Of a stretch of 64,000 bases of DNA, positions 1 to 64,000 are shown one piece after another (within the stretch, counting starts at the first letter, position 1; every line of letters starts with the position of its first letter). This stretch comes from Escherichia phage vB_EcoM-E33. The stretch lies in sequence record OL780484.1. The stretch is one strand, 5' to 3'. The position numbers were made by a program, and so were the translations under genes. The notes beneath the pieces are model-generated. The model saw only the letters and a list, made by a program, of their open reading frames with translations. It was not told the origin of the DNA and searched no databases.

Positions 1-276
1 AAGAAACTATATCAATCCTGCCACATTCTGCAAAAGCAAGGGCTATACTATATCGTCCACTTTAAAGAGATGTTGCGTATGGATGGCCGCCAAGTTGATA
101 TCGATGGTGAAGACTACCAACGTCGTGATTCAATTGCCCAGCTTCTTAAGGAGTGGGGACTGATTGATATAGTAGACGACTCTGAGCTGTTCGAAATCAC
201 TAATAATTTCCGTGTCATTTCCTTTAAGCAGAAAAATGACTGGGAACTACTGTCTAAGTATACCATTGGTAATTAA
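1..276 (+). CDS. regA: Translational repressor RegA, C-terminal part (5' end lies upstream of window)
   Basis: Frame-1 translation from base 1 (…YQSCHILQKQGLYYIVHFKEMLRMDGRQV…FRVISFKQK…KYTIGN) matches remembered T4 RegA C-terminus; lies directly upstream of gene 43 as in T4. Confidence 0.85.
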   Translation, partial: KKLYQSCHILQKQGLYYIVHFKEMLRMDGRQVDIDGEDYQRRDSIAQLLKEWGLIDIVDDSELFEITNNFRVISFKQKNDWELLSKYTIGN

Positions 277-277
277 T

Positions 278-493
278 ATGATTCTTGAAATTGAAACGTG
301 TGAACGTCTTAAAGAGGTATACGGACTTTCTCCAACTCAAACGATTTTTGACCTTTCCGAAGAGCTCCAAATAGAATTTCAAAAGGACCTCCAAAAGTTA
401 CTACATCCTGGCCAGCAAGTCTTCCAGGCTATGATTAAAACTAAAGACGAAGATGGTAATTCAACTATTAAACGTCAGACAATAGAAATTTAA
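278..493 (+). CDS. Hypothetical small protein (71 aa)
   Basis: ATG at 278 overlaps regA stop (TAATATG); ORF track 212..493 in same frame; followed by hairpin terminator. Confidence 0.5.
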   Translation: MILEIETCERLKEVYGLSPTQTIFDLSEELQIEFQKDLQKLLHPGQQVFQAMIKTKDEDGNSTIKRQTIEI

Positions 494-495
494 GC

Positions 496-515
496 AAAGG
501 GACTTCGGTCCCTTT
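496..515 (+). terminator. Stem-loop aaagggac-UUCG-gtcccttt, terminator-like
   Basis: Perfect 8-bp stem with UUCG tetraloop, T-run 3' side, directly after stop at 493. Confidence 0.5.
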
Positions 516-544
516 TGGAGTATAATGATTCATCAACAAACAAA

Positions 545-574
545 AGACAATCACTCGTCTATAAAGGAAATGAA
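545..574 (+). promoter_or_regulatory. Putative gene 43 translational operator (hairpin agac-aatcactc-gtct adjacent to SD AAGGAAA)
   Basis: 4-bp stem/8-nt loop immediately 5' of the gene 43 Shine-Dalgarno; T4 gp43 is known to autoregulate by binding a hairpin+SD operator. Confidence 0.35.
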
Positions 575-3286
575 ATGCAAGAATTCTATTTGACAGTCGA
601 ACAAATCGGTGATAATATTCTCGAACGTTACATCGATAAAAATGGTAACGAACGTAGTCGTGAAGTTCCTTACAAGCCTACAATGTTTATGCATGCTAAT
701 CCAGAGCAAGCCGTAAAATACATTGATATCTATGGTAAGGGTTGTGTTAAGAAAGAATTCGACTCTATGCGTGATGCATCCCAATGGATGAAACGTATGG
801 ACGATATGGGTCTCGAAGCCCTGGGTATGGACGACTATAAATTAGCCTATTTGTCTGATACCTATCGTAAAGAAATCAGATATGATTCTTCTAAGATTCG
901 TATTGCTAACTTCGACATCGAGGTAACATCTCCTGATGGATTCCCTGAACCAGCTCAGGCTAAACATCCTATCGATGCCATTACCCACTACGACTCGATT
1001 GACGATAAATTCTATGTATTCGACCTTTTAGTTTCGCCTTATGGTACTGTCGAAGAGTGGTCGATTAAAATCGCTGAGAAACTCCAAGACGAAGGCGGTG
1101 ACGAAGTTCCACAAGAAATCATTGACAAAATCGTTTATCTTCCGTTTAATTCTGAAGAAGAAATGATGCTTGAGTACTTGAATTTCTGGCAACAGAAAAC
1201 TCCTGTGATTTTGACTGGATGGAACGTTGAGTCGTTTGACGTACCGTACGTTTATAACCGTCTGAAAAATCTGTTCGGTGAGAACACTGCTAAGCGATTA
1301 AGCCCACATCGTAAAACTCGTGTTAAAGTTATTGAGAACATGTACGGGGCTCGTGAAATCATTACATTGTTCGGTATCTCTGTTCTGGATTATATCGACC
1401 TCTATAAAAAATTCAGCTTCACCAACCAGCCTTCTTATTCTCTGGATTATGTTTCTGAATATGAATTGAAAGTAGGTAAGTTGAAATATGATGGCCCAAT
1501 CTCCAAGTTACGTGAGACGAACCACCAACGATATATTTCCTATAACATTATCGACGTATATCGTGTAGTGCAGATTGATATGAAGCGTCAGTTCATTCTT
1601 CTGAGTTTGGACATGGGTTATTATGCCAAGATGCAGATTCAGTCGGTGTTCAGCCCAATTAAGACTTGGGACGCTATTATCTTTAATAGCCTTAAAGAAC
1701 AAGGCAAGGTAATTCCACAAGCTCGCTCACACGTGGTCCAACCTTATCCTGGTGCTTTCGTTAAGGAACCGATTCCTAACGCTTACAAATATGTAATGAG
1801 TTTCGACCTTACATCTCTGTATCCGAGTATCATTCGACAAGTGAATATAAGCCCAGAGACCATCGCAGGGACATTCGCTAACGCACCGATACATGAATAT
1901 ATTGCCGGAACTGCTCAGCGTCCTAGCGACACCTACAGTTGCTCTCCTAACGGCATGATGTACTATAAAGACCGTGAAGGTGTGATTCCGACAGAAATCA
2001 CCAAGGTATTCTTGCAGCGTAAAGAACATAAAGGTTACATGCTTGCAGCTCAACGTAATGGTGAGTTAATTAAAGAAGCATTGGAAAATCCTAATCTCTC
2101 AGTTGATAGTCCACTGGATATCGATTATCGTTTTGACTTCTCTGACGAAATCAAAGCCAAGATTAAAGCACTGTCAGCGCCTTCTTTAAGAGAAATGTTG
2201 AAGAAAGCCGAGCTCACTGAAGTTGCAGGTAACACTGCTCAGATTAACCGTAAGTTGCTTATCAACTCCCTTTATGGTGCACTTGGTAACGTATGGTTCC
2301 GTTACTATGACCTCAGGAACGCAACTGCAATCACATTGTTTGGTCAAATGGCCCTCCAATGGATTGAACGTAAGGTTAACGAATATCTGAATAGCGTGTG
2401 TAAGACTGAAAACCAGAAGTTCGTGCTCTACGGTGATACTGACTCCATTTATGTTAAGGCAGATGCAATCATCAATAAAGTAGGCGAAGATAAATTCCGT
2501 GATACTAACCACTGGGTCGACTTCTTAGATAAATTTGCACGTGAACGTATGGAACCAGCTATTGATGCAGGCTTCCGTGAGATGTGCGAATACATGAACA
2601 ACAAACAACACTTGATGTTCATGGACCGAGAAGCTATCGCAGGTCCTCCACTTGGTTCTAAAGGCCTTGGTGGATTCTGGACAGGCAAGAAACGTTATGC
2701 ACTTAACGTTTGGGACATGGAAGGTACTCGTTATGCTGAACCACACTTGAAAATCATGGGTCTCGAAACTCAGAAATCAAGTACACCTAAAGCAGTTCAG
2801 AAAGCTCTGAAGGAATGTATCCGTCGTATGCTTCAGGAAGGCGAGGCATCTTTGCAAGAATATTTCAAACAGTTTAATAAGGAATTTAACGAACTCGATT
2901 ATGTAAGCATTGCAGCAGTATCCAGTGCTAACAACATCGAGAAATATAATGAAGGTGGATTCCCGGGTTCTAAATGTCCATACCACATCAAAGGTTGCTT
3001 AGCTTACATGCGTGCTTCTGCAGGTGATTTGACTATGCCTCGTATCGTTGATGGTGAAAAGGTATATGTACTGCCACTTAAAGAAGGCAACCCGTTCGGT
3101 GAAGCTTGTATGGCATGGCCGTCAGGTATTGAACTTCCGGTTCAGATTCGTGACCAAGTCCTCCGTTGGATGGACTACAACGTACTGTTCCAAAAGACCT
3201 TTATCAAACCTCTGACCGGTTTTACTGAGTCTGCTAAAATCGACTACGAGAAAAAAGCAACATTATTTGATATGTTCGACTTTTAA
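575..3286 (+). CDS. 43: DNA polymerase gp43 (family B, 3'-5' exonuclease + polymerase)
   Basis: 903-aa product starting MQEFYLTVEQIGDN…; strong similarity by recollection to T4/RB69 gp43 incl. exo motifs (FDIEV) and polymerase motifs (SLYPSII, YGDTDS); SD AAGGAAA 7 nt upstream of ATG 575. Confidence 0.97.
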   Translation: MQEFYLTVEQIGDNILERYIDKNGNERSREVPYKPTMFMHANPEQAVKYIDIYGKGCVKKEFDSMRDASQWMKRMDDMGLEALGMDDYKLAYLSDTYRKEIRYDSSKIRIANFDIEVTSPDGFPEPAQAKHPIDAITHYDSIDDKFYVFDLLVSPYGTVEEWSIKIAEKLQDEGGDEVPQEIIDKIVYLPFNSEEEMMLEYLNFWQQKTPVILTGWNVESFDVPYVYNRLKNLFGENTAKRLSPHRKTRVKVIENMYGAREIITLFGISVLDYIDLYKKFSFTNQPSYSLDYVSEYELKVGKLKYDGPISKLRETNHQRYISYNIIDVYRVVQIDMKRQFILLSLDMGYYAKMQIQSVFSPIKTWDAIIFNSLKEQGKVIPQARSHVVQPYPGAFVKEPIPNAYKYVMSFDLTSLYPSIIRQVNISPETIAGTFANAPIHEYIAGTAQRPSDTYSCSPNGMMYYKDREGVIPTEITKVFLQRKEHKGYMLAAQRNGELIKEALENPNLSVDSPLDIDYRFDFSDEIKAKIKALSAPSLREMLKKAELTEVAGNTAQINRKLLINSLYGALGNVWFRYYDLRNATAITLFGQMALQWIERKVNEYLNSVCKTENQKFVLYGDTDSIYVKADAIINKVGEDKFRDTNHWVDFLDKFARERMEPAIDAGFREMCEYMNNKQHLMFMDREAIAGPPLGSKGLGGFWTGKKRYALNVWDMEGTRYAEPHLKIMGLETQKSSTPKAVQKALKECIRRMLQEGEASLQEYFKQFNKEFNELDYVSIAAVSSANNIEKYNEGGFPGSKCPYHIKGCLAYMRASAGDLTMPRIVDGEKVYVLPLKEGNPFGEACMAWPSGIELPVQIRDQVLRWMDYNVLFQKTFIKPLTGFTESAKIDYEKKATLFDMFDF

Positions 3287-3288
3287 GT

Positions 3289-3318
3289 GTTTACATACCA
3301 CAAGGAACGTGGTAGTAT
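3289..3318 (+). promoter_or_regulatory. T4-type early promoter (GTTTAC -35, TAGTAT -10)
   Basis: GTTTAC at 3289, ~18-nt spacer, TAGTAT, then conserved leader CTATCAACT and SD GAGGAAA before imm. Confidence 0.55.
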
Positions 3319-3348
3319 CCTTCCTATCAACTACATGAGGAAATTACA

Positions 3349-3585
3349 ATGGAAGCTTTAATCGTTAGTGCTGGTGTTTTAGGATTCGGTTCTCTGGTTA
3401 TTATGTTCATCGGTTACTTTTTACCATGGATTCTGGCTCTTCTGCGAGGCACTCGTAGTAATGTAGGAATTTTCTTCCTTAATCTCCTGTTAGGCTGGAC
3501 GATGATTGGTTGGGTAGTGGCTTTAATCTGGGCTATCGTCGCTGAACGTAAATCAAACGCACAAATCATTATTGTTAAACAATGA
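3349..3585 (+). CDS. imm: Immunity to superinfection membrane protein Imm
   Basis: 78-aa highly hydrophobic two-helix protein directly downstream of gene 43, as T4 imm. Confidence 0.8.
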   Translation: MEALIVSAGVLGFGSLVIMFIGYFLPWILALLRGTRSNVGIFFLNLLLGWTMIGWVVALIWAIVAERKSNAQIIIVKQ

Positions 3586-3726
3586 AAATAATTGTTTTAT
3601 TTCTTATAATGGCTGCCTTTACCGTTTATTGGGCAGTGGCAATTCCGCCAATGATTCCGACACTCATCATTGGATGGATTATTCTTATAGCACAAATTAA
3701 GTATAACTGTTTTAATTGAGGATATT

Positions 3727-4227
3727 ATGAAAAAGTTAATTATCGCAATGAGTATGCTCCTATCAGGTTGCGCGGTCCAATATGGTGATACAGTTTCGGC
3801 CGATGAAGTTGGTAAAGCTCGTATCGCAGCTGAACAGAAACAATTCGATGGCGAAATGAAATTCCGTGCAGGTTCTGGACTTGTGTACACCCGAGCTAAT
3901 AATCAATGCGGTAATAACTGTGCAAAATATGCTCAACAAGAAATCGAATTCCAACGTGAACAAGAGTCCAAGCGTGAAGCGGTACTAGCCAAACACCAGG
4001 CAGAAATGAAGCGTCAAGATGATTTGTACAAAAAGCAGAAACTGTATGCGATGTGCGTAAACCATATCAATCTACAGATTTCCATCCACGAGGCTCGTTA
4101 TTACGAAATGCTCGAAACCGAGAGCTTCGGTAAAGCTCGTGATTATAAGAAACAAATCGATAAGCTCAAGACCAAAGTACCGGCGGCAATAGAACAGTGT
4201 ATTGAAATCGGTAAAGATAAGATTTAA
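3727..4227 (+). CDS. Putative lipoprotein (signal peptide with lipobox LLSGC), coiled-coil rich
   Basis: N-terminus MKKLIIAMSMLLSGC; SD TGAGGA upstream. Confidence 0.6.
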   Translation: MKKLIIAMSMLLSGCAVQYGDTVSADEVGKARIAAEQKQFDGEMKFRAGSGLVYTRANNQCGNNCAKYAQQEIEFQREQESKREAVLAKHQAEMKRQDDLYKKQKLYAMCVNHINLQISIHEARYYEMLETESFGKARDYKKQIDKLKTKVPAAIEQCIEIGKDKI

Positions 4228-4287
4228 GCAATACCAATTTATTAAAAATAGTGTATAATGTACCTACATTCACTTGAGGAACAGATA

Positions 4288-5961
4288 ATGAAAAAGGTTG
4301 TTATTTTAGGCGCGGGTCTTGGCTCACGGTTGTATCCAATTACCAACGAAATCCCGAAGGTACTGGTTAACTACAAACAACATACTGTATTAAAACATTT
4401 GTATGATTTGTATAGTAATCAATCAGATGAAATTATTCTGGTTATTCACAGCAAATTTAACGACCTCGTTAAAGGCTATATTAAATCCATTAACATGATT
4501 AATAGTGATAAGCCTAAATTCACTATTCGTAACGTTGATGTTGCCAATGGTTCGGCTCATGCTATCGATTGCATTGCCGAAGATATCATTGGGCACAATG
4601 TCTTGTTTAACTGGTGTGATATTATTCCTGAAGGTCATAAAGTTGAGTGGGATAACGACTACTGTTATACCTATGGGACTGACTGTCGTTTTACATTTGA
4701 AGAACCGTACTTGCGTGAAATTGGTACCGGTGGTGGCGTAGTTGGCTTGTATCAGGTGGCTAATTGGACAGGTTTCGACCGTTCTAATTATGGTGAAGAC
4801 CTTGCTGACAACCTGGATTCAATGGTCCATTTGACTGAACGTAAGTTAGACTTTGTAGTTGATGTTGGTGACAAACTGAAACTGGCTAAGGCGCATGAAG
4901 ATTCTGAAATTAACCGTGAATTTAATAAATTAGAGTTCACCGAGAATCTAGCTATTAAAGTACCAACTAACGAATTGGGTAAAGAAATCCAATCTAAAGA
5001 AATCAATTGGTATAATTCTATTGATTCCGAATTCGTTCCTAGCATTGTAGACTTTGCTCCAGGCGAATTCATTAAAATGGAACGTATCTTTGGTCGAACC
5101 ATGGCAGATGCCTACCGGTTTATGTCTAAAGAAACTAAAGTCCTAATGGTTTATAAGGTTATTAGTGCATTACGTTCGTTCGGTGGAACTATCGATAATC
5201 CGTCCGATGAGCAATGGTATTCTGATGTTAAGAAAGAAGTATTGGACAAGGTCCTTATTCGTAATGCTTCTATTGCCGGATTGATTGAAGGCTTTGCTCC
5301 ACAGGGTATTACCCATGTTAACGACTTCAAGGTAGGCGACCCAGAAAAACTTCTTCGTCACGCCTTAGAAATTCTGTCTGAACATAAAGAACCGTACCAA
5401 CTTATTCATGGCGACCCGCACTACAGTAATATTATGTTGTCGGACGAAGGTAATATTAAAATCATCGACCCACGTGGTTATTTTGGTAATAGTTCTAAAG
5501 GCCCTGCGATTTATGATGAAGCTAAGGTGCTTTATTCTATCGATGGTTATGACAAATTTAACTCTGACCCTCTATGGGGTGGCTTAACTCGTAACGGAAC
5601 TCGTGTATTCGTTGATATTGAAAAGGTTATGCCTTTAGATGATATTCCGATGTGTACATTTAAGCACAAGCTCTGGATTGCTGTTATCTGGATGGCATTG
5701 GCAGGTTACTTTAAAAATAACCCTCTGAAAGCTCTGGGCGCTTATTACAATGGGCTATATCAACTGAGTGTGCTGCTGAAGCGGCATCCTCGTAAGCGTA
5801 AGCTTATCACAGGTGAATTCGTTGATGAAGTTCGCGACCCTATCACGGCTCAAATTATCACTCGTTGTCCTGATAAGTGGGTTTTGCTTGACCAGGAAAC
5901 TGGTGTAAAATATAAACCTACAGGTTCTACCGAACTCCACAAACAATGGAAGAAAATTTAA
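4288..5961 (+). CDS. Bifunctional sugar-1-phosphate nucleotidyltransferase / APH-choline-kinase-like kinase (557 aa)
   Basis: N-term motif ILGAGLGSRLYPIT…PKVLV (canonical G-x-G-x-R-x-P-K of NDP-sugar pyrophosphorylases); C-term catalytic loop LIHGDPHYSNIML…IIDPRGYFG (HGDxxxxN + D motif of APH/ChoK/anomeric sugar kinases); ATG 4288 with SD GAGGAA. Confidence 0.7.
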   Translation: MKKVVILGAGLGSRLYPITNEIPKVLVNYKQHTVLKHLYDLYSNQSDEIILVIHSKFNDLVKGYIKSINMINSDKPKFTIRNVDVANGSAHAIDCIAEDIIGHNVLFNWCDIIPEGHKVEWDNDYCYTYGTDCRFTFEEPYLREIGTGGGVVGLYQVANWTGFDRSNYGEDLADNLDSMVHLTERKLDFVVDVGDKLKLAKAHEDSEINREFNKLEFTENLAIKVPTNELGKEIQSKEINWYNSIDSEFVPSIVDFAPGEFIKMERIFGRTMADAYRFMSKETKVLMVYKVISALRSFGGTIDNPSDEQWYSDVKKEVLDKVLIRNASIAGLIEGFAPQGITHVNDFKVGDPEKLLRHALEILSEHKEPYQLIHGDPHYSNIMLSDEGNIKIIDPRGYFGNSSKGPAIYDEAKVLYSIDGYDKFNSDPLWGGLTRNGTRVFVDIEKVMPLDDIPMCTFKHKLWIAVIWMALAGYFKNNPLKALGAYYNGLYQLSVLLKRHPRKRKLITGEFVDEVRDPITAQIITRCPDKWVLLDQETGVKYKPTGSTELHKQWKKI

Positions 5962-6320
5962 TGCATCTGTGTTTTGATATCGATAATACCATTACTCACT
6001 GGCAAGATGACCGTGATTACGAAAACTTTAAACCGGACACCGAAATGGTGTCCATGATTAATAAGCTTTATGATGAAGGGTACGAGATTACCTTGTTCAC
6101 TGCCCGTGGTATGACTTCATGCGGCCCGGGTCGAATCTTGGTTGAAGTAGTTCCTGCATTAGTTAAGAACCTTGAAAAGATTGGATTGAAATATCACAAT
6201 CTGCTTACACATAAGCCGAGTTATACTTTTATCATCGATGACCGAGCAATCCGTCCTGACCACTTTAAAGAAATGGTTCGTGAAGGAACTCTTGAAACCT
6301 ATAAGGCATATCATCCGTGA
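5946..6320 (+). CDS. Small HAD-superfamily phosphatase-like protein (124 aa)
   Basis: Motif I FDIDNTIT (DxDxT), motif II T in ITLFTARG, motif IV FIIDDR; start overlaps upstream stop. Confidence 0.6.
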   Translation: MEENLMHLCFDIDNTITHWQDDRDYENFKPDTEMVSMINKLYDEGYEITLFTARGMTSCGPGRILVEVVPALVKNLEKIGLKYHNLLTHKPSYTFIIDDRAIRPDHFKEMVREGTLETYKAYHP

Positions 6321-6853
6321 AACCAAAAATCATTGTTATCGACGGCCCGGATAATTCCGGGAAGTCTACTTTAATTGAATCACTTTTATCTGATAAGAAA
6401 TATCGTCTTATTGATTTCCCTAAAAAGATTAATGGCAAATGCATTTCATTAGGGACCGATAATGACAAGGCTTTAGTCGAGACGTTGTATAAGTTTTTAG
6501 ACCCTAATTTCGTTTACATCCTTGACCGTGGTTATCCAAGTAATATTGTTTACTCGGGATTCCTTCGCGGTGAAATGGACCCTTATGTAGAACTGGAAGA
6601 TTGGAAAAGGTTTAAATCTGAATTCAATATTATTGAGGTTATTTTAACCCGTAATCCACTGGATAAAGACTTTGAAGATGACCTTATTAAATTAACCAAA
6701 GATGAGTTCAACCTAACTATCCGCCAATACGAAACATGTTTTGAAAACGTGTTTAAAATCTTAAATCACGACGGCCATAATAACTTGCTTAACGTCGATA
6801 TGGTAGAATTAAAACGTCTGAATGAATATATTGAAAATAAGGTGAATAAATGA
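6317..6853 (+). CDS. P-loop kinase, thymidylate/deoxynucleotide-kinase-like (178 aa)
   Basis: Walker A IVIDGPDNSGKST; LDRGYPSNIVYSG resembles dTMP kinase DRY/S…Y motif; GTG start overlapping upstream stop. Confidence 0.65.
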   Translation: MKPKIIVIDGPDNSGKSTLIESLLSDKKYRLIDFPKKINGKCISLGTDNDKALVETLYKFLDPNFVYILDRGYPSNIVYSGFLRGEMDPYVELEDWKRFKSEFNIIEVILTRNPLDKDFEDDLIKLTKDEFNLTIRQYETCFENVFKILNHDGHNNLLNVDMVELKRLNEYIENKVNK

Positions 6854-7548
6854 AACACATTACCGCTGTTAGTTTTGAAAACGCGTTTAAGCAAATGAAC
6901 GAAGAAATCCTGGAAGCTCCACAGTTTGCAGTTGATTCTCGTATCGGCCGTTGTTATGAAATTGGTTCTGCTTCGGTAGAAGTACTGGATGCAAGCACCT
7001 ATAAATTCACCGACCCTCGTATTAATCGTATCAACTATGATTATGCCGAATCTTTCTGGAAGTTTATGATTTCTGGTGGTACTGACGCCGCCGAAGCATT
7101 TAAGGAATACCCTAATGTTGCTAAGTTCATTGATAAGCCGAAAAGTGACGTATTGCCTGCAAACTTCAACACTTTCTATGGACCTAGAATTGTGGCCCAA
7201 CTCCCAGCCTTACTTAAAGAGCTTAAAGAGAAGCCTAACTCAAGACGAGTTGTGTTCCAAATTCTCCAAGAACAAGACCAAGCCCTCCTTGATTCTGACG
7301 AATCCTTAGAATATCCATGTACTGATTCAGTGACATATTATATTCGTGATGGACGTCTTTATGCACATACCCATATGCGTTCACAGAACTGTGCTATTGT
7401 TATGCAGCTGGATTTCTATCTGCAGGGTAAACTGATGGCCTTTATTGCTGAACAGTGTGGTGTTGGTCTGGGTACGTATTCCCATACTATGGTTAGTGCA
7501 CACGTATTTGAACGTGATTTTGACTACGTTCGAGGATTCCTGAAATGA
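6850..7548 (+). CDS. 42: dCMP hydroxymethylase gp42 (thymidylate-synthase fold)
   Basis: 232 aa; position between imm and uvsX as T4 gene 42; TS-like C-terminal region; start overlaps upstream stop. Confidence 0.8.
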   Translation: MKHITAVSFENAFKQMNEEILEAPQFAVDSRIGRCYEIGSASVEVLDASTYKFTDPRINRINYDYAESFWKFMISGGTDAAEAFKEYPNVAKFIDKPKSDVLPANFNTFYGPRIVAQLPALLKELKEKPNSRRVVFQILQEQDQALLDSDESLEYPCTDSVTYYIRDGRLYAHTHMRSQNCAIVMQLDFYLQGKLMAFIAEQCGVGLGTYSHTMVSAHVFERDFDYVRGFLK

Positions 7549-8438
7549 GTTTGTTTATCGTTCCTATTTTCAGTATGCGTAGTTACGAAACAGGTGAATA
7601 TGCCGTCCTTAAGGACGGTAATTTTCAACTCCATTTAAACCGTGCTTGCCAAGGTGATTATCTGGCTTATCCTAGAAATTCGAGCGATATCAAAGAATGC
7701 ATTGAATTATTTCCTGAACTGAATTTTGTACCTCTTTGGTATAAAGAAAATGCTTATGAAACTCGTAAACATTTTTGGTCTGAAAATGAGTTCGTTGTTG
7801 ATTCGTTAATCGAATACTATGACTGCTCAGGATTGGTAACCGATATCACAGGTTATGATGGCACTCAGACTGTACAATTCAACTTTAACATTACAATGGA
7901 CCCTGAAGTTCCTCGTTATTATATCGACGAGTTTATTGATACCGACGTGTCCTCAGTTGAACGTTCGATTTATACCACAGTCCTGAATCAATGCCAGAAA
8001 GACGTCCTGGTGTCACGAGGTGCGTCCTCTGATAAGATTTTTGTAGACCAAAAGGTAATTAATCCGGCAGTAATTGAGCGTTACTCTGAAGGCCTAGCGC
8101 CTATTAAAATTGATGGTATTTTCCATCCATTCCGTATCTCTGATAAATGTTATCAATTCGAAAGAGTTGTAGACCAAGCTGCGGCTGAAGGTTCTCGCCT
8201 TTATATCACCGATCCGAATGATTCATTTAAGCGTGAAGACTATCGTCCTGATGTAGAGATTATTAAATTCAAACCGAGTAAGGTTGAATATTATCAGATT
8301 CTGAAATCAAGACCTCATATCATTTATCATGAGAATCCCAGTTTAGTATTTCATCCTGGCCTGGCTGAATTCATTTATTTCGGTGCCCACATCCATTCTG
8401 AGCACGAAATGCCAAGTTATGAGGACGTGGTCCTTTAA
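7545..8438 (+). CDS. Hypothetical 297-aa protein occupying the T4 beta-glucosyltransferase locus (candidate DNA-modifying transferase)
   Basis: Located between 42 and uvsX where T4 encodes beta-gt; no resemblance by eye to T4 alpha/beta-gt; start overlaps gene 42 stop (coupled). Confidence 0.6.
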   Translation: MSLFIVPIFSMRSYETGEYAVLKDGNFQLHLNRACQGDYLAYPRNSSDIKECIELFPELNFVPLWYKENAYETRKHFWSENEFVVDSLIEYYDCSGLVTDITGYDGTQTVQFNFNITMDPEVPRYYIDEFIDTDVSSVERSIYTTVLNQCQKDVLVSRGASSDKIFVDQKVINPAVIERYSEGLAPIKIDGIFHPFRISDKCYQFERVVDQAAAEGSRLYITDPNDSFKREDYRPDVEIIKFKPSKVEYYQILKSRPHIIYHENPSLVFHPGLAEFIYFGAHIHSEHEMPSYEDVVL

Positions 8439-8515
8439 CGCTGTAAATGTGAAGTGATATAATTACCCTATCTTAAAACGTGAGTAAAATATAATGATGC
8501 CTATGGAAAAATATA

Positions 8516-9688
8516 ATGTCTGATTTAAAATCCCGTTTGATTAAAGCTTCTACTTCTAAAATGACCGCCGACCTGACCAAATCTAAATTGTTTAATGGTC
8601 GTGACGAAGTTCCTACTCGTATCCCTATGCTGAATATTGCATTAGGCGGTGCGTTGAATGCAGGCTTACAATCAGGTTTGACAATCTTTGCTGCTCCATC
8701 TAAACACTTTAAAACGTTGTTTGGACTTACCATGGTTGCGGCATATATGAAGAAATATCCAGACGCAATTTGTTTGTTCTATGACTCTGAGTTTGGTGCT
8801 TCAGAATCTTATTTCCGTTCGATGGGTGTTGATTTGGAACGTGTGGTTCATACACCAATCCAGTCAGTCGAACAGCTTAAAGTTGATATGACCAACCAGT
8901 TAGAAGAAATTACTCGTGGCGAAAAGGTTATTATCTTTATCGACTCCATTGGTAACACTGCTTCTAAGAAAGAAACCGAAGATGCTTTGAACGAGAAAGT
9001 TGTAGGTGATATGACTCGTGCTAAATCACTGAAATCTCTGTTCCGTATCGTAACACCTTATCTGACCATCAAAGATATCCCTTGTGTAGCAATTAACCAC
9101 ACGGCTATGGAAATTGGTGGAATGTACCCTAAAGAGATTATGGGTGGTGGTACTGGTATTCTGTACTCTGCTTCTACCGTGTTCTTTATCTCTAAACGTC
9201 AGGTTAAAGATGGTACTGAGCTCACTGGTTATGACTTCACACTGAAGGCCGAGAAATCTCGTACGGTTAAAGAGAAATCAACGTTCCCGATTACAGTGAA
9301 CTTCGAAGGTGGTATCGACCCATTCAGTGGATTGCTTGAAATGGCTACTGATATTGGCTTTGTCGTGAAACCTAAAGCTGGCTGGTATAATCGTGCATTC
9401 CTTGACGAAACCACAGGCGAAATGGTTCAAGAAGAAAAAGCATGGCGTGCTAAAGCTACCGATTGTGTCGAGTTCTGGGGACCGCTGTTTAAACATGCCC
9501 CGTTCCGTGAAGCAATCGAGAATAAGTATAAGCTCGGTGCAATTAATTCTATTAAAGAAGTTGACGATGCAGTGAACGACCTTATTAACTCTCGTGTCTC
9601 TAAGAACGTTGCTGTTAAATTAGGTGGTAATGCCCAAAGCGCCGCTGATATCGAAAACGATTTGGAAGAGATGAATTTAGATGACTGA
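8516..9688 (+). CDS. uvsX: Recombinase UvsX (RecA-like)
   Basis: MSDLKSRLIKASTSK… near-identical N-terminus to T4 UvsX; Walker A GPSKHFKT region; 390 aa. Confidence 0.97.
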   Translation: MSDLKSRLIKASTSKMTADLTKSKLFNGRDEVPTRIPMLNIALGGALNAGLQSGLTIFAAPSKHFKTLFGLTMVAAYMKKYPDAICLFYDSEFGASESYFRSMGVDLERVVHTPIQSVEQLKVDMTNQLEEITRGEKVIIFIDSIGNTASKKETEDALNEKVVGDMTRAKSLKSLFRIVTPYLTIKDIPCVAINHTAMEIGGMYPKEIMGGGTGILYSASTVFFISKRQVKDGTELTGYDFTLKAEKSRTVKEKSTFPITVNFEGGIDPFSGLLEMATDIGFVVKPKAGWYNRAFLDETTGEMVQEEKAWRAKATDCVEFWGPLFKHAPFREAIENKYKLGAINSIKEVDDAVNDLINSRVSKNVAVKLGGNAQSAADIENDLEEMNLDD

Positions 9689-10010
9689 TTTATCTGATTT
9701 AGATAATTTCGTTAAAGATACCGAAGAGGGTCCTAGTGACCCTCGTTATTATGAGAAATCATTAGATATAATCCGTAAGTCAATGGGTTCTGTTAAGCAG
9801 GAAATTATGCTTACTTTACCCGATGGCACTGCTCACATCGTTTATGTGATGAATATTGTTATTGAGAAAGATGGAAAAGTGTCGGTTGATTTCGGAACAC
9901 CTTCCGAAGACCGAAAAGAAGAGCTAGCGCTTCATGTAGAAAAATGTGTTACAATGCAAATACAAGAAGAACTGGATAAAATTAAATCTAAGAGGTGGTG
10001 GAAGTGGTAG
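9681..10010 (+). CDS. 40: gp40 head vertex assembly chaperone homolog
   Basis: 109-aa ORF between uvsX and 41 as in T4. Confidence 0.6.
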   Translation: MTDLSDLDNFVKDTEEGPSDPRYYEKSLDIIRKSMGSVKQEIMLTLPDGTAHIVYVMNIVIEKDGKVSVDFGTPSEDRKEELALHVEKCVTMQIQEELDKIKSKRWWKW

Positions 10011-11434
10011 AAACTATTTTGGCTCAACTGCTAGGCAATAGTGATTATTTCACTAAGGTCTGGCCTTATATGAATGATTCTTATTTTGACCAGGGTCCTG
10101 CAAAGACCCTTTTCAAAGAAATTAAAAAACACGTCAATGAATATAATGCAGTGCCTTCTAAGAACGCATTGAGCATTGCATTAGATAACAGTACGCTTTC
10201 AGAAGTTGAACATCAAGGCGCTAAAGAGCTTTTAAGTTCGCTGAACGCCGGGCCTGAAGACCAAGAATGGTTGGTTAAAGAGACGGAGAAATACGTTCAG
10301 AAAGCAGCGATGTATAATGCAACTTCAAAAATCATTGAAATCCAAACTAATGCCGACCTTCCAGTTGAGCAACAAAATAGAAAACTTCCAGGTATTGGTG
10401 CTATTCCAGATATCATGCGTGATGCATTATCGATTTGTTTCGATTCTGAATTAGGTCATGACTGGATGGATGACTATGAAGAACGATTCAAAAGTTATTC
10501 CGATAAAGCACGTAAGGTTCCGTTCCGTCTTAATATTCTGAATAAGATTACCAAAGGTGGTGCTGAGTTTGGTACTGAAAACGTATTGTTGGCAGGAACA
10601 AACGTAGGTAAGTCTCTTGGTCTTTGTTCATTGGCTGCTGATTACCTTCAATCTGGTTACGATGTTCTTTATATCTCCATGGAGATGGCAGAGGAAGTAT
10701 GTGCTAAGCGTATCGATGCCAACCTTCTGGACGTGTCGCTGGATGATATCGATGATGGTCACGTCTCGTGGCCTGAATATAAAGCTAAGATGGATAAATG
10801 GCGTTCAACTGCTACTTTAGGTCGTTTAAAGATTAAACAGTATCCTACTGGCGGTGCTAATGCCGATACATTCCGTGCATTATTAAACGAATACAAGCTC
10901 AAACAAAACTTTGTCCCACAGGTCGTTATCGTTGACTACTTGGCTATCTGTGCATCGTCTCGTACGAAAGTTTTCTCTGAAAACAGTTACGGATTGATTA
11001 AGATGGTTGCTGAAGAACTACGTGGACTTGCAGTAGAGAAGAAATTACTGTTGTGGACTGCAGCCCAGACTACTCGTGGTGCGAACGTTGCAGCCGAAAT
11101 CGATATGGCCGATATTGCTGAATCCTTTGGTATTGCACATACTGCAGACTTCATGTTGGGTGTGGTCGAGACAGAAGAGTTCGCTCAGATGGGTATGCAG
11201 ATGGTTAAGCAGCTTAAATCTCGTTATGGCGATAAGAGCTACTACAACAAATTTAAGATTGGTGTTAAGAAAGGAAATCAACGTTGGTACGAAGTTGAAG
11301 ATGATTCCAACCCAGGCCCAGTGAACACTGTTCGTGAGGCTACAGGTGAGATGAATCGCCAGGCCGAGGTCAATCGACAGACGCGTGTTAATAGAAGTGA
11401 TTTGGACGATTTAGCAGCATCTATCAAATTTTAA
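10004..11434 (+). CDS. 41: Replicative DNA helicase gp41 (DnaB-like)
   Basis: MVETILAQL… matches T4 gp41 MVEIILSHL…; Walker A GTNVGKS; GTG start at 10004 after SD AAGAGG (ORF track starts upstream at 9995). Confidence 0.93.
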   Translation: MVETILAQLLGNSDYFTKVWPYMNDSYFDQGPAKTLFKEIKKHVNEYNAVPSKNALSIALDNSTLSEVEHQGAKELLSSLNAGPEDQEWLVKETEKYVQKAAMYNATSKIIEIQTNADLPVEQQNRKLPGIGAIPDIMRDALSICFDSELGHDWMDDYEERFKSYSDKARKVPFRLNILNKITKGGAEFGTENVLLAGTNVGKSLGLCSLAADYLQSGYDVLYISMEMAEEVCAKRIDANLLDVSLDDIDDGHVSWPEYKAKMDKWRSTATLGRLKIKQYPTGGANADTFRALLNEYKLKQNFVPQVVIVDYLAICASSRTKVFSENSYGLIKMVAEELRGLAVEKKLLLWTAAQTTRGANVAAEIDMADIAESFGIAHTADFMLGVVETEEFAQMGMQMVKQLKSRYGDKSYYNKFKIGVKKGNQRWYEVEDDSNPGPVNTVREATGEMNRQAEVNRQTRVNRSDLDDLAASIKF

Positions 11435-11456
11435 GGAGCTTCGGCTCCTTTTTTGT
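11433..11456 (+). terminator. Rho-independent terminator (aaggagc-UUCG-gctcctt + T tract)
   Basis: Stem-loop followed by TTTTTGTTTT immediately after gene 41 stop. Confidence 0.6.
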
Positions 11457-11463
11457 TTTAAGG

Positions 11464-11492
11464 GTTTACATCTCCTGTAGGCGTGATACTAT
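11464..11492 (+). promoter_or_regulatory. T4-type early promoter
   Basis: GTTTAC, 17 nt, TGaTACTAT, then CTATCAACT leader. Confidence 0.55.
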
Positions 11493-11516
11493 AGACCTAT
11501 CAACTTGGAGAACAAA

Positions 11517-11834
11517 ATGAAAACCATCGACTGTAAAGCAGAATATAAAGTGTATTATCATGGAAGTTGTAGTGTTGCTAATATCGGTAATATGCTTTGT
11601 CCTCCTGAGGAAACAGGAGTTCTGTCTGAAACCAGTCGTAAGAAAAACCTGAATCGTGTGTTCTTTACTGAAGATATCGGTTTGGCTAAGATTTATGCTG
11701 GACGTGCAGCCCGTTCAGTGGGAGGAGAACCTCGTCTTTATCGTGTAATTGCTCCGGTAGATGTGGTTTGTTTAAATGATACTAAAGGCGCTACGGTTTA
11801 TCATGCTGAATGGGCCTTCTGTGAGGAAATCTAA
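11517..11834 (+). CDS. Hypothetical protein with possible Arr/Tpt1-like ADP-ribosyltransferase fold (105 aa)
   Basis: ATG 11517 after SD GGAG; motifs VYYHGS … RVFFTEDIGLAKIYA … RLYRVIAP loosely resemble rifampin ADP-ribosyltransferase (Arr) family as I recall it. Confidence 0.5.
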   Translation: MKTIDCKAEYKVYYHGSCSVANIGNMLCPPEETGVLSETSRKKNLNRVFFTEDIGLAKIYAGRAARSVGGEPRLYRVIAPVDVVCLNDTKGATVYHAEWAFCEEI

Positions 11835-12038
11835 ATGCCTAAATTAGAGAAAGTAGTGTTTATTGGTTGGTTTGAAAATGGTAATATGTTTACCAAAGAA
11901 ACCGTTCTGGATGTTAGTGACCAAAATATGATTGAATGGGTTACAGTGCAGTATGCAGAAGTGAATAATGCGCTGGTGAAAGCCTTTGTTGATGACAATA
12001 AAGTTTTTGAGTGTGATTACCGTTCTAACGAAAAATAA
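11835..12038 (+). CDS. Hypothetical protein (67 aa)
   Basis: ATG with SD GAGGAAA; ORF track. Confidence 0.5.
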   Translation: MPKLEKVVFIGWFENGNMFTKETVLDVSDQNMIEWVTVQYAEVNNALVKAFVDDNKVFECDYRSNEK

Positions 12039-12098
12039 CAGTTTACATCAAAGGGATAATGCAGTATATTATCCCTATCAACTACCGAGGAGAACATT

Positions 12099-12392
12099 AT
12101 GAAAAAGTTATTAATCGCAGCAATTCTTGCCGTAGCATCATGTGGTACAGCCCCAGTTACTGCTGGACTTGATAAAGACCTTTGTGAATGGTCTATGACT
12201 GCAGACCAAGAATCAGTCGAACATCAGATTTATGCTGATATCATGAACATCACTAAACGTGACCGCCCTGATATGGTTAAAGAAGTGTCAGACCAATTGG
12301 CTTCAAGCGGCGTTATGCAGTATAACTATGTTCTGTATTGTGACGCTAATTTCGATAACAAAAACATCGTTAAAGAGGTGACAGGTGAATAA
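12099..12392 (+). CDS. Putative lipoprotein (lipobox VASC)
   Basis: MKKLLIAAILAVASCG… signal peptide; SD GAGGAG. Confidence 0.6.
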   Translation: MKKLLIAAILAVASCGTAPVTAGLDKDLCEWSMTADQESVEHQIYADIMNITKRDRPDMVKEVSDQLASSGVMQYNYVLYCDANFDNKNIVKEVTGE

Positions 12393-12825
12393 GATTAACA
12401 GAAATTTAGTTATCAAAAAACTTCGTTGTAAAAATCCAAATGCACAGGCATACAGGATGTTTTGGAGCGACGACCACCAATACCTAGGTTATTTTCTTGT
12501 TGATAGTGATGATAGAATTACAATGGCTCATAAACTTCTTAACAGAGAATTAAACCATTGGCAAGAACTTATTGCGGTGAGGTCTAAATTATTTTCATGC
12601 AATACAATGCACCAATTGGTTTATTTTTTCGCCGATGGTATTCCTGACAAGGTTGAGTTTGATGGGTTTGAATTTAAAGACATCCTCCCGGACAACGAAT
12701 TGAACGACTGTGTTAATATGGATATCCCTAGCAAGTATATCAAAAACAGTCTGTTGAAAATTCTGGAAGCTCCGGTTTATTCAATTGACGACCAGATTTT
12801 TAATGCCTTTATGAATCGAGGTTAA
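12385..12825 (+). CDS. Hypothetical protein (146 aa)
   Basis: ORF track; GTG start after SD AAGAGG; AT-rich accessory region. Confidence 0.45.
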   Translation: MNKINRNLVIKKLRCKNPNAQAYRMFWSDDHQYLGYFLVDSDDRITMAHKLLNRELNHWQELIAVRSKLFSCNTMHQLVYFFADGIPDKVEFDGFEFKDILPDNELNDCVNMDIPSKYIKNSLLKILEAPVYSIDDQIFNAFMNRG

Positions 12826-12826
12826 T

Positions 12827-13048
12827 ATGTTTGTTTTAACTCAATTCTCTAAAGCGGTATATGGTTACTCCTGCCAGTGGGAAGTCTTTATCGATTCTCC
12901 TTCACCTAAGTACGGTGTTTTTGGACGAGTAACTACTCAAGCTTATGTTGCACGGCCGACTAAGCGCCAGCTTCGTAAACTTAAAAAGGCCCATCGCCAA
13001 CTGATTGAAAGAAGGGAACAATATGAGTGCAATGTGTACGGGCTCTAA
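12827..13048 (+). CDS. Hypothetical protein (73 aa)
   Basis: ATG after SD GAGG. Confidence 0.45.
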   Translation: MFVLTQFSKAVYGYSCQWEVFIDSPSPKYGVFGRVTTQAYVARPTKRQLRKLKKAHRQLIERREQYECNVYGL

Positions 13049-13214
13049 GATTTCTGTATTCGAGTTATTCGAAGAATATGAAATCATATCAAAAGACCAA
13101 GAAGCTATCCATATTATTGCTGATGATGGTGTGACTTGGATTATTCCACTTTACCACGAAGATACCTATGAAGTCACTGATGCAAATGGTGATAAAGCTA
13201 TTTTCGTAATATAA
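13023..13214 (+). CDS. Hypothetical protein (63 aa)
   Basis: ATG 13023 after SD AAGAAGGGAA; ORF track 13005..13214 same frame. Confidence 0.4.
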   Translation: MSAMCTGSKISVFELFEEYEIISKDQEAIHIIADDGVTWIIPLYHEDTYEVTDANGDKAIFVI

Positions 13215-13217
13215 ATA
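13210..13217 (+). promoter_or_regulatory. T4-type late promoter TATAAATA
   Basis: Exact TATAAATA ~14 nt upstream of SD AGGAG of the small ORF at 13231. Confidence 0.4.
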
Positions 13218-13230
13218 AGGCCAGGAGCCT

Positions 13231-13392
13231 ATGAAATCTTTTAAAGAAGTTATGAACGAAGATATGGTCGCAGGCGATGCAGGTGGTAACCCATCTAATA
13301 TTGCCTCCGGAACTACCTCAGGCGCGGTCGTCAACAAAGGGCCTGAACAAATCCCATCTAAAAAGCGTAAAGAAAAATCCGAAAACGAATGA
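13231..13392 (+). CDS. Small hypothetical protein (53 aa, Gly/Ser-rich, basic C-terminus)
   Basis: ATG 13231 with SD AGGAG; below 60-aa ORF-track cutoff; preceded by TATAAATA. Confidence 0.35.
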   Translation: MKSFKEVMNEDMVAGDAGGNPSNIASGTTSGAVVNKGPEQIPSKKRKEKSENE

Positions 13393-13430
13393 TATAATGG
13401 CTCTATTAATTTAGAGCCCAAGGAAAAATA

Positions 13431-14459
13431 ATGTCATATGTCGATAGAGAATTTGCTGTACGTGCCTTGAATTACCAACCTAAATTCAGACAAGTAACCG
13501 GTAGTGATTTTAAATTAAACTGCCGTTGTCGTGTATGTGGCGACTCCCTAAAAGATGAGAACAAAGCTCGTTTTTGGGCCTATCCGGCCAATGACGGCTC
13601 CGTAATGCTGCACTGTTTTAACTGTGACTATTCAGCAGGAATTAAGAAGTATCTATACGAATATGAGCCTGATTTATATCGAGAATATATTCTTGAGAAA
13701 CATAAAGAGCAATCGTTCGGGAGACAAGCTGCACCTAAGGTGGAGATATCAGAAAAGATTAAAGCCAAGATGCCTGTCATCGAAAAGCTTAATTTCTGTG
13801 AACGTCTGGATAGAATGCCAAAGGACCATCCTATTATCAAATATGTAACACTACGTTGCATTCCTGAAAACAAATGGAATCGCTTATGGTTTACTAAAGA
13901 ATGGCCGGCATTGGTGAACTCTGTCAATCCAGGGACCTATTCTAAAGAAATGCCTGAGCCTCGTTTGGTTATTCCAATTTTCAATAAGAATAAACAAATT
14001 GAAAGTTTTCAGGGTCGAGCCTTACGTAAAGATGCTCCACAAAAATATATTACAATAAAAGCTCATGACCAAGCTACAAAAATATATGGAATGGATACAG
14101 TTGACGAACGTCAGTTGGTGTGGGTAATGGAAGGCCCTATTGACTCTTTGTTTGTTCCGAATGCAATAGCAATTACTGGCGGGTCGTTGGACTTGGCTAT
14201 GGTTCCATGTAAAGAAACTCGTGCCTGGGTAATGGACAATGAACCCCGCCATCCTGACACAATTAAGCGTATGCAACGATTAGTTGATGCTGGCGAAAGG
14301 GTTCTATTCTGGGACAAGGCTCCATGGCCTTCTAAAGATATAAATGATATGATTATGAAAGATAAAGCTGATATAAATGATGTACTGGCATATATGAAAG
14401 CTAATATAGCCCAAGGTCTAATGGCTAAAATGAGACTTTCAAAATATTCTAAAATTTAG
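13431..14459 (+). CDS. 61: DNA primase gp61 (zinc-binding + TOPRIM)
   Basis: 342 aa, same length as T4 gp61; Cys4 zinc motif CRCRVCGDS…CFNC near N-terminus. Confidence 0.9.
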   Translation: MSYVDREFAVRALNYQPKFRQVTGSDFKLNCRCRVCGDSLKDENKARFWAYPANDGSVMLHCFNCDYSAGIKKYLYEYEPDLYREYILEKHKEQSFGRQAAPKVEISEKIKAKMPVIEKLNFCERLDRMPKDHPIIKYVTLRCIPENKWNRLWFTKEWPALVNSVNPGTYSKEMPEPRLVIPIFNKNKQIESFQGRALRKDAPQKYITIKAHDQATKIYGMDTVDERQLVWVMEGPIDSLFVPNAIAITGGSLDLAMVPCKETRAWVMDNEPRHPDTIKRMQRLVDAGERVLFWDKAPWPSKDINDMIMKDKADINDVLAYMKANIAQGLMAKMRLSKYSKI

Positions 14460-14656
14460 GCAGGAACTCCGCTAAAGAATCCAATTATGCTTAATACGTG
14501 TTCCATTGTAACCGCTGGTAAAATTATCCCTTGGCTAGCGGCTACAGGGACTACTAGAAGATTCCAAAGGAATACGTCTAGCGCAAGAAAACCTAACATC
14601 ATTTTCTTGTCTTTCTTTTCGGCCAATTTCCAGATTTGGTAAAAAATACTGCCCAT
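14456..14656 (-). CDS. Small hydrophobic membrane protein (66 aa), antisense to early gene block
   Basis: Strong SD AGGAGG 6 nt before ATG; exact late promoter TATAAATA upstream on - strand; convergent with gene 61 stop. Confidence 0.55.
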   Translation of the reverse strand: MGSIFYQIWKLAEKKDKKMMLGFLALDVFLWNLLVVPVAASQGIILPAVTMEHVLSIIGFFSGVPA

Positions 14657-14677
14657 GTTATCCTCCTGTTAAATTAA

Positions 14678-14685
14678 TATTTATA
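14678..14685 (-). promoter_or_regulatory. T4-type late promoter TATAAATA (minus strand)
   Basis: Reverse complement of tatttata at 14678-14685; ~20 nt upstream of the antisense gene SD. Confidence 0.5.
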
Positions 14686-14718
14686 ACTTGCTTTACAAAT
14701 TAATGATACAATTATCCC

Positions 14719-15375
14719 ATGAATTACGAAAAAATATACCAGGAATTAATATCTAAAGGAAAATTAAGAGGTTCTAAGCGGTCTTTATCATATTATACGG
14801 AAGAACACCATGTTATACCTAGATGTATGAATGGTTCTGATGATAAAAACAATTTAGTTGCTTTATTGCCAAGAGAACACTTTGTAGCTCATAGGCTTTT
14901 AACAAAAATATATCCCGAAGTAAAAGGTCTACATTATGCTGTTAATTTAATGAGATATAATAAAGGAGTTAAATTAACTAGTAGAACTATAGCCACGTTA
15001 AGAGAAAATAACGCTAAAGCATTTTCAGGAAAAAATAACCCGATGTTTGGTAAACCTTCCTGGATTAGAGGGATGAAAACTCCTGAAGAAACTAAAGCCA
15101 AAATGCGCCTGGCTCATAAAGATAAAATTATATCTGATGAAGCCAAGGCCAATATGAGTAAAGCTAGAAAAGGAAGATTTAGTGGTAAAGATTCCCCTAG
15201 ATATGGTTTGCCGAATCCTAGGCGTGGAGAAATATGGAATAGTTACGATATGCTTTACGAATTATGGGTTTACAATAATAAACCTAAACGCACCAAATTT
15301 AATAAAATAGCTGTTGATAATGGATATCCTGATATTTGTTATCGACGAATGATAGAAAACTTTAATAGGAAATAA
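14719..15375 (+). CDS. Free-standing HNH homing endonuclease (218 aa)
   Basis: HNH motif EEHHVIPRCMNGSDDKNNLVALLPREHFVAH; C-terminal repeated GKNNPMFGKP / GKDSPRYGLPNP DNA-binding-like modules; AT-rich coding sequence; inserted between 61 and 56. Confidence 0.8.
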   Translation: MNYEKIYQELISKGKLRGSKRSLSYYTEEHHVIPRCMNGSDDKNNLVALLPREHFVAHRLLTKIYPEVKGLHYAVNLMRYNKGVKLTSRTIATLRENNAKAFSGKNNPMFGKPSWIRGMKTPEETKAKMRLAHKDKIISDEAKANMSKARKGRFSGKDSPRYGLPNPRRGEIWNSYDMLYELWVYNNKPKRTKFNKIAVDNGYPDICYRRMIENFNRK

Positions 15376-15379
15376 TATA

Positions 15380-15901
15380 ATGGCATTTTTTAACGAATGT
15401 AGTGGTTTGATTTCTGGTGTTGATAAAGCTGAGGAAGCTTATTTTAATGCTCTGATTCATGAAGATAAAGACCCTCTGCAGGTTATGCTTGATATGCAGA
15501 AATCATTACAGGTCCGTTTGGCTACTGAAAAATCTGAATTTAACTCTAACCCCGATGAACTGGCTACTGCAGGTCAAGTTGTCGATTGGCTTCGCAACCA
15601 GAAAGATTATATTGATGACGAATTCCGTGAACTGTTGACTTCTCTTGGTGGCATGAGTAATGGTGAGAAAGCCGCATCTAGCGTCTGGAAGCCTTGGAAA
15701 GCTCAGCACGGTGAATTCCGTAACCGTCGTATTGACGAACTCTCTCCTGAAGACCAGCTTGAAATTAAATTCGAGATGATTGATATTCTGCACTTTGTTC
15801 TGAATATGTTCCAAGGTCTTGGTCTGTCAGCCGAAGAAATCTTTAAGTTGTATTACCTGAAAAACGCTGAGAACTTTGCTCGTCAAGACCGAGGTTATTA
15901 A
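15380..15901 (+). CDS. 56: dCTP pyrophosphatase gp56 (MazG-like dCTPase/dUTPase)
   Basis: 173 aa vs T4 gp56 171 aa; synteny; all-alpha NTP-PPase-like sequence. Confidence 0.75.
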   Translation: MAFFNECSGLISGVDKAEEAYFNALIHEDKDPLQVMLDMQKSLQVRLATEKSEFNSNPDELATAGQVVDWLRNQKDYIDDEFRELLTSLGGMSNGEKAASSVWKPWKAQHGEFRNRRIDELSPEDQLEIKFEMIDILHFVLNMFQGLGLSAEEIFKLYYLKNAENFARQDRGY

Positions 15902-16041
15902 TGCCTCGTTTAAATAAACGTCAACTAAAAAAGTTGAATAAGAAAAGGGCGAAAGCCTTTACTGCCTTATTACGTAATGAAATAACTAAAGAAATAGACC
16001 AAGAGATTATTGAACAACTTTGGAAAGCCGCCAAATTGTAA
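15901..16041 (+). CDS. Small basic hypothetical protein (46 aa)
   Basis: ATG overlapping gp56 stop (TAATG); Lys/Arg-rich; unverified. Confidence 0.3.
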   Translation: MPRLNKRQLKKLNKKRAKAFTALLRNEITKEIDQEIIEQLWKAAKL

Positions 16042-16043
16042 GT

Positions 16044-16051
16044 TATAAATA
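16044..16051 (+). promoter_or_regulatory. T4-type late promoter TATAAATA (soc)
   Basis: Exact TATAAATA 32 nt upstream of soc ATG; SD AAGGAG between. Confidence 0.6.
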
Positions 16052-16082
16052 CACCTGTAATTAAACAACAAAGGAGTTAATT

Positions 16083-16316
16083 ATGGGTGGTTTCGTTAAT
16101 ATCAAAACCTTTACACATCCAGCTGGTGAAGGTAAAGAAGTTAAAGGTACTGAGGTTTCGGTTCCGTTTGAGATTTATTCAAACGAGCACCGTATTGCAG
16201 ACTCTCATTATCAGACTTTCCCTTCGGCCGTTGCAGCCTATACTACTGTAGTGACTGATGCAGCCGATTGGCGAACTAAGAACGCAGCAATGTTCACGCC
16301 GACCCCAGTAGTTTAA
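16083..16316 (+). CDS. soc: Small outer capsid protein Soc
   Basis: 77 aa; GFVNIKTF…YQTFPS motifs match T4 Soc; late promoter upstream. Confidence 0.85.
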   Translation: MGGFVNIKTFTHPAGEGKEVKGTEVSVPFEIYSNEHRIADSHYQTFPSAVAAYTTVVTDAADWRTKNAAMFTPTPVV

Positions 16317-16320
16317 TTAT

Positions 16321-16345
16321 AAGGAACCTTCGGGTTCCTTTTTTT
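16321..16345 (+). terminator. Rho-independent terminator (aaggaacc-UUCG-ggttcctt + T7)
   Basis: 8-bp stem, UUCG loop, TTTTTTT tail right after soc. Confidence 0.7.
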
Positions 16346-16411
16346 GGTTTTAAGGGTTTACTTTCTAGGAAGGCCGTGTTAAGATGGTCTTATCTTATAG
16401 AGGAGAACACT

Positions 16412-16621
16412 ATGTTAAATCGTTGGATTAAACCAAATAAAACTTTGGATGAAATTATCGCTAATCATGTATTGAAAAAGTACTTTTATACTCCTTGGTA
16501 TACCGAAGTTATTGTCCATTCATTTATGATGCATGAAGACGGTTCTATCGAATTTAATGCTGAAATCCGTCACGAGACTGATGATAACGATAAAGTTGAA
16601 TTTAAACGAGGTTTCCTATGA
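16412..16621 (+). CDS. Hypothetical protein (69 aa)
   Basis: ATG 16412 after SD AGGAG; early promoter upstream. Confidence 0.45.
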   Translation: MLNRWIKPNKTLDEIIANHVLKKYFYTPWYTEVIVHSFMMHEDGSIEFNAEIRHETDDNDKVEFKRGFL

Positions 16622-16953
16622 TTCGTTGGCTTAAGAATTTTTTCAAGATTACCCCTGGCGAAGGGCCGGTTCCTATTAGTCCATCAGACGTTAAGTTAAG
16701 GGAATATGTTTATGTGGGCGATGGTATGATGGAAGAAGTTATCCGTCAACCTGAAAAAGCCGGTAATGTAGGCCCGGGTGCCCTTCCTTTGAATTCTAAA
16801 AAGTTTAAAGAGCATCTAGAAGCTCGTCGCACAAGCCATATTGATACTACTCCTATTATGGTTGCGGCTGCTGTCAGTTCTTGGACTGGTGATTCTTCTT
16901 ATTCGTCTTATGACTCAGGAAGCTGTGACTCATCGTCCGGCTCGTGTGATTAA
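16618..16953 (+). CDS. Hypothetical protein (111 aa, Ser-rich C-terminus)
   Basis: ORF track; start overlaps upstream stop. Confidence 0.45.
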   Translation: MIRWLKNFFKITPGEGPVPISPSDVKLREYVYVGDGMMEEVIRQPEKAGNVGPGALPLNSKKFKEHLEARRTSHIDTTPIMVAAAVSSWTGDSSYSSYDSGSCDSSSGSCD

Positions 16954-17153
16954 TGAAACCTTTATCATGGCTTAAAGATTGGCTGGACCGTCCTGGTGAT
17001 TATCTTGATGACGGGTGGTTGGACCAAGCTAATGCAGAAATGAAACGCGAGTCCGAAGAATGGATTCTTAAAGGTATCCGTGAAGAACGCGAAAAGAAAT
17101 TAGAACGCGAAGCTCTTAGAATTATGCGTGACATCTATGGGGATAAATCATGA
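16953..17153 (+). CDS. Hypothetical protein (66 aa, charged/coiled-coil)
   Basis: ORF track; start overlaps upstream stop. Confidence 0.4.
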
Positions 17154-17317
17154 CTACTGAAGAGGCCGAAAAACAAGCTAAAGAGGCACTGGATTTGCTT
17201 CTTAAAATTGGTAGTAAAATGATGAAAGAAAACGAGAAATACATCCAAGAAAATAAAATTCCGGATGGTCCTTTAGTAGGTAAACTAAGAAGAGGAAATC
17301 ATAATGAAAGTTTATGA
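17150..17317 (+). CDS. Small hypothetical protein (55 aa)
   Basis: ATG overlaps upstream stop; below track cutoff. Confidence 0.3.
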
Positions 17318-17792
17318 ACTAGAATTCCATGTACGTGATTCATCTGGACAGACACGTCCTTATGATGCTACAGTGTGTCTTATCTTTGTCGACAATGGTA
17401 CGAATTCTATAACCCAGTTAGAAACACGATTAAAAGATATTAAGCTTCCAGAAAATATTATGATGAAGGCTTACCATAACAAAAATGTTGATGTTGCTGA
17501 AGATTGTCCTTTTAGCCTGGCTGAAGCATTACATATCAAGGGTTATCGCCATCCGGACCCGTATGGCGAAGGAACAATGGACATTTTCTATAAAGATACC
17601 GATAGAATGTCCAACGAACGTCTTAAAGGTCGTACTTATCTTATTTCCGCTACCGAAGACCTTATTGAAGTTGAACGTCAGATTTGGAAGCACTTTGATA
17701 TTGGATTGCGCTTTACCATGACTGAAGACGCTATTCGTGATGCTAAGGTACGAGCTCGTATGTACGAGTACGGTCCTATCGGTGGTTACTAA
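17304..17792 (+). CDS. Hypothetical protein (162 aa; position of T4 mrh)
   Basis: SD AGAAGAGGAAA; size and position similar to T4 mrh but sequence not recognised. Confidence 0.5.
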
Positions 17793-17980
17793 TGGACTTA
17801 TTTGATATGTTTGTCATTCCGGACCCTGAGCCTGAAACAACTCAGGAGCCGCCTGTTGACCTTGTCAACGAACTTGATATGATTATACAGAAGCATGGTT
17901 TTAAGTTGCCTAAAGATGTTCTTAGTGACCTAGCTTCTTATTACTTAGACCCTCCACCCTGGGCTCCTTGGGTAAAATAA
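17792..17980 (+). CDS. Hypothetical protein (62 aa, acidic, Pro-rich)
   Basis: ORF track; start overlaps upstream stop. Confidence 0.4.
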   Translation: MDLFDMFVIPDPEPETTQEPPVDLVNELDMIIQKHGFKLPKDVLSDLASYYLDPPPWAPWVK

Positions 17981-18035
17981 AGTTTTACACCTCCTCCCTT
18001 CATGTTATAATGACCTCTAAATCACTGGAGGTCAT

Positions 18036-18605
18036 ATGAACATCGAACAAAAATGTCTTTATCAAGACCGAATCAATTCCAAATTCTCAAAACACGAACA
18101 GAATCTTTTAGAAAAATGTCTGGATGCTAAAAAAGACCCTAACTTCCATTACGACCTTGACAAACTGGTTCGCAAGCATGTTACTTCAGCGGTTCCAGTA
18201 GAGTTGTATCGTGGGATTACCACCAGAGAACTTGAGCAATTAGAGCTCCTTTCAGTAGGGTGTCAATGGTCTCCTGGTCGAGTTACTTCTTTTAGTACAC
18301 AATACTCTCAGGCTCGTCAGTTCGCAGGGGCGTGGGAATATGGAACCAAAACCATTTTAAGTCTCAGGAATGCACCGTTCATTTTCGACTACTACAACCA
18401 TGCTATAGACCTTGTTCTTGCAGGGAATGTAGACGCCCTTGAAATTGATGAAACTCGTATTGACCTCTATGATATGGTCGAAACTGAATGTGAGTTCATG
18501 GTCTCTAGCCAATCGCGATTTGAGATTGTTGCAATCGAAACCGTCAAAAGAGACCCGTATGATATCGAGTACAAAACAATTCATTTAAAAATGTTGGATT
18601 TTTAG
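18036..18605 (+). CDS. modB: Mod-family ADP-ribosyltransferase (ModB-like by position)
   Basis: 189 aa; ART triad-like motifs LYRG (Arg), SFSTQ (S-T-S-like), ECEFMV (E-x-E); SD GGAGG. Confidence 0.6.
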   Translation: MNIEQKCLYQDRINSKFSKHEQNLLEKCLDAKKDPNFHYDLDKLVRKHVTSAVPVELYRGITTRELEQLELLSVGCQWSPGRVTSFSTQYSQARQFAGAWEYGTKTILSLRNAPFIFDYYNHAIDLVLAGNVDALEIDETRIDLYDMVETECEFMVSSQSRFEIVAIETVKRDPYDIEYKTIHLKMLDF

Positions 18606-18659
18606 TTTACAGGCAAGGAAGCTTGTGGTACTATCTTTCTACCAACTGAGGAGAATAAT

Positions 18660-19274
18660 ATGTTATACCCTAACCACAGATTATCAGAGTTCTATGACAA
18701 TGTTAAGTGCGATGATTTCCGTGAAAACATTCAGTGTGAAATCGACCAGCAGTATTCTGATTTAGAACAGAGTACCCTCTGGCTGTGTATGGAAAATAAA
18801 CCGGATTGCATCCAAGAAACTCTGAATAAAATTATCCGTAAGAATCTGACTTCTGTAGTGCCTGACAAGCTGTACCGTGGAATTTCTAAGAAAACTTTGA
18901 AATACCTTGAATCGGTAGGATGTGTCGGCGCTACTATTGAATTTGACAGGGTAATGAGCTTCTCTAAAGATTTTAAGATTGCCCGTAATTTTGCTTCATA
19001 TAATTTTTACGGAACTAAAAATATTTTCTGTATTAACGATGCCCCCTTTGCATTTGATTATCAGGAAGCAATCTTTAAAATGATTTGTGGCGCTCCTCCC
19101 GAAGAGTTCAACGGGCCGTATCCTGAAATAACTCGAACTTCAAACTTACAACTAGTGAATGATGAGGATGAGATGATGTTCCCTGCGGGAACTACGCTGC
19201 GCGTAGACTCTATTGAGAAGGTTTATGGATGGCAAGATTATACATTATGGAATCTTTCCGTTCTTTCTTACTGA
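18660..19274 (+). CDS. modA: Mod-family ADP-ribosyltransferase (ModA-like by position), paralog of 18036..18605
   Basis: 204 aa; LYRG … SFSKD … FPAGTT; shared paralogous blocks with upstream gene; SD GAGGAG. Confidence 0.6.
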   Translation: MLYPNHRLSEFYDNVKCDDFRENIQCEIDQQYSDLEQSTLWLCMENKPDCIQETLNKIIRKNLTSVVPDKLYRGISKKTLKYLESVGCVGATIEFDRVMSFSKDFKIARNFASYNFYGTKNIFCINDAPFAFDYQEAIFKMICGAPPEEFNGPYPEITRTSNLQLVNDEDEMMFPAGTTLRVDSIEKVYGWQDYTLWNLSVLSY

Positions 19275-19414
19275 ACCACCCGGTTTAATTGAAAGGCAAA
19301 GTCCTTGATTCATTATACCGTCGAAAATTTAAAGCAAAAAAGTGTTTACTTTATCAAGCAACATGATACTATAGACACCTATCAACTAATCGTCCGTAAG
19401 ATGAGAAAAATACC

Positions 19415-20149
19415 ATGACCCCTGAATTTGAATTAAAGGTTTACAAACGTCGCGAACACACTAAAGCCTCTGCCAAAAAACGTGGTAAGGACTTCAATCT
19501 GTCTAGTAATTATGTTCGTAGACTTCTCGAACAAAAAGTGTGTGCTTATTCAGGCGAACGTTTTGATGAGAATTCAGTTAGTGATAAGATTTCATTTGAA
19601 CGTTTTAATAATGATATTGGTTATATCGAAGGTAATGTAATCCCAGTTAAAGTCAAGTACAATAGCTTACGTGCTGATTTGTCTTTAGATGAATTGAAAC
19701 GTGCACAGACTCGTTTAGCGTCCCGTATTTCAGGTGGTTCTAAAATGCCTAATAGTTTTAAAGTTACCCCAGATAATTATTATAAAATTCGTAAAATAGT
19801 TAAAAATATTAAAGATACCCAAAGAGGTCTTAAAAAGCGTGAAAAACGTCTTAAGGACCTTATTAAATCAGGAGCTACTGATAAGACCCCTTCTGTCATC
19901 GCGGTTAAGGCCCGTATCCATGGTTCTAACGCTTCAATAGGTACTATGGAAAAGGGTCTTAAATCTTTAATTGGTGGGCCTGATTGGCGTGTCAAGTTTA
20001 AATTGTCTGAAGCAGAAACGCGTTACGATATGTATGATAAAATTATTCAAGGTCTGGAGCGTTTAGAACACCTTTCTTTTATTGACAAAATGAAGTTGAA
20101 AAAAGGTCTTCCGCTGAATGCTTCAATTTTTTCACTGATTAGAGGTTAA
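19415..20149 (+). CDS. Hypothetical protein (244 aa; position of T4 srd)
   Basis: ORF track; early promoter upstream; N-terminal basic region; function unrecognised. Confidence 0.5.
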   Translation: MTPEFELKVYKRREHTKASAKKRGKDFNLSSNYVRRLLEQKVCAYSGERFDENSVSDKISFERFNNDIGYIEGNVIPVKVKYNSLRADLSLDELKRAQTRLASRISGGSKMPNSFKVTPDNYYKIRKIVKNIKDTQRGLKKREKRLKDLIKSGATDKTPSVIAVKARIHGSNASIGTMEKGLKSLIGGPDWRVKFKLSEAETRYDMYDKIIQGLERLEHLSFIDKMKLKKGLPLNASIFSLIRG

Positions 20150-20153
20150 CGTG

Positions 20154-20450
20154 ATGTACTATGCATACGTATTAGTTCACAAGGACAAAGACGGGTACGA
20201 AATTCCATTAGAAGAGGCCGGTGAGGTGACTTTGTATTCGACAAAGATTGGAGCCGATACCGCTCTATCCGTTTATGAAATGTCAACAAAAAGATATCTT
20301 CGGCTTGGACGCCTTGAAACGGTGTGCACACCTAGAAAATGGTGGTTTGATAAGTGGGAAACTAAAACAGTATATCCTACCGAAGAACGAGCCCGAGAAC
20401 TTAAATTAGTTTTAGACACTTTATATGTTAAGCGAGTAAAATTGGCATGA
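20154..20450 (+). CDS. Hypothetical protein (98 aa; position of T4 dda.1)
   Basis: ATG 20154 after SD AGAGG. Confidence 0.45.
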   Translation: MYYAYVLVHKDKDGYEIPLEEAGEVTLYSTKIGADTALSVYEMSTKRYLRLGRLETVCTPRKWWFDKWETKTVYPTEERARELKLVLDTLYVKRVKLA

Positions 20451-21778
20451 TTACATTTGAAGACTTGAACATCGGCCAGAGGACGGCCTTTAAAGAAATC
20501 ATTGAAGCTATTAAACGACGTAAGGGCGAATGGATTACATTGAACGGCCCTGCTGGTACGGGTAAAACAACCCTTACCAAATTTATTCTTGACCATCTAG
20601 TCAAGAATGGTGAACTCGGAGTTATTTTGACTGCACCTACCCATGCGGCCAAAAAGGTGTTGTCGAAACTCGCAGGTCAAGAAGCATCAACAATCCATAG
20701 AATCTTAAAGATTAACCCTACTACGTACGAAGACCAGGACATCTTTGAACAACGCGAAGCTCCTGACTTGAGCAAATGTAACGTTCTGGTTGTTGATGAA
20801 GGCTCGATGATTGACGGTAAGCTGTTTAAGATTATCGAATCTTCAGTGCCACCATGGTGTACTGTATTAGGGATTGGCGACAGAGCTCAGCTACAGCCAG
20901 TGGAACCTGGAAGTGATGGTAGTCCACAGTTGTCTCCGTTCTTTACCCATCCAAAAATCAAGCAATTGCATTTGACCGAAGTAATGCGTAGCAATGCTCC
21001 AATCATTGAGGTTGCTACTGAAATCCGTAATGGTGGGTGGTTTAGAGATTGTGTATTCGAAGGACATGGTGTCCATGGTTTTAAATCCCAAACAGCATTA
21101 AAAGATTTTATGATGAATTATTTTTCCATTGTAAAAGATGCTGATGCCCTGTTTGAGAATAGGATGTTTGCTTATACCAATAAATCGGTTGAAAAGCTGA
21201 ATAGCATTATTCGTAAAAAGCTTTATGAAACCGATGCACCTTATATCAAGGGCGAAATCCTAGTGATGCAAGAGCCTTTTATGAAGGAACTTGAATACGA
21301 TGGTAAGAAATTCTCTGAAACCATTTTTAATAATGGACAAATGGTTCGTATTCTGGATGTGAACCATACCTCGTTGTTTTTGTCTGCTAAGGATGTAGGC
21401 ACTCGTCAAATGATTAATTACTGGGACCTGCAAGTAGAATCTGTTGATGAAGACGACGAGTACTATGTAGAGCATTTAAAGGTTATCGATGAGGCTTCAG
21501 TTGAGAAGTTCCATTATTTCTTGGCTAAGGTTGCTACAGAGTACAAAGCCATGCGTGGTAGTGGTAAGAAACCTAAGTGGGCTGATTTCTGGAAAGCCAA
21601 GCGAATGTTCAGTAAGGTTCGAGCTCTTCCTGTGAGCACTGTTCATAAATCCCAAGGACTTACAGTCCAAAACAGTTTCATCTATACTCCATGCATGCAT
21701 ATGGCTGATGCGAATTTAGCTTCACAGCTGGCTTATGTTAGTATTACTCGTGCTCGTACTGACGCCTACTACGTTTGA
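20447..21778 (+). CDS. dda: Dda DNA helicase (SF1B)
   Basis: 443 aa; INGPAGTGKTTLTKFI Walker A and overall strong match to remembered T4 Dda. Confidence 0.95.
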   Translation: MITFEDLNIGQRTAFKEIIEAIKRRKGEWITLNGPAGTGKTTLTKFILDHLVKNGELGVILTAPTHAAKKVLSKLAGQEASTIHRILKINPTTYEDQDIFEQREAPDLSKCNVLVVDEGSMIDGKLFKIIESSVPPWCTVLGIGDRAQLQPVEPGSDGSPQLSPFFTHPKIKQLHLTEVMRSNAPIIEVATEIRNGGWFRDCVFEGHGVHGFKSQTALKDFMMNYFSIVKDADALFENRMFAYTNKSVEKLNSIIRKKLYETDAPYIKGEILVMQEPFMKELEYDGKKFSETIFNNGQMVRILDVNHTSLFLSAKDVGTRQMINYWDLQVESVDEDDEYYVEHLKVIDEASVEKFHYFLAKVATEYKAMRGSGKKPKWADFWKAKRMFSKVRALPVSTVHKSQGLTVQNSFIYTPCMHMADANLASQLAYVSITRARTDAYYV

Positions 21779-21785
21779 GGAAAAT

Positions 21786-22025
21786 ATGATTAAAGTAACT
21801 AAAGACCAATTTTATAAGTTGAAATTCGAAACCGAACATATTATTAAAGTCAACCAAAATAATATCAGCATTAGGCAAAAGGCCCATACTGTCCTGAACT
21901 CTCTTAAAGAGATTGAAAGTGATTTTATTGCAGTACAAAATCTGATGGACGACAATATCTCTTCGGTTTATATTGAAGACTACACTGTTGGCCAAATCCG
22001 AGACCTTATGAGGTACGTTAAATGA
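21786..22025 (+). CDS. Hypothetical protein (80 aa)
   Basis: ATG 21786 after SD GAGGAAA. Confidence 0.45.
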   Translation: MIKVTKDQFYKLKFETEHIIKVNQNNISIRQKAHTVLNSLKEIESDFIAVQNLMDDNISSVYIEDYTVGQIRDLMRYVK

Positions 22026-22696
22026 AAGATATAATTATTGACTTTGAAACCTTTGCCACTACTCAAAATGCAGCGGTTATCGACCTAGCCGTAATTGCTT
22101 ACGACCCTAATCCAGAGGTTGTAGAAACGTTTGAAGAGCTTACTCAACGAGGCCTTCGTATTAAATTTGACCTCGCTTCTCAACGTGATAAACGACTGTT
22201 TTCTAAAAGCACGTTGCAGTGGTGGAAAGAGCAAGGGCCTGAAGCGCGTAAAAACCTGGCTCCATCTGAAATTGATGTGTCCACTTCTATTGGTCTCGGT
22301 AATTTCCTGGAATACTGCCGTAAAAACGAAGTGGACCAATGGAAATCTCAGATGTGGTGCCGTGGAATGTCCTTTGACTTTCCTATCTTAGTAGACCTAA
22401 TCCGTGATGCTTATCGTTCTGAAGGTGTTCCTGAGAATGAAATTGATACCAGTAAATTAGAACCGGTTAAATTCTGGAACCAACGTGACATCCGTACAGC
22501 TATTGAAGCATATTCACTAACTCGTGGATTGAGCATGTGTCCTCTGCCTAACGGAACATTGAATGGCTTTGTTGCTCATGACTCCATCCATGACTGTGCT
22601 AAGGATATCTTGATGCTTAAATATGCCCAACGATACGCCTTGGGTCTGGAAGATGTCCCTGAGAATCCTGACCCATTAAGTATAAAAAATCGATAA
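22022..22696 (+). CDS. dexA: Exonuclease A DexA (DnaQ-like 3'-5' exonuclease)
   Basis: 224 aa; IIIDFETF exo I motif; synteny after dda. Confidence 0.85.
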   Translation: MKDIIIDFETFATTQNAAVIDLAVIAYDPNPEVVETFEELTQRGLRIKFDLASQRDKRLFSKSTLQWWKEQGPEARKNLAPSEIDVSTSIGLGNFLEYCRKNEVDQWKSQMWCRGMSFDFPILVDLIRDAYRSEGVPENEIDTSKLEPVKFWNQRDIRTAIEAYSLTRGLSMCPLPNGTLNGFVAHDSIHDCAKDILMLKYAQRYALGLEDVPENPDPLSIKNR

Positions 22697-22700
22697 AAGT

Positions 22701-22729
22701 GTTTACTTCTCCTCATGACATGATATTAT
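22701..22729 (+). promoter_or_regulatory. T4-type early promoter
   Basis: GTTTAC, 17 nt, TGaTATTAT, CTATCAAC leader, SD GAGGAGAA. Confidence 0.55.
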
Positions 22730-22756
22730 CTACCCTATCAACATGAGGAGAACAAA

Positions 22757-23266
22757 ATGAAAATTTATCGAGTGGAGTCATCGTTCAGTATCTTAGATAA
22801 CAGCGATGTTATAGCAATCACTCACCAACAGTGCCGCCAATTAACACCGTATAGAGGCTCGTTTGATGAATGGAGCGAAGGTTGGTTATTAGAAGTAGGT
22901 TTCGACAAACCTAATTTTAGACACCACCATACCAATAATAAAAATATTCCACTACCAGGTCAAGACAAGTTGTTGGTGGAAAATTCTAATAAAACCATTC
23001 GAACTAAGTGGAACCAGCCTGATTATGAAGGCTGTGATGATTATATTCCAGGTTGGTTTGTTAATCTCTACCATTTTGCTTTTGCCAGTGAGTATGATAT
23101 GATGCGCTGGTTCACTCGTGAAGAGCGTGAAGAATTATCTTCTAAAGGATTCTATCTTGCCGTTTACGAAATCCCTGAAGATGAGGTTGTCATTGGTGGC
23201 CACCAAGTAATGTTCCGCAAATCCCATGCTGAACTCGTAGATTTTATTGAATTGAGAACAATATGA
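22757..23266 (+). CDS. Hypothetical protein (169 aa)
   Basis: ORF track; early promoter and SD. Confidence 0.5.
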   Translation: MKIYRVESSFSILDNSDVIAITHQQCRQLTPYRGSFDEWSEGWLLEVGFDKPNFRHHHTNNKNIPLPGQDKLLVENSNKTIRTKWNQPDYEGCDDYIPGWFVNLYHFAFASEYDMMRWFTREEREELSSKGFYLAVYEIPEDEVVIGGHQVMFRKSHAELVDFIELRTI

Positions 23267-23811
23267 AATTTAATTACAACCCTAAATACACCCCGAATCC
23301 GGCAGCTAAACTGATTGATTTTGATGTTTTAAGCACTTATGTATGCCCTGTTAAACCACTGGAAATTAAGGAACCTGCTATGAATACTCAGACTATCGAA
23401 ATCGGCAAAACCTACAAACTGGTTGAACCTGAAATTAAAACTAAGGCCTTGATTTCTGGCCATAAAACTCTGACTGAGGTTTTTGGCGAAGGCGAATTTA
23501 TTGTTGAAGAATTTACCAAAAGTGACTGGTTTACTAAATCTTACGTCATCCACGGCCGTCGATTAGATAATAACAAAATAGAGAAAATCTTGGTTTATGA
23601 AGATGAGTTCATCCTGTTCCAAGAAGTTGAAGAACAAGAACCTACCGACCTTCTGTGTGCTGCTGTGTCTATCCGTCGTCCTTTTGATAATCCTATCTGT
23701 GGTTGGGTAACAGACCAGTGGGTTGAAGACGGTGTTGAGCTGCTGAACGTTGTACATGCTGGTGATTTTAGCGTAGTACCTCGTAGTGCAGTGGTTAATG
23801 TATTGAATTAG
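23263..23811 (+). CDS. Hypothetical protein (182 aa), paralog A
   Basis: C-terminal block TDQWVEDGVELLNVVHAGDFSVVPRS shared with next gene. Confidence 0.5.
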   Translation: MKFNYNPKYTPNPAAKLIDFDVLSTYVCPVKPLEIKEPAMNTQTIEIGKTYKLVEPEIKTKALISGHKTLTEVFGEGEFIVEEFTKSDWFTKSYVIHGRRLDNNKIEKILVYEDEFILFQEVEEQEPTDLLCAAVSIRRPFDNPICGWVTDQWVEDGVELLNVVHAGDFSVVPRSAVVNVLN

Positions 23812-23884
23812 TAGTTTACTTTATCGAGAGCCATGTTATAATGGCTCTCATGGAGAATAAACTTATTAACCAAGAGAGAAAATT

Positions 23885-24436
23885 ATGATTACTATCGGTG
23901 AAATTGTTCGTGTATCCAAAGAATCTCGCTCAAAAGCCGCGGGTCGTTTTGTTGAAGTTGCTGGTATTCGTACTAATTTAGTAGGTGGAATTAAAGAAGT
24001 TAAAGTGCGTATTATTCCTAAAAATGGCCAGACTGAAACTCAATTCGCTTATGTGCATCCTAAATTCCTGGAATCAACTGAATTCACTGGACACATCGCT
24101 CCTGTAGTTGAAGAAGTTGAATCCCATGATGGGTATGTATGTGAAAGCAATGATATCCGTGGCGTAGTAGCTCAAGACGTTGAAACTATTGACCAATCTC
24201 ATGTTGGTGTTGATTTCAAATGGAAATTAGGTAAAGGTGTCTTTTTCGTTTCACCTAAACCGTTTGAATACAATTGCAAGTATGGTCCGACTTATGAAAC
24301 CACTAGTATGTCCGGTTACATCACAGACCAATGGGTTGAAGAAGGTGTTAAGCTGTATAACATCGTGTTCCTTGGCACCTTTAAAGTAGTTCCTGAAAGT
24401 TTTATTGTTGAGTACGCTGATATTCATTTTGCATAA
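23885..24436 (+). CDS. Hypothetical protein (183 aa), paralog B
   Basis: C-terminal block TDQWVEEGVKLYNIVFLGTFKVVPES; own early-type promoter (GTTTAC…TGtTATAAT). Confidence 0.5.
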   Translation: MITIGEIVRVSKESRSKAAGRFVEVAGIRTNLVGGIKEVKVRIIPKNGQTETQFAYVHPKFLESTEFTGHIAPVVEEVESHDGYVCESNDIRGVVAQDVETIDQSHVGVDFKWKLGKGVFFVSPKPFEYNCKYGPTYETTSMSGYITDQWVEEGVKLYNIVFLGTFKVVPESFIVEYADIHFA

Positions 24437-24508
24437 AGTTTAAAAACAGTATACAACAGGGTAGTAGTGTGATACTATTACCCTATCAACAAATGAGAGG
24501 AAAATAAA

Positions 24509-24727
24509 ATGGCTAAAGTTACTGTGAACTCGACTCGTGAAGAATTTGAAGATGTTCTGTTCAACCCTGATTTAATCGTGGTTCAAAAGGAACATTCTGA
24601 TACGTTTTCTCATTTATCGTCGGTTTATGTATACGAAAACCAAGGTGATGAAAACCCTATCTATGCGGTGTTCCGTGAAATCACTGCTGAAGGCACCGAC
24701 TTCTGGAAGGAAACTTATAATGCTTAA
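24509..24727 (+). CDS. Hypothetical protein (72 aa)
   Basis: ORF track; SD GAGAGGAAAA. Confidence 0.45.
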   Translation: MAKVTVNSTREEFEDVLFNPDLIVVQKEHSDTFSHLSSVYVYENQGDENPIYAVFREITAEGTDFWKETYNA

Positions 24728-25157
24728 TCAAGAACTTGAATTTGAAAAAGGTAAATGGTACTATTTTAAAGATGATGCGGCAGAAGCTGAATTCCGTAAG
24801 CTGAATTCCCATAATATTAGGAATCCTAATAATTCTTCTATAGCAGATATCATTGTCAATTCTGAAGGTTTTTGCCCTGTTAGATTAGCGGCAGGTTATG
24901 TGATGAACGTGGACTTGGCTTATGGTGATAACACTGATATGGTTTTATATCCAAGCGAGCGTAAATTCTTTACGGAAATGGTTGTAGTTGACAGTGAAGA
25001 CGAATGGGCCGAAGATGGTTTCTCTGAAGACGAAGACACGTCTGAAGATGCAGCTCCATTCGAACCGAGTGATTTTCCTTTAACTAAAATCACTATCTCT
25101 AATAATTCTGAAGCCTGGTCAGTTTTCCAGATGTTGAAAGCTCACTTTAAGGAATAA
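24720..25157 (+). CDS. Hypothetical protein with strongly acidic C-terminal region (145 aa)
   Basis: ATG 24720 overlapping upstream stop; DSEDEWAEDGFSEDEDTSEDAAPFEPSDF. Confidence 0.4.
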   Translation: MLNQELEFEKGKWYYFKDDAAEAEFRKLNSHNIRNPNNSSIADIIVNSEGFCPVRLAAGYVMNVDLAYGDNTDMVLYPSERKFFTEMVVVDSEDEWAEDGFSEDEDTSEDAAPFEPSDFPLTKITISNNSEAWSVFQMLKAHFKE

Positions 25158-25158
25158 T

Positions 25159-25335
25159 ATGCCACTTTATGATTACAAATGCCAATCTGAAGACTGTGCA
25201 AAAGAATACGAAAAAATCAAGAAAATCTCTGAAAGAGATAATGATGTTTGTCCTGATTGCCATCGGCTGGCTGTTCGGTTAGTCTCGGCTCCTAAACATG
25301 TTAATGGCGGTTTTTACGACCTGCTGACTAAGTGA
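25159..25335 (+). CDS. Zinc-ribbon protein, FmdB-like (58 aa)
   Basis: MPLYDYKCQSEDC…CPDCH: two CxxC pairs; SD AAGGAA 5 nt upstream. Confidence 0.45.
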   Translation: MPLYDYKCQSEDCAKEYEKIKKISERDNDVCPDCHRLAVRLVSAPKHVNGGFYDLLTK

Positions 25336-25341
25336 GAAATT

Positions 25342-25602
25342 ATGAAATATATTAATCGTTCTATTGCAGCTCTCGTATTAGCAGTTTCTTTGGTTGGATG
25401 TACTGATGCCGATAATGCTACCCGTGTATTGGATGCAAATGGCTACGAACAAATCCAAATCACAGGATACAACCTATTTGGCTGCTCTGAAGATGATTTC
25501 CAACGTACAGGCTTTATTGCTGTGGGTCCGACAGGTAAAAGGGTTGAAGGAACTGTTTGTTCTGGATTATTCTTTAAAAAGTCGACCATTCGATTTGATT
25601 AA
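25342..25602 (+). CDS. Putative lipoprotein (lipobox LVGC)
   Basis: MKYINRSIAALVLAVSLVGCTD…. Confidence 0.55.
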   Translation: MKYINRSIAALVLAVSLVGCTDADNATRVLDANGYEQIQITGYNLFGCSEDDFQRTGFIAVGPTGKRVEGTVCSGLFFKKSTIRFD

Positions 25603-25620
25603 GGGCTTCGGCCCTTTTAT
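25601..25620 (+). terminator. Terminator-like hairpin (aagggc-UUCG-gccctt + TTTTAT)
   Basis: Stem-loop overlapping stop of lipoprotein gene. Confidence 0.5.
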
Positions 25621-25644
25621 GCTTTAAGTGAAATGGGATAATAT
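25620..25644 (+). promoter_or_regulatory. Possible MotA-dependent middle promoter (TGCTTTA box + TAATAT -10)
   Basis: TGCTTTA at 25620-25626, 12-nt spacer, TAATAT; upstream of gene 39. Confidence 0.35.
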
Positions 25645-25668
25645 TCTCCTACTACATGAGGAAATAAC

Positions 25669-27486
25669 ATGATTAAGAATGAAATTAAAGTACTGTCCGA
25701 CATTGAACATATCAAAAAACGTAGTGGGATGTATATTGGCTCAAGTGCTAATGAAGCTCACGGTCGATTCCTGTTTGGTAATTTTACACAGGTAAACTAT
25801 GTTCCTGGACTGGTTAAATTAATTGATGAAATCATTGATAACTCTGTCGATGAAGCTATTCGTACCAATTTTAAATTCGCAAATAAAATTGATGTTCAAA
25901 TTAAGAATAACCAGGTTTCAGTTTCTGATAATGGTCGTGGTATTCCACAAGCAATGGTCACCGACCAAAATGGTGAACAGATTCCAGGTCCTGTAGCTGC
26001 ATGGACTATTCCAAAGGCAGGTGGTAACTTTGGAGATGACGCTGAGCGTAAGACAGGCGGCATGAATGGTGTCGGTAGTAGTTTAACTAATATCTTCTCT
26101 GTTTTGTTCACAGGCATCACCTCTGATGGTGAGAATGAGATTACTGTTAACTGTTCAAACGGAATGGAAAACAAAGGTTGGTCTACTAAGAAATCTAAAG
26201 GTAAGGGTACTTCGGTTATATTCACCCCAGACTTTAATCATTTCGAAGAAAATAGCCTGTCACAAATTTATCTGGATATTACATTAGACCGATTGCAAAC
26301 TCTGGCCGTAGTTTATCCTGATATTCAATTTACTTTTAATGGTAAAAAAGTAGATGGCAACTTTAAAAAGTATGCTAAGCAATTTGGTGAAGACTTTGTA
26401 ATCCAAGAAACCGATAATGTTTCGATGGCGTTCACTCCTTCTCCGGATGGATTCCGTCAACTGACTTATGTAAACAATATCCACACCAAGAATGGTGGCC
26501 ACCACGTTGAATGTGTATTCGATGATATTTGTGAACACCTTCTGCCAGGCATTAAAAAGAAATACCGTGGAATTGAAGTAACTAAAGCTCGTGTTAAAGA
26601 ATGCCTTACGATGGTGATGTTCATTCGTGATATGAGCAACATGCGTTTTGATTCACAGACTAAAGAACGTTTGACCTCTCCTTTTGGTGAGATTCGCAAT
26701 CATATCCAAATTGATGCTAAAAAAATTGCTCAAGCCATTCTTAAAGTTGATGGGTTGATTATGCCTATCGTTGAAGCTGCTTTAGCACGTAAATTAGCAG
26801 CTGAAAAGGCTGCCGAAACTAAAGCCGCTAAGAAAGCTTCTAAAGCCAAGGTCCATAAGCATATTAAAGCTAACCTATACGGCAAAGATGCTGATACAAC
26901 CCTGTTCCTAACCGAAGGTGATTCCGCTATGGGTCCTTTCATTGAAGTCCGTAATAAAGACCTTCAAGGTGGCTATCCATTACGTGGTAAGGTTATGAAT
27001 ACCTGGGGAATGACAGCAACAGATATCATGAAGAACAAGGAACTATTTGATATCTGTGCAATCACTGGATTGGTTATTGGTGAACCCGCAGAGAAAACCA
27101 ACTATCGTAATATTGCTATTATGACCGATGCCGATGTGGATGGTACTGGTTCGATTTATCCATCATTGCTAGCCTTCTTTAGTCAATGGCCTGAATTGTT
27201 CGAACAAGGCCGAGTACGTTTCTGTAAAACTCCGGTAATTATTGCCCAGGTTGGTAAAGAACAGGAATGGTTCTATGATGTGCCTAGTTATACCAAAGCT
27301 AAGGATTCTCTACCAAAACATTCTATTCGTTATATCAAAGGACTAGGTTCTCTTGAGAAAGCTGAATACCGTCGAATGATTCAAGACCCTAAATTTGATG
27401 TGGTTCAATTACCTGAAGATTGGAAAGAACAGTTCGAAATGCTCCTTGGTAATGACCCTCAACTCCGTAAGGCCTGGATGTCGTAA
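25669..27486 (+). CDS. 39: DNA topoisomerase II large subunit gp39 (GyrB-like ATPase + TOPRIM), contiguous 39+60 equivalent
   Basis: 605 aa; GHKL ATPase and TOPRIM-like regions; single uninterrupted ORF. Confidence 0.92.
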   Translation: MIKNEIKVLSDIEHIKKRSGMYIGSSANEAHGRFLFGNFTQVNYVPGLVKLIDEIIDNSVDEAIRTNFKFANKIDVQIKNNQVSVSDNGRGIPQAMVTDQNGEQIPGPVAAWTIPKAGGNFGDDAERKTGGMNGVGSSLTNIFSVLFTGITSDGENEITVNCSNGMENKGWSTKKSKGKGTSVIFTPDFNHFEENSLSQIYLDITLDRLQTLAVVYPDIQFTFNGKKVDGNFKKYAKQFGEDFVIQETDNVSMAFTPSPDGFRQLTYVNNIHTKNGGHHVECVFDDICEHLLPGIKKKYRGIEVTKARVKECLTMVMFIRDMSNMRFDSQTKERLTSPFGEIRNHIQIDAKKIAQAILKVDGLIMPIVEAALARKLAAEKAAETKAAKKASKAKVHKHIKANLYGKDADTTLFLTEGDSAMGPFIEVRNKDLQGGYPLRGKVMNTWGMTATDIMKNKELFDICAITGLVIGEPAEKTNYRNIAIMTDADVDGTGSIYPSLLAFFSQWPELFEQGRVRFCKTPVIIAQVGKEQEWFYDVPSYTKAKDSLPKHSIRYIKGLGSLEKAEYRRMIQDPKFDVVQLPEDWKEQFEMLLGNDPQLRKAWMS

Positions 27487-27530
27487 TAAATATGTATGGT
27501 ACTAATTGGTGCCATACAAAAGGAGACTTT

Positions 27531-27692
27531 ATGAGAAAGTACTGGGTTACGCTCGTCACCGGTGAATACGGTTATATCTGGACTGATACTAGACCTCAGT
27601 TTGCAGAATACGTGACTATTACAGTCGAGACATGGGACGGCGAAGTTTACCAAACCCGCGGACAAGTCTATAAGGTCGATTCAAGTAACTAA
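27531..27692 (+). CDS. Small hypothetical protein (53 aa)
   Basis: ATG 27531 after SD AGGAG; ORF track 27492..27692. Confidence 0.4.
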   Translation: MRKYWVTLVTGEYGYIWTDTRPQFAEYVTITVETWDGEVYQTRGQVYKVDSSN

Positions 27693-27700
27693 ACTAATAA

Positions 27701-27719
27701 GGGCCTTCGGGCCCTTTTC
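27701..27719 (+). terminator. Terminator-like hairpin (gggcc-UUCG-ggccc + TTTT)
   Basis: Stem-loop after stop at 27692. Confidence 0.5.
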
Positions 27720-27769
27720 GGGGTTTACAAAGACCTGTGGTTATGATAGGATTATCTAGAGGTGAGAAT

Positions 27770-28093
27770 ATGATTATGCAAGATAACAGTATAGTGAACA
27801 CTGACAATCTAGCTTTATCCTTTATGGAAACGGCCATTCGTAACTGTAAAGATGAAGGAGTAGTGACTACAAGCGGTAAGGGACTTGAATACCTTAAGGC
27901 TGTAAAATCTATTGCCTTAAAGATTAAAGATAACCAGGCGCTCTCTCCTGTGGTCCAGGAAAAGGTTTTAGAGATAATGTATCGCCACAGAGAGCACAAA
28001 AGTACAATGGGTTCTATGAGAAGAATTCTGGCTGAACTAGGTTCTACCAGAGAATATGTTCAACATGAGGTAGTTAAAAATGACAAACTTTAA
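27770..28093 (+). CDS. Hypothetical protein (107 aa)
   Basis: ATG 27770 after SD GAGGTGAG; early promoter upstream. Confidence 0.45.
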   Translation: MIMQDNSIVNTDNLALSFMETAIRNCKDEGVVTTSGKGLEYLKAVKSIALKIKDNQALSPVVQEKVLEIMYRHREHKSTMGSMRRILAELGSTREYVQHEVVKNDKL

Positions 28094-28283
28094 AGTGAAT
28101 ATTGATTTGTTCGATAAAGCCGTCCATAAAGAATTCCGGTTAATCCAACGATTTTTTGATATCAATGCGGCTGAGGATTTTAAAGAACGCTTTAAAGAAA
28201 TCAGATATAAAATACTCAACGACATCGCTACTAAGGACGAGCTCCTTGAAGTGGCAGACATTTTTAAACGTAACCTGAATTGA
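28080..28283 (+). CDS. Hypothetical protein (67 aa)
   Basis: ORF track. Confidence 0.4.
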   Translation: MTNFKVNIDLFDKAVHKEFRLIQRFFDINAAEDFKERFKEIRYKILNDIATKDELLEVADIFKRNLN

Positions 28284-28290
28284 GAAAAAT

Positions 28291-30501
28291 ATGATTATTG
28301 AAACCGAAAAAGAACAAATCATTGGTAATGGTGCTAAGTCCACAGGCTTTACTATTCAGGCATCGCCTAAGGTCTTTAAAATTTTGTCATCAGACCTTTA
28401 TAGTAATAAAGTACGTGCCGTAGTTCGTGAACTAATTACCAACATGATTGATGCCCATATTCTAAATGGTAATAAAGAACGTTGGAAAGTACAGGTTCCT
28501 GGTAAACTAGACCCTCGCTTTGTATGTCGTGATTTCGGTCCGGGTATGAGTGATTTCCAAATTCGTGGTGATGAAAACGAAACAGGTTTGTATAACTCTT
28601 ATTTCGCGTCGTCCAAAACCGCTTCTAACGATTTCATCGGCGGCTTTGGCCTTGGTTCAAAATCTCCGTTCAGTTATACCGAAACGTTTAATATTACCTC
28701 ATGGCACAATGGCGAAGTTCGCGGTTATGTAGCATATATGGATGGTGATGGCCCGCAGATTAAACCTACTTTCGTAGAACCTATGCAGCCAGGTGATAAA
28801 ACAGGTATCGAAATCACGGTTCCTGTTGATGAAGAAGATTTCCGTAAGTTTGAAACTGAAGTTCGTTATATCATGCGGCCTTTCATTGGTCTTGGTGATG
28901 TAGACGGTGTTGAAGTTGATTATTTCCCTGAATTTGACGATTACCATCCTGTAACCACTACAAATTATGGCAGCTTCGAACGTTCAGGACTTTATGCAGT
29001 TTATGGTGGTATTGTTTATCCATTGGATTCTGCCTATAATAAAGGCACATGGATGCGTACTCGCCATGATGTAGTTTATATTAAGTTCCCTATGGGTTCA
29101 CTGGATATTGCTCCGTCTCGTGAAGTGTTGTCTCTTGATAAACGTACGATGGAAAATATTGCAACCCGTATCGAAGCACTGGATGCAGTGGTCTTTAAAA
29201 ACGATACACAGGAATGGGTTGAATCTGATAATCCACGCCATGTTTATCGTGACCTTTCTAACCTTGGTTACAGTGCTCGTGACTATCTTACCAAAAAAGG
29301 TGGAACTAGCCTGTTTACTACAGAAAAATTGACATATGAGAAATTATACCAGCGTTATACCCTTCAAAACGACCTTATTAATTTAGGTGTGGTTTACGAA
29401 GTCGTTTCAGACCCACGTTTGAAACGAATTAAGTCAAGTGGTAATACTTCTTCGGTAGCAGGACTTAGTAATTTATTAGGCATTAATAAGAAAGAAATCC
29501 ATGTTGTTTATGATGATGAAAAAGGTCGTGTGCCATTAGTTCGAGGTCTTTGGGCTCTGGCAATGGACAACAGTGCTTCGGCTAAGAAAATTGTTAAAGA
29601 GAACAATATTCCTAAATACGGAACTGACCTTATTTTTGTCGACCCAAATTCAATGTTGCAAATGCAACAACTTGAAAAGGTTAAAGAACTTTTTAAAGGT
29701 GACACAATTCATTTTTATAAAGTCTCTGAACTGAATAAAATTGTTAAGCCATGGATTCCGGTTACTGTCCGTTCATCAGAACCGCGTCCTAAAACACCGA
29801 GTGCTTATCGTTGGTTCATTAAAGACGGGCGCTGGCAACAAGAGACCATGTATTTGACTGCTGCCGAAGCAGAAGAAATTACAGGTTATGTTCTGTTTGG
29901 CAGTCGTTCTGATATTATGGGAATGGATGAAGCTTATGGTATCTTTGACATCAATACCACTACCATGTGTCGTATGGCTAATTTGATTGGTGCTACCGAA
30001 TTCCATATCATTCGCCCTCAGATTGCCAAAAAGATTAAAAAGTTAGGCCAATGCGAATGCTTGATGGAAGCTACATTAGAAGCTTATGCTGAAGCCTTAG
30101 ACGCGGTAGATGTTGATGACTACCTTGGTAGCAATACTCGAGCTCGGTATTACCTTGAAATCATTGCTAAGTTCCCTCAGCTTAATTTCATGACCAAGTA
30201 TTTCAGTGATAAGCCGGTGACTGAAGCATATACTCGTCTGAGTAATTTCTATGATATATTCCGTTATATGAATTTCGGCGGATATATCACTGATGATAAG
30301 CTTTCCGTTATCAAGAAAATTTGTAACAATACTTTTTTTAAGTTGACTGATAATGCTTCAAGCAACAATGATAAAATGACTGTACAGTTTGAATCTGATT
30401 ACCATTTAGTTTCAGACTACATGTATCGTCGTGGAACATCCATTACCGAGGCTTCTGTAGCTCAAATTGTTAAATTCATGAAAGCCGTGGAAGCGGCTTA
30501 A
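28291..30501 (+). CDS. rIIA: rIIA protein (membrane-associated, GHKL-like N-terminal domain)
   Basis: 736 aa; MIIETEKEQIIGNGAKS… matches T4 rIIA N-terminus as recalled; synteny 39-rIIA-rIIB. Confidence 0.92.
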   Translation: MIIETEKEQIIGNGAKSTGFTIQASPKVFKILSSDLYSNKVRAVVRELITNMIDAHILNGNKERWKVQVPGKLDPRFVCRDFGPGMSDFQIRGDENETGLYNSYFASSKTASNDFIGGFGLGSKSPFSYTETFNITSWHNGEVRGYVAYMDGDGPQIKPTFVEPMQPGDKTGIEITVPVDEEDFRKFETEVRYIMRPFIGLGDVDGVEVDYFPEFDDYHPVTTTNYGSFERSGLYAVYGGIVYPLDSAYNKGTWMRTRHDVVYIKFPMGSLDIAPSREVLSLDKRTMENIATRIEALDAVVFKNDTQEWVESDNPRHVYRDLSNLGYSARDYLTKKGGTSLFTTEKLTYEKLYQRYTLQNDLINLGVVYEVVSDPRLKRIKSSGNTSSVAGLSNLLGINKKEIHVVYDDEKGRVPLVRGLWALAMDNSASAKKIVKENNIPKYGTDLIFVDPNSMLQMQQLEKVKELFKGDTIHFYKVSELNKIVKPWIPVTVRSSEPRPKTPSAYRWFIKDGRWQQETMYLTAAEAEEITGYVLFGSRSDIMGMDEAYGIFDINTTTMCRMANLIGATEFHIIRPQIAKKIKKLGQCECLMEATLEAYAEALDAVDVDDYLGSNTRARYYLEIIAKFPQLNFMTKYFSDKPVTEAYTRLSNFYDIFRYMNFGGYITDDKLSVIKKICNNTFFKLTDNASSNNDKMTVQFESDYHLVSDYMYRRGTSITEASVAQIVKFMKAVEAA

Positions 30502-30515
30502 TCTAAGGAAATATT

Positions 30516-31484
30516 ATGTACAATATTAAGTGTTTGACCTCCGCTGAGCAAGTTGAAATCGCTAAGTTATATATTTCTGGTAATTATACTCAGAATGAGT
30601 TGGCTGACTGGTACAGTGTATCAGTTGATACAATCCGTAAAGTCCTGAAAAATGCTAAAGGAGCTGGACAGGCCCAGGTAGTTATTACCGGAAATATCAA
30701 AGTAACAGTTCCTAACGAGCCTCGTGAAGTTCCCGTTGAAGTTACTATTGGCGGCTCTCGCCCTGAAATTATCTGGAACGCGAGTTCTAAATTCGTATCC
30801 ATCACTGAAGGTCGTACAGTATGGAACACCACTAATAAGAACAAACATTTTGATGCCATCGTACAGGCTCTTAAAGAATCTCGTTTCGATGACGCGATTA
30901 AACTGATTTCCATTAAAGAAGCCGTTAAGGCCTTTGTTAAAGGCAACGTTCGTATTGAAGGTGGACGTCTGGTTTACCAAGGCATTGAATTGCGTTCAGG
31001 GTTGATTGACCGTATTATCACTTCAATGGAAAACGGTGAAGACTTCGAATTCTACCTGCCGTTCCTTGAGAACCTGTTAGAAAACCCAAGCGAAAAAGCT
31101 GTACAACGTTTGTTCGACTTCTTGGTGGCAAACGACATCAAAATTACTGAAGATGGTCACTTTATTACGTGGAAGGTGGTTAACTCCGATTACACCGACT
31201 GCCGTACCGGTACGTTTGATAACTCACCAGGCAAACCGGTTAAAATGCCTCGTTCTCGTGTAAATGACGATGATGAAGTAACCTGTTCAAGTGGTCTGCA
31301 CGTTTGCTCTCGTAGTTATATCAGTCATTTTGGTAACTCAAGCTGTAAAGTGGTTTCATGTAAAGTTAACCCACGTGATGTTGTTAGTATTCCGGTCGAT
31401 TACGGTGATGCTAAAATGCGTGTATGTTATTATGAAGTTCTAGAAGACGTCACCGAACAGTTCGCAAACGAATACAAATACTAA
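30516..31484 (+). CDS. rIIB: rIIB protein
   Basis: 322 aa (T4 312 aa); immediately downstream of rIIA; SD AAGGAAA. Confidence 0.88.
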   Translation: MYNIKCLTSAEQVEIAKLYISGNYTQNELADWYSVSVDTIRKVLKNAKGAGQAQVVITGNIKVTVPNEPREVPVEVTIGGSRPEIIWNASSKFVSITEGRTVWNTTNKNKHFDAIVQALKESRFDDAIKLISIKEAVKAFVKGNVRIEGGRLVYQGIELRSGLIDRIITSMENGEDFEFYLPFLENLLENPSEKAVQRLFDFLVANDIKITEDGHFITWKVVNSDYTDCRTGTFDNSPGKPVKMPRSRVNDDDEVTCSSGLHVCSRSYISHFGNSSCKVVSCKVNPRDVVSIPVDYGDAKMRVCYYEVLEDVTEQFANEYKY

Positions 31485-31521
31485 ATCAATAACGGAGGCT
31501 TCGGCCTCCTAATGAGGAATT

Positions 31522-31719
31522 ATGTTAGGTTACCAAGCACGTGTAGTTGAAGAATACGACCAGTTGGTTCTTAAAATTAACGCACTAGAAACCTTTATTG
31601 AAGGTGGTGTTTTTGAAACTCTTGATATCCGTCAACAAGGGTTACTGATTGCACAACTGGATGCGATGGGCGCTTATGCTCATTGTTTAGAGGTTCGTAT
31701 TTCTTATTTCGGTGAGTAA
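31522..31719 (+). CDS. Hypothetical protein (65 aa)
   Basis: SD GAGGAA; preceded by UUCG hairpin. Confidence 0.45.
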   Translation: MLGYQARVVEEYDQLVLKINALETFIEGGVFETLDIRQQGLLIAQLDAMGAYAHCLEVRISYFGE

Positions 31720-31720
31720 A

Positions 31721-32020
31721 ATGATTAATTACCTGAATGTCGGTGAACGTGGTATCAAGATTTCTAATTTGCGTGGATTCCATAAAGCAGGTACTGTTTA
31801 TTGTGCTAAGCTCGTTAAACACCCGGGTGATGTTCATTACGCTTTTCTAGAATGCGATGAGGTGGTCGAAGGCGAATTTCCTTTAGCAGATTCTGATACT
31901 TTAGAACCCGACGACCGAATTTATTACGGTGAACTTCATATTCGAGGCATTTATGGTGAAGACGAACCCGGGACTACTCCGATTGGCAGCGATGCCGACA
32001 TTTACCCTGAAGACATCTGA
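31721..32020 (+). CDS. Hypothetical acidic protein (99 aa)
   Basis: ATG 31721; ORF track 31712..32020. Confidence 0.45.
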   Translation: MINYLNVGERGIKISNLRGFHKAGTVYCAKLVKHPGDVHYAFLECDEVVEGEFPLADSDTLEPDDRIYYGELHIRGIYGEDEPGTTPIGSDADIYPEDI

Positions 32021-32033
32021 TTTAACAGGCGAA

Positions 32034-32510
32034 ATGAAGGTCAAGATTAAGGATACCGTATTGTATTCCTTAAGCCAAGACCCGTCCCAAGATAAGAAAG
32101 AAGTATTGACTCGGTGTGTCATTGCAACGTATGCCGAGTACATGGTTGCTGATTGGTTGAAAGGATATGTTAACAGTGGTCTGGAAGACCATGACGACCC
32201 TTATACCTATGCATGGGATGTTTTAGCTCATCCTATGTATTGTGGACTACGTGTAGAGGTCAAGACCCATCAGTCGGATTCTAAGTGGATTTCCTGCACT
32301 ACAGGATACTCCGGTGACTTCCCTTATGGAACAGGGATTAACCTGGGCCCGCTCTTGAATCATAAAGTTGCAGATTGTATAATTATATTCGACACTTCGG
32401 TAAATGAGGCAGGCGATGTCCTGTTCACTCCTAAGTTCTCTGGTGACAGAGAAGCCATCACAAAGCTAGTCCGTAAGAGCAATTACAACGGCTGGTATCT
32501 CGCCTTATAA
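32034..32510 (+). CDS. Hypothetical protein (158 aa; possibly denB-region gene)
   Basis: First ATG after upstream stop in frame of ORF-track 31929..32510; start uncertain. Confidence 0.4.
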   Translation: MKVKIKDTVLYSLSQDPSQDKKEVLTRCVIATYAEYMVADWLKGYVNSGLEDHDDPYTYAWDVLAHPMYCGLRVEVKTHQSDSKWISCTTGYSGDFPYGTGINLGPLLNHKVADCIIIFDTSVNEAGDVLFTPKFSGDREAITKLVRKSNYNGWYLAL

Positions 32511-32583
32511 ATTTTTTAAATAAGTGTTTACATACACCAAGGATGGTGTTACTATCTTCCTATCAACTTGAGAGGAAAACAAA

Positions 32584-32841
32584 ATGAAATTCTATTACGC
32601 CAAACATAAAATTACCCGTGAGTTTGTATCGTTTTCAACCTTTTCAGATGAAGAAGACTTTTGCATCACTGGTCTGGATTTATCTAAATATGAAACCGAC
32701 CAGCCTTATTTGACCACTCATGACGAGATTCAACGTTTGGTGAACGGTGAGCTAAATAATTCTTACTGCACTCAAATTTACCCTGCTTTGAAAAAAGCTA
32801 TCAATGCTAATCAGATTGAAATCATTGAGGTGGAATTGTGA
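32584..32841 (+). CDS. Hypothetical protein (85 aa), tandem paralog 1
   Basis: MKFYYAKHKIT… ; SD GAGAGGAAAA; early promoter. Confidence 0.5.
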   Translation: MKFYYAKHKITREFVSFSTFSDEEDFCITGLDLSKYETDQPYLTTHDEIQRLVNGELNNSYCTQIYPALKKAINANQIEIIEVEL

Positions 32842-33104
32842 ATATCAAATTATATTACGCTAAACACAAAGTTACGGGTACGGTTGTTGCCGCCATGTAT
32901 GACGCGTCAGGTGAAGGTGATGATGTTACTACAGAGTTATCTCTTTCTGATTGTAAATTTCTCCGTCCCTTAATCGCATCAAAGGAAGATTTAGAAAAGC
33001 TTATTGATGGAAAACTGGATAATGTTGACGGCATAGATATTCTTTATGACCTCCGCACGGCATTGTACAGGGGATTGATTGAGATAAAAGAGGTGGTGTT
33101 TTGA
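32838..33104 (+). CDS. Hypothetical protein (88 aa), tandem paralog 2
   Basis: MNIKLYYAKHKVT… shares N- and C-terminal blocks (…IEIIEVEL / …IEIKEVVF) with upstream gene. Confidence 0.5.
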   Translation: MNIKLYYAKHKVTGTVVAAMYDASGEGDDVTTELSLSDCKFLRPLIASKEDLEKLIDGKLDNVDGIDILYDLRTALYRGLIEIKEVVF

Positions 33105-33249
33105 GTAGCAAAACGTGGTGCCTTATTTGGATGGCCTGTATCCCAGTGATTTGCGTGTGTTTTAGTTTATTGTTGTGGAAATTGGCATAAATCAGTATAC
33201 ATCTCCATTAATCATGATATTATAGACCTATCAACTAATGGAGATGATT

Positions 33250-33360
33250 ATGAAAAACTTACTTAAAGCAATTTGGAACATGTTTGTGTTGTTAATGGTA
33301 TTGAGCATTTTCCCAATCGTTTTTATGATTGACCATGTACGTGTATTCTTTAACTTCTGA
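33250..33360 (+). CDS. Small hydrophobic peptide (36 aa)
   Basis: ATG after SD GGAGATGA; single TM-like segment; unverified. Confidence 0.3.
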   Translation: MKNLLKAIWNMFVLLMVLSIFPIVFMIDHVRVFFNF

Positions 33361-33370
33361 GGAAAATATT

Positions 33371-33583
33371 ATGAAACTTTTTAAAGATGTGGTAGTCGGC
33401 GAGAGCTTTGTATTGCATAATGGCCAACAACTGATTCGCATTTCTCCTTTGCAAGTTGGGACCGAATTACAACCTGTTAATGCTACAGACCTTTATGATT
33501 CAACTAAGCGTTTTTGTGTAGGCCCTAGTGTGCAATGCCTTACTGTTGATGAGTTGATGGCTATTTCTGTTGACGCTGAATAA
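33371..33583 (+). CDS. Hypothetical protein (70 aa)
   Basis: ATG 33371 after SD GAGGAAA. Confidence 0.45.
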   Translation: MKLFKDVVVGESFVLHNGQQLIRISPLQVGTELQPVNATDLYDSTKRFCVGPSVQCLTVDELMAISVDAE

Positions 33584-33593
33584 GGAAAATATT

Positions 33594-33938
33594 ATGTCTA
33601 AATTATTTTTTGGTAATCGCAACATTATGTTCTTTGAGCAACTCAGTCTTAAAGAGGCATTGAAGGCCTTCAATCAAGAACTGGTTACTGGGCTAGATTC
33701 AAAAACTATGGCAAGTGCGGATTTCGTTTTCGTTCAAGACCCGGATACAGGTTTTTATCGATTCATCAAATTCCGTATGAGCATGGACCCTGACTATCGT
33801 AGTGCTTACTACGTGAGTTATGAAAACGTTATCAAAGAATTACGTGATACCTATGGACGCGCTTTGAACCCACTGAACAAGGTTTATAATGCTTCTTTTT
33901 ATACGAGCGGATTTATTTTAGAACAGCTACAAAAATAG
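33594..33938 (+). CDS. Hypothetical protein (114 aa)
   Basis: ATG 33594 after SD AAGGAAA. Confidence 0.45.
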   Translation: MSKLFFGNRNIMFFEQLSLKEALKAFNQELVTGLDSKTMASADFVFVQDPDTGFYRFIKFRMSMDPDYRSAYYVSYENVIKELRDTYGRALNPLNKVYNASFYTSGFILEQLQK

Positions 33939-34015
33939 TTTACAACCTCGAGAATCATGTTATAATGGTTCTCGTTGACTGGATAACAAAACATTAATCT
34001 ACTGAGGAAATTGAT

Positions 34016-34465
34016 ATGAATACTTATATGACTCGCCGTAACGTTCTGTCTGCTGGTGCTACTACTGTTGCTTATGTTAAGAACGGTGAATACCAAAATG
34101 GCAAACCTTCTAAAGAAATCTCTGCTCAGCCAGGCTTCTACTTCTTTGTTAAAGGTGAAGCGGATTCTCGTGTCGTAGCTGCACGCTTTTATGTCGGTAA
34201 TCAACGTTCGGCTCAAGGTCTCGATGGTATCGTGGCTAACATTCGTAAGAAACGTTCTCAATCAGCCCGCACTATGGCAGTGAACGGTGTTGTGTATGAA
34301 GTTCTTTATGTACCAGCTTCTAAGATGAAACCTCTGACTACAGGTTTTGGTAAGGGTCAAATTGCAATGGCTTTCACTCGTAATCATAGTTCCGACCTCC
34401 AGACACTGGAAGAAATGAACCGTATGTTGGCTGATAACTTTAAATTCATCCTGCAGGCTTACTAA
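34016..34465 (+). CDS. Hypothetical protein (149 aa)
   Basis: Early-type promoter (GTTTAC…TGtTATAAT) and SD GAGGAAA. Confidence 0.5.
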
Positions 34466-34552
34466 TGAGTAATTTCCATAACGAGCATGTGATGCAGTTC
34501 TATCGTAACAATCTTAAAACTAAAGGCGTCTTCGGACGCTAATGAGGAAAAT

Positions 34553-34714
34553 ATGGTTATCCTAGTTTTTATTGAACTTATTATGGCTATAGTCTGTTCA
34601 GTTTGCTTCTTTTTAGGAGTGTGGGCCCCTGGTCCGATATTCTTAAGTTTTCTGCTTATTGGTTGGGTTCTTTCTACTTTTGTCGGTTTACTTAAGACGA
34701 TTAAAAATGATTAA
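34553..34714 (+). CDS. Small membrane protein (53 aa)
   Basis: ATG after SD GAGGAAAA; two hydrophobic segments. Confidence 0.4.
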   Translation: MVILVFIELIMAIVCSVCFFLGVWAPGPIFLSFLLIGWVLSTFVGLLKTIKND

Positions 34715-34847
34715 TAAAATCCTGGGCTACTCGTTAGCCCTTGCTGCTTTATTAGTAGCGCTGTATTACGGAGTAATGTTCGGACTTATCCAAGTTGTGC
34801 TTTTTATTTCCGATGTTATTATGGCTATTCATTCACTAGTATGGTAA
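34707..34847 (+). CDS. Small membrane protein (46 aa)
   Basis: ATG overlapping upstream stop; hydrophobic; ORF track 34659..34847. Confidence 0.35.
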   Translation: MINKILGYSLALAALLVALYYGVMFGLIQVVLFISDVIMAIHSLVW

Positions 34848-34851
34848 AATT

Positions 34852-36231
34852 ATGGCTGATGTAATTGATACCCTTTTTAAACAGGCTTTAGATGTTTACG
34901 ATGATTCTTTCACTCGTCGTGACTTAAAAAGTATTATCGACAACGAAGCATTGGCTTATGCAATGTATACTGTCGAAAACCGAGCCATTCCAAATATGAT
35001 TGATGGCTTTAAACCTGTACAACGTTTTGTAGTGGCTCGTTGTCTTGATATGGCTCGTGGTAATAAAGAAAAATTCCACAAACTGGCTTCTATCGCTGGT
35101 GGTGTAGCCGACCTCGGATATCACCACGGTGAAGGTTCTGCTCAGGAAGCAGGGGCTTTGATGGCTAACACATGGAACAACAACTATCCATTGTTAGACG
35201 GTCAAGGTAACTTCGGTTCTCGATTGGTTCAAAAGGCTGCAGCCTCTCGTTATATTTTTGCTCGTATCGGAAGTAACTTTGCAAAAGTTTATAAGGACAC
35301 AGAATATGCTCCGGTTCATGCGGATGTCGAACATAAGCCACCGGCTTTTTATCTGCCTATTATTCCTACTGTTCTTCTTAATGGCGTTTCCGGTATTGCA
35401 ACTGGTTATGCAACTAATATTCTTCCTCATAGTTTTGATTCTGTTAAGAAAGCTGTACTGCAAGTTCTTCAGGAAAAACGAGTAACCAAACCCAAAGTGG
35501 CTTATCCTGAATTCCGTGGTGAAGTTGTTGAGATTGAACCTGGTAGTTATGAGATTCGTGGAACGTATAAGTTCACATCTCGAACCCAAATGCATATCAC
35601 GGAAATCCCATACAAATACGACCGTGAAACATATGTGGCTAAGGTATTAGACCCTCTGGAAGACAAAGGGTATATCACATATGATGATGACTGTGACGAG
35701 AACGGTTTTGGCTTCAAGGTTAAGATTCGTAAAGAATACGAATTGCCTACTGATGAAAACAAGAAGCATGAAAAAATCATGAAGGACTTCGGGTTAATCG
35801 AACGTCGTTCACAAAACCTGACTGTCATTAATGAAAAAGGTAAACTTAAGGTTTACGAAGATGCAGTTGAACTGATTCGTGATTTCGTTGAGGTCCGTAA
35901 GACCTTTGTACAGAAACGTATTGATGGTAAAATCATCGAAACTGAAGAAGCTTTCAAACTGGCATTGGCTAAAGCCACATTTATCAAAGATGTTATTGAT
36001 GGTGTAGTGGTTATCCAAGGTAAGACCCGTAAGGTTTTAACCGAAGAATTGACCGGTAATAAAGTCTATGGCGAATATGCCGATAAACTAGTGGCCATGA
36101 ACATTTTCCATATCACTTCTGACGAAGCCAAGAAACTGGCCCTCGAAGCCAAGGCTAAGAAAGAAGAGCATCAATATTGGAAAACCACTGATGTTGTAAC
36201 TGAGTATGTTAAAGATTTGGAGGCTCTATGA
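34852..36231 (+). CDS. 52: DNA topoisomerase II medium subunit gp52 (GyrA-like)
   Basis: 459 aa; GFKPVQRFV and catalytic-Tyr region typical of type IIA topo A subunit. Confidence 0.9.
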   Translation: MADVIDTLFKQALDVYDDSFTRRDLKSIIDNEALAYAMYTVENRAIPNMIDGFKPVQRFVVARCLDMARGNKEKFHKLASIAGGVADLGYHHGEGSAQEAGALMANTWNNNYPLLDGQGNFGSRLVQKAAASRYIFARIGSNFAKVYKDTEYAPVHADVEHKPPAFYLPIIPTVLLNGVSGIATGYATNILPHSFDSVKKAVLQVLQEKRVTKPKVAYPEFRGEVVEIEPGSYEIRGTYKFTSRTQMHITEIPYKYDRETYVAKVLDPLEDKGYITYDDDCDENGFGFKVKIRKEYELPTDENKKHEKIMKDFGLIERRSQNLTVINEKGKLKVYEDAVELIRDFVEVRKTFVQKRIDGKIIETEEAFKLALAKATFIKDVIDGVVVIQGKTRKVLTEELTGNKVYGEYADKLVAMNIFHITSDEAKKLALEAKAKKEEHQYWKTTDVVTEYVKDLEAL

Positions 36232-36332
36232 GCCTTGGAGTCGAGTTCTTGTTACTCTGTATCTTTGCTGTTATCCTAGGCCTGGCGACAGGCTTAGCTA
36301 TAGGTTTAATAGCAGCCCACTTTAAAAAGTAA
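36228..36332 (+). CDS. Small hydrophobic peptide (34 aa)
   Basis: ATG overlapping gp52 stop; unverified. Confidence 0.25.
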   Translation: MSLGVEFLLLCIFAVILGLATGLAIGLIAAHFKK

Positions 36333-36356
36333 GGAACCTTCGGGTTCCTTTTTTGG
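36331..36356 (+). terminator. Rho-independent terminator (aaggaacc-UUCG-ggttcctt + T tract)
   Basis: Same hairpin sequence as at 16321; TTTTTTGGGTTT tail. Confidence 0.7.
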
Positions 36357-36373
36357 GTTTAGTGCAAAAAAGT

Positions 36374-36402
36374 GTTTACATCTGCTTTAAACATGATACT
36401 AT
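36374..36402 (+). promoter_or_regulatory. T4-type early promoter (motA)
   Basis: GTTTAC, 17 nt, TGaTACTAT, CTATCAAAT leader. Confidence 0.55.
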
Positions 36403-36440
36403 AGACCTATCAAATAAATGAACTGAAACGGAGATACAAA

Positions 36441-37073
36441 ATGTCTAAAATTACTTATATCATCAAAGCTTCTGAAGACGTCCTGAATGAAAAAACTGCT
36501 TCGATCTTAGTACATATCATCAAGCATAACTTCATCACTTCAGGCGAAGTCCGTGAAGCCCTGAGTGAGCATTTTAGTGCTGCGGTAGTTAACTCTAACA
36601 TCGGTGTATTGATTAAGAAAGGATTCATCGAAAAATCTGGTGACGGTTTAGTGGCTACAGGTGAAGCAATGGACCTAGTTCAAAAAGCCGCCGACCTGTT
36701 CGCTTCTGAAAATGCTCCAGAGATGTTGGAAAAACGTAAAACACGTAGCTCACGTGGTGTTACTCCTGAAATGGTAACCATGGCCGATGAAGTTAAAGCT
36801 TTATTAGAAGATCGTATCGAGATTCGTGAAATTGCTGAAAACCGTAGCAACCTTGAAGTTCGATTCGCCAAACGTACCAATGGTATTCGTCAAATTGAAG
36901 TCCGTCGTGACGGAATGATGCGTATCTTCGGTTATAATATGACTGATAAAGAAAAACAAGTGTTTACTTCCTTGAATCTTGATGTTAAGATTAAGACTGG
37001 TGGTAAGAATACTTATATCGACTTCCAAAATGTATCATCTGAAGTTATCAAAACCGTAACCAACGCAATTTAA
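36441..37073 (+). CDS. motA: Middle-transcription activator MotA
   Basis: 210 aa; MSKITYIIKASEDVLNEKTASIL… close to T4 MotA as recalled. Confidence 0.92.
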   Translation: MSKITYIIKASEDVLNEKTASILVHIIKHNFITSGEVREALSEHFSAAVVNSNIGVLIKKGFIEKSGDGLVATGEAMDLVQKAADLFASENAPEMLEKRKTRSSRGVTPEMVTMADEVKALLEDRIEIREIAENRSNLEVRFAKRTNGIRQIEVRRDGMMRIFGYNMTDKEKQVFTSLNLDVKIKTGGKNTYIDFQNVSSEVIKTVTNAI

Positions 37074-37091
37074 CTGACTGAGGAAATTATT

Positions 37092-37421
37092 ATGAACAAG
37101 CTTAATATTGTTAATGAACTTCGTCGTTGTGCAGAACCTACTCAAGAAGGTTGGGACATTTGGTACCACGGTGCTTATCTCGGCACTATTGTTAAGATTA
37201 AAGCAGGTAAATACTTAATCATCCGTGGTGGTTCTGAAGCTTCTATGGGAATTCGCAAAAACTTTATGGCAGCAATCAGCACCTTTGTTCCGGCGGCCTA
37301 CGAAGTTTATAAAGCGGACTACAAAGAATACCAGGAATCACAGCCGGTTATTCGTTCAATTGGTGTTAATAAAGCTCAACAGAAAACTTTATGGCAACGT
37401 GTTAAAGGATGGTTCAAATGA
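37092..37421 (+). CDS. Hypothetical protein (109 aa)
   Basis: SD GAGGAAA. Confidence 0.45.
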   Translation: MNKLNIVNELRRCAEPTQEGWDIWYHGAYLGTIVKIKAGKYLIIRGGSEASMGIRKNFMAAISTFVPAAYEVYKADYKEYQESQPVIRSIGVNKAQQKTLWQRVKGWFK

Positions 37422-37756
37422 TTCCGATGGAACTTGACTGGGACGGCGAAGGCCATTCCCTTAAATTAATCGAAGAGCAGCGTAATGATTGGGACGAGCG
37501 TGTAGCTCTGGTAAACGGTATTAAGAAAATTTATCAACTCAATCTCCAGATTGATAACGTTCATCTTGAATTTGGTATGCAGTTATTACGATTTCTTGAG
37601 ATTATTTTTATTGAAAAGGTAAATATAACTTCGTATGGCGAGGGCCAAACAGTTGATATTAAATTATCATCCTATTATAAAGGTGATTTAATTGAAACTG
37701 CCACCAAAATTCAAGAATTTGCTAAAGATAATGGCCATAAGGTGATTTTCAAATGA
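37418..37756 (+). CDS. Hypothetical protein (112 aa)
   Basis: ATG 37418 overlapping upstream stop. Confidence 0.45.
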
Positions 37757-38241
37757 ACCCATTAAAAGGTAAAGAATTATCCTTTAAAGACCGTATGGCC
37801 TTGTTGGATAAAGCTCTTTCTCGCGAGACTCCTGAAAGTCTAGCAGCTAAATTACAGGCCTATGGTGATTACACCGAATATACAGAAGAGGATGTTTTAG
37901 AAGAGGTTCCTGAAATCTGTTGGCAAGTGGCCCATTGGTGTGAAGACCAAAAATTCCAGCGTCGAATTGTGTGTGCTGCAAACCGTTTTAAGTTAAAAGA
38001 TGGTGGAACTCTGGTTATTCCTGCGACACGTCATTACTCTAAAGATATGGGTGCGGTTATCAAGGCAGTTGAAGATAAATTGGTAACACGATTTGTCTGT
38101 GATGATGACCAAGGCTTTGTCGACCAATATGGTAATTATTGGACTCGTGAAGAAGCAATGATAATTGCAACATATGCTAATCAGGTTCGTATTGAACGTG
38201 GTGGTAGTGAAAAAGAACTTTACTCTGAGGACCTTTACTAA
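37753..38241 (+). CDS. Hypothetical protein (162 aa)
   Basis: ORF track; coupled start. Confidence 0.45.
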
Positions 38242-38522
38242 TGAATCTTAAACAACTTCAAATCGATGCAATCGAAACCCATATTAATCATGTTAAACGA
38301 CTGAATGTCATGCTGGAAGACAACTGGGGAACTTATGTCAACCAACCGGCTTGGGATGCTTTAGACCACGAATATATAAAGAATATTAGTTCTAAGACAA
38401 TCCACGGGAATATGGAAGGTTTGAAGCCGTTCCTACGTGATATGTATATTGCAACTAATAAAGAAATTATCAGCTCTCTTGAATATCAATTAAGGAAATT
38501 ACGTGAACAATCTGGTAGCTAA
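38241..38522 (+). CDS. Hypothetical protein (93 aa)
   Basis: ORF track; coupled start. Confidence 0.4.
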   Translation: MNLKQLQIDAIETHINHVKRLNVMLEDNWGTYVNQPAWDALDHEYIKNISSKTIHGNMEGLKPFLRDMYIATNKEIISSLEYQLRKLREQSGS

Positions 38523-38755
38523 GCACGATTTCAATAAGGCTTCTGTCCATAAGGACAAGAAGAAAAATCTTAAAGAGTCTAAACGTAAACAGAAACATAA
38601 GGGTAAAGGCTATGAGTCATAACTTAGAGAATACCGTAACAGGCATGCGTACGCGTGAGCAGGAGTGCTTTGAGGAATTCCTGGGAGCTGATTTTAAGTT
38701 CCAGGAACCAATAGAAGAGATGTATCAGGAATATGTTAAAAAGAACGAAGAACAT

Positions 38756-38784
38756 GTTTACAATCCCTAAGGATATGTTAGTAT
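38756..38784 (+). promoter_or_regulatory. T4-type early promoter (asiA)
   Basis: GTTTAC, 17 nt, TGtTAGTAT, CTATCAGAT leader. Confidence 0.5.
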
Positions 38785-38825
38785 AGCCCTATCAGATAAT
38801 GACGTACTGAATTGAAGAGAATATT

Positions 38826-39101
38826 ATGACTAAAATTGAAATTGTTTCCGAAATTGCTACTATTGTTTCCATTTTGATTAAAACGGATTGTGAAGACATC
38901 ATGCAACGTCGTGATGAGTTTATTGCCTTTTTGAATGAGTTGGGTATTCGTAATGAACATGGAAAGGAACTTAATGGTTTGTCTTATAACAAATTATTTA
39001 AGTCATTAACTGAAGATGAACGTGACACTCTTATTGAGCAATTTAATGAAGGGTATGAAGATATACACCGTTACTTAATGATGTATACCTCCAATTTCTA
39101 A
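38826..39101 (+). CDS. asiA: Anti-sigma70 factor AsiA
   Basis: 91 aa; …IAFLNELGI…LIEQFNEGYEDIHRYLMMYTS matches T4 AsiA. Confidence 0.92.
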   Translation: MTKIEIVSEIATIVSILIKTDCEDIMQRRDEFIAFLNELGIRNEHGKELNGLSYNKLFKSLTEDERDTLIEQFNEGYEDIHRYLMMYTSNF

Positions 39102-39751
39102 CGTGTTCGACCTAATGTCCTCCCAGCCTGACCGCACATAGACGAAAGTCTAGGAAATCCTAAATCCGGTTTGATATCATACCAGTACAACGATATCGAG
39201 CCGGCGTAGACGTTATCCAAATTAAAAAACGGGCACGAAAACATATACGTGAATTGTGTTTTCTTCTTTGTAGGAAGGAACACAGTTTCGGTACTTGATT
39301 CAAAATAGTTCCCGTTAACTCCCGCCATATATTCTACTGACGTTTTGTCAATTGGAAACCCTCCCGTGTTTTTTGCGTCTACCGTTTCCGGTAATTTACC
39401 CTCGTAAGCCACCATATCCACAAAATAATTCATGTTGGTCGGTCTAAAAGAATATATTGCTGTGAAGTCTGCGCCTGAAGAAGAATGCACTATTCGGAGC
39501 TGCTCGATAGCCGCAATTTTAAATCTATTGTCCTGGTCTTGTCTAATCATTTCAGTATAAGAGGCATAAGTAGTCTCTTTATAAAAGTTTAGAATATACT
39601 CGCCTTTATACCAAACCAATGCCATAAAGAACAATAATATTACGACTAGGACCCGGGAAAAAACTACTTTCCCGGAAGAAGTATCTTTAAAAATTCTATC
39701 AAGAAGTCCAAAAAGTAGGTCTGATAATGATATTCCTACTTTTGGTTCCAT
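39098..39751 (-). CDS. t: Holin T
   Basis: 217 aa; …LSDLLFGLLDRIFKD…VWYKG…NYFVDMVAYEGKLP… matches T4 holin; SD AAGGAG; late promoter upstream. Confidence 0.95.
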   Translation of the reverse strand: MEPKVGISLSDLLFGLLDRIFKDTSSGKVVFSRVLVVILLFFMALVWYKGEYILNFYKETTYASYTEMIRQDQDNRFKIAAIEQLRIVHSSSGADFTAIYSFRPTNMNYFVDMVAYEGKLPETVDAKNTGGFPIDKTSVEYMAGVNGNYFESSTETVFLPTKKKTQFTYMFSCPFFNLDNVYAGSISLYWYDIKPDLGFPRLSSMCGQAGRTLGRTR

Positions 39752-39769
39752 ACTTTTCTCCTTTAAAGA

Positions 39770-39777
39770 TATTTATA
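39770..39777 (-). promoter_or_regulatory. T4-type late promoter TATAAATA (holin t)
   Basis: Reverse complement of tatttata, ~19 nt upstream of t start. Confidence 0.6.
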
Positions 39778-39788
39778 GAGCTTATGCA

Positions 39789-40595
39789 CTATAGCCAGGA
39801 ACCGTAGATAACACCTGTATTATGCCAAGTAGGAGAACTTCCAGCAACAGCAGCTCCTGCGCCGCCGCCAGCGCCGACTTTTAGAACTTTACCACCATCA
39901 TTCCATGCGTTCTGGCCTGCGGCGCCAGCATCACCGCCATGACCTGAGTGGGCGTTACCATAATTGTATCCACCGCCAGGGCTTTCATAAGAAGCACCAC
40001 CGCCAGAGTATCCACCGCCGCCACCAGGGCCAAATGGACGTCCACCACCACCACCGATATCTTGCCAGTTAGCACCTGAGTGAGGACGATACGCAATGCC
40101 GCCACCGCCGCCGCCACCGCCACAGATAACCCCACCATTATTAATTCTTAAACGACCACCAATATCATTTACAATACAAGTTCCACCCCATTGGCCGTTG
40201 CCATCGCCACCCGAGTGGGTCCAACCACCTTGACCACCTCGGCCCCATATATGAACCCCACCACCAATATTCAATTGAACATATTCGTTTGGAGTATCCC
40301 CATACATAAAGAACAATGGAACATCACGGGTATAAGATACTAATGTACCTGTAAGATTAAACACAATAGGCGCACTACCAGCTTCAAAGCAACGGTCGCG
40401 GAACCACTGCCCATTAAAGTTATGGTCCCCACCTAAAGTATGAATAACTTCAACAGACCGGCCGTTCATATTACTCATCCAAAATGGGACACCCATTCTT
40501 AATCTTACAGCGGCTCCTGCCATCCAAGGGTCTCCTGTCTGCGCCCTTGCAGAAGTTCCTATCCACGGTCCTGCTACTGCCATATAAACCTCCAA
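39789..40595 (-). CDS. 38: gp38 tail-fiber tip adhesin (T2-type, Gly-rich motifs)
   Basis: 268 aa with multiple polyglycine stretches (GGGGGGGG, GGGGG) separating short variable segments; directly downstream of gene 37. Confidence 0.85.
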
Positions 40596-40609
40596 GGGGC
40601 CGAAGCCCC
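40596..40609 (-). other. ggggc-UUCG-gcccc hairpin between gene 37 stop and gene 38 SD
   Basis: Read on - strand: …GAGGGGCUUCGGCCCCUUGGAGGUUUAUAUG. Confidence 0.5.
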
Positions 40610-40614
40610 TCTTA

Positions 40615-43600
40615 TTATTTTAACAATGATTTAATTAATGCTTTAAGTTCTTCAATCTCTGATTTCAATTCTGCTATTTCTGCAGTGTGCTCATTGATTG
40701 CAGCTGTATTTAAACCAATTACACCGTTATAGTTCAAACGAAGTAAAGCTTCACCATCAGGGTCACCTTCAACTAATTCTGGTAAAATAGCTTGAACTTC
40801 TTGAGCTATCAAACCGGCGTTAGGTTCCCATTTCTGATTGCCTTCTTCATCTAGGCCTCGCTTCTGCATATAAGTGTAACCATTAATTTTAGAAAGTGTT
40901 TGTGAAGCATTTTCAAATTTAACGAGGTCTTTTTTAACGCGAATATCAGAACGGACATAAACATCACGGACAAACGTTGAATAGGCATCACCCTGTTGGA
41001 CTAAATGACCATGAGAAACAATTGCTTTACCGACTTCTGTCCAAAAAGCACCGGATGAATCCCATAACCCCTCATGTGCCAGACGTTGAGATCCCCATGA
41101 CGCAATATGAACACTATCGGCAAACATGTTAATACGGCCGTCACCGCCCCAGACTAAACCAGTATCATTATCACCAATAACAAGACACGGCCCGGGCCAT
41201 GCAGGGTCTCCACCACCAGCTGATAATCTTGCTCCAGTTTTAACCATATTAGGAACATACAGAACTCCATTGTGATGGAATTCATAGATAGCTTGTGGGT
41301 CTTGACCATTTTCCTGGTTACCTACACGAATAATACCTTGCGCCCAAGTATTAGTAATGCGTCGCATACCAAAATCTACACCCGATATGTATCCTTCGTT
41401 AGTAATACCAGATTTTCCTTTGATAATCGGGTAATAACTATCATTACCAACATTACCAAAATCTACAAACACCGGAGCTTCTTGTCGCCATTGATTACCC
41501 CAATCGCCAGCTTGGTGTGCAGCCCATTGTGAACCCTTTATATAAAGACGGTCCCTATTAAAATAAAAAGTATCCGCCCCTTGAGGAGCTAAACCAACTT
41601 CTCCACTATTATGAATATTAACGCCTGAATTAGTTTGGAAACTATAAAACGATAAGTTGTTATCAGCGCCGCCATTACCAACATACCAGTTATTAACGCC
41701 TGCTTTTTGTCCTTTCACATAACCAGATTCGGTTGCAGCACTGTTAATAACAATAGCATCCGAGTTTGCATTGATAGTTAAGCGGCCGGTCATCGTGTCG
41801 CCTTCTTTAGCCACACGGGAGGCAATAGCATCATGAATGTTAGTTATATCACCAGCAGAGGTAAATACGTTCCAAATGTTGGAGAAGATATTACCATTTC
41901 GAGCAATAGTAGCTTCACCGCCGCCAACCTGTACGTTATCCGGGAAATTAACTGTACCATCAGCATTAAATCTTGATGTATGACCTTGGGTCCCGTCTTC
42001 TTTGTAATGATGCAAAACAAAAGTCCCGGAATTAATTTCAGTACCTAAAGACCAAACAGCTTTTCCTTGTAAGAATTTCTGCTTAACAATAGGATAATAT
42101 TTACTTACCGCGTCATCATCAATTTCTTGGAAAACAGGAGCTGCTTGTGCATATTGAATATCGTAACCGCCTGCACCTGCACCATGTCCACCGAATTTAA
42201 TATAACCGTTTGCTGCAAAAAAAGCATAACTCAAATCTAGGTCAGGAATAACAACCTTACCGGTATCCAATGCCAAACTAAATGGACGAAGTGGTCCGAT
42301 ATCACCATTTTTACCTTCACCGTAAGCAGTTGGAATAATATGAAGACTTCCTTCTGAACGTCTAAAAATGGCACCGTAATCATTGTTCCAAATACGAAGA
42401 CCATTTACAGCATTTGTCGCGATTTCACCGGCTGCGCTGATTGTACCGTCAAATGTAGCATTTTTTACTACAGTCAAGTTTTCATTAACAATCTGGGTGC
42501 CATTTAGAACCGATTCGACTTTACCAGCAGTTGTTCGTTGAATATATTGCATCCAGCTAGTAGCATCAGATATTTCCATTACGTTTTTACGGTCGCCATC
42601 AACATTAGTAAAGGTATTACCCCAAACGCTGATAGTCATATTATCAACTGAACTACTTCCTGTAGTATTTCCTCTGAACATTAGTGTAGAAGCATTGTTG
42701 TGGCCATCAATATTAACCGAACCACCAACAACATCAATATTACCAGGAGTAACTAACAAACCACCAGCGGTGTTAACGTTTGTAGTACCCTTACCACGGA
42801 AATAGTGGTGATAATTGCCACCTTGATAATAACCTAAAAGAGTTTGACCGTCGCCATACGCGTTATTATCATGATAAGTGACAACCGTCGCCAAAGCATA
42901 GTTTTCCGACGGAGGAGTGGTTAAATCGGTACCGTTTACAGAATAACCCATAACCATTTTTCTAAGACTGGTGGTTTCTGCAGGGCCGTACAGGAAAGTT
43001 CTCGTGCCGTTATTAACGCTGAAATAATATCCATCCTGATGCCATTTTAACCCGGTGTCATTATCGCCAAGAGCAATTGAAGCCGTTCCTAATTCAGAAT
43101 ATCCTTTAGAGTTACCTGGGGTGCCTACAGAAATAGAATGGCCTGCTTTCAATCCACCGGACCAGGTAAATGACCAAAGATAAGCTTCTAAGCCGTCGCC
43201 GGCATACCAGGTTATTCCGTCATTATCTTTAACTTCATGGAAAATGCTCGAACTAACGGCATTTCGCATAACACGAAGGTGGTTAATAGCTGTTTCACTT
43301 TCTGCCAATGGGGTATTATCGGCCATTGAATAGATATCATAATCACCTTTAACCTTTTTATTAGTAATAACTTTATTGGTATAAATTACCGGAGTTGATA
43401 CAGATTTCCATCCAAAAACTTCAGGGGAAGAAAACACACCATTGCCTGAAAACGCGTAGGTGCTTTCGCCACTTGTCGCATAATCTTGTACGCGAATATT
43501 AACTACCTGAGTGGTCGCTCCAGCATTATTTGGCGAAAAGATAATGCCACGTTCGCGGGATGCGCCGTCAAAAAATCTCAAATGGGACGTCGATGCACTC

Positions 43601-43941
43601 TTAGAAATAAGCTCGCCACCTTCGGTCATTATCTGGCCAGCGGCAATAATGTCACGAGTTACACGAGCAATACCGGTTAAATTAAAATCACCTGTTTGGG
43701 TAAAGGTACCATTTAGGGTGTAATCGCCAGTCTGGTTGTAGTTACCGGTATGAATAACATTGCCGTCAATATTACCACCTTTAGCAAAGCCAAGGTCGAT
43801 AATCGCTCCAGTATCGTCTTTAGTAAAAAGTAAACGGTCCTTTAAGTTAATAGCCAGTTCGCCTTCAGCCAACTGGGCCGGTGCTGGACGTACACCGGCT
43901 ACTTTACTTCTTTTAAATTGGATTTGCTTTAAAGTAGCCAT
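40615..43941 (-). CDS. 37: Long tail fiber distal subunit gp37 with C-terminal intramolecular-chaperone (S74-like) domain
   Basis: 1108 aa; C-terminus …SDIRVKKDL…GYTY…[15 protein letters not shown]… + coiled coil. Confidence 0.93.
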
Positions 43942-43949
43942 AATGCCTC

Positions 43950-44597
43950 TTAATAATAACCAAAATCTTGAATAGAATCTTTAATAACAATCTGGTCAAA
44001 ACGAGGAACGTGTCCTGCGTCAGAGGCCGGATTCAGCGAAATAAAGTTAGGAGCAGCAAGTACCCCGGTCATTGTTTGCATGTTAGTATTATTTATTTGG
44101 ACTTGTTTTGCGTTATCTACTAACGATAATCCTACTTGAGCTTTAGTAGGGGTGTTGCCTGGGCTGAATACACGACCTGATTCGTCATAAACTTGACGGG
44201 ATAATGAATCACCCATTACTGTGAGGCGTTTAGCACCCACTACTGTACTTGGGTCAAATATAACGAACGGTGTACCGTCTTCCGTTTCATATCCAAAAGC
44301 ACCTTTAATACGGAAAGAAGCCGTGAACGGGGCCCCGCCAGTTCTTGCTCCTAATTTAATACCATATCCATTGGTATCATTAAAGGTCAGGCCTTTTTCA
44401 AAATACACGTTATTCTTATAATTACCACCATTTGCTTTTGAAACAAAGTCGTTATCAGCGGCTTGTGGTTTATTATATTCGGTGTAAACTTTATACGTTT
44501 TGTAAAGAAGGTCATTTGATACAGGCGTTAAGGGGAAATTACCTTGGTGCCATAATACTGAACCTCCTGCTGTAGAACCTAATTTTAAATCTGCCAT
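43950..44597 (-). CDS. 36: Long tail fiber hinge connector gp36
   Basis: 215 aa (T4 221 aa); synteny 35-36-37. Confidence 0.85.
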   Translation of the reverse strand: MADLKLGSTAGGSVLWHQGNFPLTPVSNDLLYKTYKVYTEYNKPQAADNDFVSKANGGNYKNNVYFEKGLTFNDTNGYGIKLGARTGGAPFTASFRIKGAFGYETEDGTPFVIFDPSTVVGAKRLTVMGDSLSRQVYDESGRVFSPGNTPTKAQVGLSLVDNAKQVQINNTNMQTMTGVLAAPNFISLNPASDAGHVPRFDQIVIKDSIQDFGYY

Positions 44598-44630
44598 TTG
44601 AGTTTCCTTTGGGAGTTATAGCCTTTTATA

Positions 44631-44638
44631 TATTTATG
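44631..44638 (-). promoter_or_regulatory. Late-promoter-like element CATAAATA (7/8 match) upstream of gene 36
   Basis: ~34 nt upstream of gp36 ATG, same spacing as gene 34 late promoter. Confidence 0.3.
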
Positions 44639-44640
44639 GC

Positions 44641-44674
44641 CGTAGAAAACGAAAAAGGAACCCGAAGGTTCCTT
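44641..44674 (-). terminator. Rho-independent terminator after gene 35 (aaggaacc-UUCG-ggttcctt + T-rich)
   Basis: Hairpin overlaps gp35 stop; followed on - strand by TTTCGTTTTC. Confidence 0.55.
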
Positions 44675-45794
44675 AATATTTTTCTCTAAATTCAGCGACC
44701 CAAACCTGACCAGGTTTAGTGCCTGTTTTATCATATAGCTGGGCTATGGTAGTACCCATATTTTTAGTTTCTGTACCAAAGTTCATACGAATACCGTTAA
44801 CACCAAATTCAGCGGGTTTTGGCTGAGGTTCTGATTCAGATATCTCACCGAACATAACATTTCGAACTCCACCTTGTCCGGCCGAAGCTGTTTTTCTGGC
44901 ATAAAGGGTAAAGTCTGTAGTACCTTCAGGAACCATTACTACCCGTTCAAATGTCATCCATGCACCAGCAGGAACGTTGGAAGGAACGTCCATATTAACT
45001 GTCCCGGTTAAAGCACCTGAGGCATTAAAAAATCTAACAGACATCTGAGAGGTCCCGACGTCTTTTAAAGCTTGGTCGCGCATTAATTGAAACTTAAGGT
45101 AAAAGAATTCACCTGGTTTCATATTATAATCTGTTAATGGGGTTGTAGGAGATTCGGTAGGAAATCGCTTAATTTCATCTCCATCATTGCTTAGATAAGT
45201 GCTTTCGTCTTCAACAATTCTGACAGGATATCCTGTACCACCAACGTCGCTGATATCATCAAATACCACTTCTAATGGGGTAGAAACATCTTCGACCAAT
45301 ACCCCATCATTATAAAGCACATGTTCCATTACTATAGCATTCCTTCCTGAAACATAAAATGCCGAATAAGACGGCTCGAAGCGGTCTATTAGCCATTTAG
45401 ATGGAAATGCGGTACTTCCTGCTGCACGGAACCAATCGATAAGTTTTTGTGAAGCATTTAATCTACCAGAAGATACTAAACAAACTATTCTATTAGCCGG
45501 TATAGAATTTATATACGTTATAAAAGCTTCAGAAATAACATCAAAATCTTTTGTAAAACTATAAGTTTTGTTAGCCACTATTTTGGGTTCAGCACTAACA
45601 TCGATTTCTATAAGGTTTAATCCATTTTGAAAATTCTGGGAACCGAAGTTCCCATCTTGAAATTTAACATATGCTTTTGTGGTAGACTTAGTACAACTAC
45701 CAGCTATACTAAGTTTATACCTCACAGCATTGTTTTCAGATAATGTAGGAACCTGGACATATCCTTGTCCAAATTCTGCCATAAATCTTTCCAT
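44673..45794 (-). CDS. 35: Long tail fiber hinge protein gp35
   Basis: 373 aa (T4 372 aa); synteny. Confidence 0.85.
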   Translation of the reverse strand: MERFMAEFGQGYVQVPTLSENNAVRYKLSIAGSCTKSTTKAYVKFQDGNFGSQNFQNGLNLIEIDVSAEPKIVANKTYSFTKDFDVISEAFITYINSIPANRIVCLVSSGRLNASQKLIDWFRAAGSTAFPSKWLIDRFEPSYSAFYVSGRNAIVMEHVLYNDGVLVEDVSTPLEVVFDDISDVGGTGYPVRIVEDESTYLSNDGDEIKRFPTESPTTPLTDYNMKPGEFFYLKFQLMRDQALKDVGTSQMSVRFFNASGALTGTVNMDVPSNVPAGAWMTFERVVMVPEGTTDFTLYARKTASAGQGGVRNVMFGEISESEPQPKPAEFGVNGIRMNFGTETKNMGTTIAQLYDKTGTKPGQVWVAEFREKY

Positions 45795-45802
45795 AATACC
45801 TC

Positions 45803-48800
45803 TTATTCAATCCACTCAAACTTAACGGATTTAGTGACCGGGTCAGGAATAATACGAACGTTACCAATACGTAACCAATCAAGGATTGTAATGTTACCCA
45901 TTGTAGCGTTATCAGCAGGCAATGCACCAACCTCTTCAGCAGAAGGAGGGTTATCTGCCGTATAGACCATAGAGAACGTAGTCCATGCGTTTTTATTTTT
46001 CTGCCAGGTACGTGTATAACGAATAGTACCACCATTCAGTCCTGTAGGATAGCACACCCAATCCTGATAACATGAATCCAATGTATTACCAAACTGAGTT
46101 AACGTACCAGGATATTTAACTTCCTTATCACGAACAGAATAATCAAACCAAGTACCACGTAATTTCTGACCTGATGTACCGAGAACCTCGTCACCAAAAC
46201 TACCGTCTTCGTTACGATAACGAATAGCCGGAGAACTAAATGCACCTGTTTCTGTTAACCAACCAGAAGCATTCCATATCTCGTCAGAAACACCGGCAGG
46301 TTTAGTTTGGACCGTATCAATATTAACCTGACGTTTAGTTTTCATCGTCCAATAACCAGGGAACAGGTTAAATGTAGCCGAATCATCGATATCGACAGAC
46401 CAGAAGCCAACGGTTTCTGCAGTAGGGGCCTGGGATGCTAATGTAGGTTTAACACCAACAGAACGGACGTATTTTTGAGCAACCAAACCATTATTTGCCG
46501 ATACCTGCCCGGTGGAAACGATAGTACCTGAAGTAGTTACGTTTTGCAACGAAGACAGAGCAGAAGCATTTAGTGTGGTTGTAGAAACACCGTTAGAAGT
46601 GGTTATACCTGTGATATTAGCATTCTTAGAAATACTAATGGAACCACTATTAACAGCAAAGTCACCAGTCGTATTAAAGGTCCAGTAGAAAGATTCTAAA
46701 GAACCCGGCGATGGAAGATAATGTATTTTAAAATCACGAGTTCCGTCGTTTACAGTGCCTAAAGAGAATGTACCTTGCCCTAAACGTTGTTTAACAATAG
46801 GATGGAACTTGGCATCCGGGGTCGAATTTATCTCGGCAAAAATCGGAGCTAAAGTATCACCTTGAGAGTTCCAAGTACCTGCACCAGATTGGGGTCCTAC
46901 AAATTTAATAGATTTACCTGAGCTAACAGATACATCATTTTTAAAAGTAGAATTTCCAGTTACTTCTAGAGAACCTAAAATAGTGTTGCCGGTAATATTA
47001 GCCGTACTAGAAGACACCAGAGGAGCGGCCAGGTTCAATTGTTTTGTCAACGTTAAAGAACCATTAACCGTTTGGTCAACGTCTCTACGAATGAACTGGA
47101 GTGAATCTAGGCCATCCAATTTCTCGGAGTTCACAGCCGTAGCATTTATAGGTAAAAAGTTCTGTAAAGTTTTATTCATCTCGTAAGATGAAACAGCATA
47201 ACCTGTTTTAGGGTAGTTAGCTGCGTTCAGAACAGTATCGTCATTCTCATAAAGGCCTGTACCTGAGTTAAATTTAACACCAGAACCAGTAACTTTATTT
47301 CCTGAATAGGTTAAAGCACCTTCGGTTAGTTTAACAAATCCACGACGAAGTGCAGTAGCTTCCCAAGTGGTTTCAGTTTGTACTACATATTTTAAACCAG
47401 AAGGGCTTACAGCCAGAACTTTAGAAGTTCCTGCGGTTGTTTCGGTATTCGTTGCAACACGAATAATACCTTCAGAACTTTCAGTAGATTTTTTATAATG
47501 CAATTTCAAAGGAGTGATGATAGTTTTATCATCGGTACCAACGTTGACTTCGGTCTGGGTCGCCAGGCGAGCAGTACCACGTTGTGTCTCATTTGCTTCT
47601 CTAATATCTAGTGTATAATGGTTCCATAAGGTTCCTGATTCAATCAAACCACTGGCTGCTGAGACAGAAGTTCTAGCAGTATCATTAAATCTTGTTTTAA
47701 CTTTCAACGGAGTTGAAATAACATTATCTAACGTACCAGCATCAAATTCTACCTGTGTTGCAATTCTAGCAATACCAGTCAATCCTTCCGTAGCTTTCCT
47801 ATCATTTAACGTCTTAGGCGTTACCGCACGAGTATAATCTGTTCCAGTATCAGTTTCCTGTTGCGTAGCAATTTCAATTAACCCTGTACGAGTATCAAGG
47901 GCCACACGAGCATGTAATGTTTCCGGAGAAACAGCACTGTTGGCAAATCCACTTGCAGTTTGACCTGCGTTAACTTCAGATTGGTTAGAAAGATATACTG
48001 TACCCTGTTGAACTTGGGTAGCTTTATACTGGTCGAGAGCTTTAGGAGAAATAACCAAATTGCCTACGTTCTTATTATAAACGTTAGTACCTACAGTGTC
48101 TCTAGCAGTCGCAGGAGTGGTTCCTACAGTAGAGGTATATGTTACAATACCTGAAAGACTTTCCGAACCCTGGCGTGCTTGTAGCTTCTTAGGAGTGATG
48201 ATTGTAGTATCATCTGTACCCGTGTTAGTTTCAACTTGCGTAGCAATTTCAGCAACACCACGGCGAGTTTCGGTTGCAGTACGTTCGTTTAATTTCTTAG
48301 GAGAAATAATCAAATCGTCCTGGAATGCGAAGGTTGTGTCCTGGTTCACCTGAGCAGTAGTAGCAATACGAGCAATACCACGACGAGATTCAGTCGCTAC
48401 ACGATTAGCTAAAGTCTGTGGAGTAATTGCAAGTTCTTTCTCAGGGTTATTTTCATGGTCAACGTTTGCCTGAGTCTGCGACGCAAGGGCAATAACACCT
48501 AAACGAGCACGAGTTAAATCATCTTTAGAATCTACACGTTCTATAGTAGGAACGTTCTGAGCAACAACCCAATATTTGCCACCTGTAGTGGTGTCTTCGA
48601 TATAACTCAGTTCAATAACCGGAGTATAACTTATATTGCCATTAAAGGTCAGTACGTCATTCAATACCCATTCGGTTTCTGGTGGATATTCTGAACGTTT
48701 AGGGAATTGAAGCAACTGGACGGATGAAGCAATCTTATCTCCTACGGCAGCCTTAATATTTACTGTCTGAGCTTTACGGAGATAGTTCAGAGCAATCTTA

Positions 48801-49852
48801 ACGACATCACCCTGGGCCACACCGGTAGGTAATGTGATATTAATTGTCTGGGGTGTCGTGTTATTAGGACCAAAAACAATAACACTTTCGTTAGCCAAGA
48901 GTTCAACATCGTCACGAATTACACGTAAACGAGTTTGTCGGTCGCCGTCCCAAACATACCATAATTTTTCGGTAGAGTTATAAACAAAGAATCCATCACC
49001 TGAAGTACGGAATTCCATGCTATGCTGGCCAGGCTTACCTAATGAAGATGACGCATCAAATGTTTCAACGATTAAGTGGAATTTACTTCCTAAACCATCG
49101 ATATCAACGGTTTTAATAATATCACCTTGGTTCGCATACTTAGGAAGAGTAAACTTAATTACTGCACCTGAAGTATAACGACGTAAAACGTTATCACCCG
49201 CTTGTGATTGGAACTGGGCGGTGTTCGGTTCTACACGAATACCACGTTCTTCATTAGCTGCTTCCCAGAAATGCCATAAACGGTTGGCAAAGATAATCAT
49301 ATTATAGGAAAAAGGCTTCGTAATTAAGGTCTCAGTGAACTGGTTACCGAAACGGACAATTTTCTGATTACCACCACCTGGAGCAGAACTAGACTGGAGC
49401 TTAATTTCATTATAACCTACACGGCCACCAATATCCTTGATTACGATGGTATCACCATCAGTAGGGTTAGGAGGCAGGGTAAACGTAGTAAAGCTAGCAG
49501 CAGAATCCACAGCAATATATTCACCGGAAGCCAGCTGGCGTGTAGGAGATGCTACGGTAATCCATTTAGGGTCAGTACGGGTAGCAGTCCAATAACCTGG
49601 TACAAAGGCTCCTGCCGGAGCATCGATATCACGTTGAGCAACCCAGATACGTTGGTCATGGATTACGGCAAACCCTTTCTTATATCCGCGCGTCTCGTCG
49701 TACGCCTGGATGGTGTTCTCATCTATAAAGAATTCAACGTTGACGCCGTCGTCTAATACATTGTAATCGGCTTTGGCAACATTGATAACTTTCTCGCCTG
49801 CAGCATCGAGTCCGGATGTAGCACGGAAGGCAGGTTTTAAAATATCGGCCAT
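45803..49852 (-). CDS. 34: Long tail fiber proximal subunit gp34
   Basis: 1349 aa; internal repeated …TRRG.A.IAT…ITP.KL… motifs typical of gp34; SD AAGGAAA; late promoter. Confidence 0.93.
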   Translation of the reverse strand: MADILKPAFRATSGLDAAGEKVINVAKADYNVLDDGVNVEFFIDENTIQAYDETRGYKKGFAVIHDQRIWVAQRDIDAPAGAFVPGYWTATRTDPKWITVASPTRQLASGEYIAVDSAASFTTFTLPPNPTDGDTIVIKDIGGRVGYNEIKLQSSSAPGGGNQKIVRFGNQFTETLITKPFSYNMIIFANRLWHFWEAANEERGIRVEPNTAQFQSQAGDNVLRRYTSGAVIKFTLPKYANQGDIIKTVDIDGLGSKFHLIVETFDASSSLGKPGQHSMEFRTSGDGFFVYNSTEKLWYVWDGDRQTRLRVIRDDVELLANESVIVFGPNNTTPQTINITLPTGVAQGDVVKIALNYLRKAQTVNIKAAVGDKIASSVQLLQFPKRSEYPPETEWVLNDVLTFNGNISYTPVIELSYIEDTTTGGKYWVVAQNVPTIERVDSKDDLTRARLGVIALASQTQANVDHENNPEKELAITPQTLANRVATESRRGIARIATTAQVNQDTTFAFQDDLIISPKKLNERTATETRRGVAEIATQVETNTGTDDTTIITPKKLQARQGSESLSGIVTYTSTVGTTPATARDTVGTNVYNKNVGNLVISPKALDQYKATQVQQGTVYLSNQSEVNAGQTASGFANSAVSPETLHARVALDTRTGLIEIATQQETDTGTDYTRAVTPKTLNDRKATEGLTGIARIATQVEFDAGTLDNVISTPLKVKTRFNDTARTSVSAASGLIESGTLWNHYTLDIREANETQRGTARLATQTEVNVGTDDKTIITPLKLHYKKSTESSEGIIRVATNTETTAGTSKVLAVSPSGLKYVVQTETTWEATALRRGFVKLTEGALTYSGNKVTGSGVKFNSGTGLYENDDTVLNAANYPKTGYAVSSYEMNKTLQNFLPINATAVNSEKLDGLDSLQFIRRDVDQTVNGSLTLTKQLNLAAPLVSSSTANITGNTILGSLEVTGNSTFKNDVSVSSGKSIKFVGPQSGAGTWNSQGDTLAPIFAEINSTPDAKFHPIVKQRLGQGTFSLGTVNDGTRDFKIHYLPSPGSLESFYWTFNTTGDFAVNSGSISISKNANITGITTSNGVSTTTLNASALSSLQNVTTSGTIVSTGQVSANNGLVAQKYVRSVGVKPTLASQAPTAETVGFWSVDIDDSATFNLFPGYWTMKTKRQVNIDTVQTKPAGVSDEIWNASGWLTETGAFSSPAIRYRNEDGSFGDEVLGTSGQKLRGTWFDYSVRDKEVKYPGTLTQFGNTLDSCYQDWVCYPTGLNGGTIRYTRTWQKNKNAWTTFSMVYTADNPPSAEEVGALPADNATMGNITILDWLRIGNVRIIPDPVTKSVKFEWIE

Positions 49853-49884
49853 TTTATTTCCTTTTCGTTTTCAGGGTATAGAAC

Positions 49885-49892
49885 TATTTATA
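49885..49892 (-). promoter_or_regulatory. T4-type late promoter TATAAATA (gene 34)
   Basis: Reverse complement of tatttata, ~33 nt upstream of gp34 ATG. Confidence 0.6.
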
Positions 49893-49899
49893 GCAAAGT

Positions 49900-49928
49900 G
49901 TTTACTTCTTCTAGGGTCGTGATATAAT
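49900..49928 (+). promoter_or_regulatory. T4-type early promoter (rnh), divergent from gene 34 late promoter
   Basis: GTTTAC, 17 nt, TGaTATAAT. Confidence 0.55.
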
Positions 49929-49959
49929 GAACCTCTACACTAATTGGACAGAGGTTCAT

Positions 49960-50907
49960 ATGAACGATTTAGATTTTTTACTTCCTGAAGAAGACCAACA
50001 AAAAGATGGATTTTTACTCCTAGATTTCAGCCAAATCATTATGGCTGCAGCTTTCCAAGAGTTTGGTGAGAATGCTGGATTTCCTAAAGTAACTACAGCA
50101 ATGCTTCGACACCTCGTGTTGAATTCAATTAAGAAAAATATTAAAGACTTTAAAAAACAGGGGTACAACCAACTGGTTATTTGTGTTGATAACTCTAAAT
50201 CAGGTTATTGGCGTCGTCGCTATTCACCTTATTATAAGAAAAACCGTGCTAAGGCACGTGACGAATCACCATTTGATTGGGAAGGTTTATTCACAGCAAT
50301 GCATATTATTGTTGATGAACTGGAACAAAACATGCCTTATATTGTTATGAATATCGATACAATCGAAGCTGATGACCATATTGCTGTTTTAACCCGAATC
50401 CTCACGGCTTTAGGCCATCCAGTTATGATTGGTTCTTCGGATGGCGACTTTACTCAACTCCATAAATTCCCTGGGGTAAAACAATGGTCTCCAATGCAGA
50501 AAAAATTCGTCAAAACAAAATCTGGCGATTCATTATTAGATTGTGTAACTAAGGTTGTTAAAGGCGACCGCAAGGATAACGTCGCGAGTATTAAAGTTCG
50601 TGGTGATTACTGGTTGACGATGGTTGAAGGCGAACGTACTCCTAGCACTCGTGCCAAGGAACTTGAAGCAATTGCTCTGAATTATTACGACCATGATATA
50701 ATTAAAACACTTCTTACTGAAGAACAATATGAACGTTTCTGTGAAAACCAAATCTTAATTGATATGGACTTTATTCCAGATGATATTGTTGCTTTAATTA
50801 CTGAAAGATATAATACGTATAACAAACCTTCGAAATCTAAAGTTTATCCTTATTTCGTTAAATCTGGTTTGTCTAAACTAACTGCTACAGTAGCTGATTT
50901 TTATTAA
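49960..50907 (+). CDS. rnh: RNase H (5'-3' exonuclease / flap endonuclease)
   Basis: …DGFLLLDFSQI…YWRRRYSPYYKKNRAKARDES…EADDHIAVL…SSDGDFTQLHK… matches T4 RNase H; ATG 49960 chosen by alignment to T4 N-terminus (track start 49927). Confidence 0.92.
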   Translation: MNDLDFLLPEEDQQKDGFLLLDFSQIIMAAAFQEFGENAGFPKVTTAMLRHLVLNSIKKNIKDFKKQGYNQLVICVDNSKSGYWRRRYSPYYKKNRAKARDESPFDWEGLFTAMHIIVDELEQNMPYIVMNIDTIEADDHIAVLTRILTALGHPVMIGSSDGDFTQLHKFPGVKQWSPMQKKFVKTKSGDSLLDCVTKVVKGDRKDNVASIKVRGDYWLTMVEGERTPSTRAKELEAIALNYYDHDIIKTLLTEEQYERFCENQILIDMDFIPDDIVALITERYNTYNKPSKSKVYPYFVKSGLSKLTATVADFY

Positions 50908-50917
50908 GGTGAATATA

Positions 50918-51187
50918 ATGGCTAAAGAAAAAGTGAAAGTTGAATTCAATCAAGAAGAACATGGTAACACATTGGCACAACTGATTAAGTCTGCTTCCGA
51001 TACTAAATTAAAAATGGAAGCTTACGGTGACGAAATTAAAGATATCAAAGACCGTGCTAAGACTGAACTTGGTGTAGACGGTAAAATGTTTAACCAACTG
51101 TTCTCTCTGTACCATAAAGGCACCCGTGAACGTTTCGAAGACGAAAAAACTGAAGTGGTAGAACTGTATGACACAATCTTTGAATGA
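50918..51187 (+). CDS. dsbA: dsDNA-binding late transcription enhancer DsbA
   Basis: 89 aa; MAKEKVKVEF…ELGVDGKMFNQL…VVELYDTIFE matches T4 DsbA. Confidence 0.88.
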   Translation: MAKEKVKVEFNQEEHGNTLAQLIKSASDTKLKMEAYGDEIKDIKDRAKTELGVDGKMFNQLFSLYHKGTRERFEDEKTEVVELYDTIFE

Positions 51188-51470
51188 TTTTGATGGAGCG
51201 GTTAATACCGCTTCCGAACCTGTCCATGTGCTCGTAAACAAACAACAGAATGGCCTTGATATTGAGGCCTTTGTTGAAGCTGAAGGTTGTAGTTACCTCG
51301 AAGCGGCTACCGCATGGTTGGAAGAGAACAGCATCCCTGAAGGTAACTTTGCTCGTTATTTGCCTGCAGGAATTATTGATAAAATTATGAACGAAGCCAT
51401 TGATGATAACTTGCTTCGACCTTCAATGGCTCGAACGCAAAAAACTAATACTCTGGATTTCTTGTTATGA
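51168..51470 (+). CDS. 33: Late transcription co-activator gp33
   Basis: 100 aa; C-terminus …LRPSMARTQKTNTLDFLL matches T4 gp33 tail. Confidence 0.85.
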   Translation: MTQSLNDFDGAVNTASEPVHVLVNKQQNGLDIEAFVEAEGCSYLEAATAWLEENSIPEGNFARYLPAGIIDKIMNEAIDDNLLRPSMARTQKTNTLDFLL

Positions 51471-52120
51471 TTAAGATTCGCATGCCACCAAACAATAACC
51501 GTATGGTGAATGGTAAGAGCGTATATTCACTATACTTAATGCTCAAACATCACTTCAATGCCAAATACGACGTTATAAAATATAACTGGGTCATGCGAAT
51601 CTCTGATACGGCTTATCAAAAACGTCGTGACAAATATTTCTTTGAGAAATTGAGTGATAAATACACTTTGAAAGAGCTTGCTCTTATCTTCATGAGTAAC
51701 TTGGTGGCTAACCAAGACGCATGGATTGGCGACATCAGTGATGCTGACGCCTTAGTCTTTTACCGAGAATATATCGGTAGACTTAAAAGAATAAAACAAG
51801 TTTTTGAGGATGATATCAAAAACATTTATTATTTTAGTAAGAAAGTGGAAGTTCAAGCGCTTTCTGAAATTTTTGATTATAATAAAAAAGTTAACTCGAG
51901 CTATATTTTTAAGCTCCTTCAATCGAATGTGATTTCATTCGAAACGTTTATTTTGCTTGATTCATTTATGGATATAATAAATAAACATGATGAACAGACC
52001 AACGATTTAGTATGGTCTAAGTATTCGACTAAATTAAATGCTTATAAGAAAATTCTTATAATCGATAATTTAGAAGCTCGTAAATGGTTCATTGAAACTA
52101 TCAAATCTTGTAAGTTTTAA
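51467..52120 (+). CDS. 59: Helicase loader gp59
   Basis: 217 aa; near-identical to T4 gp59 (MIKIRMP…DVIKYNWVMRISDTAYQKRRDKYFF…). Confidence 0.95.
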   Translation: MIKIRMPPNNNRMVNGKSVYSLYLMLKHHFNAKYDVIKYNWVMRISDTAYQKRRDKYFFEKLSDKYTLKELALIFMSNLVANQDAWIGDISDADALVFYREYIGRLKRIKQVFEDDIKNIYYFSKKVEVQALSEIFDYNKKVNSSYIFKLLQSNVISFETFILLDSFMDIINKHDEQTNDLVWSKYSTKLNAYKKILIIDNLEARKWFIETIKSCKF

Positions 52121-52209
52121 TGCTTCAAACCAACTGTGTTAATATACTAACTCAATCTGTTAAAAACTGTTAATAAAATATAACTGCTAAATCTGCTAAG
52201 GTAAATAAT
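52121..52209 (+). promoter_or_regulatory. Putative gene 32 autoregulatory translational operator (AU-rich unstructured leader with UAA-containing repeats)
   Basis: Leader contains repeated ctgttaa/ctgctaa/ttaataaaata elements before SD; T4 gp32 is known to repress its own mRNA via such a leader. Confidence 0.4.
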
Positions 52210-53115
52210 ATGTTTAAACGTAAAGACCCTTCCCAACTGGCTGCTCAACTGTCTGCAATGAAAGGTGGTTCTTCTTTCTCTTCCGATGATAAAGCTGAAT
52301 GGAAATTGAAAGATGACAATGGCGTTGGTACTGCGGTAATTCGTTTCCTACCTTCGAAAAACGAAGAAAATCCATCTCCATTCATTAAGCTCGTTAACCA
52401 CGGCTTTAAGAAAAATGGTCAATGGTACATTGAAAACTGTACGTCTACACACGGTGATTTCGATTCATGTCCTGTATGTAAATACATGAACCAGAATGAT
52501 ACCTTTAATACTAATAATGCCGAATACAAACTGATGAAACGTAAAACTTCCTTCTGGGCTAACATCCTTGTTATTAAGGATAGTGCAGTGCCTGCTAACG
52601 AAGGTAAAGTGTTTAAATTCCGTTTCGGTCAGAAAATTATGGATAAAATCAACCAGATGGTTGAAGTTGATACCGATATTGGTGAAGTGCCGGTTGACGT
52701 AACATGTCCGTTTGATGGTGCGAACTTCGTACTGAAATCTAAGAAAGTTGGCGACTTCAAGAACTATGACGATTCCAAATTCATGGGTCAGTCTGAAATT
52801 CCTAACATCAATGATGAAGCTTACCAAGCTAAATTGATGGAAGAAATGCACGACCTTTCTAAACTGCTCGATTTCAAATCATTCGAAACTAACGAAGCCA
52901 AGTTTAAGAAAGTTGTTGGTACAGCTGCTCTTGGTGGTGCTGCCGCTAAAGCTTCTGCAGCCGCTGATAAGATTGGTGATGACCTGGACGCATTCAGTGC
53001 AGACCTTGATGCATATGATTCTAAACCATCTACACCGACTCGTTCCACTACTCCTGAGCCGTCAGTAAGTCCTTCTGATGACGATGGTCTGGACGACCTG
53101 TTAGCTGGTCTATAA
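52210..53115 (+). CDS. 32: ssDNA-binding protein gp32
   Basis: 301 aa, same as T4; [13 protein letters not shown]…[10 protein letters not shown]… zinc site C…H…C…C region. Confidence 0.95.
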
Positions 53116-53131
53116 GTTATTGATTTATAAT

Positions 53132-53157
53132 GGGAAGACTTCGGTCTTCCCTTTTTG
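53132..53157 (+). terminator. Rho-independent terminator (gggaagac-UUCG-gtcttccc + T5)
   Basis: 8-bp stem, UUCG loop, TTTTTGG after gene 32. Confidence 0.7.
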
Positions 53158-53167
53158 GCATTTAATG

Positions 53168-53196
53168 GTTTACAACGCCTTTAAACGTGATACTAT
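53168..53196 (+). promoter_or_regulatory. T4-type early promoter
   Basis: GTTTAC, 17 nt, TGaTACTAT, CTATCAACT. Confidence 0.55.
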
Positions 53197-53224
53197 AGAC
53201 CTATCAACTACATGAGGAAATAAA

Positions 53225-53614
53225 ATGGAAATCGGTAAAACTTATGAACTTCGTCCTGAATGCATTAAAGACTTTATTGAAATGGACGAATATGAAAATA
53301 ATAAAAGCATGGTCGACCTTATCCAAGACAACGGAGGTTGGTTTGAAGTAAAGGATATGTTGACTATGGATGGCGACAAATTTGTGACTGAAATCGAATG
53401 TGCAAATGGCGAGATTTATAATGCATTTGGGTTGGTGCCAAATTATTTTGAGTTGCATGAAGATGAGTTCTATTGCTTCTGTGAATATGTTGTGGAAGAT
53501 AAAGAAATCGATGAGCCTATTGCTAAGGCCGGTGTGACTCAAATCCATTGCATTGTCACCGAACAGAACGTTGACCAAATCATTGAACTTTTGCAAAAAA
53601 CTTTTAAGGCCTAA
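53225..53614 (+). CDS. Hypothetical acidic protein (129 aa)
   Basis: SD GAGGAAA. Confidence 0.5.
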   Translation: MEIGKTYELRPECIKDFIEMDEYENNKSMVDLIQDNGGWFEVKDMLTMDGDKFVTEIECANGEIYNAFGLVPNYFELHEDEFYCFCEYVVEDKEIDEPIAKAGVTQIHCIVTEQNVDQIIELLQKTFKA

Positions 53615-53615
53615 T

Positions 53616-53876
53616 ATGACTAAAGATGATTTCCTGGATGCAGTAGAAAAAGCCAGTGAGAAATTTGAAGTGATGGGTGTACGAGTTCATAAAGACCGAA
53701 ATTACGGGCTCGATATCCAAACTTATTCATTATGGCTTGTAGGTGAACATAGTCTTGTAACCACCTTAGTTATGGGTGTTGATGCCCAACCTTTACTGGT
53801 TAAATTTAGAAGTATGGAAAAAGCTACCAAAGAAATGATTAAGCTTGGTAAATGGCTTGATAAAATTCAAAAATAA
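53616..53876 (+). CDS. Hypothetical protein (86 aa)
   Basis: ATG 53616; ORF track 53553..53876. Confidence 0.4.
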   Translation: MTKDDFLDAVEKASEKFEVMGVRVHKDRNYGLDIQTYSLWLVGEHSLVTTLVMGVDAQPLLVKFRSMEKATKEMIKLGKWLDKIQK

Positions 53877-53878
53877 GT

Positions 53879-53907
53879 GTTTACAATGCCTTTAAACATG
53901 ATACTAT
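53879..53907 (+). promoter_or_regulatory. T4-type early promoter
   Basis: GTTTAC, 17 nt, TGaTACTAT, CTATCAACT. Confidence 0.55.
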
Positions 53908-53939
53908 AGACCTATCAACTAATGAGTGAGGAAAATAAA

Positions 53940-54167
53940 ATGGCTAAGGTTAATATTGATATCGTTGATTTTGAATACACTTACGAAGTTATCCGTAATC
54001 GTTATCCTTCTTTAGTTATGACCCATATTAAAGATACCCAATTCTGTAGTATGCAAATTGAAGTCCAAGGTCCTCTTGAAGACCTTACCCGCTTTATGGC
54101 TGACGAGTATTGTGACGGTATGCACCTGGAAGACGCTAAATTTTATATGGGCCTAATTCAAAAATAA
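53940..54167 (+). CDS. Hypothetical protein (75 aa)
   Basis: ATG 53940 after SD GAGGAAAA. Confidence 0.45.
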
Positions 54168-54222
54168 GTTTACACCAGGCTATGGTAGTGATACTATAGC
54201 CTTATCAACTAAGGAGAATAAA

Positions 54223-55905
<1,683 letters not shown>

Positions 55906-55966
55906 AAATTCAAATAATCTGTACTCTGTTTTTGGTTATTATGGTTGGGCTGAATTTGGTGCTATA

Positions 55967-56260
55967 ATGAGAGTTTGCAGAGTTGTTAACAAGTATAAAG
56001 AAGACTTTGATGTCAATATCCAACGTGGAACTATGTGGGGTAATCCATTTAAAGATGGAACCCGCGAGGAAAACATCAAGAACTTTAAAGAATACTTTAT
56101 TGCTAAAATAAAATCGGGCGAAATTAAAAGAGAACATCTTGAAACCCTTAGAGGTATGCGTATAGCGTGTACCTGTAAACCTAAGGACTGTCATGGGGAT
56201 GTGATAGCCCTGGTTGTTAACAAACTTTTCAAAGACACGTTCTCATTAGAAGACCTATAA
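55967..56260 (+). CDS. Hypothetical protein, DUF4326-like (97 aa)
   Basis: …RGTMWGNPF…CTCKPKDCHGDV… pattern. Confidence 0.45.
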   Translation: MRVCRVVNKYKEDFDVNIQRGTMWGNPFKDGTREENIKNFKEYFIAKIKSGEIKREHLETLRGMRIACTCKPKDCHGDVIALVVNKLFKDTFSLEDL

Positions 56261-56326
56261 ATATCAGTCCATGCTTAACAGGTTCTATGATAGAATAATT
56301 ATAGAACCTAACATATTGAGGAAATT

Positions 56327-58582
56327 ATGCAAGTACAAAAAAGTAGTGGTGTATCCCAAGATTTTGACGCACAAAAAATTATTAAAGTTCTGACTTGGGG
56401 CTGTGAAGGAACCCAAATCGACCCCTATGAATTATACGAAGAAATCAAATCCCATCTTCGTGACGGTATGACTACCAAAGATATCCAAAATCTGACTGTT
56501 AAGGTAGCAGCCAACCTTATCTCGGTTGAAGAGCCTGATTACCAATATGTTGCTGCAAAAGAATTGATGTTTGCACTGCGTAAAGAAGTTTATGGGCAGT
56601 TCGAACCACGTAGCTTTATCGACCATATTTCCTATTGTGTTAACGAAGGTAAATATGACCCTGAATTGTTGTCTCGATATTCTGCAGAAGAAATTACTTT
56701 CTTAGAATCTCATATAAAGCATGAACGCGATTTCGAATTGACTTATGCTGGTGCGATGCAGCTTAAAGAGAAATATCTGGTTAAAGATAAAACAACCGGT
56801 AAAATCTACGAAACCCCTCAGTTCGCTATCATGTGTATTGGTATGGCCTTACACCAAGACGAGCCGGGTAATCGTTTAGCACATATTATTCGTTTTTATG
56901 ATGCTGTAAGTACCCGTCAGGTTTCATTACCAACTCCTATTATGGCTGGAGCACGTACACCAACCCGTCAATTTAGTTCTTGTGTGGTTATTGAAGCAGG
57001 CGACTCACTGAAATCTATTAACAAAACTGCTAACTCAATAATTGAATACATTTCTAAACGTGCCGGTATTGGTATCAACGTTGGTATGATTCGTGCTGAA
57101 GGTTCTCGTATTGGCATGGGCGAAGTCAAGCATACCGGTGTTATTCCATTCTGGAAACATTTCCAGACTGCTGTTAAATCATGTTCACAAGGTGGAATCC
57201 GTGGCGGCGCTGCTACTGCTTATTATCCTATTTGGCATTTGGAAGTTGAAAATCTGCTCGTTCTGAAAAACAACAAGGGTGTCGATGAGAACCGTATTCG
57301 TCATATGGACTATGGAATCCAGTTGAACGACCTGATGATGGAACGTTTCGGTAAGAATGATTACATTACTCTGTTTAGTCCTCATGAAATGGGTGGTGAG
57401 CTTTACTATTCTTATTTCGAAGACCAAGACCGTTTCCGTGAATTGTATGAAGCCGCAGAAAAAGACCCTAGTATTCGTAAGAAACGTATTAAGGCACGTG
57501 ACCTCTTTGAATTGTTCATGACTGAACGTTCAGGCACTGCACGAATTTATCCTCAATTCGTTGATAACACTAACAACTTCACACCATTTATTCGTGAGAA
57601 AGCTCCTATTCGCCAGAGCAACTTGTGTTGTGAAATTGCTATCCCGACTACTGACGTGAATAGTCCTGACGCTGAAATTGGTTTGTGTACGTTGTCTGCA
57701 TTCGTATTGGATAACTTCGATTGGCAGGACCAAGACAAAATCAACGAGCTGGCTGAAGTACAAGTACGTGCACTTGATAACCTGTTGGACTATCAAGATT
57801 ATCCTGTTCCTGAAGCTCTGAAGGCTAAGAAACGTCGTAACCTGGGTGTTGGTGTTACGAACTACGCCGCTTGGTTAGCAAGCAACTTTGCTTCTTATGA
57901 AGACGCTAACGATTTAACTCATGAATTGTTTGAGAGATTACAATATGGACTTATCCGAGCATCCATCAAGCTGGCCGAAGAAAAAGGACATTGCGAGTAT
58001 TATTCAGACACTAAATGGTCTCGAGGCGAATTACCTATCGACTGGTACAATAAAAAGATTGACCAAATCGCAGCCCCTAACTATGTTTGTGACTGGACGT
58101 CGTTGCGGGAAGACTTGGCTAAACATGGCATCCGTAATAGCACATTATCAGCACTTATGCCGTGTGAATCAAGCAGCCAGGTTTCCAACTCTACAAACGG
58201 TATCGAACCTCCACGTGGTCCGGTAAGTATTAAAGAATCTAAAGAAGGTAACTTCCGTCAGGTAGTTCCTAATGTAGAACATAACCAAGGACTCTACGAT
58301 TACGCTTGGACCCTTGCTAAGAAAGGTAATAAACCTTATCTTACCCAAGTGGCAATAGCGTTGAAATGGGTGTGTCAATCAGCATCAGCGAATACATATT
58401 ACGACCCACAGATTTTCCCAAAAGGAAAAGTTCCGATGTCGGTAATGCTTGATGACCTGCTGTATTTCTGGTACTACGGCGGTAAGAACCTTTACTATCA
58501 TAACACCCGTGATGGCTCTGGTACTGATGACTACGAAATCGAAACTCCTAAAGCCGACGATTGTGCAGCTTGTAAGCTTTAA
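56327..58582 (+). CDS. nrdA: Aerobic ribonucleotide reductase large subunit NrdA
   Basis: 751 aa; ATP-cone N-terminus and class I RNR catalytic region. Confidence 0.93.
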   Translation: MQVQKSSGVSQDFDAQKIIKVLTWGCEGTQIDPYELYEEIKSHLRDGMTTKDIQNLTVKVAANLISVEEPDYQYVAAKELMFALRKEVYGQFEPRSFIDHISYCVNEGKYDPELLSRYSAEEITFLESHIKHERDFELTYAGAMQLKEKYLVKDKTTGKIYETPQFAIMCIGMALHQDEPGNRLAHIIRFYDAVSTRQVSLPTPIMAGARTPTRQFSSCVVIEAGDSLKSINKTANSIIEYISKRAGIGINVGMIRAEGSRIGMGEVKHTGVIPFWKHFQTAVKSCSQGGIRGGAATAYYPIWHLEVENLLVLKNNKGVDENRIRHMDYGIQLNDLMMERFGKNDYITLFSPHEMGGELYYSYFEDQDRFRELYEAAEKDPSIRKKRIKARDLFELFMTERSGTARIYPQFVDNTNNFTPFIREKAPIRQSNLCCEIAIPTTDVNSPDAEIGLCTLSAFVLDNFDWQDQDKINELAEVQVRALDNLLDYQDYPVPEALKAKKRRNLGVGVTNYAAWLASNFASYEDANDLTHELFERLQYGLIRASIKLAEEKGHCEYYSDTKWSRGELPIDWYNKKIDQIAAPNYVCDWTSLREDLAKHGIRNSTLSALMPCESSSQVSNSTNGIEPPRGPVSIKESKEGNFRQVVPNVEHNQGLYDYAWTLAKKGNKPYLTQVAIALKWVCQSASANTYYDPQIFPKGKVPMSVMLDDLLYFWYYGGKNLYYHNTRDGSGTDDYEIETPKADDCAACKL

Positions 58583-58635
58583 TAAAATCTGATTATAATT
58601 GACTCATGGATGAGTCACTAACAAATGAGAATAAC

Positions 58636-59814
58636 ATGTCTACAGTTTTTAATACCACCCCAGTTGATGTTTTAGTCGAACCGATGTTCTTTGGTTCAGG
58701 ATTGGGTATTGCTCGTTATGATATCCAACGCCATAAAGTATTCGAAGAGCTTTGTGAGAAGCAGTTGAGTTTTTTCTGGCGTCCAGAGGAAGTTAACTTG
58801 ATGATGGATGCTGCCCAGTTTAATAAGCTTCCACAATTCCAGCAAAATATTTTTACCAATAATCTGAAGTATCAATCACTTCTGGATAGTATCCAAGGAC
58901 GTGCTCCTTCTGCTGCACTTCAAGCCTTGATTTCAGACCCTAGCCTTGATACATGGGTGGCTACATGGACCTTTAGTGAGACTATTCACTCTCGTTCATA
59001 TACCCATATCATGCGTAACCTCTATACAGACCCGTCAAAGGTATTTGATGAAATTCTGTTAGATGACGCTATTATGAAACGTGCTGAATCTATTGGTCGT
59101 TATTACGACGACGTTATTGAGAAAACTCGCTATTGGCAGAATGCTAAAGCTGATATCGAATACCAAAAAGAAATTAATGCAGACGAAGACGATATTGAAG
59201 ATGCTATTGAGCATGAGATGTATTGGAAGCGTGAGCTAATGAAATCCCTTTACCTTTGCCTTCATGTAATCAACGCATTGGAAGCTATTCGTTTTTATGT
59301 ATCTTTCGCATGCACCTTTAACTTCCATAAAAACATGGAAATCATGGAAGGTAATGCTAAGATTATGAAGTTCATTGCACGTGATGAACAGCTTCACCTT
59401 AAAGGTACTCAGTACATTATTCGTCAACTCCAACTTGGTACTGACGGTGACGAATGGGTTAAAATTGCTCAAGAGTGTGAACAAGAAGCAGTTGATATTT
59501 TCATGGAAGTTAACCGTCAAGAAAAAGAATGGGCTGCTCACCTGTTCAAAGATGGTACTTGCCCTGGATTAAATACTCAGAACATGGGTGCTTTTGTCGA
59601 TTACCTGACAGTTTCTCGTATGAAGCAATGTGGCTTACCGTGTCCTATTACTGATGCTCCTGCCCGCCATCCTTATCCTTGGATTCGCGAATACCTGAAC
59701 TCTGATGCTGTACAGGCTGCTCCTCAGGAAGTGGAAATAAGTTCTTACCTTGTAGCACAAATTGATAACGATGTCGATGAAAAAGTAATGGCATCGTACA
59801 AGAAATATTTTTAA
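58636..59814 (+). CDS. nrdB: Ribonucleotide reductase small subunit NrdB (uninterrupted, no intron)
   Basis: MSTVFNTTPVDVLVEPMFFGSGLGIARYDIQRH… matches T4 NrdB; start at ATG 58636 by homology (ORF track begins 58606). Confidence 0.9.
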   Translation: MSTVFNTTPVDVLVEPMFFGSGLGIARYDIQRHKVFEELCEKQLSFFWRPEEVNLMMDAAQFNKLPQFQQNIFTNNLKYQSLLDSIQGRAPSAALQALISDPSLDTWVATWTFSETIHSRSYTHIMRNLYTDPSKVFDEILLDDAIMKRAESIGRYYDDVIEKTRYWQNAKADIEYQKEINADEDDIEDAIEHEMYWKRELMKSLYLCLHVINALEAIRFYVSFACTFNFHKNMEIMEGNAKIMKFIARDEQLHLKGTQYIIRQLQLGTDGDEWVKIAQECEQEAVDIFMEVNRQEKEWAAHLFKDGTCPGLNTQNMGAFVDYLTVSRMKQCGLPCPITDAPARHPYPWIREYLNSDAVQAAPQEVEISSYLVAQIDNDVDEKVMASYKKYF

Positions 59815-59819
59815 GGAAT

Positions 59820-59833
59820 GGGGCTTCGGCCCC
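59820..59833 (+). other. ggggc-UUCG-gcccc hairpin between SD-like AAGGA and denA start codon
   Basis: Hairpin lies between AAGGA (59814-59818) and ATG 59842; folding would shorten the effective SD-AUG spacing. Confidence 0.4.
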
Positions 59834-59841
59834 TTATTGCT

Positions 59842-60255
59842 ATGAAAGAAATCGCAGACGAATTTAGCTTTATCAAGTACGTCACCCTAGAACTCCAAGA
59901 TGACGCCACCATAGCTCCACTCACAGTACCAAATAAACAAAATGTCATATATGCTATAGCGGTTGATGATATACTAGTCTACGTCGGGAAGACTAAAAAT
60001 CTTCGTAAGCGCATCAACTACTACCGAACCGCTATTAATCGTAAGGACCAAACGTCGGATTCGACTAAGTCCATTCTGATTCATGAAGCATTAATGGCAG
60101 GTAAAAAGGTGGAGTTCTATGCACGGCAGTGCTTTAATCTGTCGATGACTAACGAACTTGGAACTATGTCAGTTGAGACCATGTCTCTTGAAGAGCCAAT
60201 GTTCATAAAGAAATTTAATCCACCTTGGAATACCCAACATAGGATAAAGCAATGA
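59842..60255 (+). CDS. denA: Endonuclease II DenA (GIY-YIG family)
   Basis: MKEIADEFSFIKY…VIYAIAVDDILVYVGKTKNLRKRINYYRTAINRK… matches T4 EndoII; GIY…YIG-like motif. Confidence 0.85.
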   Translation: MKEIADEFSFIKYVTLELQDDATIAPLTVPNKQNVIYAIAVDDILVYVGKTKNLRKRINYYRTAINRKDQTSDSTKSILIHEALMAGKKVEFYARQCFNLSMTNELGTMSVETMSLEEPMFIKKFNPPWNTQHRIKQ

Positions 60256-61400
60256 TTGAATTATATGATAACTTGATGGCCCTGGTTAAAAACTCGACTA
60301 AATCTAAGTTCTTCTTTAAAGACTTTCAGAGTGCTCTAGGAGTCAACTATCGCATCTTTAGTTATAACTACGCATCATACAGTGATTGGTTGGAAGACGG
60401 CGCACTAGAGTGCCGAGGCATTATGTTTGAAATGGACGAGAAAGGTCCTGTACGTATTGCCGCTCGTCCTATGCAAAAGTTCTTTAACCTCGACGAAAAC
60501 CCTATGACTATCGGTCTGGATTTGTCGCCAGAAAATATCGACCTCGTAATGGCTAAGGAAGATGGTTCTCTGATTTCTACATTCATGGACCGACAGTATC
60601 TTTCTGTTAAATCTAAAGGCTCTATCCATTCATCAATGGTGCATGATTCTTTACGGTTCCTTCGTCTCCCTGAGAACGAGGCTTTTGCCGCACGTCTAGA
60701 AGAAATCACCAAAGCTGGGTATACCTGCAACCTTGAATATGTTGCACCTACCAACCGTATCGTGCTGGCTTACCAAGAAACAAATCTCATCCTGTTGAAC
60801 GTTCGTAATAATGAAACCGGTGAATATATTCCATATGCGGAATTGTTTAAGGACGGCGCACTGCGTAAGCATTTGGTTGAAAGCTATGAGCTCGCTGAGG
60901 GCGATTTCGTAGAAAACATCCGTAAGCAGGAAGGCATTGAAGGTTTCATCTTTGTACTGAAAGATGGTACGTTCTTTAAACTCAAAACCGCCTGGTACAG
61001 TGCACTGCATCATACCAAAGATTCCATTAACAACAACGAACGTTTGTTTGAAGTTGTAGTGGCTGGTGGAACTGATGACCTTCGTGGTCTGTTCAGTACA
61101 GATTCCTTTGCTATCGAGAAAATCGATGCCTTTGAACGCATCCATTTAGATTACCTAGAACAATCATTAGCCTTGTTAGAAGCAGCTTACTCTCAACTCA
61201 AAGGTCGCGACCGTAAAGACTATGCCGTTACTGGACAGCTAATCCTTAAGGACTTCCCAGGGTTGTTCTCTATTCTTATGCAGGCGTACGTAGGCGGTAT
61301 TAATTATGATACGGTCATGGACCAGATTAACTCTGTGTTCTTGAAAAATCATAAGGCCCAAATCCCTGAAAAATATTTGAAAGAAATTGTGGTAGAGTAG
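60252..61400 (+). CDS. 63: RNA ligase 1 / tail fiber attachment protein gp63
   Basis: 382 aa; …YRIFSYNYASYSDWL…ALECRGIMFEMDE…LTKEDGSL… matches T4 Rnl1 incl. ligase motif I K-x-D-G. Confidence 0.93.
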   Translation: MIELYDNLMALVKNSTKSKFFFKDFQSALGVNYRIFSYNYASYSDWLEDGALECRGIMFEMDEKGPVRIAARPMQKFFNLDENPMTIGLDLSPENIDLVMAKEDGSLISTFMDRQYLSVKSKGSIHSSMVHDSLRFLRLPENEAFAARLEEITKAGYTCNLEYVAPTNRIVLAYQETNLILLNVRNNETGEYIPYAELFKDGALRKHLVESYELAEGDFVENIRKQEGIEGFIFVLKDGTFFKLKTAWYSALHHTKDSINNNERLFEVVVAGGTDDLRGLFSTDSFAIEKIDAFERIHLDYLEQSLALLEAAYSQLKGRDRKDYAVTGQLILKDFPGLFSILMQAYVGGINYDTVMDQINSVFLKNHKAQIPEKYLKEIVVE

Positions 61401-61458
61401 TTTACATCTCCTCATGACGTGTTAGTATAGACTTACCAACTAATGAGGAGAAAACAAA

Positions 61459-61959
61459 ATGAATATGCAAATGATTACTAACGAAATGGTTGTTAAGGCT
61501 TTTGGTGACTCTACTGACGGCATCCAAGTTTTTAAAGGTTCTCGTGCAGTAGGTTACCTGACCGATCTTCGTGTCACTTTAGCTAAAAATGCTAAAAAGA
61601 AAATCAAGCAAAAAGAATACTCTACCCGTTATGCAGAAGAAAAGCGTGAAGCAATGCCTCAAGCTGTTAACTCTATGGTCGAGTTTCTCCAAAACAACCT
61701 TTCCAAATACGATGCCGAGGTGTTTATTAATATTAGCCAACCTAATGTTAAAATCTCAGGCATCACGTTCTATTTGATTTGCGACCCATTAAGCGACAAG
61801 TTTAATCGCCTTGGCATTTCAAGTCCTTACCATACCGCTGAAGAATTGTGTTTTATGTTCGAAACGTACAAAATTCAGTGTGAAAATCCTAAAACAGTTC
61901 TTATTAATTCCCTGTCACGTGATGACATCATCGAGATTATTACCAAATGTCTAAATTAA
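61459..61959 (+). CDS. alc: Alc-like host transcription shutoff protein
   Basis: 166 aa (T4 Alc 167 aa); position between 63 and spanins as in T4; sequence not independently recognised. Confidence 0.55.
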   Translation: MNMQMITNEMVVKAFGDSTDGIQVFKGSRAVGYLTDLRVTLAKNAKKKIKQKEYSTRYAEEKREAMPQAVNSMVEFLQNNLSKYDAEVFINISQPNVKISGITFYLICDPLSDKFNRLGISSPYHTAEELCFMFETYKIQCENPKTVLINSLSRDDIIEIITKCLN

Positions 61960-62300
61960 GTATTTACCTTTTAGCTGGAGCCATTGCAGTAGGTGCTTAC
62001 GGTTTTATTTCGTATCAATCAAGTCGTATTGATACCCTTACTGAAGAACTGAAAACTACCCAGCAAACGGCCAAACAGAATGCCGAAGCCGTAGAGGACC
62101 TACGTGGCCAATACTCGGATATTGAATTCCGTACTACTGAAATGAATGCCCGAATGGATAAAATTAAGGTAGAAAATGAAAAGCTCCGTAAAGATTCGAA
62201 GAAGGCGCACGTGGTGGCAAGTAAGCCAGGATTGGTCGAAAAACAAATCAACAAGTCCTTCGATTCCTTTACAGAAGACTTCAGGAGCATTACAGAATGA
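61947..62300 (+). CDS. i-spanin (Rz-like; T4 PseT.3 equivalent)
   Basis: N-terminal TM segment (IYLLAGAIAVGAYGFISY) followed by coiled-coil periplasmic domain. Confidence 0.7.
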   Translation: MSKLSIYLLAGAIAVGAYGFISYQSSRIDTLTEELKTTQQTAKQNAEAVEDLRGQYSDIEFRTTEMNARMDKIKVENEKLRKDSKKAHVVASKPGLVEKQINKSFDSFTEDFRSITE

Positions 62301-62587
62301 TTAAATTATCTGTGGTAGTATTATCTATTGGCTTGTTAGTTGGATGTGCCCAGGACATCCCTGTAGTGCCTAAGCAACAACTACATCCTTCATGGCCACA
62401 ACCTATTGCCAAACATAATGTTAAATGGCAGGTTAAGGTAATCGATGGTAAAGCTTGGGTTGGAATGCCATTTGAAGATTCCCAAGAACATCGTATTTGG
62501 TTGAATGACGTAAAAAGATATGTACAAGACCAGAAATCTATGTTATGTTATTATCGTTCTGGACTAAAAGAGGGGAAGTGCAAATGA
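62297..62587 (+). CDS. o-spanin lipoprotein (Rz1-like; T4 PseT.2 equivalent)
   Basis: Lipobox LLVGC, Pro-rich mature region, C-terminal Cys; start overlaps i-spanin stop. Confidence 0.7.
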   Translation: MIKLSVVVLSIGLLVGCAQDIPVVPKQQLHPSWPQPIAKHNVKWQVKVIDGKAWVGMPFEDSQEHRIWLNDVKRYVQDQKSMLCYYRSGLKEGKCK

Positions 62588-62754
62588 TTGAGACATGCGT
62601 TTGCGGTTGGGATGCCGTTAGATTTGGCGCTGCATTCTTTTGTTTTGGGATTGTGTTCAGCATGTGTATGCATGGTCTTTTCGGAAAGTAGTTTACAAAC
62701 TCTTGGGAGCAGAGTATAATGCTCCTACGGATTATAAAAATTGAGGAAATTATT

Positions 62755-63958
<1,204 letters not shown>

Positions 63959-63959
<1 letters not shown>

Positions 63960-64000
63960 TGAATAATATCGAAAAGATTTTTCGTACAATCGAAGAAATT
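63959..64000 (+). CDS. 5' end of hypothetical gene (truncated by window end)
   Basis: ATG overlapping pseT stop, open to window end. Confidence 0.3.

Follow-up and report, generated by a model that had tools for sequence, protein, structure and literature searches.

CUUCGG hairpins at cistron boundaries in a 64-kb segment of the Dhakavirus vB_EcoM-E33

A 64,000-nt stretch of Escherichia phage vB_EcoM-E33 (OL780484.1; hereafter the window) carries a recurrent hairpin with a UUCG tetraloop, which raises the question of what this family is and which tasks its members could serve. The window is a Dhakavirus segment (T4-like, Bp7/JS98 group) running from regA/gp43 to pseT, is 96% identical to phage LHE83 and 94% identical to Bp7, and has the gene order of T4. 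Its hairpins are the extra-stable "CUUCGG hairpins" of phage T4 mRNAs, real but already known. In T4, they were first described by Tuerk et al. 1988 (PNAS 85:1364, as cited in PMC4371310 and PMC8948821) and are abundant, mainly intergenic and varied in function; gene 32 mRNA, for example, is stabilised by a 5' hairpin of this kind (PMC8948821; PMC4371310); 3'-end protection, processing and translation-initiation control are the roles proposed for such hairpins in the T4 literature. With good confidence, we explain the family as a reusable, extra-stable folding module, a C(UUCG)G-capped GC-clamp RNA hairpin that is placed at cistron boundaries and does several jobs.

Census, orientation and conservation

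Perfect stems were sought around TTCG, and a hairpin was counted if its stem had at least 5 bp closed by C-G. The window holds 14 such C(UUCG)G hairpins (Table 1), whereas 100 dinucleotide shuffles gave 0.53 on average and never more than 2; C(UUCG)G is its commonest tetraloop hairpin, and the hexamer CTTCGG is present 51 times where 19.5 copies would be expected. A preliminary description of the DNA spoke of at least 13 members and listed 12, all of which are present no more than 2 nt from where it placed them (27701 becomes 27699–27716, and 40596 becomes 40594–40611); the two additional members are 45637 on the minus strand and the weak 6966 on the plus strand. Its term "near-identical" holds for part of the family. 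The identical 20-mer AAGGAACCTTCGGGTTCCTT stands at 16321, 36331 and 44655 and five further hairpins fit AAGG..CCTT, whereas the remaining stems are unrelated (GGAGGC, GGCGTC, GGGAAGAC, GGGGC and TGGGAAC). The roles that it suggested, in 3'-end protection, processing or translation-initiation control, agree with those put forward for T4; it had not identified the family as the one long known from that phage.

All 14 hairpins fold as predicted, with dG of −7 to −17 kcal/mol including flanks. The z-scores of single hairpins are modest (−1.3 to −3.9), so that the case rests on collective statistics and conservation. Every hairpin lies on the sense strand (p = 6e-5 under random orientation), as do all 25 such hairpins of the whole Bp7 genome when checked against its annotation, and 11 of the 14 fall in the non-coding 6.9% of the window (p = 5e-11).

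Table 1. Hairpins and associated features in the window
Position	Strand	Stem-loop or feature	Location	Downstream sequence	T4 orthologue
496–515	+	AAAGGGAC-UUCG-GUCCCUUU	between small ORF after regA and gene 43	U GGAG TATAAT (short U-run, then −10-like box)	AAGGGGC-UUCG-GCCCCUU, NC_000866 29952–29969, between regA and 43, then TTGGAGTATAAT
6966–6981	+	UUCUGC-UUCG-GUAGAA, weak (dG about −5 alone)	inside ORF 6850–7548		
11433–11450	+	putative terminator	overlaps gene 41 stop	U6 run; early promoter TTTACA-16-TACTAT at 11465–11492	
16321–16340	+	AAGGAACC-UUCG-GGUUCCUU	putative soc terminator	U7 run, then early promoter (GGTTTAC...)	AAGGACUCC-UUCG-GGAGUCCUU, 15303–15324, after soc
25601–25616	+		after gene 39.1	short U-run, then MotA-box-like middle promoter for gene 39 (ATGCTTTAA, 12 nt, TAATAT)	AAAGGCC-UUCG-GGCCUUU, 5381–5398, then AGCTTTA-N12-TATAAT
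27699–27716	+		after small ORF downstream of gene 39	early promoter TTTACA-17-TAGGAT at 27724–27752	
31494–31509	+	GGAGGC-UUCG-GCCUCC	between rIIB stop and denB.1 RBS	no U-tract; GAGG 4 nt downstream, AUG at 31522	
34465–34542	+	stp gene, 25 codons			
34525–34540	+	GGCGUC-UUCG-GACGCU	last five stp codons (G V F G R)	no U-tract; stp stop, then GAGG, AUG at 34553	165510–165525
36331–36350	+	AAGGAACC-UUCG-GGUUCCUU	downstream of gene 52	U6 run; early promoter 36375–36402	
40594–40611	-	GAGGGGC-UUCG-GCCCCUU	between gp37 stop and gp38 SD	SD GGAGG at 40593–40589, AUG at 40583–40581	
44655–44674	-	AAGGAACC-UUCG-GGUUCCUU	putative gene 35 terminator	U-run; late-promoter-like cATAAATA upstream of gene 36	
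45637–45654	-	UGGGAAC-UUCG-GUUCCCA	inside gene 35, codons 47–53		
53132–53151	+	GGGAAGAC-UUCG-GUCUUCCC; z = −3.9	putative gene 32 terminator	U5 run; early promoter 53169–53196	
59813–59844	+	denA translation initiation region (TIR)	SD AAGGA 59813–59817 overlaps nrdB stop	conserved AUG at 59842	
59820–59833	+	GGGGC-UUCG-GCCCC	between denA SD and AUG	8 nt from hairpin to AUG	

Our comparison with T4 reveals the same motif, a short GC-rich stem bearing a UUCG tetraloop closed by C-G, which in this T4-type phage is likewise chiefly intercistronic and on the sense strand. Five window hairpins (regA/43, soc, 39.1/39, stp and 37/38) have positional orthologues with UUCG loops in T4. By comparison, the density is higher here, with 14 hairpins per 64 kb versus 8 in the 69-kb syntenic part of T4, and T4-type relatives carry other loops where the window has UUCG, namely GCAA at denA and CUAGU after gene 32, with UUUG or UUCG at the 35/36 junction. 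The converse is found in the gp40 coding sequence. At the gene 32 and 35/36 terminators, the 37/38 and rIIB/denB.1 junctions and the denA TIR, the position is kept while the stems have diverged yet remain complementary. Loops of several stable tetraloop classes (UUCG, UUUG, UCCG, GAAA, GCAA, GUAA and CUUG) replace one another, which argues for selection on stability rather than on a recognition sequence. Judged by sequence context, the 14 members would divide into eight terminator-like hairpins, three that abut a Shine-Dalgarno sequence (SD) and lack a U-tract, one between SD and AUG, and two within coding sequence.

Hairpins followed by a U-run and a promoter

The preliminary description had placed most hairpins directly after stop codons with T-tracts and had read them as terminators; the intrinsic-terminator appearance is borne out. 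Eight hairpins (496, 11433, 16321, 25601, 27699, 36331, 53132 and 44655) are candidate intrinsic terminators or attenuators. Strong T-runs follow 11433, 16321, 36331, 53132 and 44655, and short runs of four U follow 496, 25601 and 27699, which may be weak attenuators. As in Rho-independent terminators of E. coli and phages, a GC-rich stem-loop and a U-run stand right behind a stop codon, and upstream A residues can pair with the U-run; eight hairpins fit this pattern, five of them strongly, whereas six window hairpins have no U-tract and are therefore not classifiable as terminators. In each third of the window, CUUCGG hairpins take the top ranks among terminator-like sites. Terminators have been predicted between genes 35 and 36 in six of six T4-like genomes, and the one after gene 32 is conserved in five of six (PMC1524935). 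In our comparison, the putative gene 32 terminator occupies the same place in 19 relatives, with differing stems and with UUCG, CUAGU or GUUAU loops.

A new promoter lies within about 15–45 nt after each of these eight hairpins, being early after 11433, 16321, 27699, 36331 and 53132, middle-like after 25601, late-like after 44655 and probably middle-like after 496. The U-run hairpins would end one transcription unit, and the next would begin at the promoter just downstream. The same composite terminator–promoter layout is found in the PeSL/PmSL cassettes (Arbiol et al. 2010, PMC2839356; Comeau et al. 2014, PMC4122927), in which a stem-loop, an AT-rich stretch, an early (TTTAC-N17-TAnnAT) or Mot-box promoter, an SD and an AUG share one intergenic space, and whose PeSL stem-loops are effective terminators. 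The five sites with early promoters have the PeSL-type layout and 25601 has the PmSL type. They differ from PeSLs in that several adjoin conserved core genes (41, soc, 52 and 32) rather than ORFans in hyperplastic regions, and many early promoters of the window have no UUCG hairpin.

This likeness bears on a reading at the level of DNA, in which the hairpins are copies of a repeat or PeSL-type cassette, owe their similarity to gene conversion or transposition, and serve mainly in modular gene shuffling. Three copies are indeed identical over 20 nt, five lie in PeSL-like cassettes whose early-promoter part forms a repeat family of at least 10 copies, and PeSLs recombine and form mini-circles in RB49/phi1 (PMC2839356; PMC4122927). 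However, identity ends at the hairpin, and the three identical copies have unrelated flanks. Viral contigs, many of them unrelated, also carry the 20-mer AAGGAACCTTCGGGTTCCTT, in 87 stretches altogether; among 80 copies examined, 71 have at least five T within the next 8 nt, and the flanks differ between unrelated contigs, so that convergence on a good terminator suffices to account for the identity. Furthermore, orthologous junctions in T4 and other genera carry hairpins with diverged stems, indicating vertical descent, and the complete sense bias here and in Bp7 is predicted by an RNA function but not by a DNA palindrome. We consider a primarily DNA-level role unlikely; recombination at the terminator–promoter cassettes may be a side effect.

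Hairpins at ribosome-binding sites and within genes

Strong comparative evidence comes from denA, where the preliminary description had already placed the 59820 hairpin between SD and start codon. Of 27 relatives, 26 carry a hairpin there, in 11 distinct stem-loop sequences altogether, and 98.5% of alignment cells are paired, a percentage biased upward because the covariation sets were chosen by hairpin search at each junction, the junctions themselves being set independently by the flanking genes. Compensatory changes occur at four of six pairs, and the covariation score is 0.636 versus 0.197 in shuffles, a value that none of 500 shuffles reached. The linear AAGG-to-AUG distance is kept at 24–25 nt in most relatives. 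By looping out 14 of 24 nt, the hairpin would reduce the SD–AUG spacing to about 10 nt. This suggests that the ribosome-binding site of denA is split in the manner described for T4 genes 38 and 25 (Nivinskas et al. 1999; Malys & Nivinskas 2009; taken here from the review in PMC3014915). The likeness lies in a stable hairpin that separates SD and AUG, at denA 24 nt apart, and that would shorten their effective distance, at denA to about 10 nt. The denA structure is conserved with covariation across T-even-type phages. The gene concerned is denA rather than 38 or 25, and the window's own gene 38 lacks the split arrangement because its SD follows the hairpin. Our literature search found no earlier description of a split site at denA.

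For gene 38, the preliminary description had claimed the SD–hairpin–start order at 40596, which proved mistaken: the gp37 stop is followed by the hairpin, GGAGG, 5 nt and the gp38 AUG, an order kept in all 13 relatives examined, and only T4 itself, whose gp38 is unrelated, has the hairpin between SD and AUG. Hairpins 31494 and 34525 lack a U-tract, as had been noted, and none follows 40594, 59820 or 45637 either. At 31494, a GGAG motif is sequestered in the stem, and in a clade of relatives the rIIB/denB.1 junction carries a GGGGAC/GUCCCC stem with UCCG and CUUG loop variants. T4 GGAG motifs within UUCG stem-loops are resistant to RegB (PMC1702504). The preliminary description missed that 34525 is not intergenic; translation, T4 annotation and orthologue alignment place it in the end of stp. 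It is built from minor codons (GGC 21%, GTC 12% and CGC 10%), and in some relatives a synonymous change turns its loop into UUUG. The hairpin could be partly a by-product of the conserved peptide GVFGR, for which the codon-usage-weighted chance of at least 5 bp is about 8%.

We infer from their sequence context that 31494, 34525 and 40594 do not terminate transcription. Instead, they would shield the upstream cistron from 3'-to-5' exonucleases and, once the transcript has been processed, form a cap at the 5' side of the downstream cistron, and they would leave the neighbouring SD unpaired; the 31494 stem would also shield its GGAG motif from RegB. In the T4 gene 32 leader (Gorski et al. 1985, as cited in PMC8948821), a CUUCGG hairpin 5' of the cistron confers stability, and the hairpin–SD–AUG order at our three sites would give the downstream cistron such a 5'-side hairpin. 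Inside gene 35, the Dhakavirus-specific 45637 hairpin appears in sister Dhakaviruses as UGGGGAC-UU(C/U)G-GUCCCCA, an A-U to G-C compensatory change made by two non-synonymous substitutions (N to D and S to P).

The hairpins at 31494, 34525, 40594 and 45637 might instead work on transcription rather than on the mRNA, as hairpin-dependent sites of pausing or attenuation that balance upstream against downstream gene expression. Their stability equals that of the terminator hairpins, their sites are cistron boundaries at which stoichiometry may be important (gp37/gp38 and gp34/gp35), and behind 45637 stands GAAUUUUCAAAAU, which is weakly U-rich. Intrinsic termination, however, requires a U-tract right behind the stem, and here the next 10 nt contain one to four T, none adjacent to the stem. 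Moreover, ribosomes translating through 34525 and 45637 would melt both co-transcriptionally, and the tight hairpin–SD spacing (0–4 nt) is conserved, which points to a translational or stability role. Such a transcriptional role is thus quite improbable.

Several hairpins adjoin ribosome-binding sites (31494, 34525, 40594 and 59820), as might be expected if a particular phage or host protein bound or cut them, such as the repressors RegA and gp43 or the nucleases RegB, RNase E and RNase III. The AAUGAGGAA that follows 31494 and 34525 resembles RegA-type targets, but (A/C)UGAGGAAA-N-AUG is the ordinary early-gene ribosome-binding site of the window (repeat families D7, D14, D17 and D18). Hairpin 496 lies upstream of gene 43, whose T4 mRNA has a gp43 hairpin operator, although the loop of that operator is UAAC and not UUCG (PMC3014915). 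Neither paralogues nor orthologues keep the stem sequence, and GNRA and CUUG loops can stand in for UUCG, an exchange that would not be tolerated by a sequence-specific protein. The UUCG tetraloop has been described as binding no proteins (PMC4371310), and UUCG stem-loops resist RegB, as mentioned above. Dedicated protein sites are therefore very unlikely.

Although one or two members (6966 and possibly an in-gene one) fall within chance expectation and CTTCGG is also elevated outside the hairpins, a chance or compositional origin of the family is ruled out by the enrichment over shuffles, the denA covariation, the conservation, the complete strand bias and the non-coding location. The 6966 hairpin itself is probably a chance member, since about 0.5 such hairpins are expected by chance.

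A set of C(UUCG)G hairpins on the transcribed strand

We scanned the window for perfect stems around TTCG, and counted as family members those stems of 5 bp or more that end in a C-G closing pair. Fourteen C(UUCG)G hairpins with Watson–Crick stems of 5–8 bp were found (Table), and they represent the commonest tetraloop hairpin type in the window. All 12 hairpins listed in a preliminary description were recovered, at most 2 nt from the positions reported there, and two were added: one inside gene 35 (45637; hairpins are named by their start coordinates) and a weak one at 6966, also within coding sequence, which is probably a chance occurrence. The motif count suggested there as a check gave 14 hairpins in the window and 25 across the Bp7 genome; 100 dinucleotide-preserving shuffles of the window averaged 0.53 and gave 2 at most. 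In predicted folding, 14 of 14 fold as drawn; without flanks, their nearest-neighbour ΔG values are -8 to -13 kcal/mol. The earlier characterization of the hairpins as near-identical holds for part of the set, with three identical 20-mers (AAGGAACCTTCGGGTTCCTT) and five more fitting an AAGG..CCTT pattern, whereas the remaining stems are unrelated. An Rfam scan of the whole window returned 0 matches at the gathering threshold, and the hairpins have no Rfam family.

The window belongs to the genus Dhakavirus (Tevenvirinae) and shares 96% identity with Escherichia phage LHE83 and 94% with Bp7; its gene layout was read from the annotations of Bp7 and T4. The 14 hairpins are without exception on the strand that is transcribed locally (p = 6e-5 under random orientation), from which RNA would carry UUCG, not CGAA, at each of them. 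Furthermore, 11 of the 14 fall in the non-coding 6.9% of the window (outside ORFs of 40 codons or more; p = 5e-11), and all 25 hairpins of Bp7 are sense by a check against its annotation. The sense orientation, the non-coding location and the Bp7 count are evidence for an RNA-level feature. Chance is excluded as their origin by the shuffle counts, by covariation at denA, and by the strand bias together with the non-coding location. The hexamer CTTCGG occurs 51 times in the window compared with 19.5 expected. After removal of the 14 hairpins, CTTCGG/CCGAAG still occurs 37 times across the window versus 19.5 in shuffles, an approximately twofold excess that codon or dipeptide effects probably explain.

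In 1988, the abundance of CUUCGG hairpins in T4 mRNA reportedly began the study of the UUCG tetraloop. The T4 phenomenon (Tuerk et al. 1988), as far as it is summarised in PMC4371310 and PMC8948821, shares with the window set the same motif, the mRNA sense, the mostly intercistronic location and orthologous instances. Our finding is this T4 CUUCGG-hairpin phenomenon in a Dhakavirus, combined with terminator–promoter cassettes of the PeSL type and a predicted split ribosome-binding site (RBS) of the gene 38/25 type. The preliminary description is largely borne out, in that the hairpins are real and their interpretation mostly right; the phenomenon itself was already known. The denA split RBS, the hairpin inside gene 35 and the annotation corrections for stp and denA are small additions, and the biological gain is small, since the CUUCGG hairpins, terminator–promoter cassettes and split RBSs of these phages have been described. 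One easily searched motif marks the predicted ends of T4-like transcription units and some ribosome-binding sites, and is usable for predicting operon boundaries and correcting start codons, as for denA.

Table. Hairpins, gene blocks and other located features
Feature	Position	Strand	U directly after stem	Surroundings
regA/gene 43, uvsX, 41, 61, soc, modA/B, dda, 39, rIIA, rIIB, denB, ndd, 52, motA, asiA	from 1	+		
t and tail-fibre genes 38 to 34	39098-49852	-		
rnh, 59, 32, frd, td, nrdA, nrdB, denA, rnlA, pseT	after 49852	+		
Hairpin, terminator-like (predicted)	496	+	about 4	regA/43; TATAAT directly after, same element in T4
Hairpin	6966-6981	+	no tract	
Hairpin, terminator-like (predicted)	11433	+	5-7	early promoter GTTTAC-N-TGATACTAT at 11465
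Hairpin, terminator-like (predicted)	16321	+	5-7	soc; early promoter of same family
Hairpin, terminator-like (predicted)	25601	+	about 4	39.1/39; Mot-box-like promoter ATGCTTTAA-N12-TAATAT
Hairpin, terminator-like (predicted)	27699	+	about 4	early promoter of same family at 27724
Hairpin before SD	31494	+	no tract	
Hairpin before SD	34525	+	no tract	in stp
Hairpin, terminator-like (predicted)	36331	+	5-7	early promoter of same family at 36375
Hairpin before SD	40594	-	no tract	37/38
Hairpin, terminator-like (predicted)	44655	-	5-7	cATAAATA, late type
Hairpin in coding sequence	45637-45654	-	no tract	gene 35, codons 47-53
Hairpin, terminator-like (predicted)	53132	+	5-7	early promoter of same family at 53169
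Hairpin, predicted split RBS	59820	+	no tract	nrdB stop TAA overlapping AAGGA, 2 nt, hairpin, 8 nt, denA AUG 59842
Gene stp	34465-34542	+		
Gene 40 hairpin	9726-9744	+		codons ~15-22, ~45 nt after uvsX stop
Gene 40 hairpin in T4 (NC_000866)	22329-22348			same position
GGAGGC-UUCG-GCCUCC in Bp7 (NC_019500)	68859-68874			rIIB/denB.1
GGAGGC-UUCG-GCCUCC in Bp7 (NC_019500)	107707-107722			30.7/30.6
Early-promoter family, positions include	11459, 19339, 22696, 33190, 36369, 38751, 49895, 53163, 53874, 61395	+		
Inverted repeats around -10 box	12052-12076, 23826-23849, 24458-24484, 33949-33974, 54177-54202, 56280-56309, 62704-62727	+		

Terminator-like hairpins and downstream promoters

Eight hairpins are followed directly by U residues and are predicted to be terminator-like, the fit being weak at the three with the shorter tract; all eight rank top among the terminator-like sites in consensus scans of the window. 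A promoter-like element lies downstream of each. The early promoters after 11433, 16321, 27699, 36331 and 53132 fit TTTAC(A/T)-N16-17-TAnnAT, and stem-loop, promoter and SD/AUG are combined in one intergenic region at these five hairpins and, with a Mot box, at 25601. This is the same terminator–promoter composite as PeSL and PmSL of T4-like phages. The stem-loop of one PeSL cassette terminates as well as rrnB T1 (PMC2839356; PMC4122927), the reporter assay having been done in RB49 (PMC2839356), and T4-like genomes conserve predicted terminators downstream of gene 32 and at the 35/36 junction (PMC1524935). No relevant 3'-end maps of T4 came up in a literature search. The possibility that the GCTTCG loop doubles as a MotA box (TGCTT) was rejected, as T4 and the window disagree in its distance to the -10 element at regA/43, and hairpin 25601 has a proper Mot box on its downstream side.

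The early promoters number at least 10 on the + strand and share about 40–60 nt (GTTTAC-N17-TGATACTATAGACCTATCAAC...); only about five have a UUCG hairpin upstream. In addition, inverted repeats of 8–12 bp surround the -10 box of seven early-promoter-like sequences, resembling those PeSL stem-loops of RB49 that overlap a -10 box as well as the RBS sequestration of the T4 e/soc type. Read-through transcripts would form a hairpin beside the downstream RBS at these repeats, and transcripts initiated at the repeat-bracketed promoters would be without its 5' arm.

Hairpins at ribosome-binding sites

The hairpins that have no U-tract could be pause or attenuator sites, which we regard as improbable. 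At 31494, 34525 and 40594 the order is hairpin, SD, AUG, with 0–4 nt from the stem end to GAGG or GGAGG and a further 4–5 nt to AUG. The hairpin at 40594 had been described as lying between SD and start codon; both here and in 13 relatives, GGAGG instead lies 3' of it, 5 nt before AUG, so that the gene 38 of the window does not have a split RBS. The order SD, hairpin, AUG was seen in T4 alone, and the gp38 of T4 is unrelated. In T4, GGAG motifs within UUCG stem-loops are RegB-resistant (PMC1702504) and gene 32 mRNA is stabilised by a 5' CUUCGG hairpin (PMC8948821). By analogy, and with a GGAG motif found inside the stem of 31494, we infer that these three hairpins may act as an exonuclease barrier, a 5' cap or an SD insulator. 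The same layout occurs in Bp7 at e.6, 30.7/30.6 (with the same GGAGGC stem) and 6/7. The two GGAGGC-UUCG-GCCUCC copies of Bp7 are identical at unrelated junctions, each directly before a GAGGAA RBS, and the copy at 30.7/30.6 has an annotated start codon at the hairpin edge. The string AAUGAGGAA after 31494 and 34525 was considered as a RegA operator and rejected, being a general early-gene RBS in the window.

Hairpin 34525 is not intergenic: it is formed by the five codons (G V F G R) that end stp, a gene of 25 codons in the window and 26 in T4. Minor codons build it (GGC 21%, GTC 12%, CGC 10%). For the peptide alone, 5 bp or more would be expected in about 8% of cases, and this hairpin is therefore weak evidence by itself. 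In T4, the stp product activates PrrC, an anticodon nuclease of the host; the stp gene of the window shares 1 base with the ndd stop, and stp is without annotation in the Bp7 record.

The hairpin at 59820 does lie between SD and start codon, as had been described. AAGGA and the denA AUG are 24 nt apart in the linear sequence, which formation of the hairpin would shorten to about 10 nt, and the linear AAGG-to-AUG spacing is 24–25 nt in most of 27 relatives. The hairpin is present in 26 of the 27, in 11 distinct stem-loop sequences. Covariation was computed on a loop-anchored 18-mer alignment, used in place of MAFFT because stem lengths differ and MAFFT misaligned the stems. In this alignment, 98.5% of cells are paired, both-side changes occur in four of six pairs, and the covariation score is 0.636 compared with 0.197 in shuffles, a value that 0 of 500 shuffles reached; every slid register scores lower. 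Both the overlong SD-to-AUG distance and the conserved hairpin with compensatory changes expected of a split RBS are found here. In T4, such hairpins cut the distance from 22 to 5 nt at gene 38 and from 27 to 11 nt at gene 25 (PMC3014915). The denA arrangement matches this established mechanism, and 59820 is a predicted split RBS of this type; no description of it was found in the literature searched. ORF callers and the annotation of Bp7 use an in-frame ATG at 59818 that is not conserved. Most lineages are without an upstream in-frame denA start, and in several a stop codon lies in frame inside the hairpin or at it. In the RefSeq annotations of Bp7 and T4, denA starts within the hairpin's 5' arm, at an ATG or GTG (145/144 aa), while the conserved AUG gives a protein of 137 aa.

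For the hairpin inside gene 35, gp35 orthologues were extracted by tblastn. Sister Dhakaviruses have UGGGGAC/GUCCCCA in place of UGGGAAC/GUUCCCA, a single A-U to G-C compensatory event that amounts to two non-synonymous changes (N to D, S to P); in other genera this hairpin is absent. It is conceivable, though we hold it doubtful, that in Tevenvirinae the SD-proximal hairpins are a distinct, conserved and uncatalogued class of modules for translation and stability. Its members may be the denA split RBS, the stop-hairpin-SD-AUG junctions (rIIB/denB.1, stp and 37/38; e.6, 30.7/30.6 and 6/7 in Bp7) and the gene 35 hairpin; if so, RNA structure constrains protein sequence in gene 35.

Conservation in T4 and relatives

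The T4 region syntenic with the window (69 kb) contains eight C(UUCG)G hairpins, all sense. Five of them share junctions with the window, namely regA/43 (496), soc (16321), 39.1/39 (25601), stp (34525) and 37/38 (40594); the gene 60 bypass hairpin, which is well known, is among the remainder. The junction hairpins are kept in IMG/VR relatives, with stems that have diverged but retain complementarity, as at 37/38 and nrdB/denA. Across 19 loci, the gene 32 terminator has the stems GGGAAGAC, GGGGACC, UGGGAGAC, AAGGGACC and others, with loops UUCG, CUAGU and GUUAU. The 35/36 terminator has loops UUCG, UUUG, GAAA and GCAA, and the rIIB/denB.1 junction has the stem GGAGGC versus GGGGAC and the loop variants UCCG and CUUG.

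The three identical 20-mers might suggest a repeat that is mobile or recombinogenic at the DNA level, but this reading is disfavoured. The identity of these copies stops at the hairpin, orthologous junctions hold hairpins with diverged stems across genera, and the strand bias is complete. Furthermore, AAGGAACCTTCGGGTTCCTT occurs in 87 stretches of viral contigs, and many of the 80 copies examined are in unrelated contigs (31–60% GC) with unrelated flanks; on the flank comparison and this occurrence in unrelated phages the 20-mers were rejected as a mobile repeat. Among the 80 copies, 71 have at least five T in the next 8 nt, and the recurrence is best read as convergence on a good terminator. 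A site for a specific protein is likewise disfavoured by the variable stems, the swapped loops and the known properties of UUCG loops. The loops interchange among known extra-stable tetraloop classes, which argues for selection on stability and not on a recognition sequence.

Gene 40 also contains a strong hairpin, with a T4 counterpart that differs in sequence, peptide and loop (CUAGU in the window, UUCG in T4), which suggests a conserved structure within the coding sequence, perhaps a 3' barrier for uvsX mRNA.

Follow-up and report, generated by a model that had tools for sequence, protein, structure and literature searches.

A conserved block at the predicted start site recurs in the early promoter cassettes of a Dhakavirus T-even phage

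The stretch of DNA analysed here (64 kb in all, hereafter the window) belongs to a Dhakavirus, a JS98/WG01-like T-even phage with 97% identity to Dhakavirus WG01, and raises the question of why so many of its early promoters repeat the same short box just downstream of the -10 element. A preliminary description had counted about 20 early promoter units, had seen the box as almost invariant in many of them and had taken it for a conserved transcribed leader. Our curated count in the window is 22 units, all on the + strand and built of GTTTAC, 17-18 nt and TGnTAnnnT, and the 12 examples formerly listed (3289, 11464, 19344, 22701, 24450, 32525, 33200, 36374, 53168, 53879, 54168 and 61399) are all genuine. 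The box, CCTATCAACT or a near variant, is found in 16 of the 22 at a cut-off of at least 7 of 10 matching positions, which a random site reaches with a 3% chance. Near-invariance thus holds for many units, but not for the six without a box (16356, with a 6/10 relative only, 17983, 23814, 27723, 33938 and 62691), and at 49900 the match is only 7/10.

Shuffle counts and an independent repeat search confirm that these repeated units and their box are real. With at most one mismatch, CCTATCAACT occurs 18 times versus 4.5 ± 2.1 expected, and GTTTAC-N16-18-TANNNT gives 21 matches, on the + strand only, versus 3.1 expected; neither count was reached in any of 100 shuffles. When the box is tied to the -10 hexamer (TANNNT-NNN-CCTATCAAC, at most one mismatch), 10 matches are obtained versus 0.49 expected, all on the + strand; nine are early promoters, and the tenth, at 60738, has no upstream GTTTAC. 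The repeat search of the window returned the cassette as the largest direct-repeat family (D1, 10 copies; D2, 6 copies of 63 nt), and both terminator modules and promoter modules are duplicated inside the window.

The repeated unit is a lineage-specific sharpening of the known T4-type promoter and not a new kind of signal. In this regard, the units show the -35/-10 spacing of T4-type early promoters, the extended -10 TGn (1.2 bit at T-15 and 1.7 bit at G-14), an A-rich UP-like tract (0.25-0.8 bit for A from -43 to -39) and co-oriented orthologues of T4 early genes, the genes downstream of the cassettes being imm, sp, two mod-like genes, srd, motB, cef, ndd, motA, asiA, rnh, frd.1-3 and alc.

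Among the box-bearing cassettes, that upstream of imm (superinfection immunity; 3289-3351) has its -35 at 3289-3294, -10 TAGTAT at 3313-3318, CCTATCAACT at 3323-3332 (offset 4) and ATG at 3349. The cassette at 11464-11519 precedes phrog_2110, of unknown function, and is itself preceded by a terminator-like hairpin (about 11433-11456); it has -10 TACTAT at 11487-11492, a 10/10 box at 11496-11505 with the predicted +1 A at 11499, an SD, GGAGAACAAAA at 11507, that is an exact RegB/S1 consensus, and ATG at 11517. Upstream of sp (spackle; 12041-12101), the -10 TATATT (12065-12070) is enclosed by the stem GGGATAAT/ATTATCCC and followed by a 10/10 box at 12074-12083 and ATG at 12099. The second Mod-type ADP-ribosyltransferase gene follows the cassette at 18605-18662 (-10 TACTAT; box variant TCTACCAACT at 18638-18647, 8/10), and srd that at 19344-19417, with a 10/10 box at 19378-19387 (offset 5) and a post-box leader, cgtccgtaagatg, orthologous to that of T4, whose copy lacks the box. 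At 22701-22759 the box is CCTATCAACA (22734-22743, 9/10, offset 4), the SD is GGAGAACAAAA at 22747 and the spacer ttctcctca is the reverse complement of the cassette's own SD region. The same CCTATCAACA (24482-24491, 9/10) is found upstream of cef (24449-24511), together with a GTATAC -35 and a stem GGGTAGTAGTG/TACTATTACCC overlapping the -10.

The cassette at 32526-32586 has a 10/10 box at 32559-32568 and shares its spacer sub-family (caccaagga) with 3289. Upstream of a small ORF, 33195-33252 combines a GTATAC -35, a 10/10 box at 33227-33236 and a spacer, catctccatt, that is the reverse complement of its own SD region aatggagatg. The motA cassette (36374-36443) carries CCTATCAAAT at 36406-36415 (9/10) and has a terminator hairpin at 36330-36355, while the asiA cassette (38756-38828) carries the variant CCTATCAGAT at 38788-38797 (8/10). 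The TATAAT promoter upstream of rnh (49900-49962) has the weak relative CCTCTACACT and a possible leader hairpin, gaacctct...agaggttc, covering the SD. In the frd region, 10/10 boxes lie at 53200-53209 upstream of frd.2 (53168-53227, with a terminator hairpin just upstream) and at 53911-53920 upstream of a frd.3-like ORF (53879-53942), and the frd.1 cassette (54168-54225) has CTTATCAACT at 54201-54210 (9/10), SD GGAGAATAAAA at 54213 and a stem GGCTATGGTAG/ACTATAGCC overlapping the -10. Finally, alc is preceded by the cassette at 61400-61461, with the variant CTTACCAACT at 61432-61441 (8/10) and a spacer, tctcctcat, that is again the reverse complement of its own SD region.

Of the units without a box, the cassette at 16356-16414 (degenerate relative CTTATCTTAT at 16389-16398; terminator hairpin at 16320-16345) is the orthologue of a T4 promoter with leader ...ATTATCTTATAGAGGAG. 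The promoter at 17983-18038, upstream of a Mod-type ADP-ribosyltransferase gene, reads TTTTAC ... TATAAT (best box match 6/10), and that at 27723-27772 has a TAGGAT -10 and is preceded by the terminator hairpin gggccttcgggccc. The other three are TATAAT promoters whose -10 is enclosed by a stem: 23814-23887 upstream of motB (9-bp stem gagagccat/atggctctc, z = -6.6), 33938-34018 upstream of ndd, and 62691-62757 (stem gggagc/gctcc(t)).

The position of the box points toward the promoter rather than the leader. It follows the -10 by 3 nt in 13 of the 16 box-bearing units (sd of the offset 0.56 nt), whereas its distance to the SD floats between 0 and 19 nt (sd 5.5, 16 units), and indels lie directly 3' of it in alignments of orthologous promoters. 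The usual 7-nt spacing would place +1 at the A of CCTA, as does the T4 early promoter Pe133295, whose name in the T4 record gives the coordinate of an A 7 nt past its -10, at the equivalent position. With this predicted +1, the box spans -3 to +7 and only 7 of its 10 nt are transcribed. Information content at -3, -2 and -1 (1.5, 1.1 and 0.84 bit) is comparable to that of the -35. The conserved block is therefore real, but it would extend from about -3 to +7 and not be wholly a transcribed leader. Of the readings offered in the preliminary description, a constraint on initial transcription fits this anatomy (a box locked to the -10, floating with respect to the SD and containing the predicted +1), whereas an endoribonuclease or RNA-binding-protein site is disfavoured by the three untranscribed positions, by promoter-free copies not above chance and by a RegB consensus that falls at the SD. 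In addition, the box is associated with TAYTAT or TAGTAT -10 hexamers and avoids TATAAT (15/17 vs 1/5; Fisher p = 0.009), a coupling that may stem from shared ancestry within a single cassette family rather than from function.

Conservation of the box is purifying. Pairwise identity among the 16 copies reaches 0.84 within the box but is only 0.38 for the spacer, 0.39 for the 10 nt that follow the box and 0.38 for the upstream sequence, and box identity does not correlate with spacer identity (r = -0.01). Cassette 53168 keeps its box unchanged in 7 orthologues of three genera, one C-to-T change excepted.

The box is also found in T4, wV7, p000v and TH15, so that the absence from related phages that the preliminary description had named among its refuting observations is not borne out; in all, the box is present in four genera. 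Its frequency differs between them, from 14-16 of 22 early promoters in Dhakavirus (about 70%) to 5-7 of about 39 in T4 (roughly 15%), and the low figure in T4 indicates that the exact box is not required for early promoter function. In Klebsiella phage JD18 the exact box is absent and only the G-poor start region is kept; G makes up 4-9% of positions +1 to +9, versus 21% genome-wide, in five genera including JD18. Within the window, the box is restricted to the early class, the listed candidate MotA-box middle promoters and TATAAATA late promoters having none. The JD18 host polymerase is presumably very similar to that of E. coli. A demand of the polymerase alone would put the box at sigma-70 middle promoters and in JD18, and its absence from both argues against a polymerase-only reading.

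Could copying alone account for the uniformity of the box? The cassettes do behave as mobile modules. In phage CLBP2, two tandem motA cassettes (orthologous to 36374) flank an extra ORF, and further ORFs are inserted immediately downstream of cassettes 53168 and 62691; in this comparison, a small sample, cassettes lie at 3 of about 5 early-region indel junctions. Sub-families with common spacers (36374, 53168 and 53879; 22701 and 61400; 3289 and 32526), the link of the box to one type of -10 hexamer and its greater frequency in Dhakavirus than in T4 are all in line with a box devoid of any function of its own, which spread through the genome as part of a single cassette family (TGATACTATAGACCTATCAACT) and whose copies were homogenised by gene conversion and PeSL-type recombination. 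PeSL crossovers in RB49, moreover, have been mapped between the -10 and the SD or ATG (Arbiol 2010, PMC2839356), the zone where the box lies. Nevertheless, we regard this explanation as unlikely. A hitch-hiking box should decay like its spacer, yet box identity remains at 85% in the 71 promoter pairs with spacers no more alike than background (identity ≤0.36); the orthologous motA, frd.1, frd.2 and alc promoters of Tequatro-, Mosig- and Gaprivervirus retain it next to completely replaced, unrelated spacers; and within Dhakavirus the frd.3 spacer (cassette 53879) has changed at 6-7 of 14 positions and the box at none.

Two further readings place the box in the hands of a dedicated factor. In the first, the box is an RNA signal: a nuclease, an RNA-binding protein, 5'-end-dependent decay or capping, or the ribosome or protein S1 through a translation enhancer would read the 5'-terminal AUCAACU(A) of immediate-early transcripts once these have been made. 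Seven of the ten positions are transcribed, with +3 to +7 having no obvious role in the open complex, where we know of no sequence-specific contact at these positions. The box is confined to the early class even though middle promoters share the sigma factor, it is conserved in four genera, T4 early mRNAs are targets of dedicated decay systems and NAD-capping is reported for T4 RNAs starting with A. What makes an RNA signal improbable is that the box keeps its distance from the -10 but not from the SD and ATG, that conservation peaks at -3 to -1, outside the RNA, that copies inside transcripts away from promoters are not above chance, and that most T4 early promoters lack it; Rfam covariance models at gathering score, moreover, gave no match on either strand of the 64-kb window. 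RegB, the early-mRNA nuclease, recognises GGAGRAYARAA and cuts it as GG*AGRAYARAA (PMC3014915), and the three exact + strand matches to this consensus are all cassette SDs (11507, 22747 and 54213); with no GGA in the box, we rejected it as a RegB target. Alternatively, the box could be an operator for a phage-encoded or host DNA-binding protein acting on the immediate-early start site. It occurs in the early class only and exactly over the predicted start site, and its absence from JD18 ties the exact sequence to a phage lineage rather than to the polymerase. According to two reviews, early shut-off is independent of AsiA and ModA and its mechanism is unknown (PMC2988021; PMC3014915); a protein bound at the box might underlie the shut-off of early promoters minutes after infection. 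Both the operator and this role for it seem to us very unlikely: all early promoters are shut off, including the 6 of 22 here and most of those in T4 that have no box, the box has no dyad or repeat symmetry and no candidate protein was found. IHF was rejected as well, since the box supplies TATCAA but no copy completes the IHF-type site WATCAANNNNTTR, CYTAYCAANNNNTTR having 0 matches in the window. Joining the two, it is quite unlikely that the -3 to +7 block is a class-specific immediate-early mark, whether an operator read by a phage factor for shut-off or a 5'-terminal RNA tag (AUCAACU) that sets transcript fate, rather than only a polymerase optimum.

Taken together, our findings allow us to propose, with a probability of about 0.6, that the units are immediate-early promoter cassettes whose box is a module of very strong early promoters comprising the start site and the initial transcribed sequence, the uniformity of the box owing in part to recombination between cassettes. 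The cassettes would be read by unmodified E. coli sigma-70 RNA polymerase, in the order A-rich tract, GTTTAC -35, spacer of 17-18 nt, TGnTAYTAT extended -10 and a-G-a-CCTATCAACT block, followed by a short linker of variable length, the SD and the ATG. The block would be a part of the promoter and not a free-standing leader signal, holding the discriminator (-6 to -4), the start A of CCTA, preceded at -1 by a pyrimidine, and the seven bases transcribed first. A single purine amid C and T would fix the start point, and a G-free, A/C-rich initial transcribed sequence may speed clearance by a polymerase held tightly by UP, -35, TGn and -10 together, an effect on promoter escape suggested by work on other promoters. 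The same sequence would leave the 5' end unstructured ahead of the ribosome-binding site. Recombination between cassettes, probably including gene conversion, would help to keep the copies nearly identical, the cassettes acting as portable PeSL-type modules that carry various early genes.

For those annotating genomes of JS98-like and other Escherichia T-even phages, the cassette (45-60 nt) and its start-site block offer a precise marker of immediate-early units and of where these start, and also mark likely recombination joints for swaps of accessory genes. The cassettes form, in addition, a natural promoter series with an unchanging discriminator, start site and first seven transcribed bases next to a freely varying spacer, and are therefore a handy system for studying how start sites are chosen and how polymerase escapes from the promoter. 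Should the operator or RNA-tag reading be true, the block would be a concrete cis-element and a handle on the long-unexplained early shut-off of T-even phages.

Among known systems, T5 N25 and T7 A1 (e.g. PMC12464699) are, like the promoters described here, very strong multi-element promoters at which clearance rather than binding should be the limiting step and the bases from +1 to about +10 are not random. The T-even block is unrelated in sequence to their initial transcribed sequences, and the likeness may indicate a mode of action, not family membership. The RegB/S1 sites of T4 early mRNAs belong to the same cassettes and the same early transcripts, but correspond to the SD region, 1-19 nt downstream of the box.

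A closer parallel is provided by the PeSL cassettes known in RB49/phi1, T4/PST and KVP40/nt-1 (Arbiol 2010, PMC2839356; Comeau 2014, PMC4122927), which touch on JS98 just briefly, with regard to the gene 43 region. Both are composite modules of AT-rich tract, early promoter, SD and ATG, with, in PeSL and in many of the present units, a stem-loop that lies 5' of the promoter, within its spacer or over the -10, and both are repeated through early regions and located at indel junctions of close relatives; the PeSL crossover region is the zone from -10 to SD. A clearly stable stem-loop (z < -2, within or just upstream of the promoter) is found in only 13 of the 22 units here and in none of the other nine; folding at z < -2 concerns 8 of 22 core regions and 6 of 22 upstream regions, and orthologous promoters keep some stems through different sequences. 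Mini-circles from recombination between cassettes are a PeSL trait. The conserved start-site module found here is not listed in published PeSL descriptions.

The consensus of T4 early promoters reportedly goes back to Liebig & Ruger 1989. Later work noted 'additional regions of consensus' beyond UP, -35, TGn and -10 (Hinton 2010, PMC2988021) and a preference for C at -3 to -1 in early promoters of RB69, RB49 and 44RR (PMC1524935), while the -3 to +7 block is not described in the T4-type early promoter literature examined, these two papers included. The T4 early promoters (Pe; PMC2988021) share with those in the window the GTTTAC -35, the 17-18 nt spacer, the TGn extended -10, TAnnAT and the A-rich UP-like tract, together with the downstream genes motA, asiA, alc, imm, sp, srd, mod, ndd and frd.1-3. 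T4 has the identical box at its denV, trna.4, ndd.4 and frd.1 promoters and close variants at Pe133295 and upstream of imm.1; compared with T4, the Dhakavirus block from -3 to +7 is nearly invariant and coupled to TAYTAT/TAGTAT -10 hexamers.

Repeated early promoter units are borne out in the window by motif counts far above expectation. There are 21 matches to GTTTAC-N16-18-TANNNT where 3.1 would be expected, with none on the minus strand, and the conserved 10-nt block just 3' of the -10 element, CCTATCAACT (hereafter the box), is matched 18 times at no more than one mismatch, against 4.5 expected. A -10 hexamer followed three bases downstream by CCTATCAACT is found 10 times against 0.49 expected, on the plus strand in every case; nine of these matches lie in early promoters and the tenth (60738) lacks GTTTAC upstream. 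In a blind repeat search of the window, the largest direct-repeat family was the cassette itself. Curation yielded 22 early promoter units, a tally that includes variants with GTATAC (n = 2) and TTTTAC (n = 1), and the coordinates in the preliminary description, which had counted about 20 units, are all correct. The box is matched in at least 7 of 10 positions by 16 of the 22 units, a score reached by a random site with a chance of 3%. In addition, GTTTAC-N18-TAAGAT is present within the motA reading frame (36962-36991), where it may have arisen by chance or may serve the following gene as an internal early promoter.

Over a 4-kb segment, the window shares 97% identity with Escherichia phage WG01 and 91-96% with QL01, IME08, JS10 and JS98, all of them members of the genus Dhakavirus (Tevenvirinae). 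Gene order is as in T4: early and middle genes lie on the plus strand (imm, the uvsX region, sp, mod-like genes, srd, motB, cef, ndd, motA, asiA, rnh, 32, frd, td, nrdA/B and alc), and a tail-fibre block occupies the minus strand at about 39-50 kb of the window. Within the latter, the distal tail-fibre and adhesin region (39777-43755, minus strand) has no blastn match in Dhakavirus CLBP2, while its flanks are about 90% identical; this region appears to be a replaced host-range module.

When the units are aligned on the -10 element, the C, C and T preceding the predicted start have an information content of 1.5, 1.1 and 0.84 bit, similar to that of the -35 hexamer. Measured from the -10, the box starts at an offset of 3 nt in 13 of 16 units and of 4-5 nt in the remaining three (sd 0.56). 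The gap between the box and the Shine-Dalgarno sequence (SD) is anywhere between 0 and 19 nt (sd 5.5), and alignments of orthologous promoters place indels directly 3' of the box. In 13 units, counting 7 nt from the -10 to the canonical start leads to the A of CCTA. In the T4 record, the coordinate of the named early promoter Pe133295 is the equivalent A, 7 nt past TATTAT in ...TATTATagCTCTACCAAA. Because canonical spacing and the T4 coordinate agree on this A, the box is expected to run from about -3 to +7. With the a-G-a often found in front of it, the box would supply the discriminator, the predicted start site and the initial seven bases of the transcript. The block had been described as a conserved leader between -10 and SD: its conservation stands, but its predicted position is about -3 to +7 and not between +1 and SD. 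In this regard, a box locked to the -10, at a variable distance from the SD and with the predicted +1 inside it, supports the suggested constraint on initiation.

The conservation of the box was also weighed against recent copying. Compared pairwise, the 16 box units have an identity of 0.84 within the box, a value inflated because the units were chosen for having it. The spacer, the ten bases past the box and the stretch upstream of the -35 reach 0.38, 0.39 and 0.38, respectively. The informative evidence is therefore the contrast with the flanks, together with the orthologue data. Box identity shows no correlation with spacer identity (r = -0.01) and is 0.85 in the 71 pairs with spacers no more alike than background. 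Moreover, the box or a close variant is kept at the motA, frd.1, frd.2 and alc promoters of wV7 (Tequatrovirus), p000v (Mosigvirus) and TH15 (Gaprivervirus), with spacers unrelated to those of the window. Within Dhakavirus, 6-7 of 14 spacer positions of the frd.3 promoter have changed and the box has not.

The box is thus present outside Dhakavirus, in T4 as well as in wV7, p000v and TH15. Pattern searches of the T4 genome found TANNNT-NNN-CCTATCAACT at the denV, trna.4 and ndd.4 promoters and about seven sites under relaxed matching. Of the immediate-early promoters of T4, which number about 39 (PMC3184105), roughly 15% have the box, versus 14-16 of 22 in the window. In Mosigvirus the box takes the form CCTATCAACAACAYGAGGA, and IMG/VR has it in multiple copies only in genomes of T-even type, about 170 kb in size. 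In Klebsiella phage JD18 (Jiaodavirus), GTTTAC-N17-TGnTAYTAT-A is retained but the box is absent. A broader feature is shared: across five T-even genera, comprising all 22 window promoters and the compared loci L006, L007, L008 and L014, early promoters are G-poor and A/C-rich from +1 to +9 (G 4-9% versus 21% in the genome), and this depletion holds in JD18 although it lacks the exact box. Among early promoters of the window, the box accompanies 15 of 17 -10 elements of the TAYTAT or TAGTAT type versus 1 of 5 of the TATAAT type (Fisher p = 0.009); it is absent at the listed candidate middle promoters (MotA-box type) and late promoters (TATAAATA) of the window. Gene 39 has a MotA-box middle promoter (25620-25671) that continues into ...CTACTACATGAGGAAATAACATG and has a ACTACATGAGGAAAT leader and SD segment in common with early cassettes 3289 and 53168, without the CCTATCAA part found in these two.

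A stable stem-loop is present in 13 of the 22 units, just upstream and terminator-like in six, and in the spacer or overlapping the -10 in eight. These are the positions described for the promoter-early stem-loop (PeSL) cassettes of RB49 and phi1, to whose RB49 stem-loops the inverted repeats between spacer and -10/discriminator region correspond; such repeats lie at 12041-12085, 23814-23860, 24449-24495, 33938-33985, 54168-54215 and 62691-62735, with stems such as gagagccat/atggctctc (z = -6.6) and GGGTAGTAGTG/TACTATTACCC. Some stems are preserved in orthologues by different sequences, as at frd.1 (GGCTAT..ATAGCC in the window versus GGGTA..TACCC in wV7), and the frd.3 spacer of B01 and Ec2, AGGTCTATAG, is exactly CTATAGACCT in reverse complement. 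Separately, a possible hairpin (gaacctct...agaggttc) covers the SD of the rnh leader (49929-49962), with similar sequences in CLBP2 and the T4-like wV7.

Some differences in gene content from CLBP2 fall at cassette edges. In CLBP2 (L013 3544-3945) the motA promoter cassette occurs twice in tandem, the two copies separated by an extra ORF of about 77 aa, where the window has one hybrid cassette (36365-36441); the difference is a cassette-bounded insertion or deletion. At cassettes 53168 and 62691, CLBP2 has further extra small ORFs inserted immediately past the SD/ATG (junctions at 53222-53246 and 62754-62767 versus L013 21150-21497 and 31547-31992), and the resident genes there are pushed downstream, without a promoter of their own. 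Terminator and promoter modules occur in duplicate as well: 97% identical copies of a terminator-like hairpin, TAAGGAACCTTCGGGTTCC(T)n, lie at 16320-16350 and 36330-36360, each just 5' of an early promoter. Since this hairpin is duplicated next to early promoters, terminator and promoter parts appear to shuffle as separate modules.

The suggestion of a post-transcriptional signal, for instance an endoribonuclease site, is probably not correct for the box. The cleavage consensus of the T4 early-mRNA nuclease RegB with S1, GGAGRAYARAA (PMC3014915), coincides with the SD and lies outside the box; its only three exact plus-strand occurrences (11507-11517, 22747-22757 and 54213-54223) are each an early-cassette SD, and GGAG is present in 10 of 22 cassette SDs. 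The counterpart of the nuclease idea would therefore be the SD, one element downstream. An IHF site was rejected, as the box holds WATCAA and the TTR half is absent at every copy. Pairing of the leader with the 3' end of 16S rRNA was rejected on geometry: the box lies 5' of the SD, with just three terminal rRNA nucleotides left. The rrn boxA is TGCTCTTTAACAA; a boxA/nut-like antitermination leader was dropped, with about 6 of 11 positions agreeing by eye and an RNA that would hold AUCAACU only. A palindromic operator, TGATA-N9-TATCA, made up of the TGn/-10 and the box, takes its left arm from the promoter's own TGnTA, and its pairing is lost in 3289, 32526, 38756 and 61400; we judge it coincidental. 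Spacers acting as anti-SD in read-through transcripts are not general, own-versus-other complementarity being marginal (p = 0.049, 22 units). Complementarity is strong at 22701, 33195 and 61400 (22707-22755, 33201-33248 and 61406-61455), and because the spacer complements its own SD there, read-through RNA would mask the SD at these three units and locally started RNA would not. An Rfam scan of the window gave no matches.

Taken together, the evidence best supports a block that acts as start-site and initial-transcribed module in early promoters of great strength. A lone purine among pyrimidines would set +1, and, by analogy with other phage promoters, a G-free start plausibly speeds clearance where polymerase is held by four elements. 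Recombination among cassettes may both use and strengthen the identity of the copies; in this regard, RB49 PeSL crossovers fall between the -10 and the SD or ATG (PMC2839356), which is the zone of the box. Were the block dictated by RNA polymerase alone, however, its absence from middle promoters, from JD18 and from most T4 early promoters would be hard to explain. Because of these absences the exact sequence seems to be partly a lineage habit, and we therefore retain, at lower probability than the start-site module, the readings of the box as pure ancestry, as an RNA tag or as an operator.

T4 early promoters and PeSL cassettes are already well described. Reviews mention 'additional regions of consensus' in the former (PMC2988021), and C is preferred at -3 to -1 in RB69, RB49 and 44RR (PMC1524935). 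A literature search for the box sequence, with the primary consensus papers outside its scope, returned unrelated primers only and no paper spelling out the block. With the consensus partly known and the block not spelled out, we therefore regard the window units as the Dhakavirus version of the T-even early promoter/PeSL cassette, in which the start-site block is unusually uniform.

What the first reader, a model, noticed from the sequence alone, without database searches (positions are those of the whole stretch)
3727..4227. Three early lipoproteins with canonical lipoboxes (3727, 12099, 25342)
The lipobox sequences LLSGC, VASC and LVGC each follow an N-terminal signal peptide on early-expressed genes; the first sits directly after imm. 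Phage early lipoproteins often mediate superinfection exclusion by blocking receptors or DNA injection.
Basis: inference. Interest (0 to 1): 0.35.

Follow-up and report, generated by a model that had tools for sequence, protein, structure and literature searches.

The report
T-even phage Imm.1-family early lipoprotein
The flagged gene encodes a predicted outer-membrane lipoprotein of the uncharacterised phage T4 Imm.1 family; of the two other "lipoproteins", one is the known soluble periplasmic protein Spackle and the other is the conserved, uncharacterised gp39.1, so the finding is mostly ordinary.

Summary
The window is a JS98-like T-even phage (Dhakavirus, 99.6% identical to Shigella phage PSD9).

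- **3727-4227:** a 166-aa prolipoprotein of the T4 Imm.1 family (phrog_1754). The lipobox Cys is almost invariant in the family. It has no Pfam, PDB or literature function. It probably shares an early-type promoter with imm and a 45-aa membrane protein. Its C-terminal helical third is a swappable cassette.
- **12099-12392:** Spackle, already known as a superinfection-exclusion protein. For T4 Spackle, N-terminal sequencing shows cleavage after residue 22 and a soluble periplasmic protein, so it is not a demonstrated lipoprotein. Its lipobox-like SC is nevertheless invariant.
- **25342-25602:** gp39.1, a small lipoprotein with an invariant lipobox Cys in 68 aligned homologs. The predicted fold is a helix plus a four-strand sheet. 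Function is unknown.
- **62297-62587:**

A superinfection-exclusion role for the Imm.1-like protein rests only on its linkage to imm in three different gene arrangements. At least one genus has the lipoprotein with no imm nearby. Verdict: new member of a known, uncharacterised kind; modest interest.

The parts
3290..3318 (+). Promoter-like site of the T4-early type (TTTACA-17 nt-TAGTAT, with TG before the -10), just after the gene 43 stop and before imm
   Evidence: Consensus scan. Function is inferred.
3349..3585 (+). imm, the superinfection immunity inner-membrane protein (78 aa)
   Evidence: Pfam PF14373, E 5e-18; phrog_1039; annotated as imm in JS98.
3582..3719 (+). Conserved 45-aa hydrophobic (predicted membrane) protein. 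Its start overlaps the imm stop (ATGA).
   Evidence: phrog_3610, E 1.7e-21. Homologues lie near the lipoprotein gene in five genera.
3727..4227 (+). Imm.1-family prolipoprotein, 166 aa. Signal peptide and lipobox LLSGC occupy codons 1-15 (3727-3771). The conserved N-terminal region includes GSGLVY and NQCGNNC. The rest is a helical C-terminal region with Cys110 and Cys158.
   Evidence: phrog_1754, E 3.5e-52. T4 Imm.1 matches the same PHROG at E 6e-43. hhalign probability 96.4%. Alignments. AlphaFold2 model.
4018..4227 (+). Variable C-terminal cassette of the lipoprotein gene (codons about 98-166)
   Evidence: In an otherwise 92-100% identical Dhakavirus contig (L007), DNA identity drops to about 40% over exactly this stretch.
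12042..12070 (+). Promoter-like site of the T4-early type (TTTACA-17 nt-TATATT) about 29 nt upstream of sp
   Evidence: Consensus scan. Function is inferred.
12099..12392 (+). sp (gene 61.3), Spackle, the periplasmic inhibitor of the gp5 tail lysozyme. The VASC motif lies inside the signal peptide. The predicted signal peptidase I site is VTA|G after residue 22.
   Evidence: Pfam PF25676, E 1e-42. PDB 6x6o and 7cn6. PMC7650644 and PMC7677548.
25342..25602 (+). Gene 39.1 homologue, an 86-aa prolipoprotein (lipobox LVGC, Cys20; mature part about 66 aa with Cys48 and Cys73)
   Evidence: phrog_902, E 6e-35. JS98 gp39.1 is 99% identical. The Cys is invariant in 68 aligned homologs. AlphaFold2 pLDDT 78.
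25601..25616 (+). Terminator-like GC hairpin (AAGGGCTTCGGCCCTT followed by a T-rich tail) at the end of 39.1, before gene 39
   Evidence: Consensus scan.
61947..62300 (+). i-spanin (117 aa, N-terminal membrane anchor)
   Evidence: phrog_739, Rz-like spanin, E 3.5e-37.
62297..62587 (+). o-spanin, the fourth lipobox protein of the window (LLVGC, Cys17).
   Evidence: Lipobox scan; phrog_812, Rz-like spanin, E 4e-43.

Best explanation
**Identity (shown).** Gene 3727-4227 encodes the Dhakavirus member of the T4 Imm.1 family (phrog_1754), an early, non-structural envelope protein.

**Processing and location (inferred from sequence and the standard E. coli pathway).**
- The precursor is exported by Sec.
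- It is lipid-modified at Cys15 by Lgt, cut by signal peptidase II, and N-acylated by Lnt.

**Mature protein.**
- A conserved membrane-proximal segment (GDxV...EVGK, also present in T4 Imm.1).
- A conserved hairpin-plus-CGNNC motif.
- A long helical hairpin probably clamped by a Cys110-Cys158 disulfide.
- The last 70 or so residues are exchanged as a cassette between otherwise near-identical phages.

**Expression.** It is probably transcribed with imm and a 45-aa membrane protein from an early promoter.

**Function (hypothesis only, about 0.3).** It acts from the outer-membrane side in protecting the infected cell's envelope against later-arriving phages, through exclusion or resistance to lysis from without. 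The variable helical domain would contact a variable partner.

**The other two genes.**
- Gene 12099 is Spackle, a known soluble periplasmic inhibitor of the gp5 tail lysozyme. Its lipobox-like motif sits inside a signal peptide that is cleaved by signal peptidase I in T4.
- Gene 25342 is gp39.1, a conserved small lipoprotein, predicted to go to the outer membrane, with a helix plus four-strand sheet (cystatin/PepSY-like). Its function is unknown.
For: **Family membership.** The window protein and T4 Imm.1 both match phrog_1754 over their full length. hhalign gives probability 96.4%, E 1e-9. A joint alignment shows a shared lipobox, tether motif and C-terminal Cys pair.

**Lipobox.** The Cys is present in at least 90% of 19 cluster representatives and in six genera.

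**Export.** The mature part has four further Cys; Cys110 and Cys158 are conserved across the family and Cys61/Cys65 in most members, which fits an oxidising periplasm.

**Real gene.** Changes relative to JS98 are mostly synonymous.

**Early expression.** A promoter-like site lies upstream. T4 imm.1 is early at both RNA and protein level.

**Linkage to imm, in three different arrangements.**
- T4: 43 | imm.1 | imm | 42.
- Mosigvirus: imm.1-like | imm | sp, next to gene 61.
- Dhaka- and Gaprivervirus: 43 | imm | small ORF | lipoprotein.

**Cassette swap.** DNA identity is about 40% over 4018-4230 and 92-100% on both sides.

**Spackle.**

**gp39.1.**
Against: - No experiment on any member of the Imm.1 family was found.
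- Lipidation and outer-membrane sorting are predictions only.
- One family member (P0117) has no Cys.
- In Kanagawa-, Winkler- and Kagamiyamavirus the lipoprotein follows gene 43 with no imm beside it. CHI14 has no detectable imm in its 50-kb early region. An obligatory partnership with Imm is therefore unlikely.
- T4-like genomes are syntenic, so adjacency is weak evidence.
- The imm gene next to the swapped cassette is unchanged. The variable domain therefore does not appear to co-vary with Imm.
Confidence: 0.6

Rival explanations
1. All three proteins are signal peptidase II-processed lipoproteins. Each mediates superinfection exclusion by blocking a receptor or DNA injection, like T5 Llp or Cor.
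For: - All three have canonical lipoboxes.
- Spackle is a genuine exclusion factor.
- The first gene is linked to imm in four genera.
- T5 Llp sets the precedent: an early outer-membrane lipoprotein that blocks FhuA (abstract of bioRxiv 10.64898/2026.03.26.714494).
Against: - T4 Spackle is soluble and starts at residue 23. It works by inhibiting the gp5 lysozyme, not by blocking a receptor.
- None of the proteins shows sequence or fold similarity to any solved structure or defence model.
- gp39.1 has no linkage to exclusion genes.
- The lipoprotein occurs without a neighbouring imm in three genera.
Confidence: 0.1
2. The Imm.1-like lipoprotein does not act against other phages. It acts on the host envelope or on the phage's own lysis programme. 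Examples would be modulating a host periplasmic or outer-membrane machine (peptidoglycan enzymes, Lpt/Bam/Lol, stress sensors), or tuning lysis timing or lysis inhibition.
For: - The predicted location is the periplasmic face of the outer membrane.
- It is early and non-structural.
- It persists in genera where no imm is nearby.
- A long helical hairpin anchored to the outer membrane is the general shape of several envelope-spanning or regulator lipoproteins. This comparison is from general knowledge, not a tool result.
Against: - There is no similarity to spanins or to any known regulator.
- The window already has a complete spanin pair.
- Cassette-like replacement of the C-terminal domain between near-identical phages fits a variable, conflict-type partner better than a conserved host machine.
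Confidence: 0.25
3. The lipobox of the first protein is not used. The protein would be a signal peptidase I-processed periplasmic protein, or would stay anchored by an uncleaved signal peptide.
For: - Spackle shows that a perfect lipobox-like motif in this phage group can sit in a peptide cleaved further downstream.
- One family member lacks the Cys.
- The motif rule alone is only about 3-fold above chance.
Against: - The Cys sits at the very end of the hydrophobic stretch in at least 90% of the family, across 22-100% identity.
- There is no conserved Ala-X-Ala-type site downstream comparable to Spackle's invariant P19...A22.
- Four members give weak hits to Pfam LPAM_1.
Confidence: 0.1

Closest known systems
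T4 Imm.1 (gene imm.1, NP_049661; phrog_1754)
   Same: - Same PHROG.
- Same lipobox and membrane-proximal motif (G-x-x-V-x-x-x-D/E-V-G-K).
- Same C-terminal pair of Cys.
- Early gene beside imm and gene 43.
- Function unknown in both.
   Different: - The window protein is 41 residues longer.
- It carries a GSGLVY...NQCGNNC motif and a long helix that T4 and Mosigvirus Imm.1 lack.
- hhalign aligns only the first 51 residues.
- Gene order relative to imm is reversed, and a 45-aa ORF lies between them.
T5 Llp (and Cor of phi80/N15/HK022): early outer-membrane lipoproteins that block FhuA
   Same: A small phage-encoded lipoprotein made early and predicted to sit in the inner leaflet of the outer membrane. 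This is the precedent for exclusion from that location (abstracts).
   Different: - No sequence or fold similarity was detected.
- No receptor partner is known.
- The protein here is helical and about 150 residues when mature.
- No phenotype has been shown.
T4 Spackle (gp61.3), Pfam PF25676, PDB 6x6o/7cn6
   Same: The window gene 12099-12392 is a 70%-identical orthologue of the same length. It keeps the Cys29 and Cys81 disulfide residues and the A22|G23 cleavage context.
   Different: It is not a demonstrated lipoprotein. The mature T4 protein is soluble and begins at residue 23. The lipobox-like SC is nevertheless invariant in the family.
T-even gp39.1 (phrog_902)
   Same: The window gene 25342-25602 is 99% identical to JS98 gp39.1 and about 80% identical to Tequatrovirus gp39.1. 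Some sources already label it 'Lipoprotein'.
   Different: The T4 reference record annotates only a 65-aa product without the signal peptide, because of sequence lesions. Function is unknown everywhere.

Membership tests
Bacterial prolipoprotein (signal peptidase II substrate, PROSITE PS51257-type) | Positively charged N-terminal region, then an uncharged hydrophobic stretch, then a lipobox [LVI][ASTVI][GAS]C with the Cys at position 15-35 | tested here: met
   All of 3727, 12099, 25342 and 62297 pass.
Bacterial prolipoprotein (signal peptidase II substrate, PROSITE PS51257-type) | Lipobox Cys conserved across the family | tested here: met
   Imm.1-like family: at least 90% of members. gp39.1: invariant in 68 aligned homologs. 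Spackle: invariant in 26.
Bacterial prolipoprotein (signal peptidase II substrate, PROSITE PS51257-type) | Diacylglyceryl modification and globomycin-sensitive cleavage in vivo | not testable with these tools
   This needs labelling and fractionation experiments. For T4 Spackle, the published N-terminal sequence starts at residue 23, which argues against it for the soluble pool.
T4 Imm.1 family (phrog_1754) | Significant full-length match to the family profile | tested here: met
   Window protein E 3.5e-52, residues 1-163. T4 Imm.1 E 6e-43.
T4 Imm.1 family (phrog_1754) | Direct profile-to-sequence similarity to T4 Imm.1 | tested here: met
   hhalign probability 96.4%, E 1e-9, but only over residues 1-51. 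MAFFT aligns the C-terminal Cys pair.
T4 Imm.1 family (phrog_1754) | Location in the early region next to gene 43 and/or imm | tested here: met
Spackle (Pfam PF25676) | Profile match above the gathering score, and alignment to the solved mature domain with both disulfide Cys | tested here: met
   145 bits against a cutoff of 27. PDB 7cn6 aligns to residues 23-97. C29 is invariant and C81 nearly so.
Spackle (Pfam PF25676) | Signal peptidase I site after residue 22 | tested here: met
   The window has V20-T21-A22|G23. A22 and P19 are invariant. Cleavage was shown experimentally only for T4.
Known exclusion lipoproteins (T5 Llp, Cor) | Sequence or fold similarity to a characterised member | tested here: not met
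Known exclusion lipoproteins (T5 Llp, Cor) | Exclusion phenotype and a receptor partner | not testable with these tools
   This needs expression and challenge experiments.
gp39.1 family (phrog_902) | Profile match, and position immediately upstream of gene 39 | tested here: met
   E 6e-35. Gene 39 starts at 25669. The order is the same in T4 and CHI14.
Two-component spanin, outer-membrane subunit | Lipobox protein encoded immediately after, and overlapping, an i-spanin gene | tested here: met
   62297-62587 overlaps 61947-62300 by 4 nt. phrog_812 and phrog_739.

The most novel reading that the evidence does not exclude
The Imm.1-family lipoprotein would be a third, so far unrecognised component of T-even superinfection exclusion.
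- It would work from the outer membrane, alongside Imm in the inner membrane and Spackle in the periplasm.
- Its C-terminal helical domain would be a specificity module, exchanged as a cassette between phages in an arms race.

A second unexcluded reading concerns Spackle. The invariant lipobox in its signal peptide may mean that part of the Spackle pool is lipid-anchored. The published purifications of soluble protein could not have seen such a pool.
Probability: 0.2. Interest if true: 0.65.

Novelty: new member of a known kind. Interest (0 to 1): 0.33.

Why it matters
T4 superinfection exclusion is explained in textbooks by two proteins, Imm and Spackle, and how Imm works is still unclear.

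A conserved early lipoprotein travels with imm in three different gene arrangements. It also carries a swappable domain. That makes it a cheap, testable candidate for a missing outer-membrane partner. It matters for designing phage cocktails in which T-even phages should not exclude each other.

If the protein has nothing to do with exclusion, the result still corrects two annotations:
- Spackle should not be called a lipoprotein on motif grounds.
- gp39.1 and Imm.1 should be annotated as predicted lipoproteins.

Tried and rejected
- **PEi26 ORF-049.** I guessed that the 209-aa gene after the lipoprotein in PEi26 was a long Imm. It is a SIS-domain sugar isomerase.
- **LprI/DUF1311 lysozyme inhibitor.** I looked for a relation between this family and the helical Cys-pair domain. 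No Pfam hit appeared in any of 19 family members at E up to 1.
- **PDB profile searches.** Both families gave nothing meaningful.
- **Other libraries.** NCBIfam and PADLOC gave nothing.
- **Literature.** Searches for imm.1, gp39.1 and T-even lipoproteins found no functional study. The library does not hold Lu & Henning 1989 or the T4 genome review.
- **AlphaFold database.** The afdb50 library was not available.

Full report
**Source of the window.** The window is a T-even phage of the genus Dhakavirus (JS98-like). Bases 3300-6000 are 99.6% identical to Shigella phage PSD9 and 96-99% identical to about thirty other JS98-like phages. Window coordinates run opposite to T4 map coordinates. Gene 43 (DNA polymerase) ends at 3286, Spackle starts at 12099, and gene 39 starts at 25669.

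**Check of the observation.** All three ORFs exist with the stated starts.
- 3727-4227 begins MKKLIIAMSMLLSGC.
- 12099-12392 begins MKKLLIAAILAVASC.
- 25342-25602 begins MKYINRSIAALVLAVSLVGC.
- Each has a net +2 N-terminus, 11-13 uncharged hydrophobic residues, and a lipobox that passes a PROSITE PS51257-type rule.

The rule alone is weak evidence. It gives five hits among the 390 longest ORFs, against 1.5 expected when residues are shuffled. One of the five (53400) is spurious. Conservation makes the motifs credible.
- First family: the Cys is kept in at least 90% of 19 cluster representatives.
- gp39.1: the Cys is kept in all 68 aligned homologs.
- Spackle: the Cys is kept in all 26 homologs.

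It lies at 62297-62587 and is the o-spanin. It overlaps its i-spanin (61947-62300) by four bases.

**Gene 3727-4227: identity.** It has no Pfam, NCBIfam or PADLOC family. It matches phrog_1754, function unknown, at E 3.5e-52.

The family is small and confined to phages.
- A word-indexed search of 5.8 billion proteins found 11 relatives.
- A full HMMER profile search of 1.84 billion cluster representatives found 18.
- By tblastn it occurs in 113 phage records of Dhaka-, Gapriver-, Kanagawa-, Winkler- and Kagamiyamavirus. T4 itself is not among the hits.

Inspecting the T4 locus showed that T4 gene imm.1 lies in the same early region, between gene 43 and imm, on the other side of imm. It encodes MKIAILVIALGLAGCVAQGPVVNQSDVGK....
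- T4 Imm.1 matches the same PHROG at E 6e-43.
- It aligns to the family profile with hhalign probability 96.4% over residues 1-51.
- A joint alignment shows four shared features: the lipobox, a membrane-proximal G-x-x-V-x-x-x-(D/E)-V-G-K segment, a short strand, and two C-terminal Cys.

The window gene is therefore a long-form member of the Imm.1 family. T4 and Mosigvirus forms have 122-125 residues. The Dhakavirus form has 166, with an added GSGLVY...NQCGNNC motif and a long helix.

**Gene 3727-4227: anatomy.**
- A GAGGA Shine-Dalgarno sequence lies a few nt upstream of the ATG.
- Differences from JS98 fall mainly at third codon positions (23 of 35) and are mostly synonymous, so it is a real gene under purifying selection.
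- Beyond Cys15 the mature part has four Cys (61, 65, 110, 158). Cys110 and Cys158 are nearly invariant across the family. This fits an exported, disulfide-bonded protein.
- Residue +2 is Ala. By the established +2 rule of E. coli lipoprotein sorting, this predicts transfer to the outer membrane.
- AlphaFold2 gives a confident helical hairpin for residues about 90-165 (pLDDT above 90). The conserved N-terminal half is poorly modelled (pLDDT below 50).

**A swappable C-terminal domain.** The N-terminal 97 residues are much better conserved than the last 69.

A Dhakavirus-like metagenomic contig (L007) makes this sharp. Its DNA is 92-100% identical to the window on both sides, but only about 40% identical over window 4018-4230. 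Protein identity is 96% before residue 98 and 25% after it. A third type (P0005) is 77% and 39% identical over the same two regions.

The imm gene next to the swapped cassette is unchanged. The variable domain therefore does not appear to co-evolve with Imm.

**Neighbourhood.** In the window the order is:
1. gene 43;
2. an early-type promoter-like site, TTTACA-17-TAGTAT;
3. imm (3349-3585; Pfam PF14373);
4. a 45-aa hydrophobic ORF whose start overlaps the imm stop (3582-3719; phrog_3610);
5. the lipoprotein gene.

The gene is thus near imm but not directly after it.

The lipoprotein is linked to imm in three different arrangements.
- T4: 43 | imm.1 | imm | 42.
- Mosigvirus ST0: imm.1-like | imm | sp. 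This block sits at a different locus, beside the primase gene 61.
- Dhaka- and Gaprivervirus: the order seen in the window.

Linkage that survives rearrangement is suggestive. It is not universal.
- In Kanagawa-, Winkler- and Kagamiyamavirus, and in the distant member P0120, the lipoprotein follows gene 43 directly. An arabinose-5-phosphate isomerase gene comes next, and in most of these genomes the small ORF follows it.
- Serratia phage CHI14 has no detectable imm in its 50-kb early region, although it has sp and 39.1.

**Expression timing.** In T4 omics data, imm.1 and sp are early at both RNA and protein level. 39.1 is early at RNA level and late at protein level (PMC9697503 supplement). 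The sp gene of the window has its own promoter-like site, TTTACA-17-TATATT, at 12042-12070. Gene 39.1 has no promoter-like site of its own and is followed by a terminator-like hairpin.

**Gene 12099-12392 is Spackle.** Pfam PF25676 matches at E 1e-42. The protein is 70% identical to T4 gp61.3 and has the same length.

Two structural studies describe T4 Spackle as a soluble periplasmic protein of 75 residues that binds and inhibits the lysozyme domain of the tail spike gp5 (PMC7677548; PMC7650644). N-terminal sequencing of protein released from the periplasm showed that the first 22 residues are removed. The window protein keeps the corresponding site, V20-T21-A22|G23.

'Exclusion' is therefore correct and already known. 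'Lipoprotein' is not supported.

One oddity remains. S14-C15, P19 and A22 are invariant in 26 homologs down to 47% identity, while positions 4-13 vary. The published assay examined only soluble protein. It could not have seen a lipid-anchored fraction.

**Gene 25342-25602 is gp39.1.**
- It is 99% identical to JS98 gp39.1 and about 80% identical to Tequatrovirus homologues. It is present in 1064 phage records.
- The Cys at the end of the hydrophobic stretch is invariant and is usually followed by T-D/N.
- Two further invariant Cys (48, 73) suggest a disulfide.
- AlphaFold2 (pLDDT 78) predicts a helix packed on a four-strand sheet.
- BFVD returns only uncharacterised phage proteins, including ones from jumbo phages.
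- No paper on its function was found.

**Mechanism and confidence.**
- I am fairly confident (about 0.85) that the first gene encodes a lipid-anchored envelope protein of the Imm.1 family.
- I am moderately confident that it faces the periplasm from the outer membrane.
- A role in superinfection exclusion or envelope protection is only a hypothesis (about 0.3). It rests on linkage to imm, on early expression, and on a cassette-type variable domain typical of conflict proteins.
- A role in host-envelope manipulation or lysis control is about as likely (0.25).
- No known exclusion lipoprotein (Llp, Cor) is related in sequence or fold.

**Verdict.** It is already known for Spackle, though not through a lipoprotein mechanism, and it is untested for the other two. 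The flagged gene is a new member of a known but uncharacterised family.

Noticed in passing
window 4018-4227; locus L007 4292-4498: The last 70 or so codons of the lipoprotein gene are replaced by unrelated sequence (about 40% DNA identity) in a contig that is 92-100% identical on both sides. This is a cassette-like domain swap. At least three C-terminal types exist among close relatives.
   Followed up: yes
window 12099-12164 (Spackle signal peptide): The lipobox-like S14-C15, together with P19 and A22, is invariant in 26 Spackle homologs, although the T4 protein is cleaved after residue 22. A lipidated sub-population has never been looked for.
   Followed up: partly
locus L011 (T4 NC_000866 5398-5700) and locus L012 (T4 clone MZ375356): Both T4 records disrupt the 5' end of gene 39.1, in different ways. 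The reference reads LINS instead of L(V/I)GC and has a 1-nt insertion, so the annotated CDS is 65 aa with no signal peptide. The resequenced clone keeps LIGC but has a 2-nt deletion after codon 3. Other Tequatroviruses keep the intact 85-86-aa ORF.
   Followed up: partly
window 3582-3719: A 45-aa hydrophobic ORF (phrog_3610) with a conserved ...IYWAI..P.MIPTLI..W...Q.KY.CFN sequence accompanies the lipoprotein gene in five genera. It is either adjacent or separated by one gene. The JS98 annotation gives it a shorter start.
   Followed up: partly
window 4258-5961 and downstream to about 8000: A 567-aa protein combines nucleotidyltransferase and APH-type kinase domains (phrog_4098, like RB69 orf052c). 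In relatives it sits with sugar-phosphate isomerase genes and a thymidylate-synthase-like gene. This looks like a sugar-nucleotide and DNA hypermodification cluster. T4 has gene 42 and beta-glucosyltransferase at this position.
   Followed up: no
window 61947-62587: A two-component spanin pair: an i-spanin of 117 aa, and an o-spanin lipoprotein of 96 aa whose start overlaps the i-spanin by 4 nt. It lies upstream of pseT (63051-63959).
   Followed up: yes
window 25159-25335: A 58-aa CxxC...CxxC zinc-ribbon protein (homologue of T4 39.2, FmdB-like) lies immediately upstream of 39.1.
   Followed up: no
locus L009 (Mosigvirus ST0 43058-44093): In Mosigvirus, the imm.1-like gene, imm and sp lie side by side next to the primase region. 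All three envelope genes are gathered in one block, away from gene 43.
   Followed up: partly
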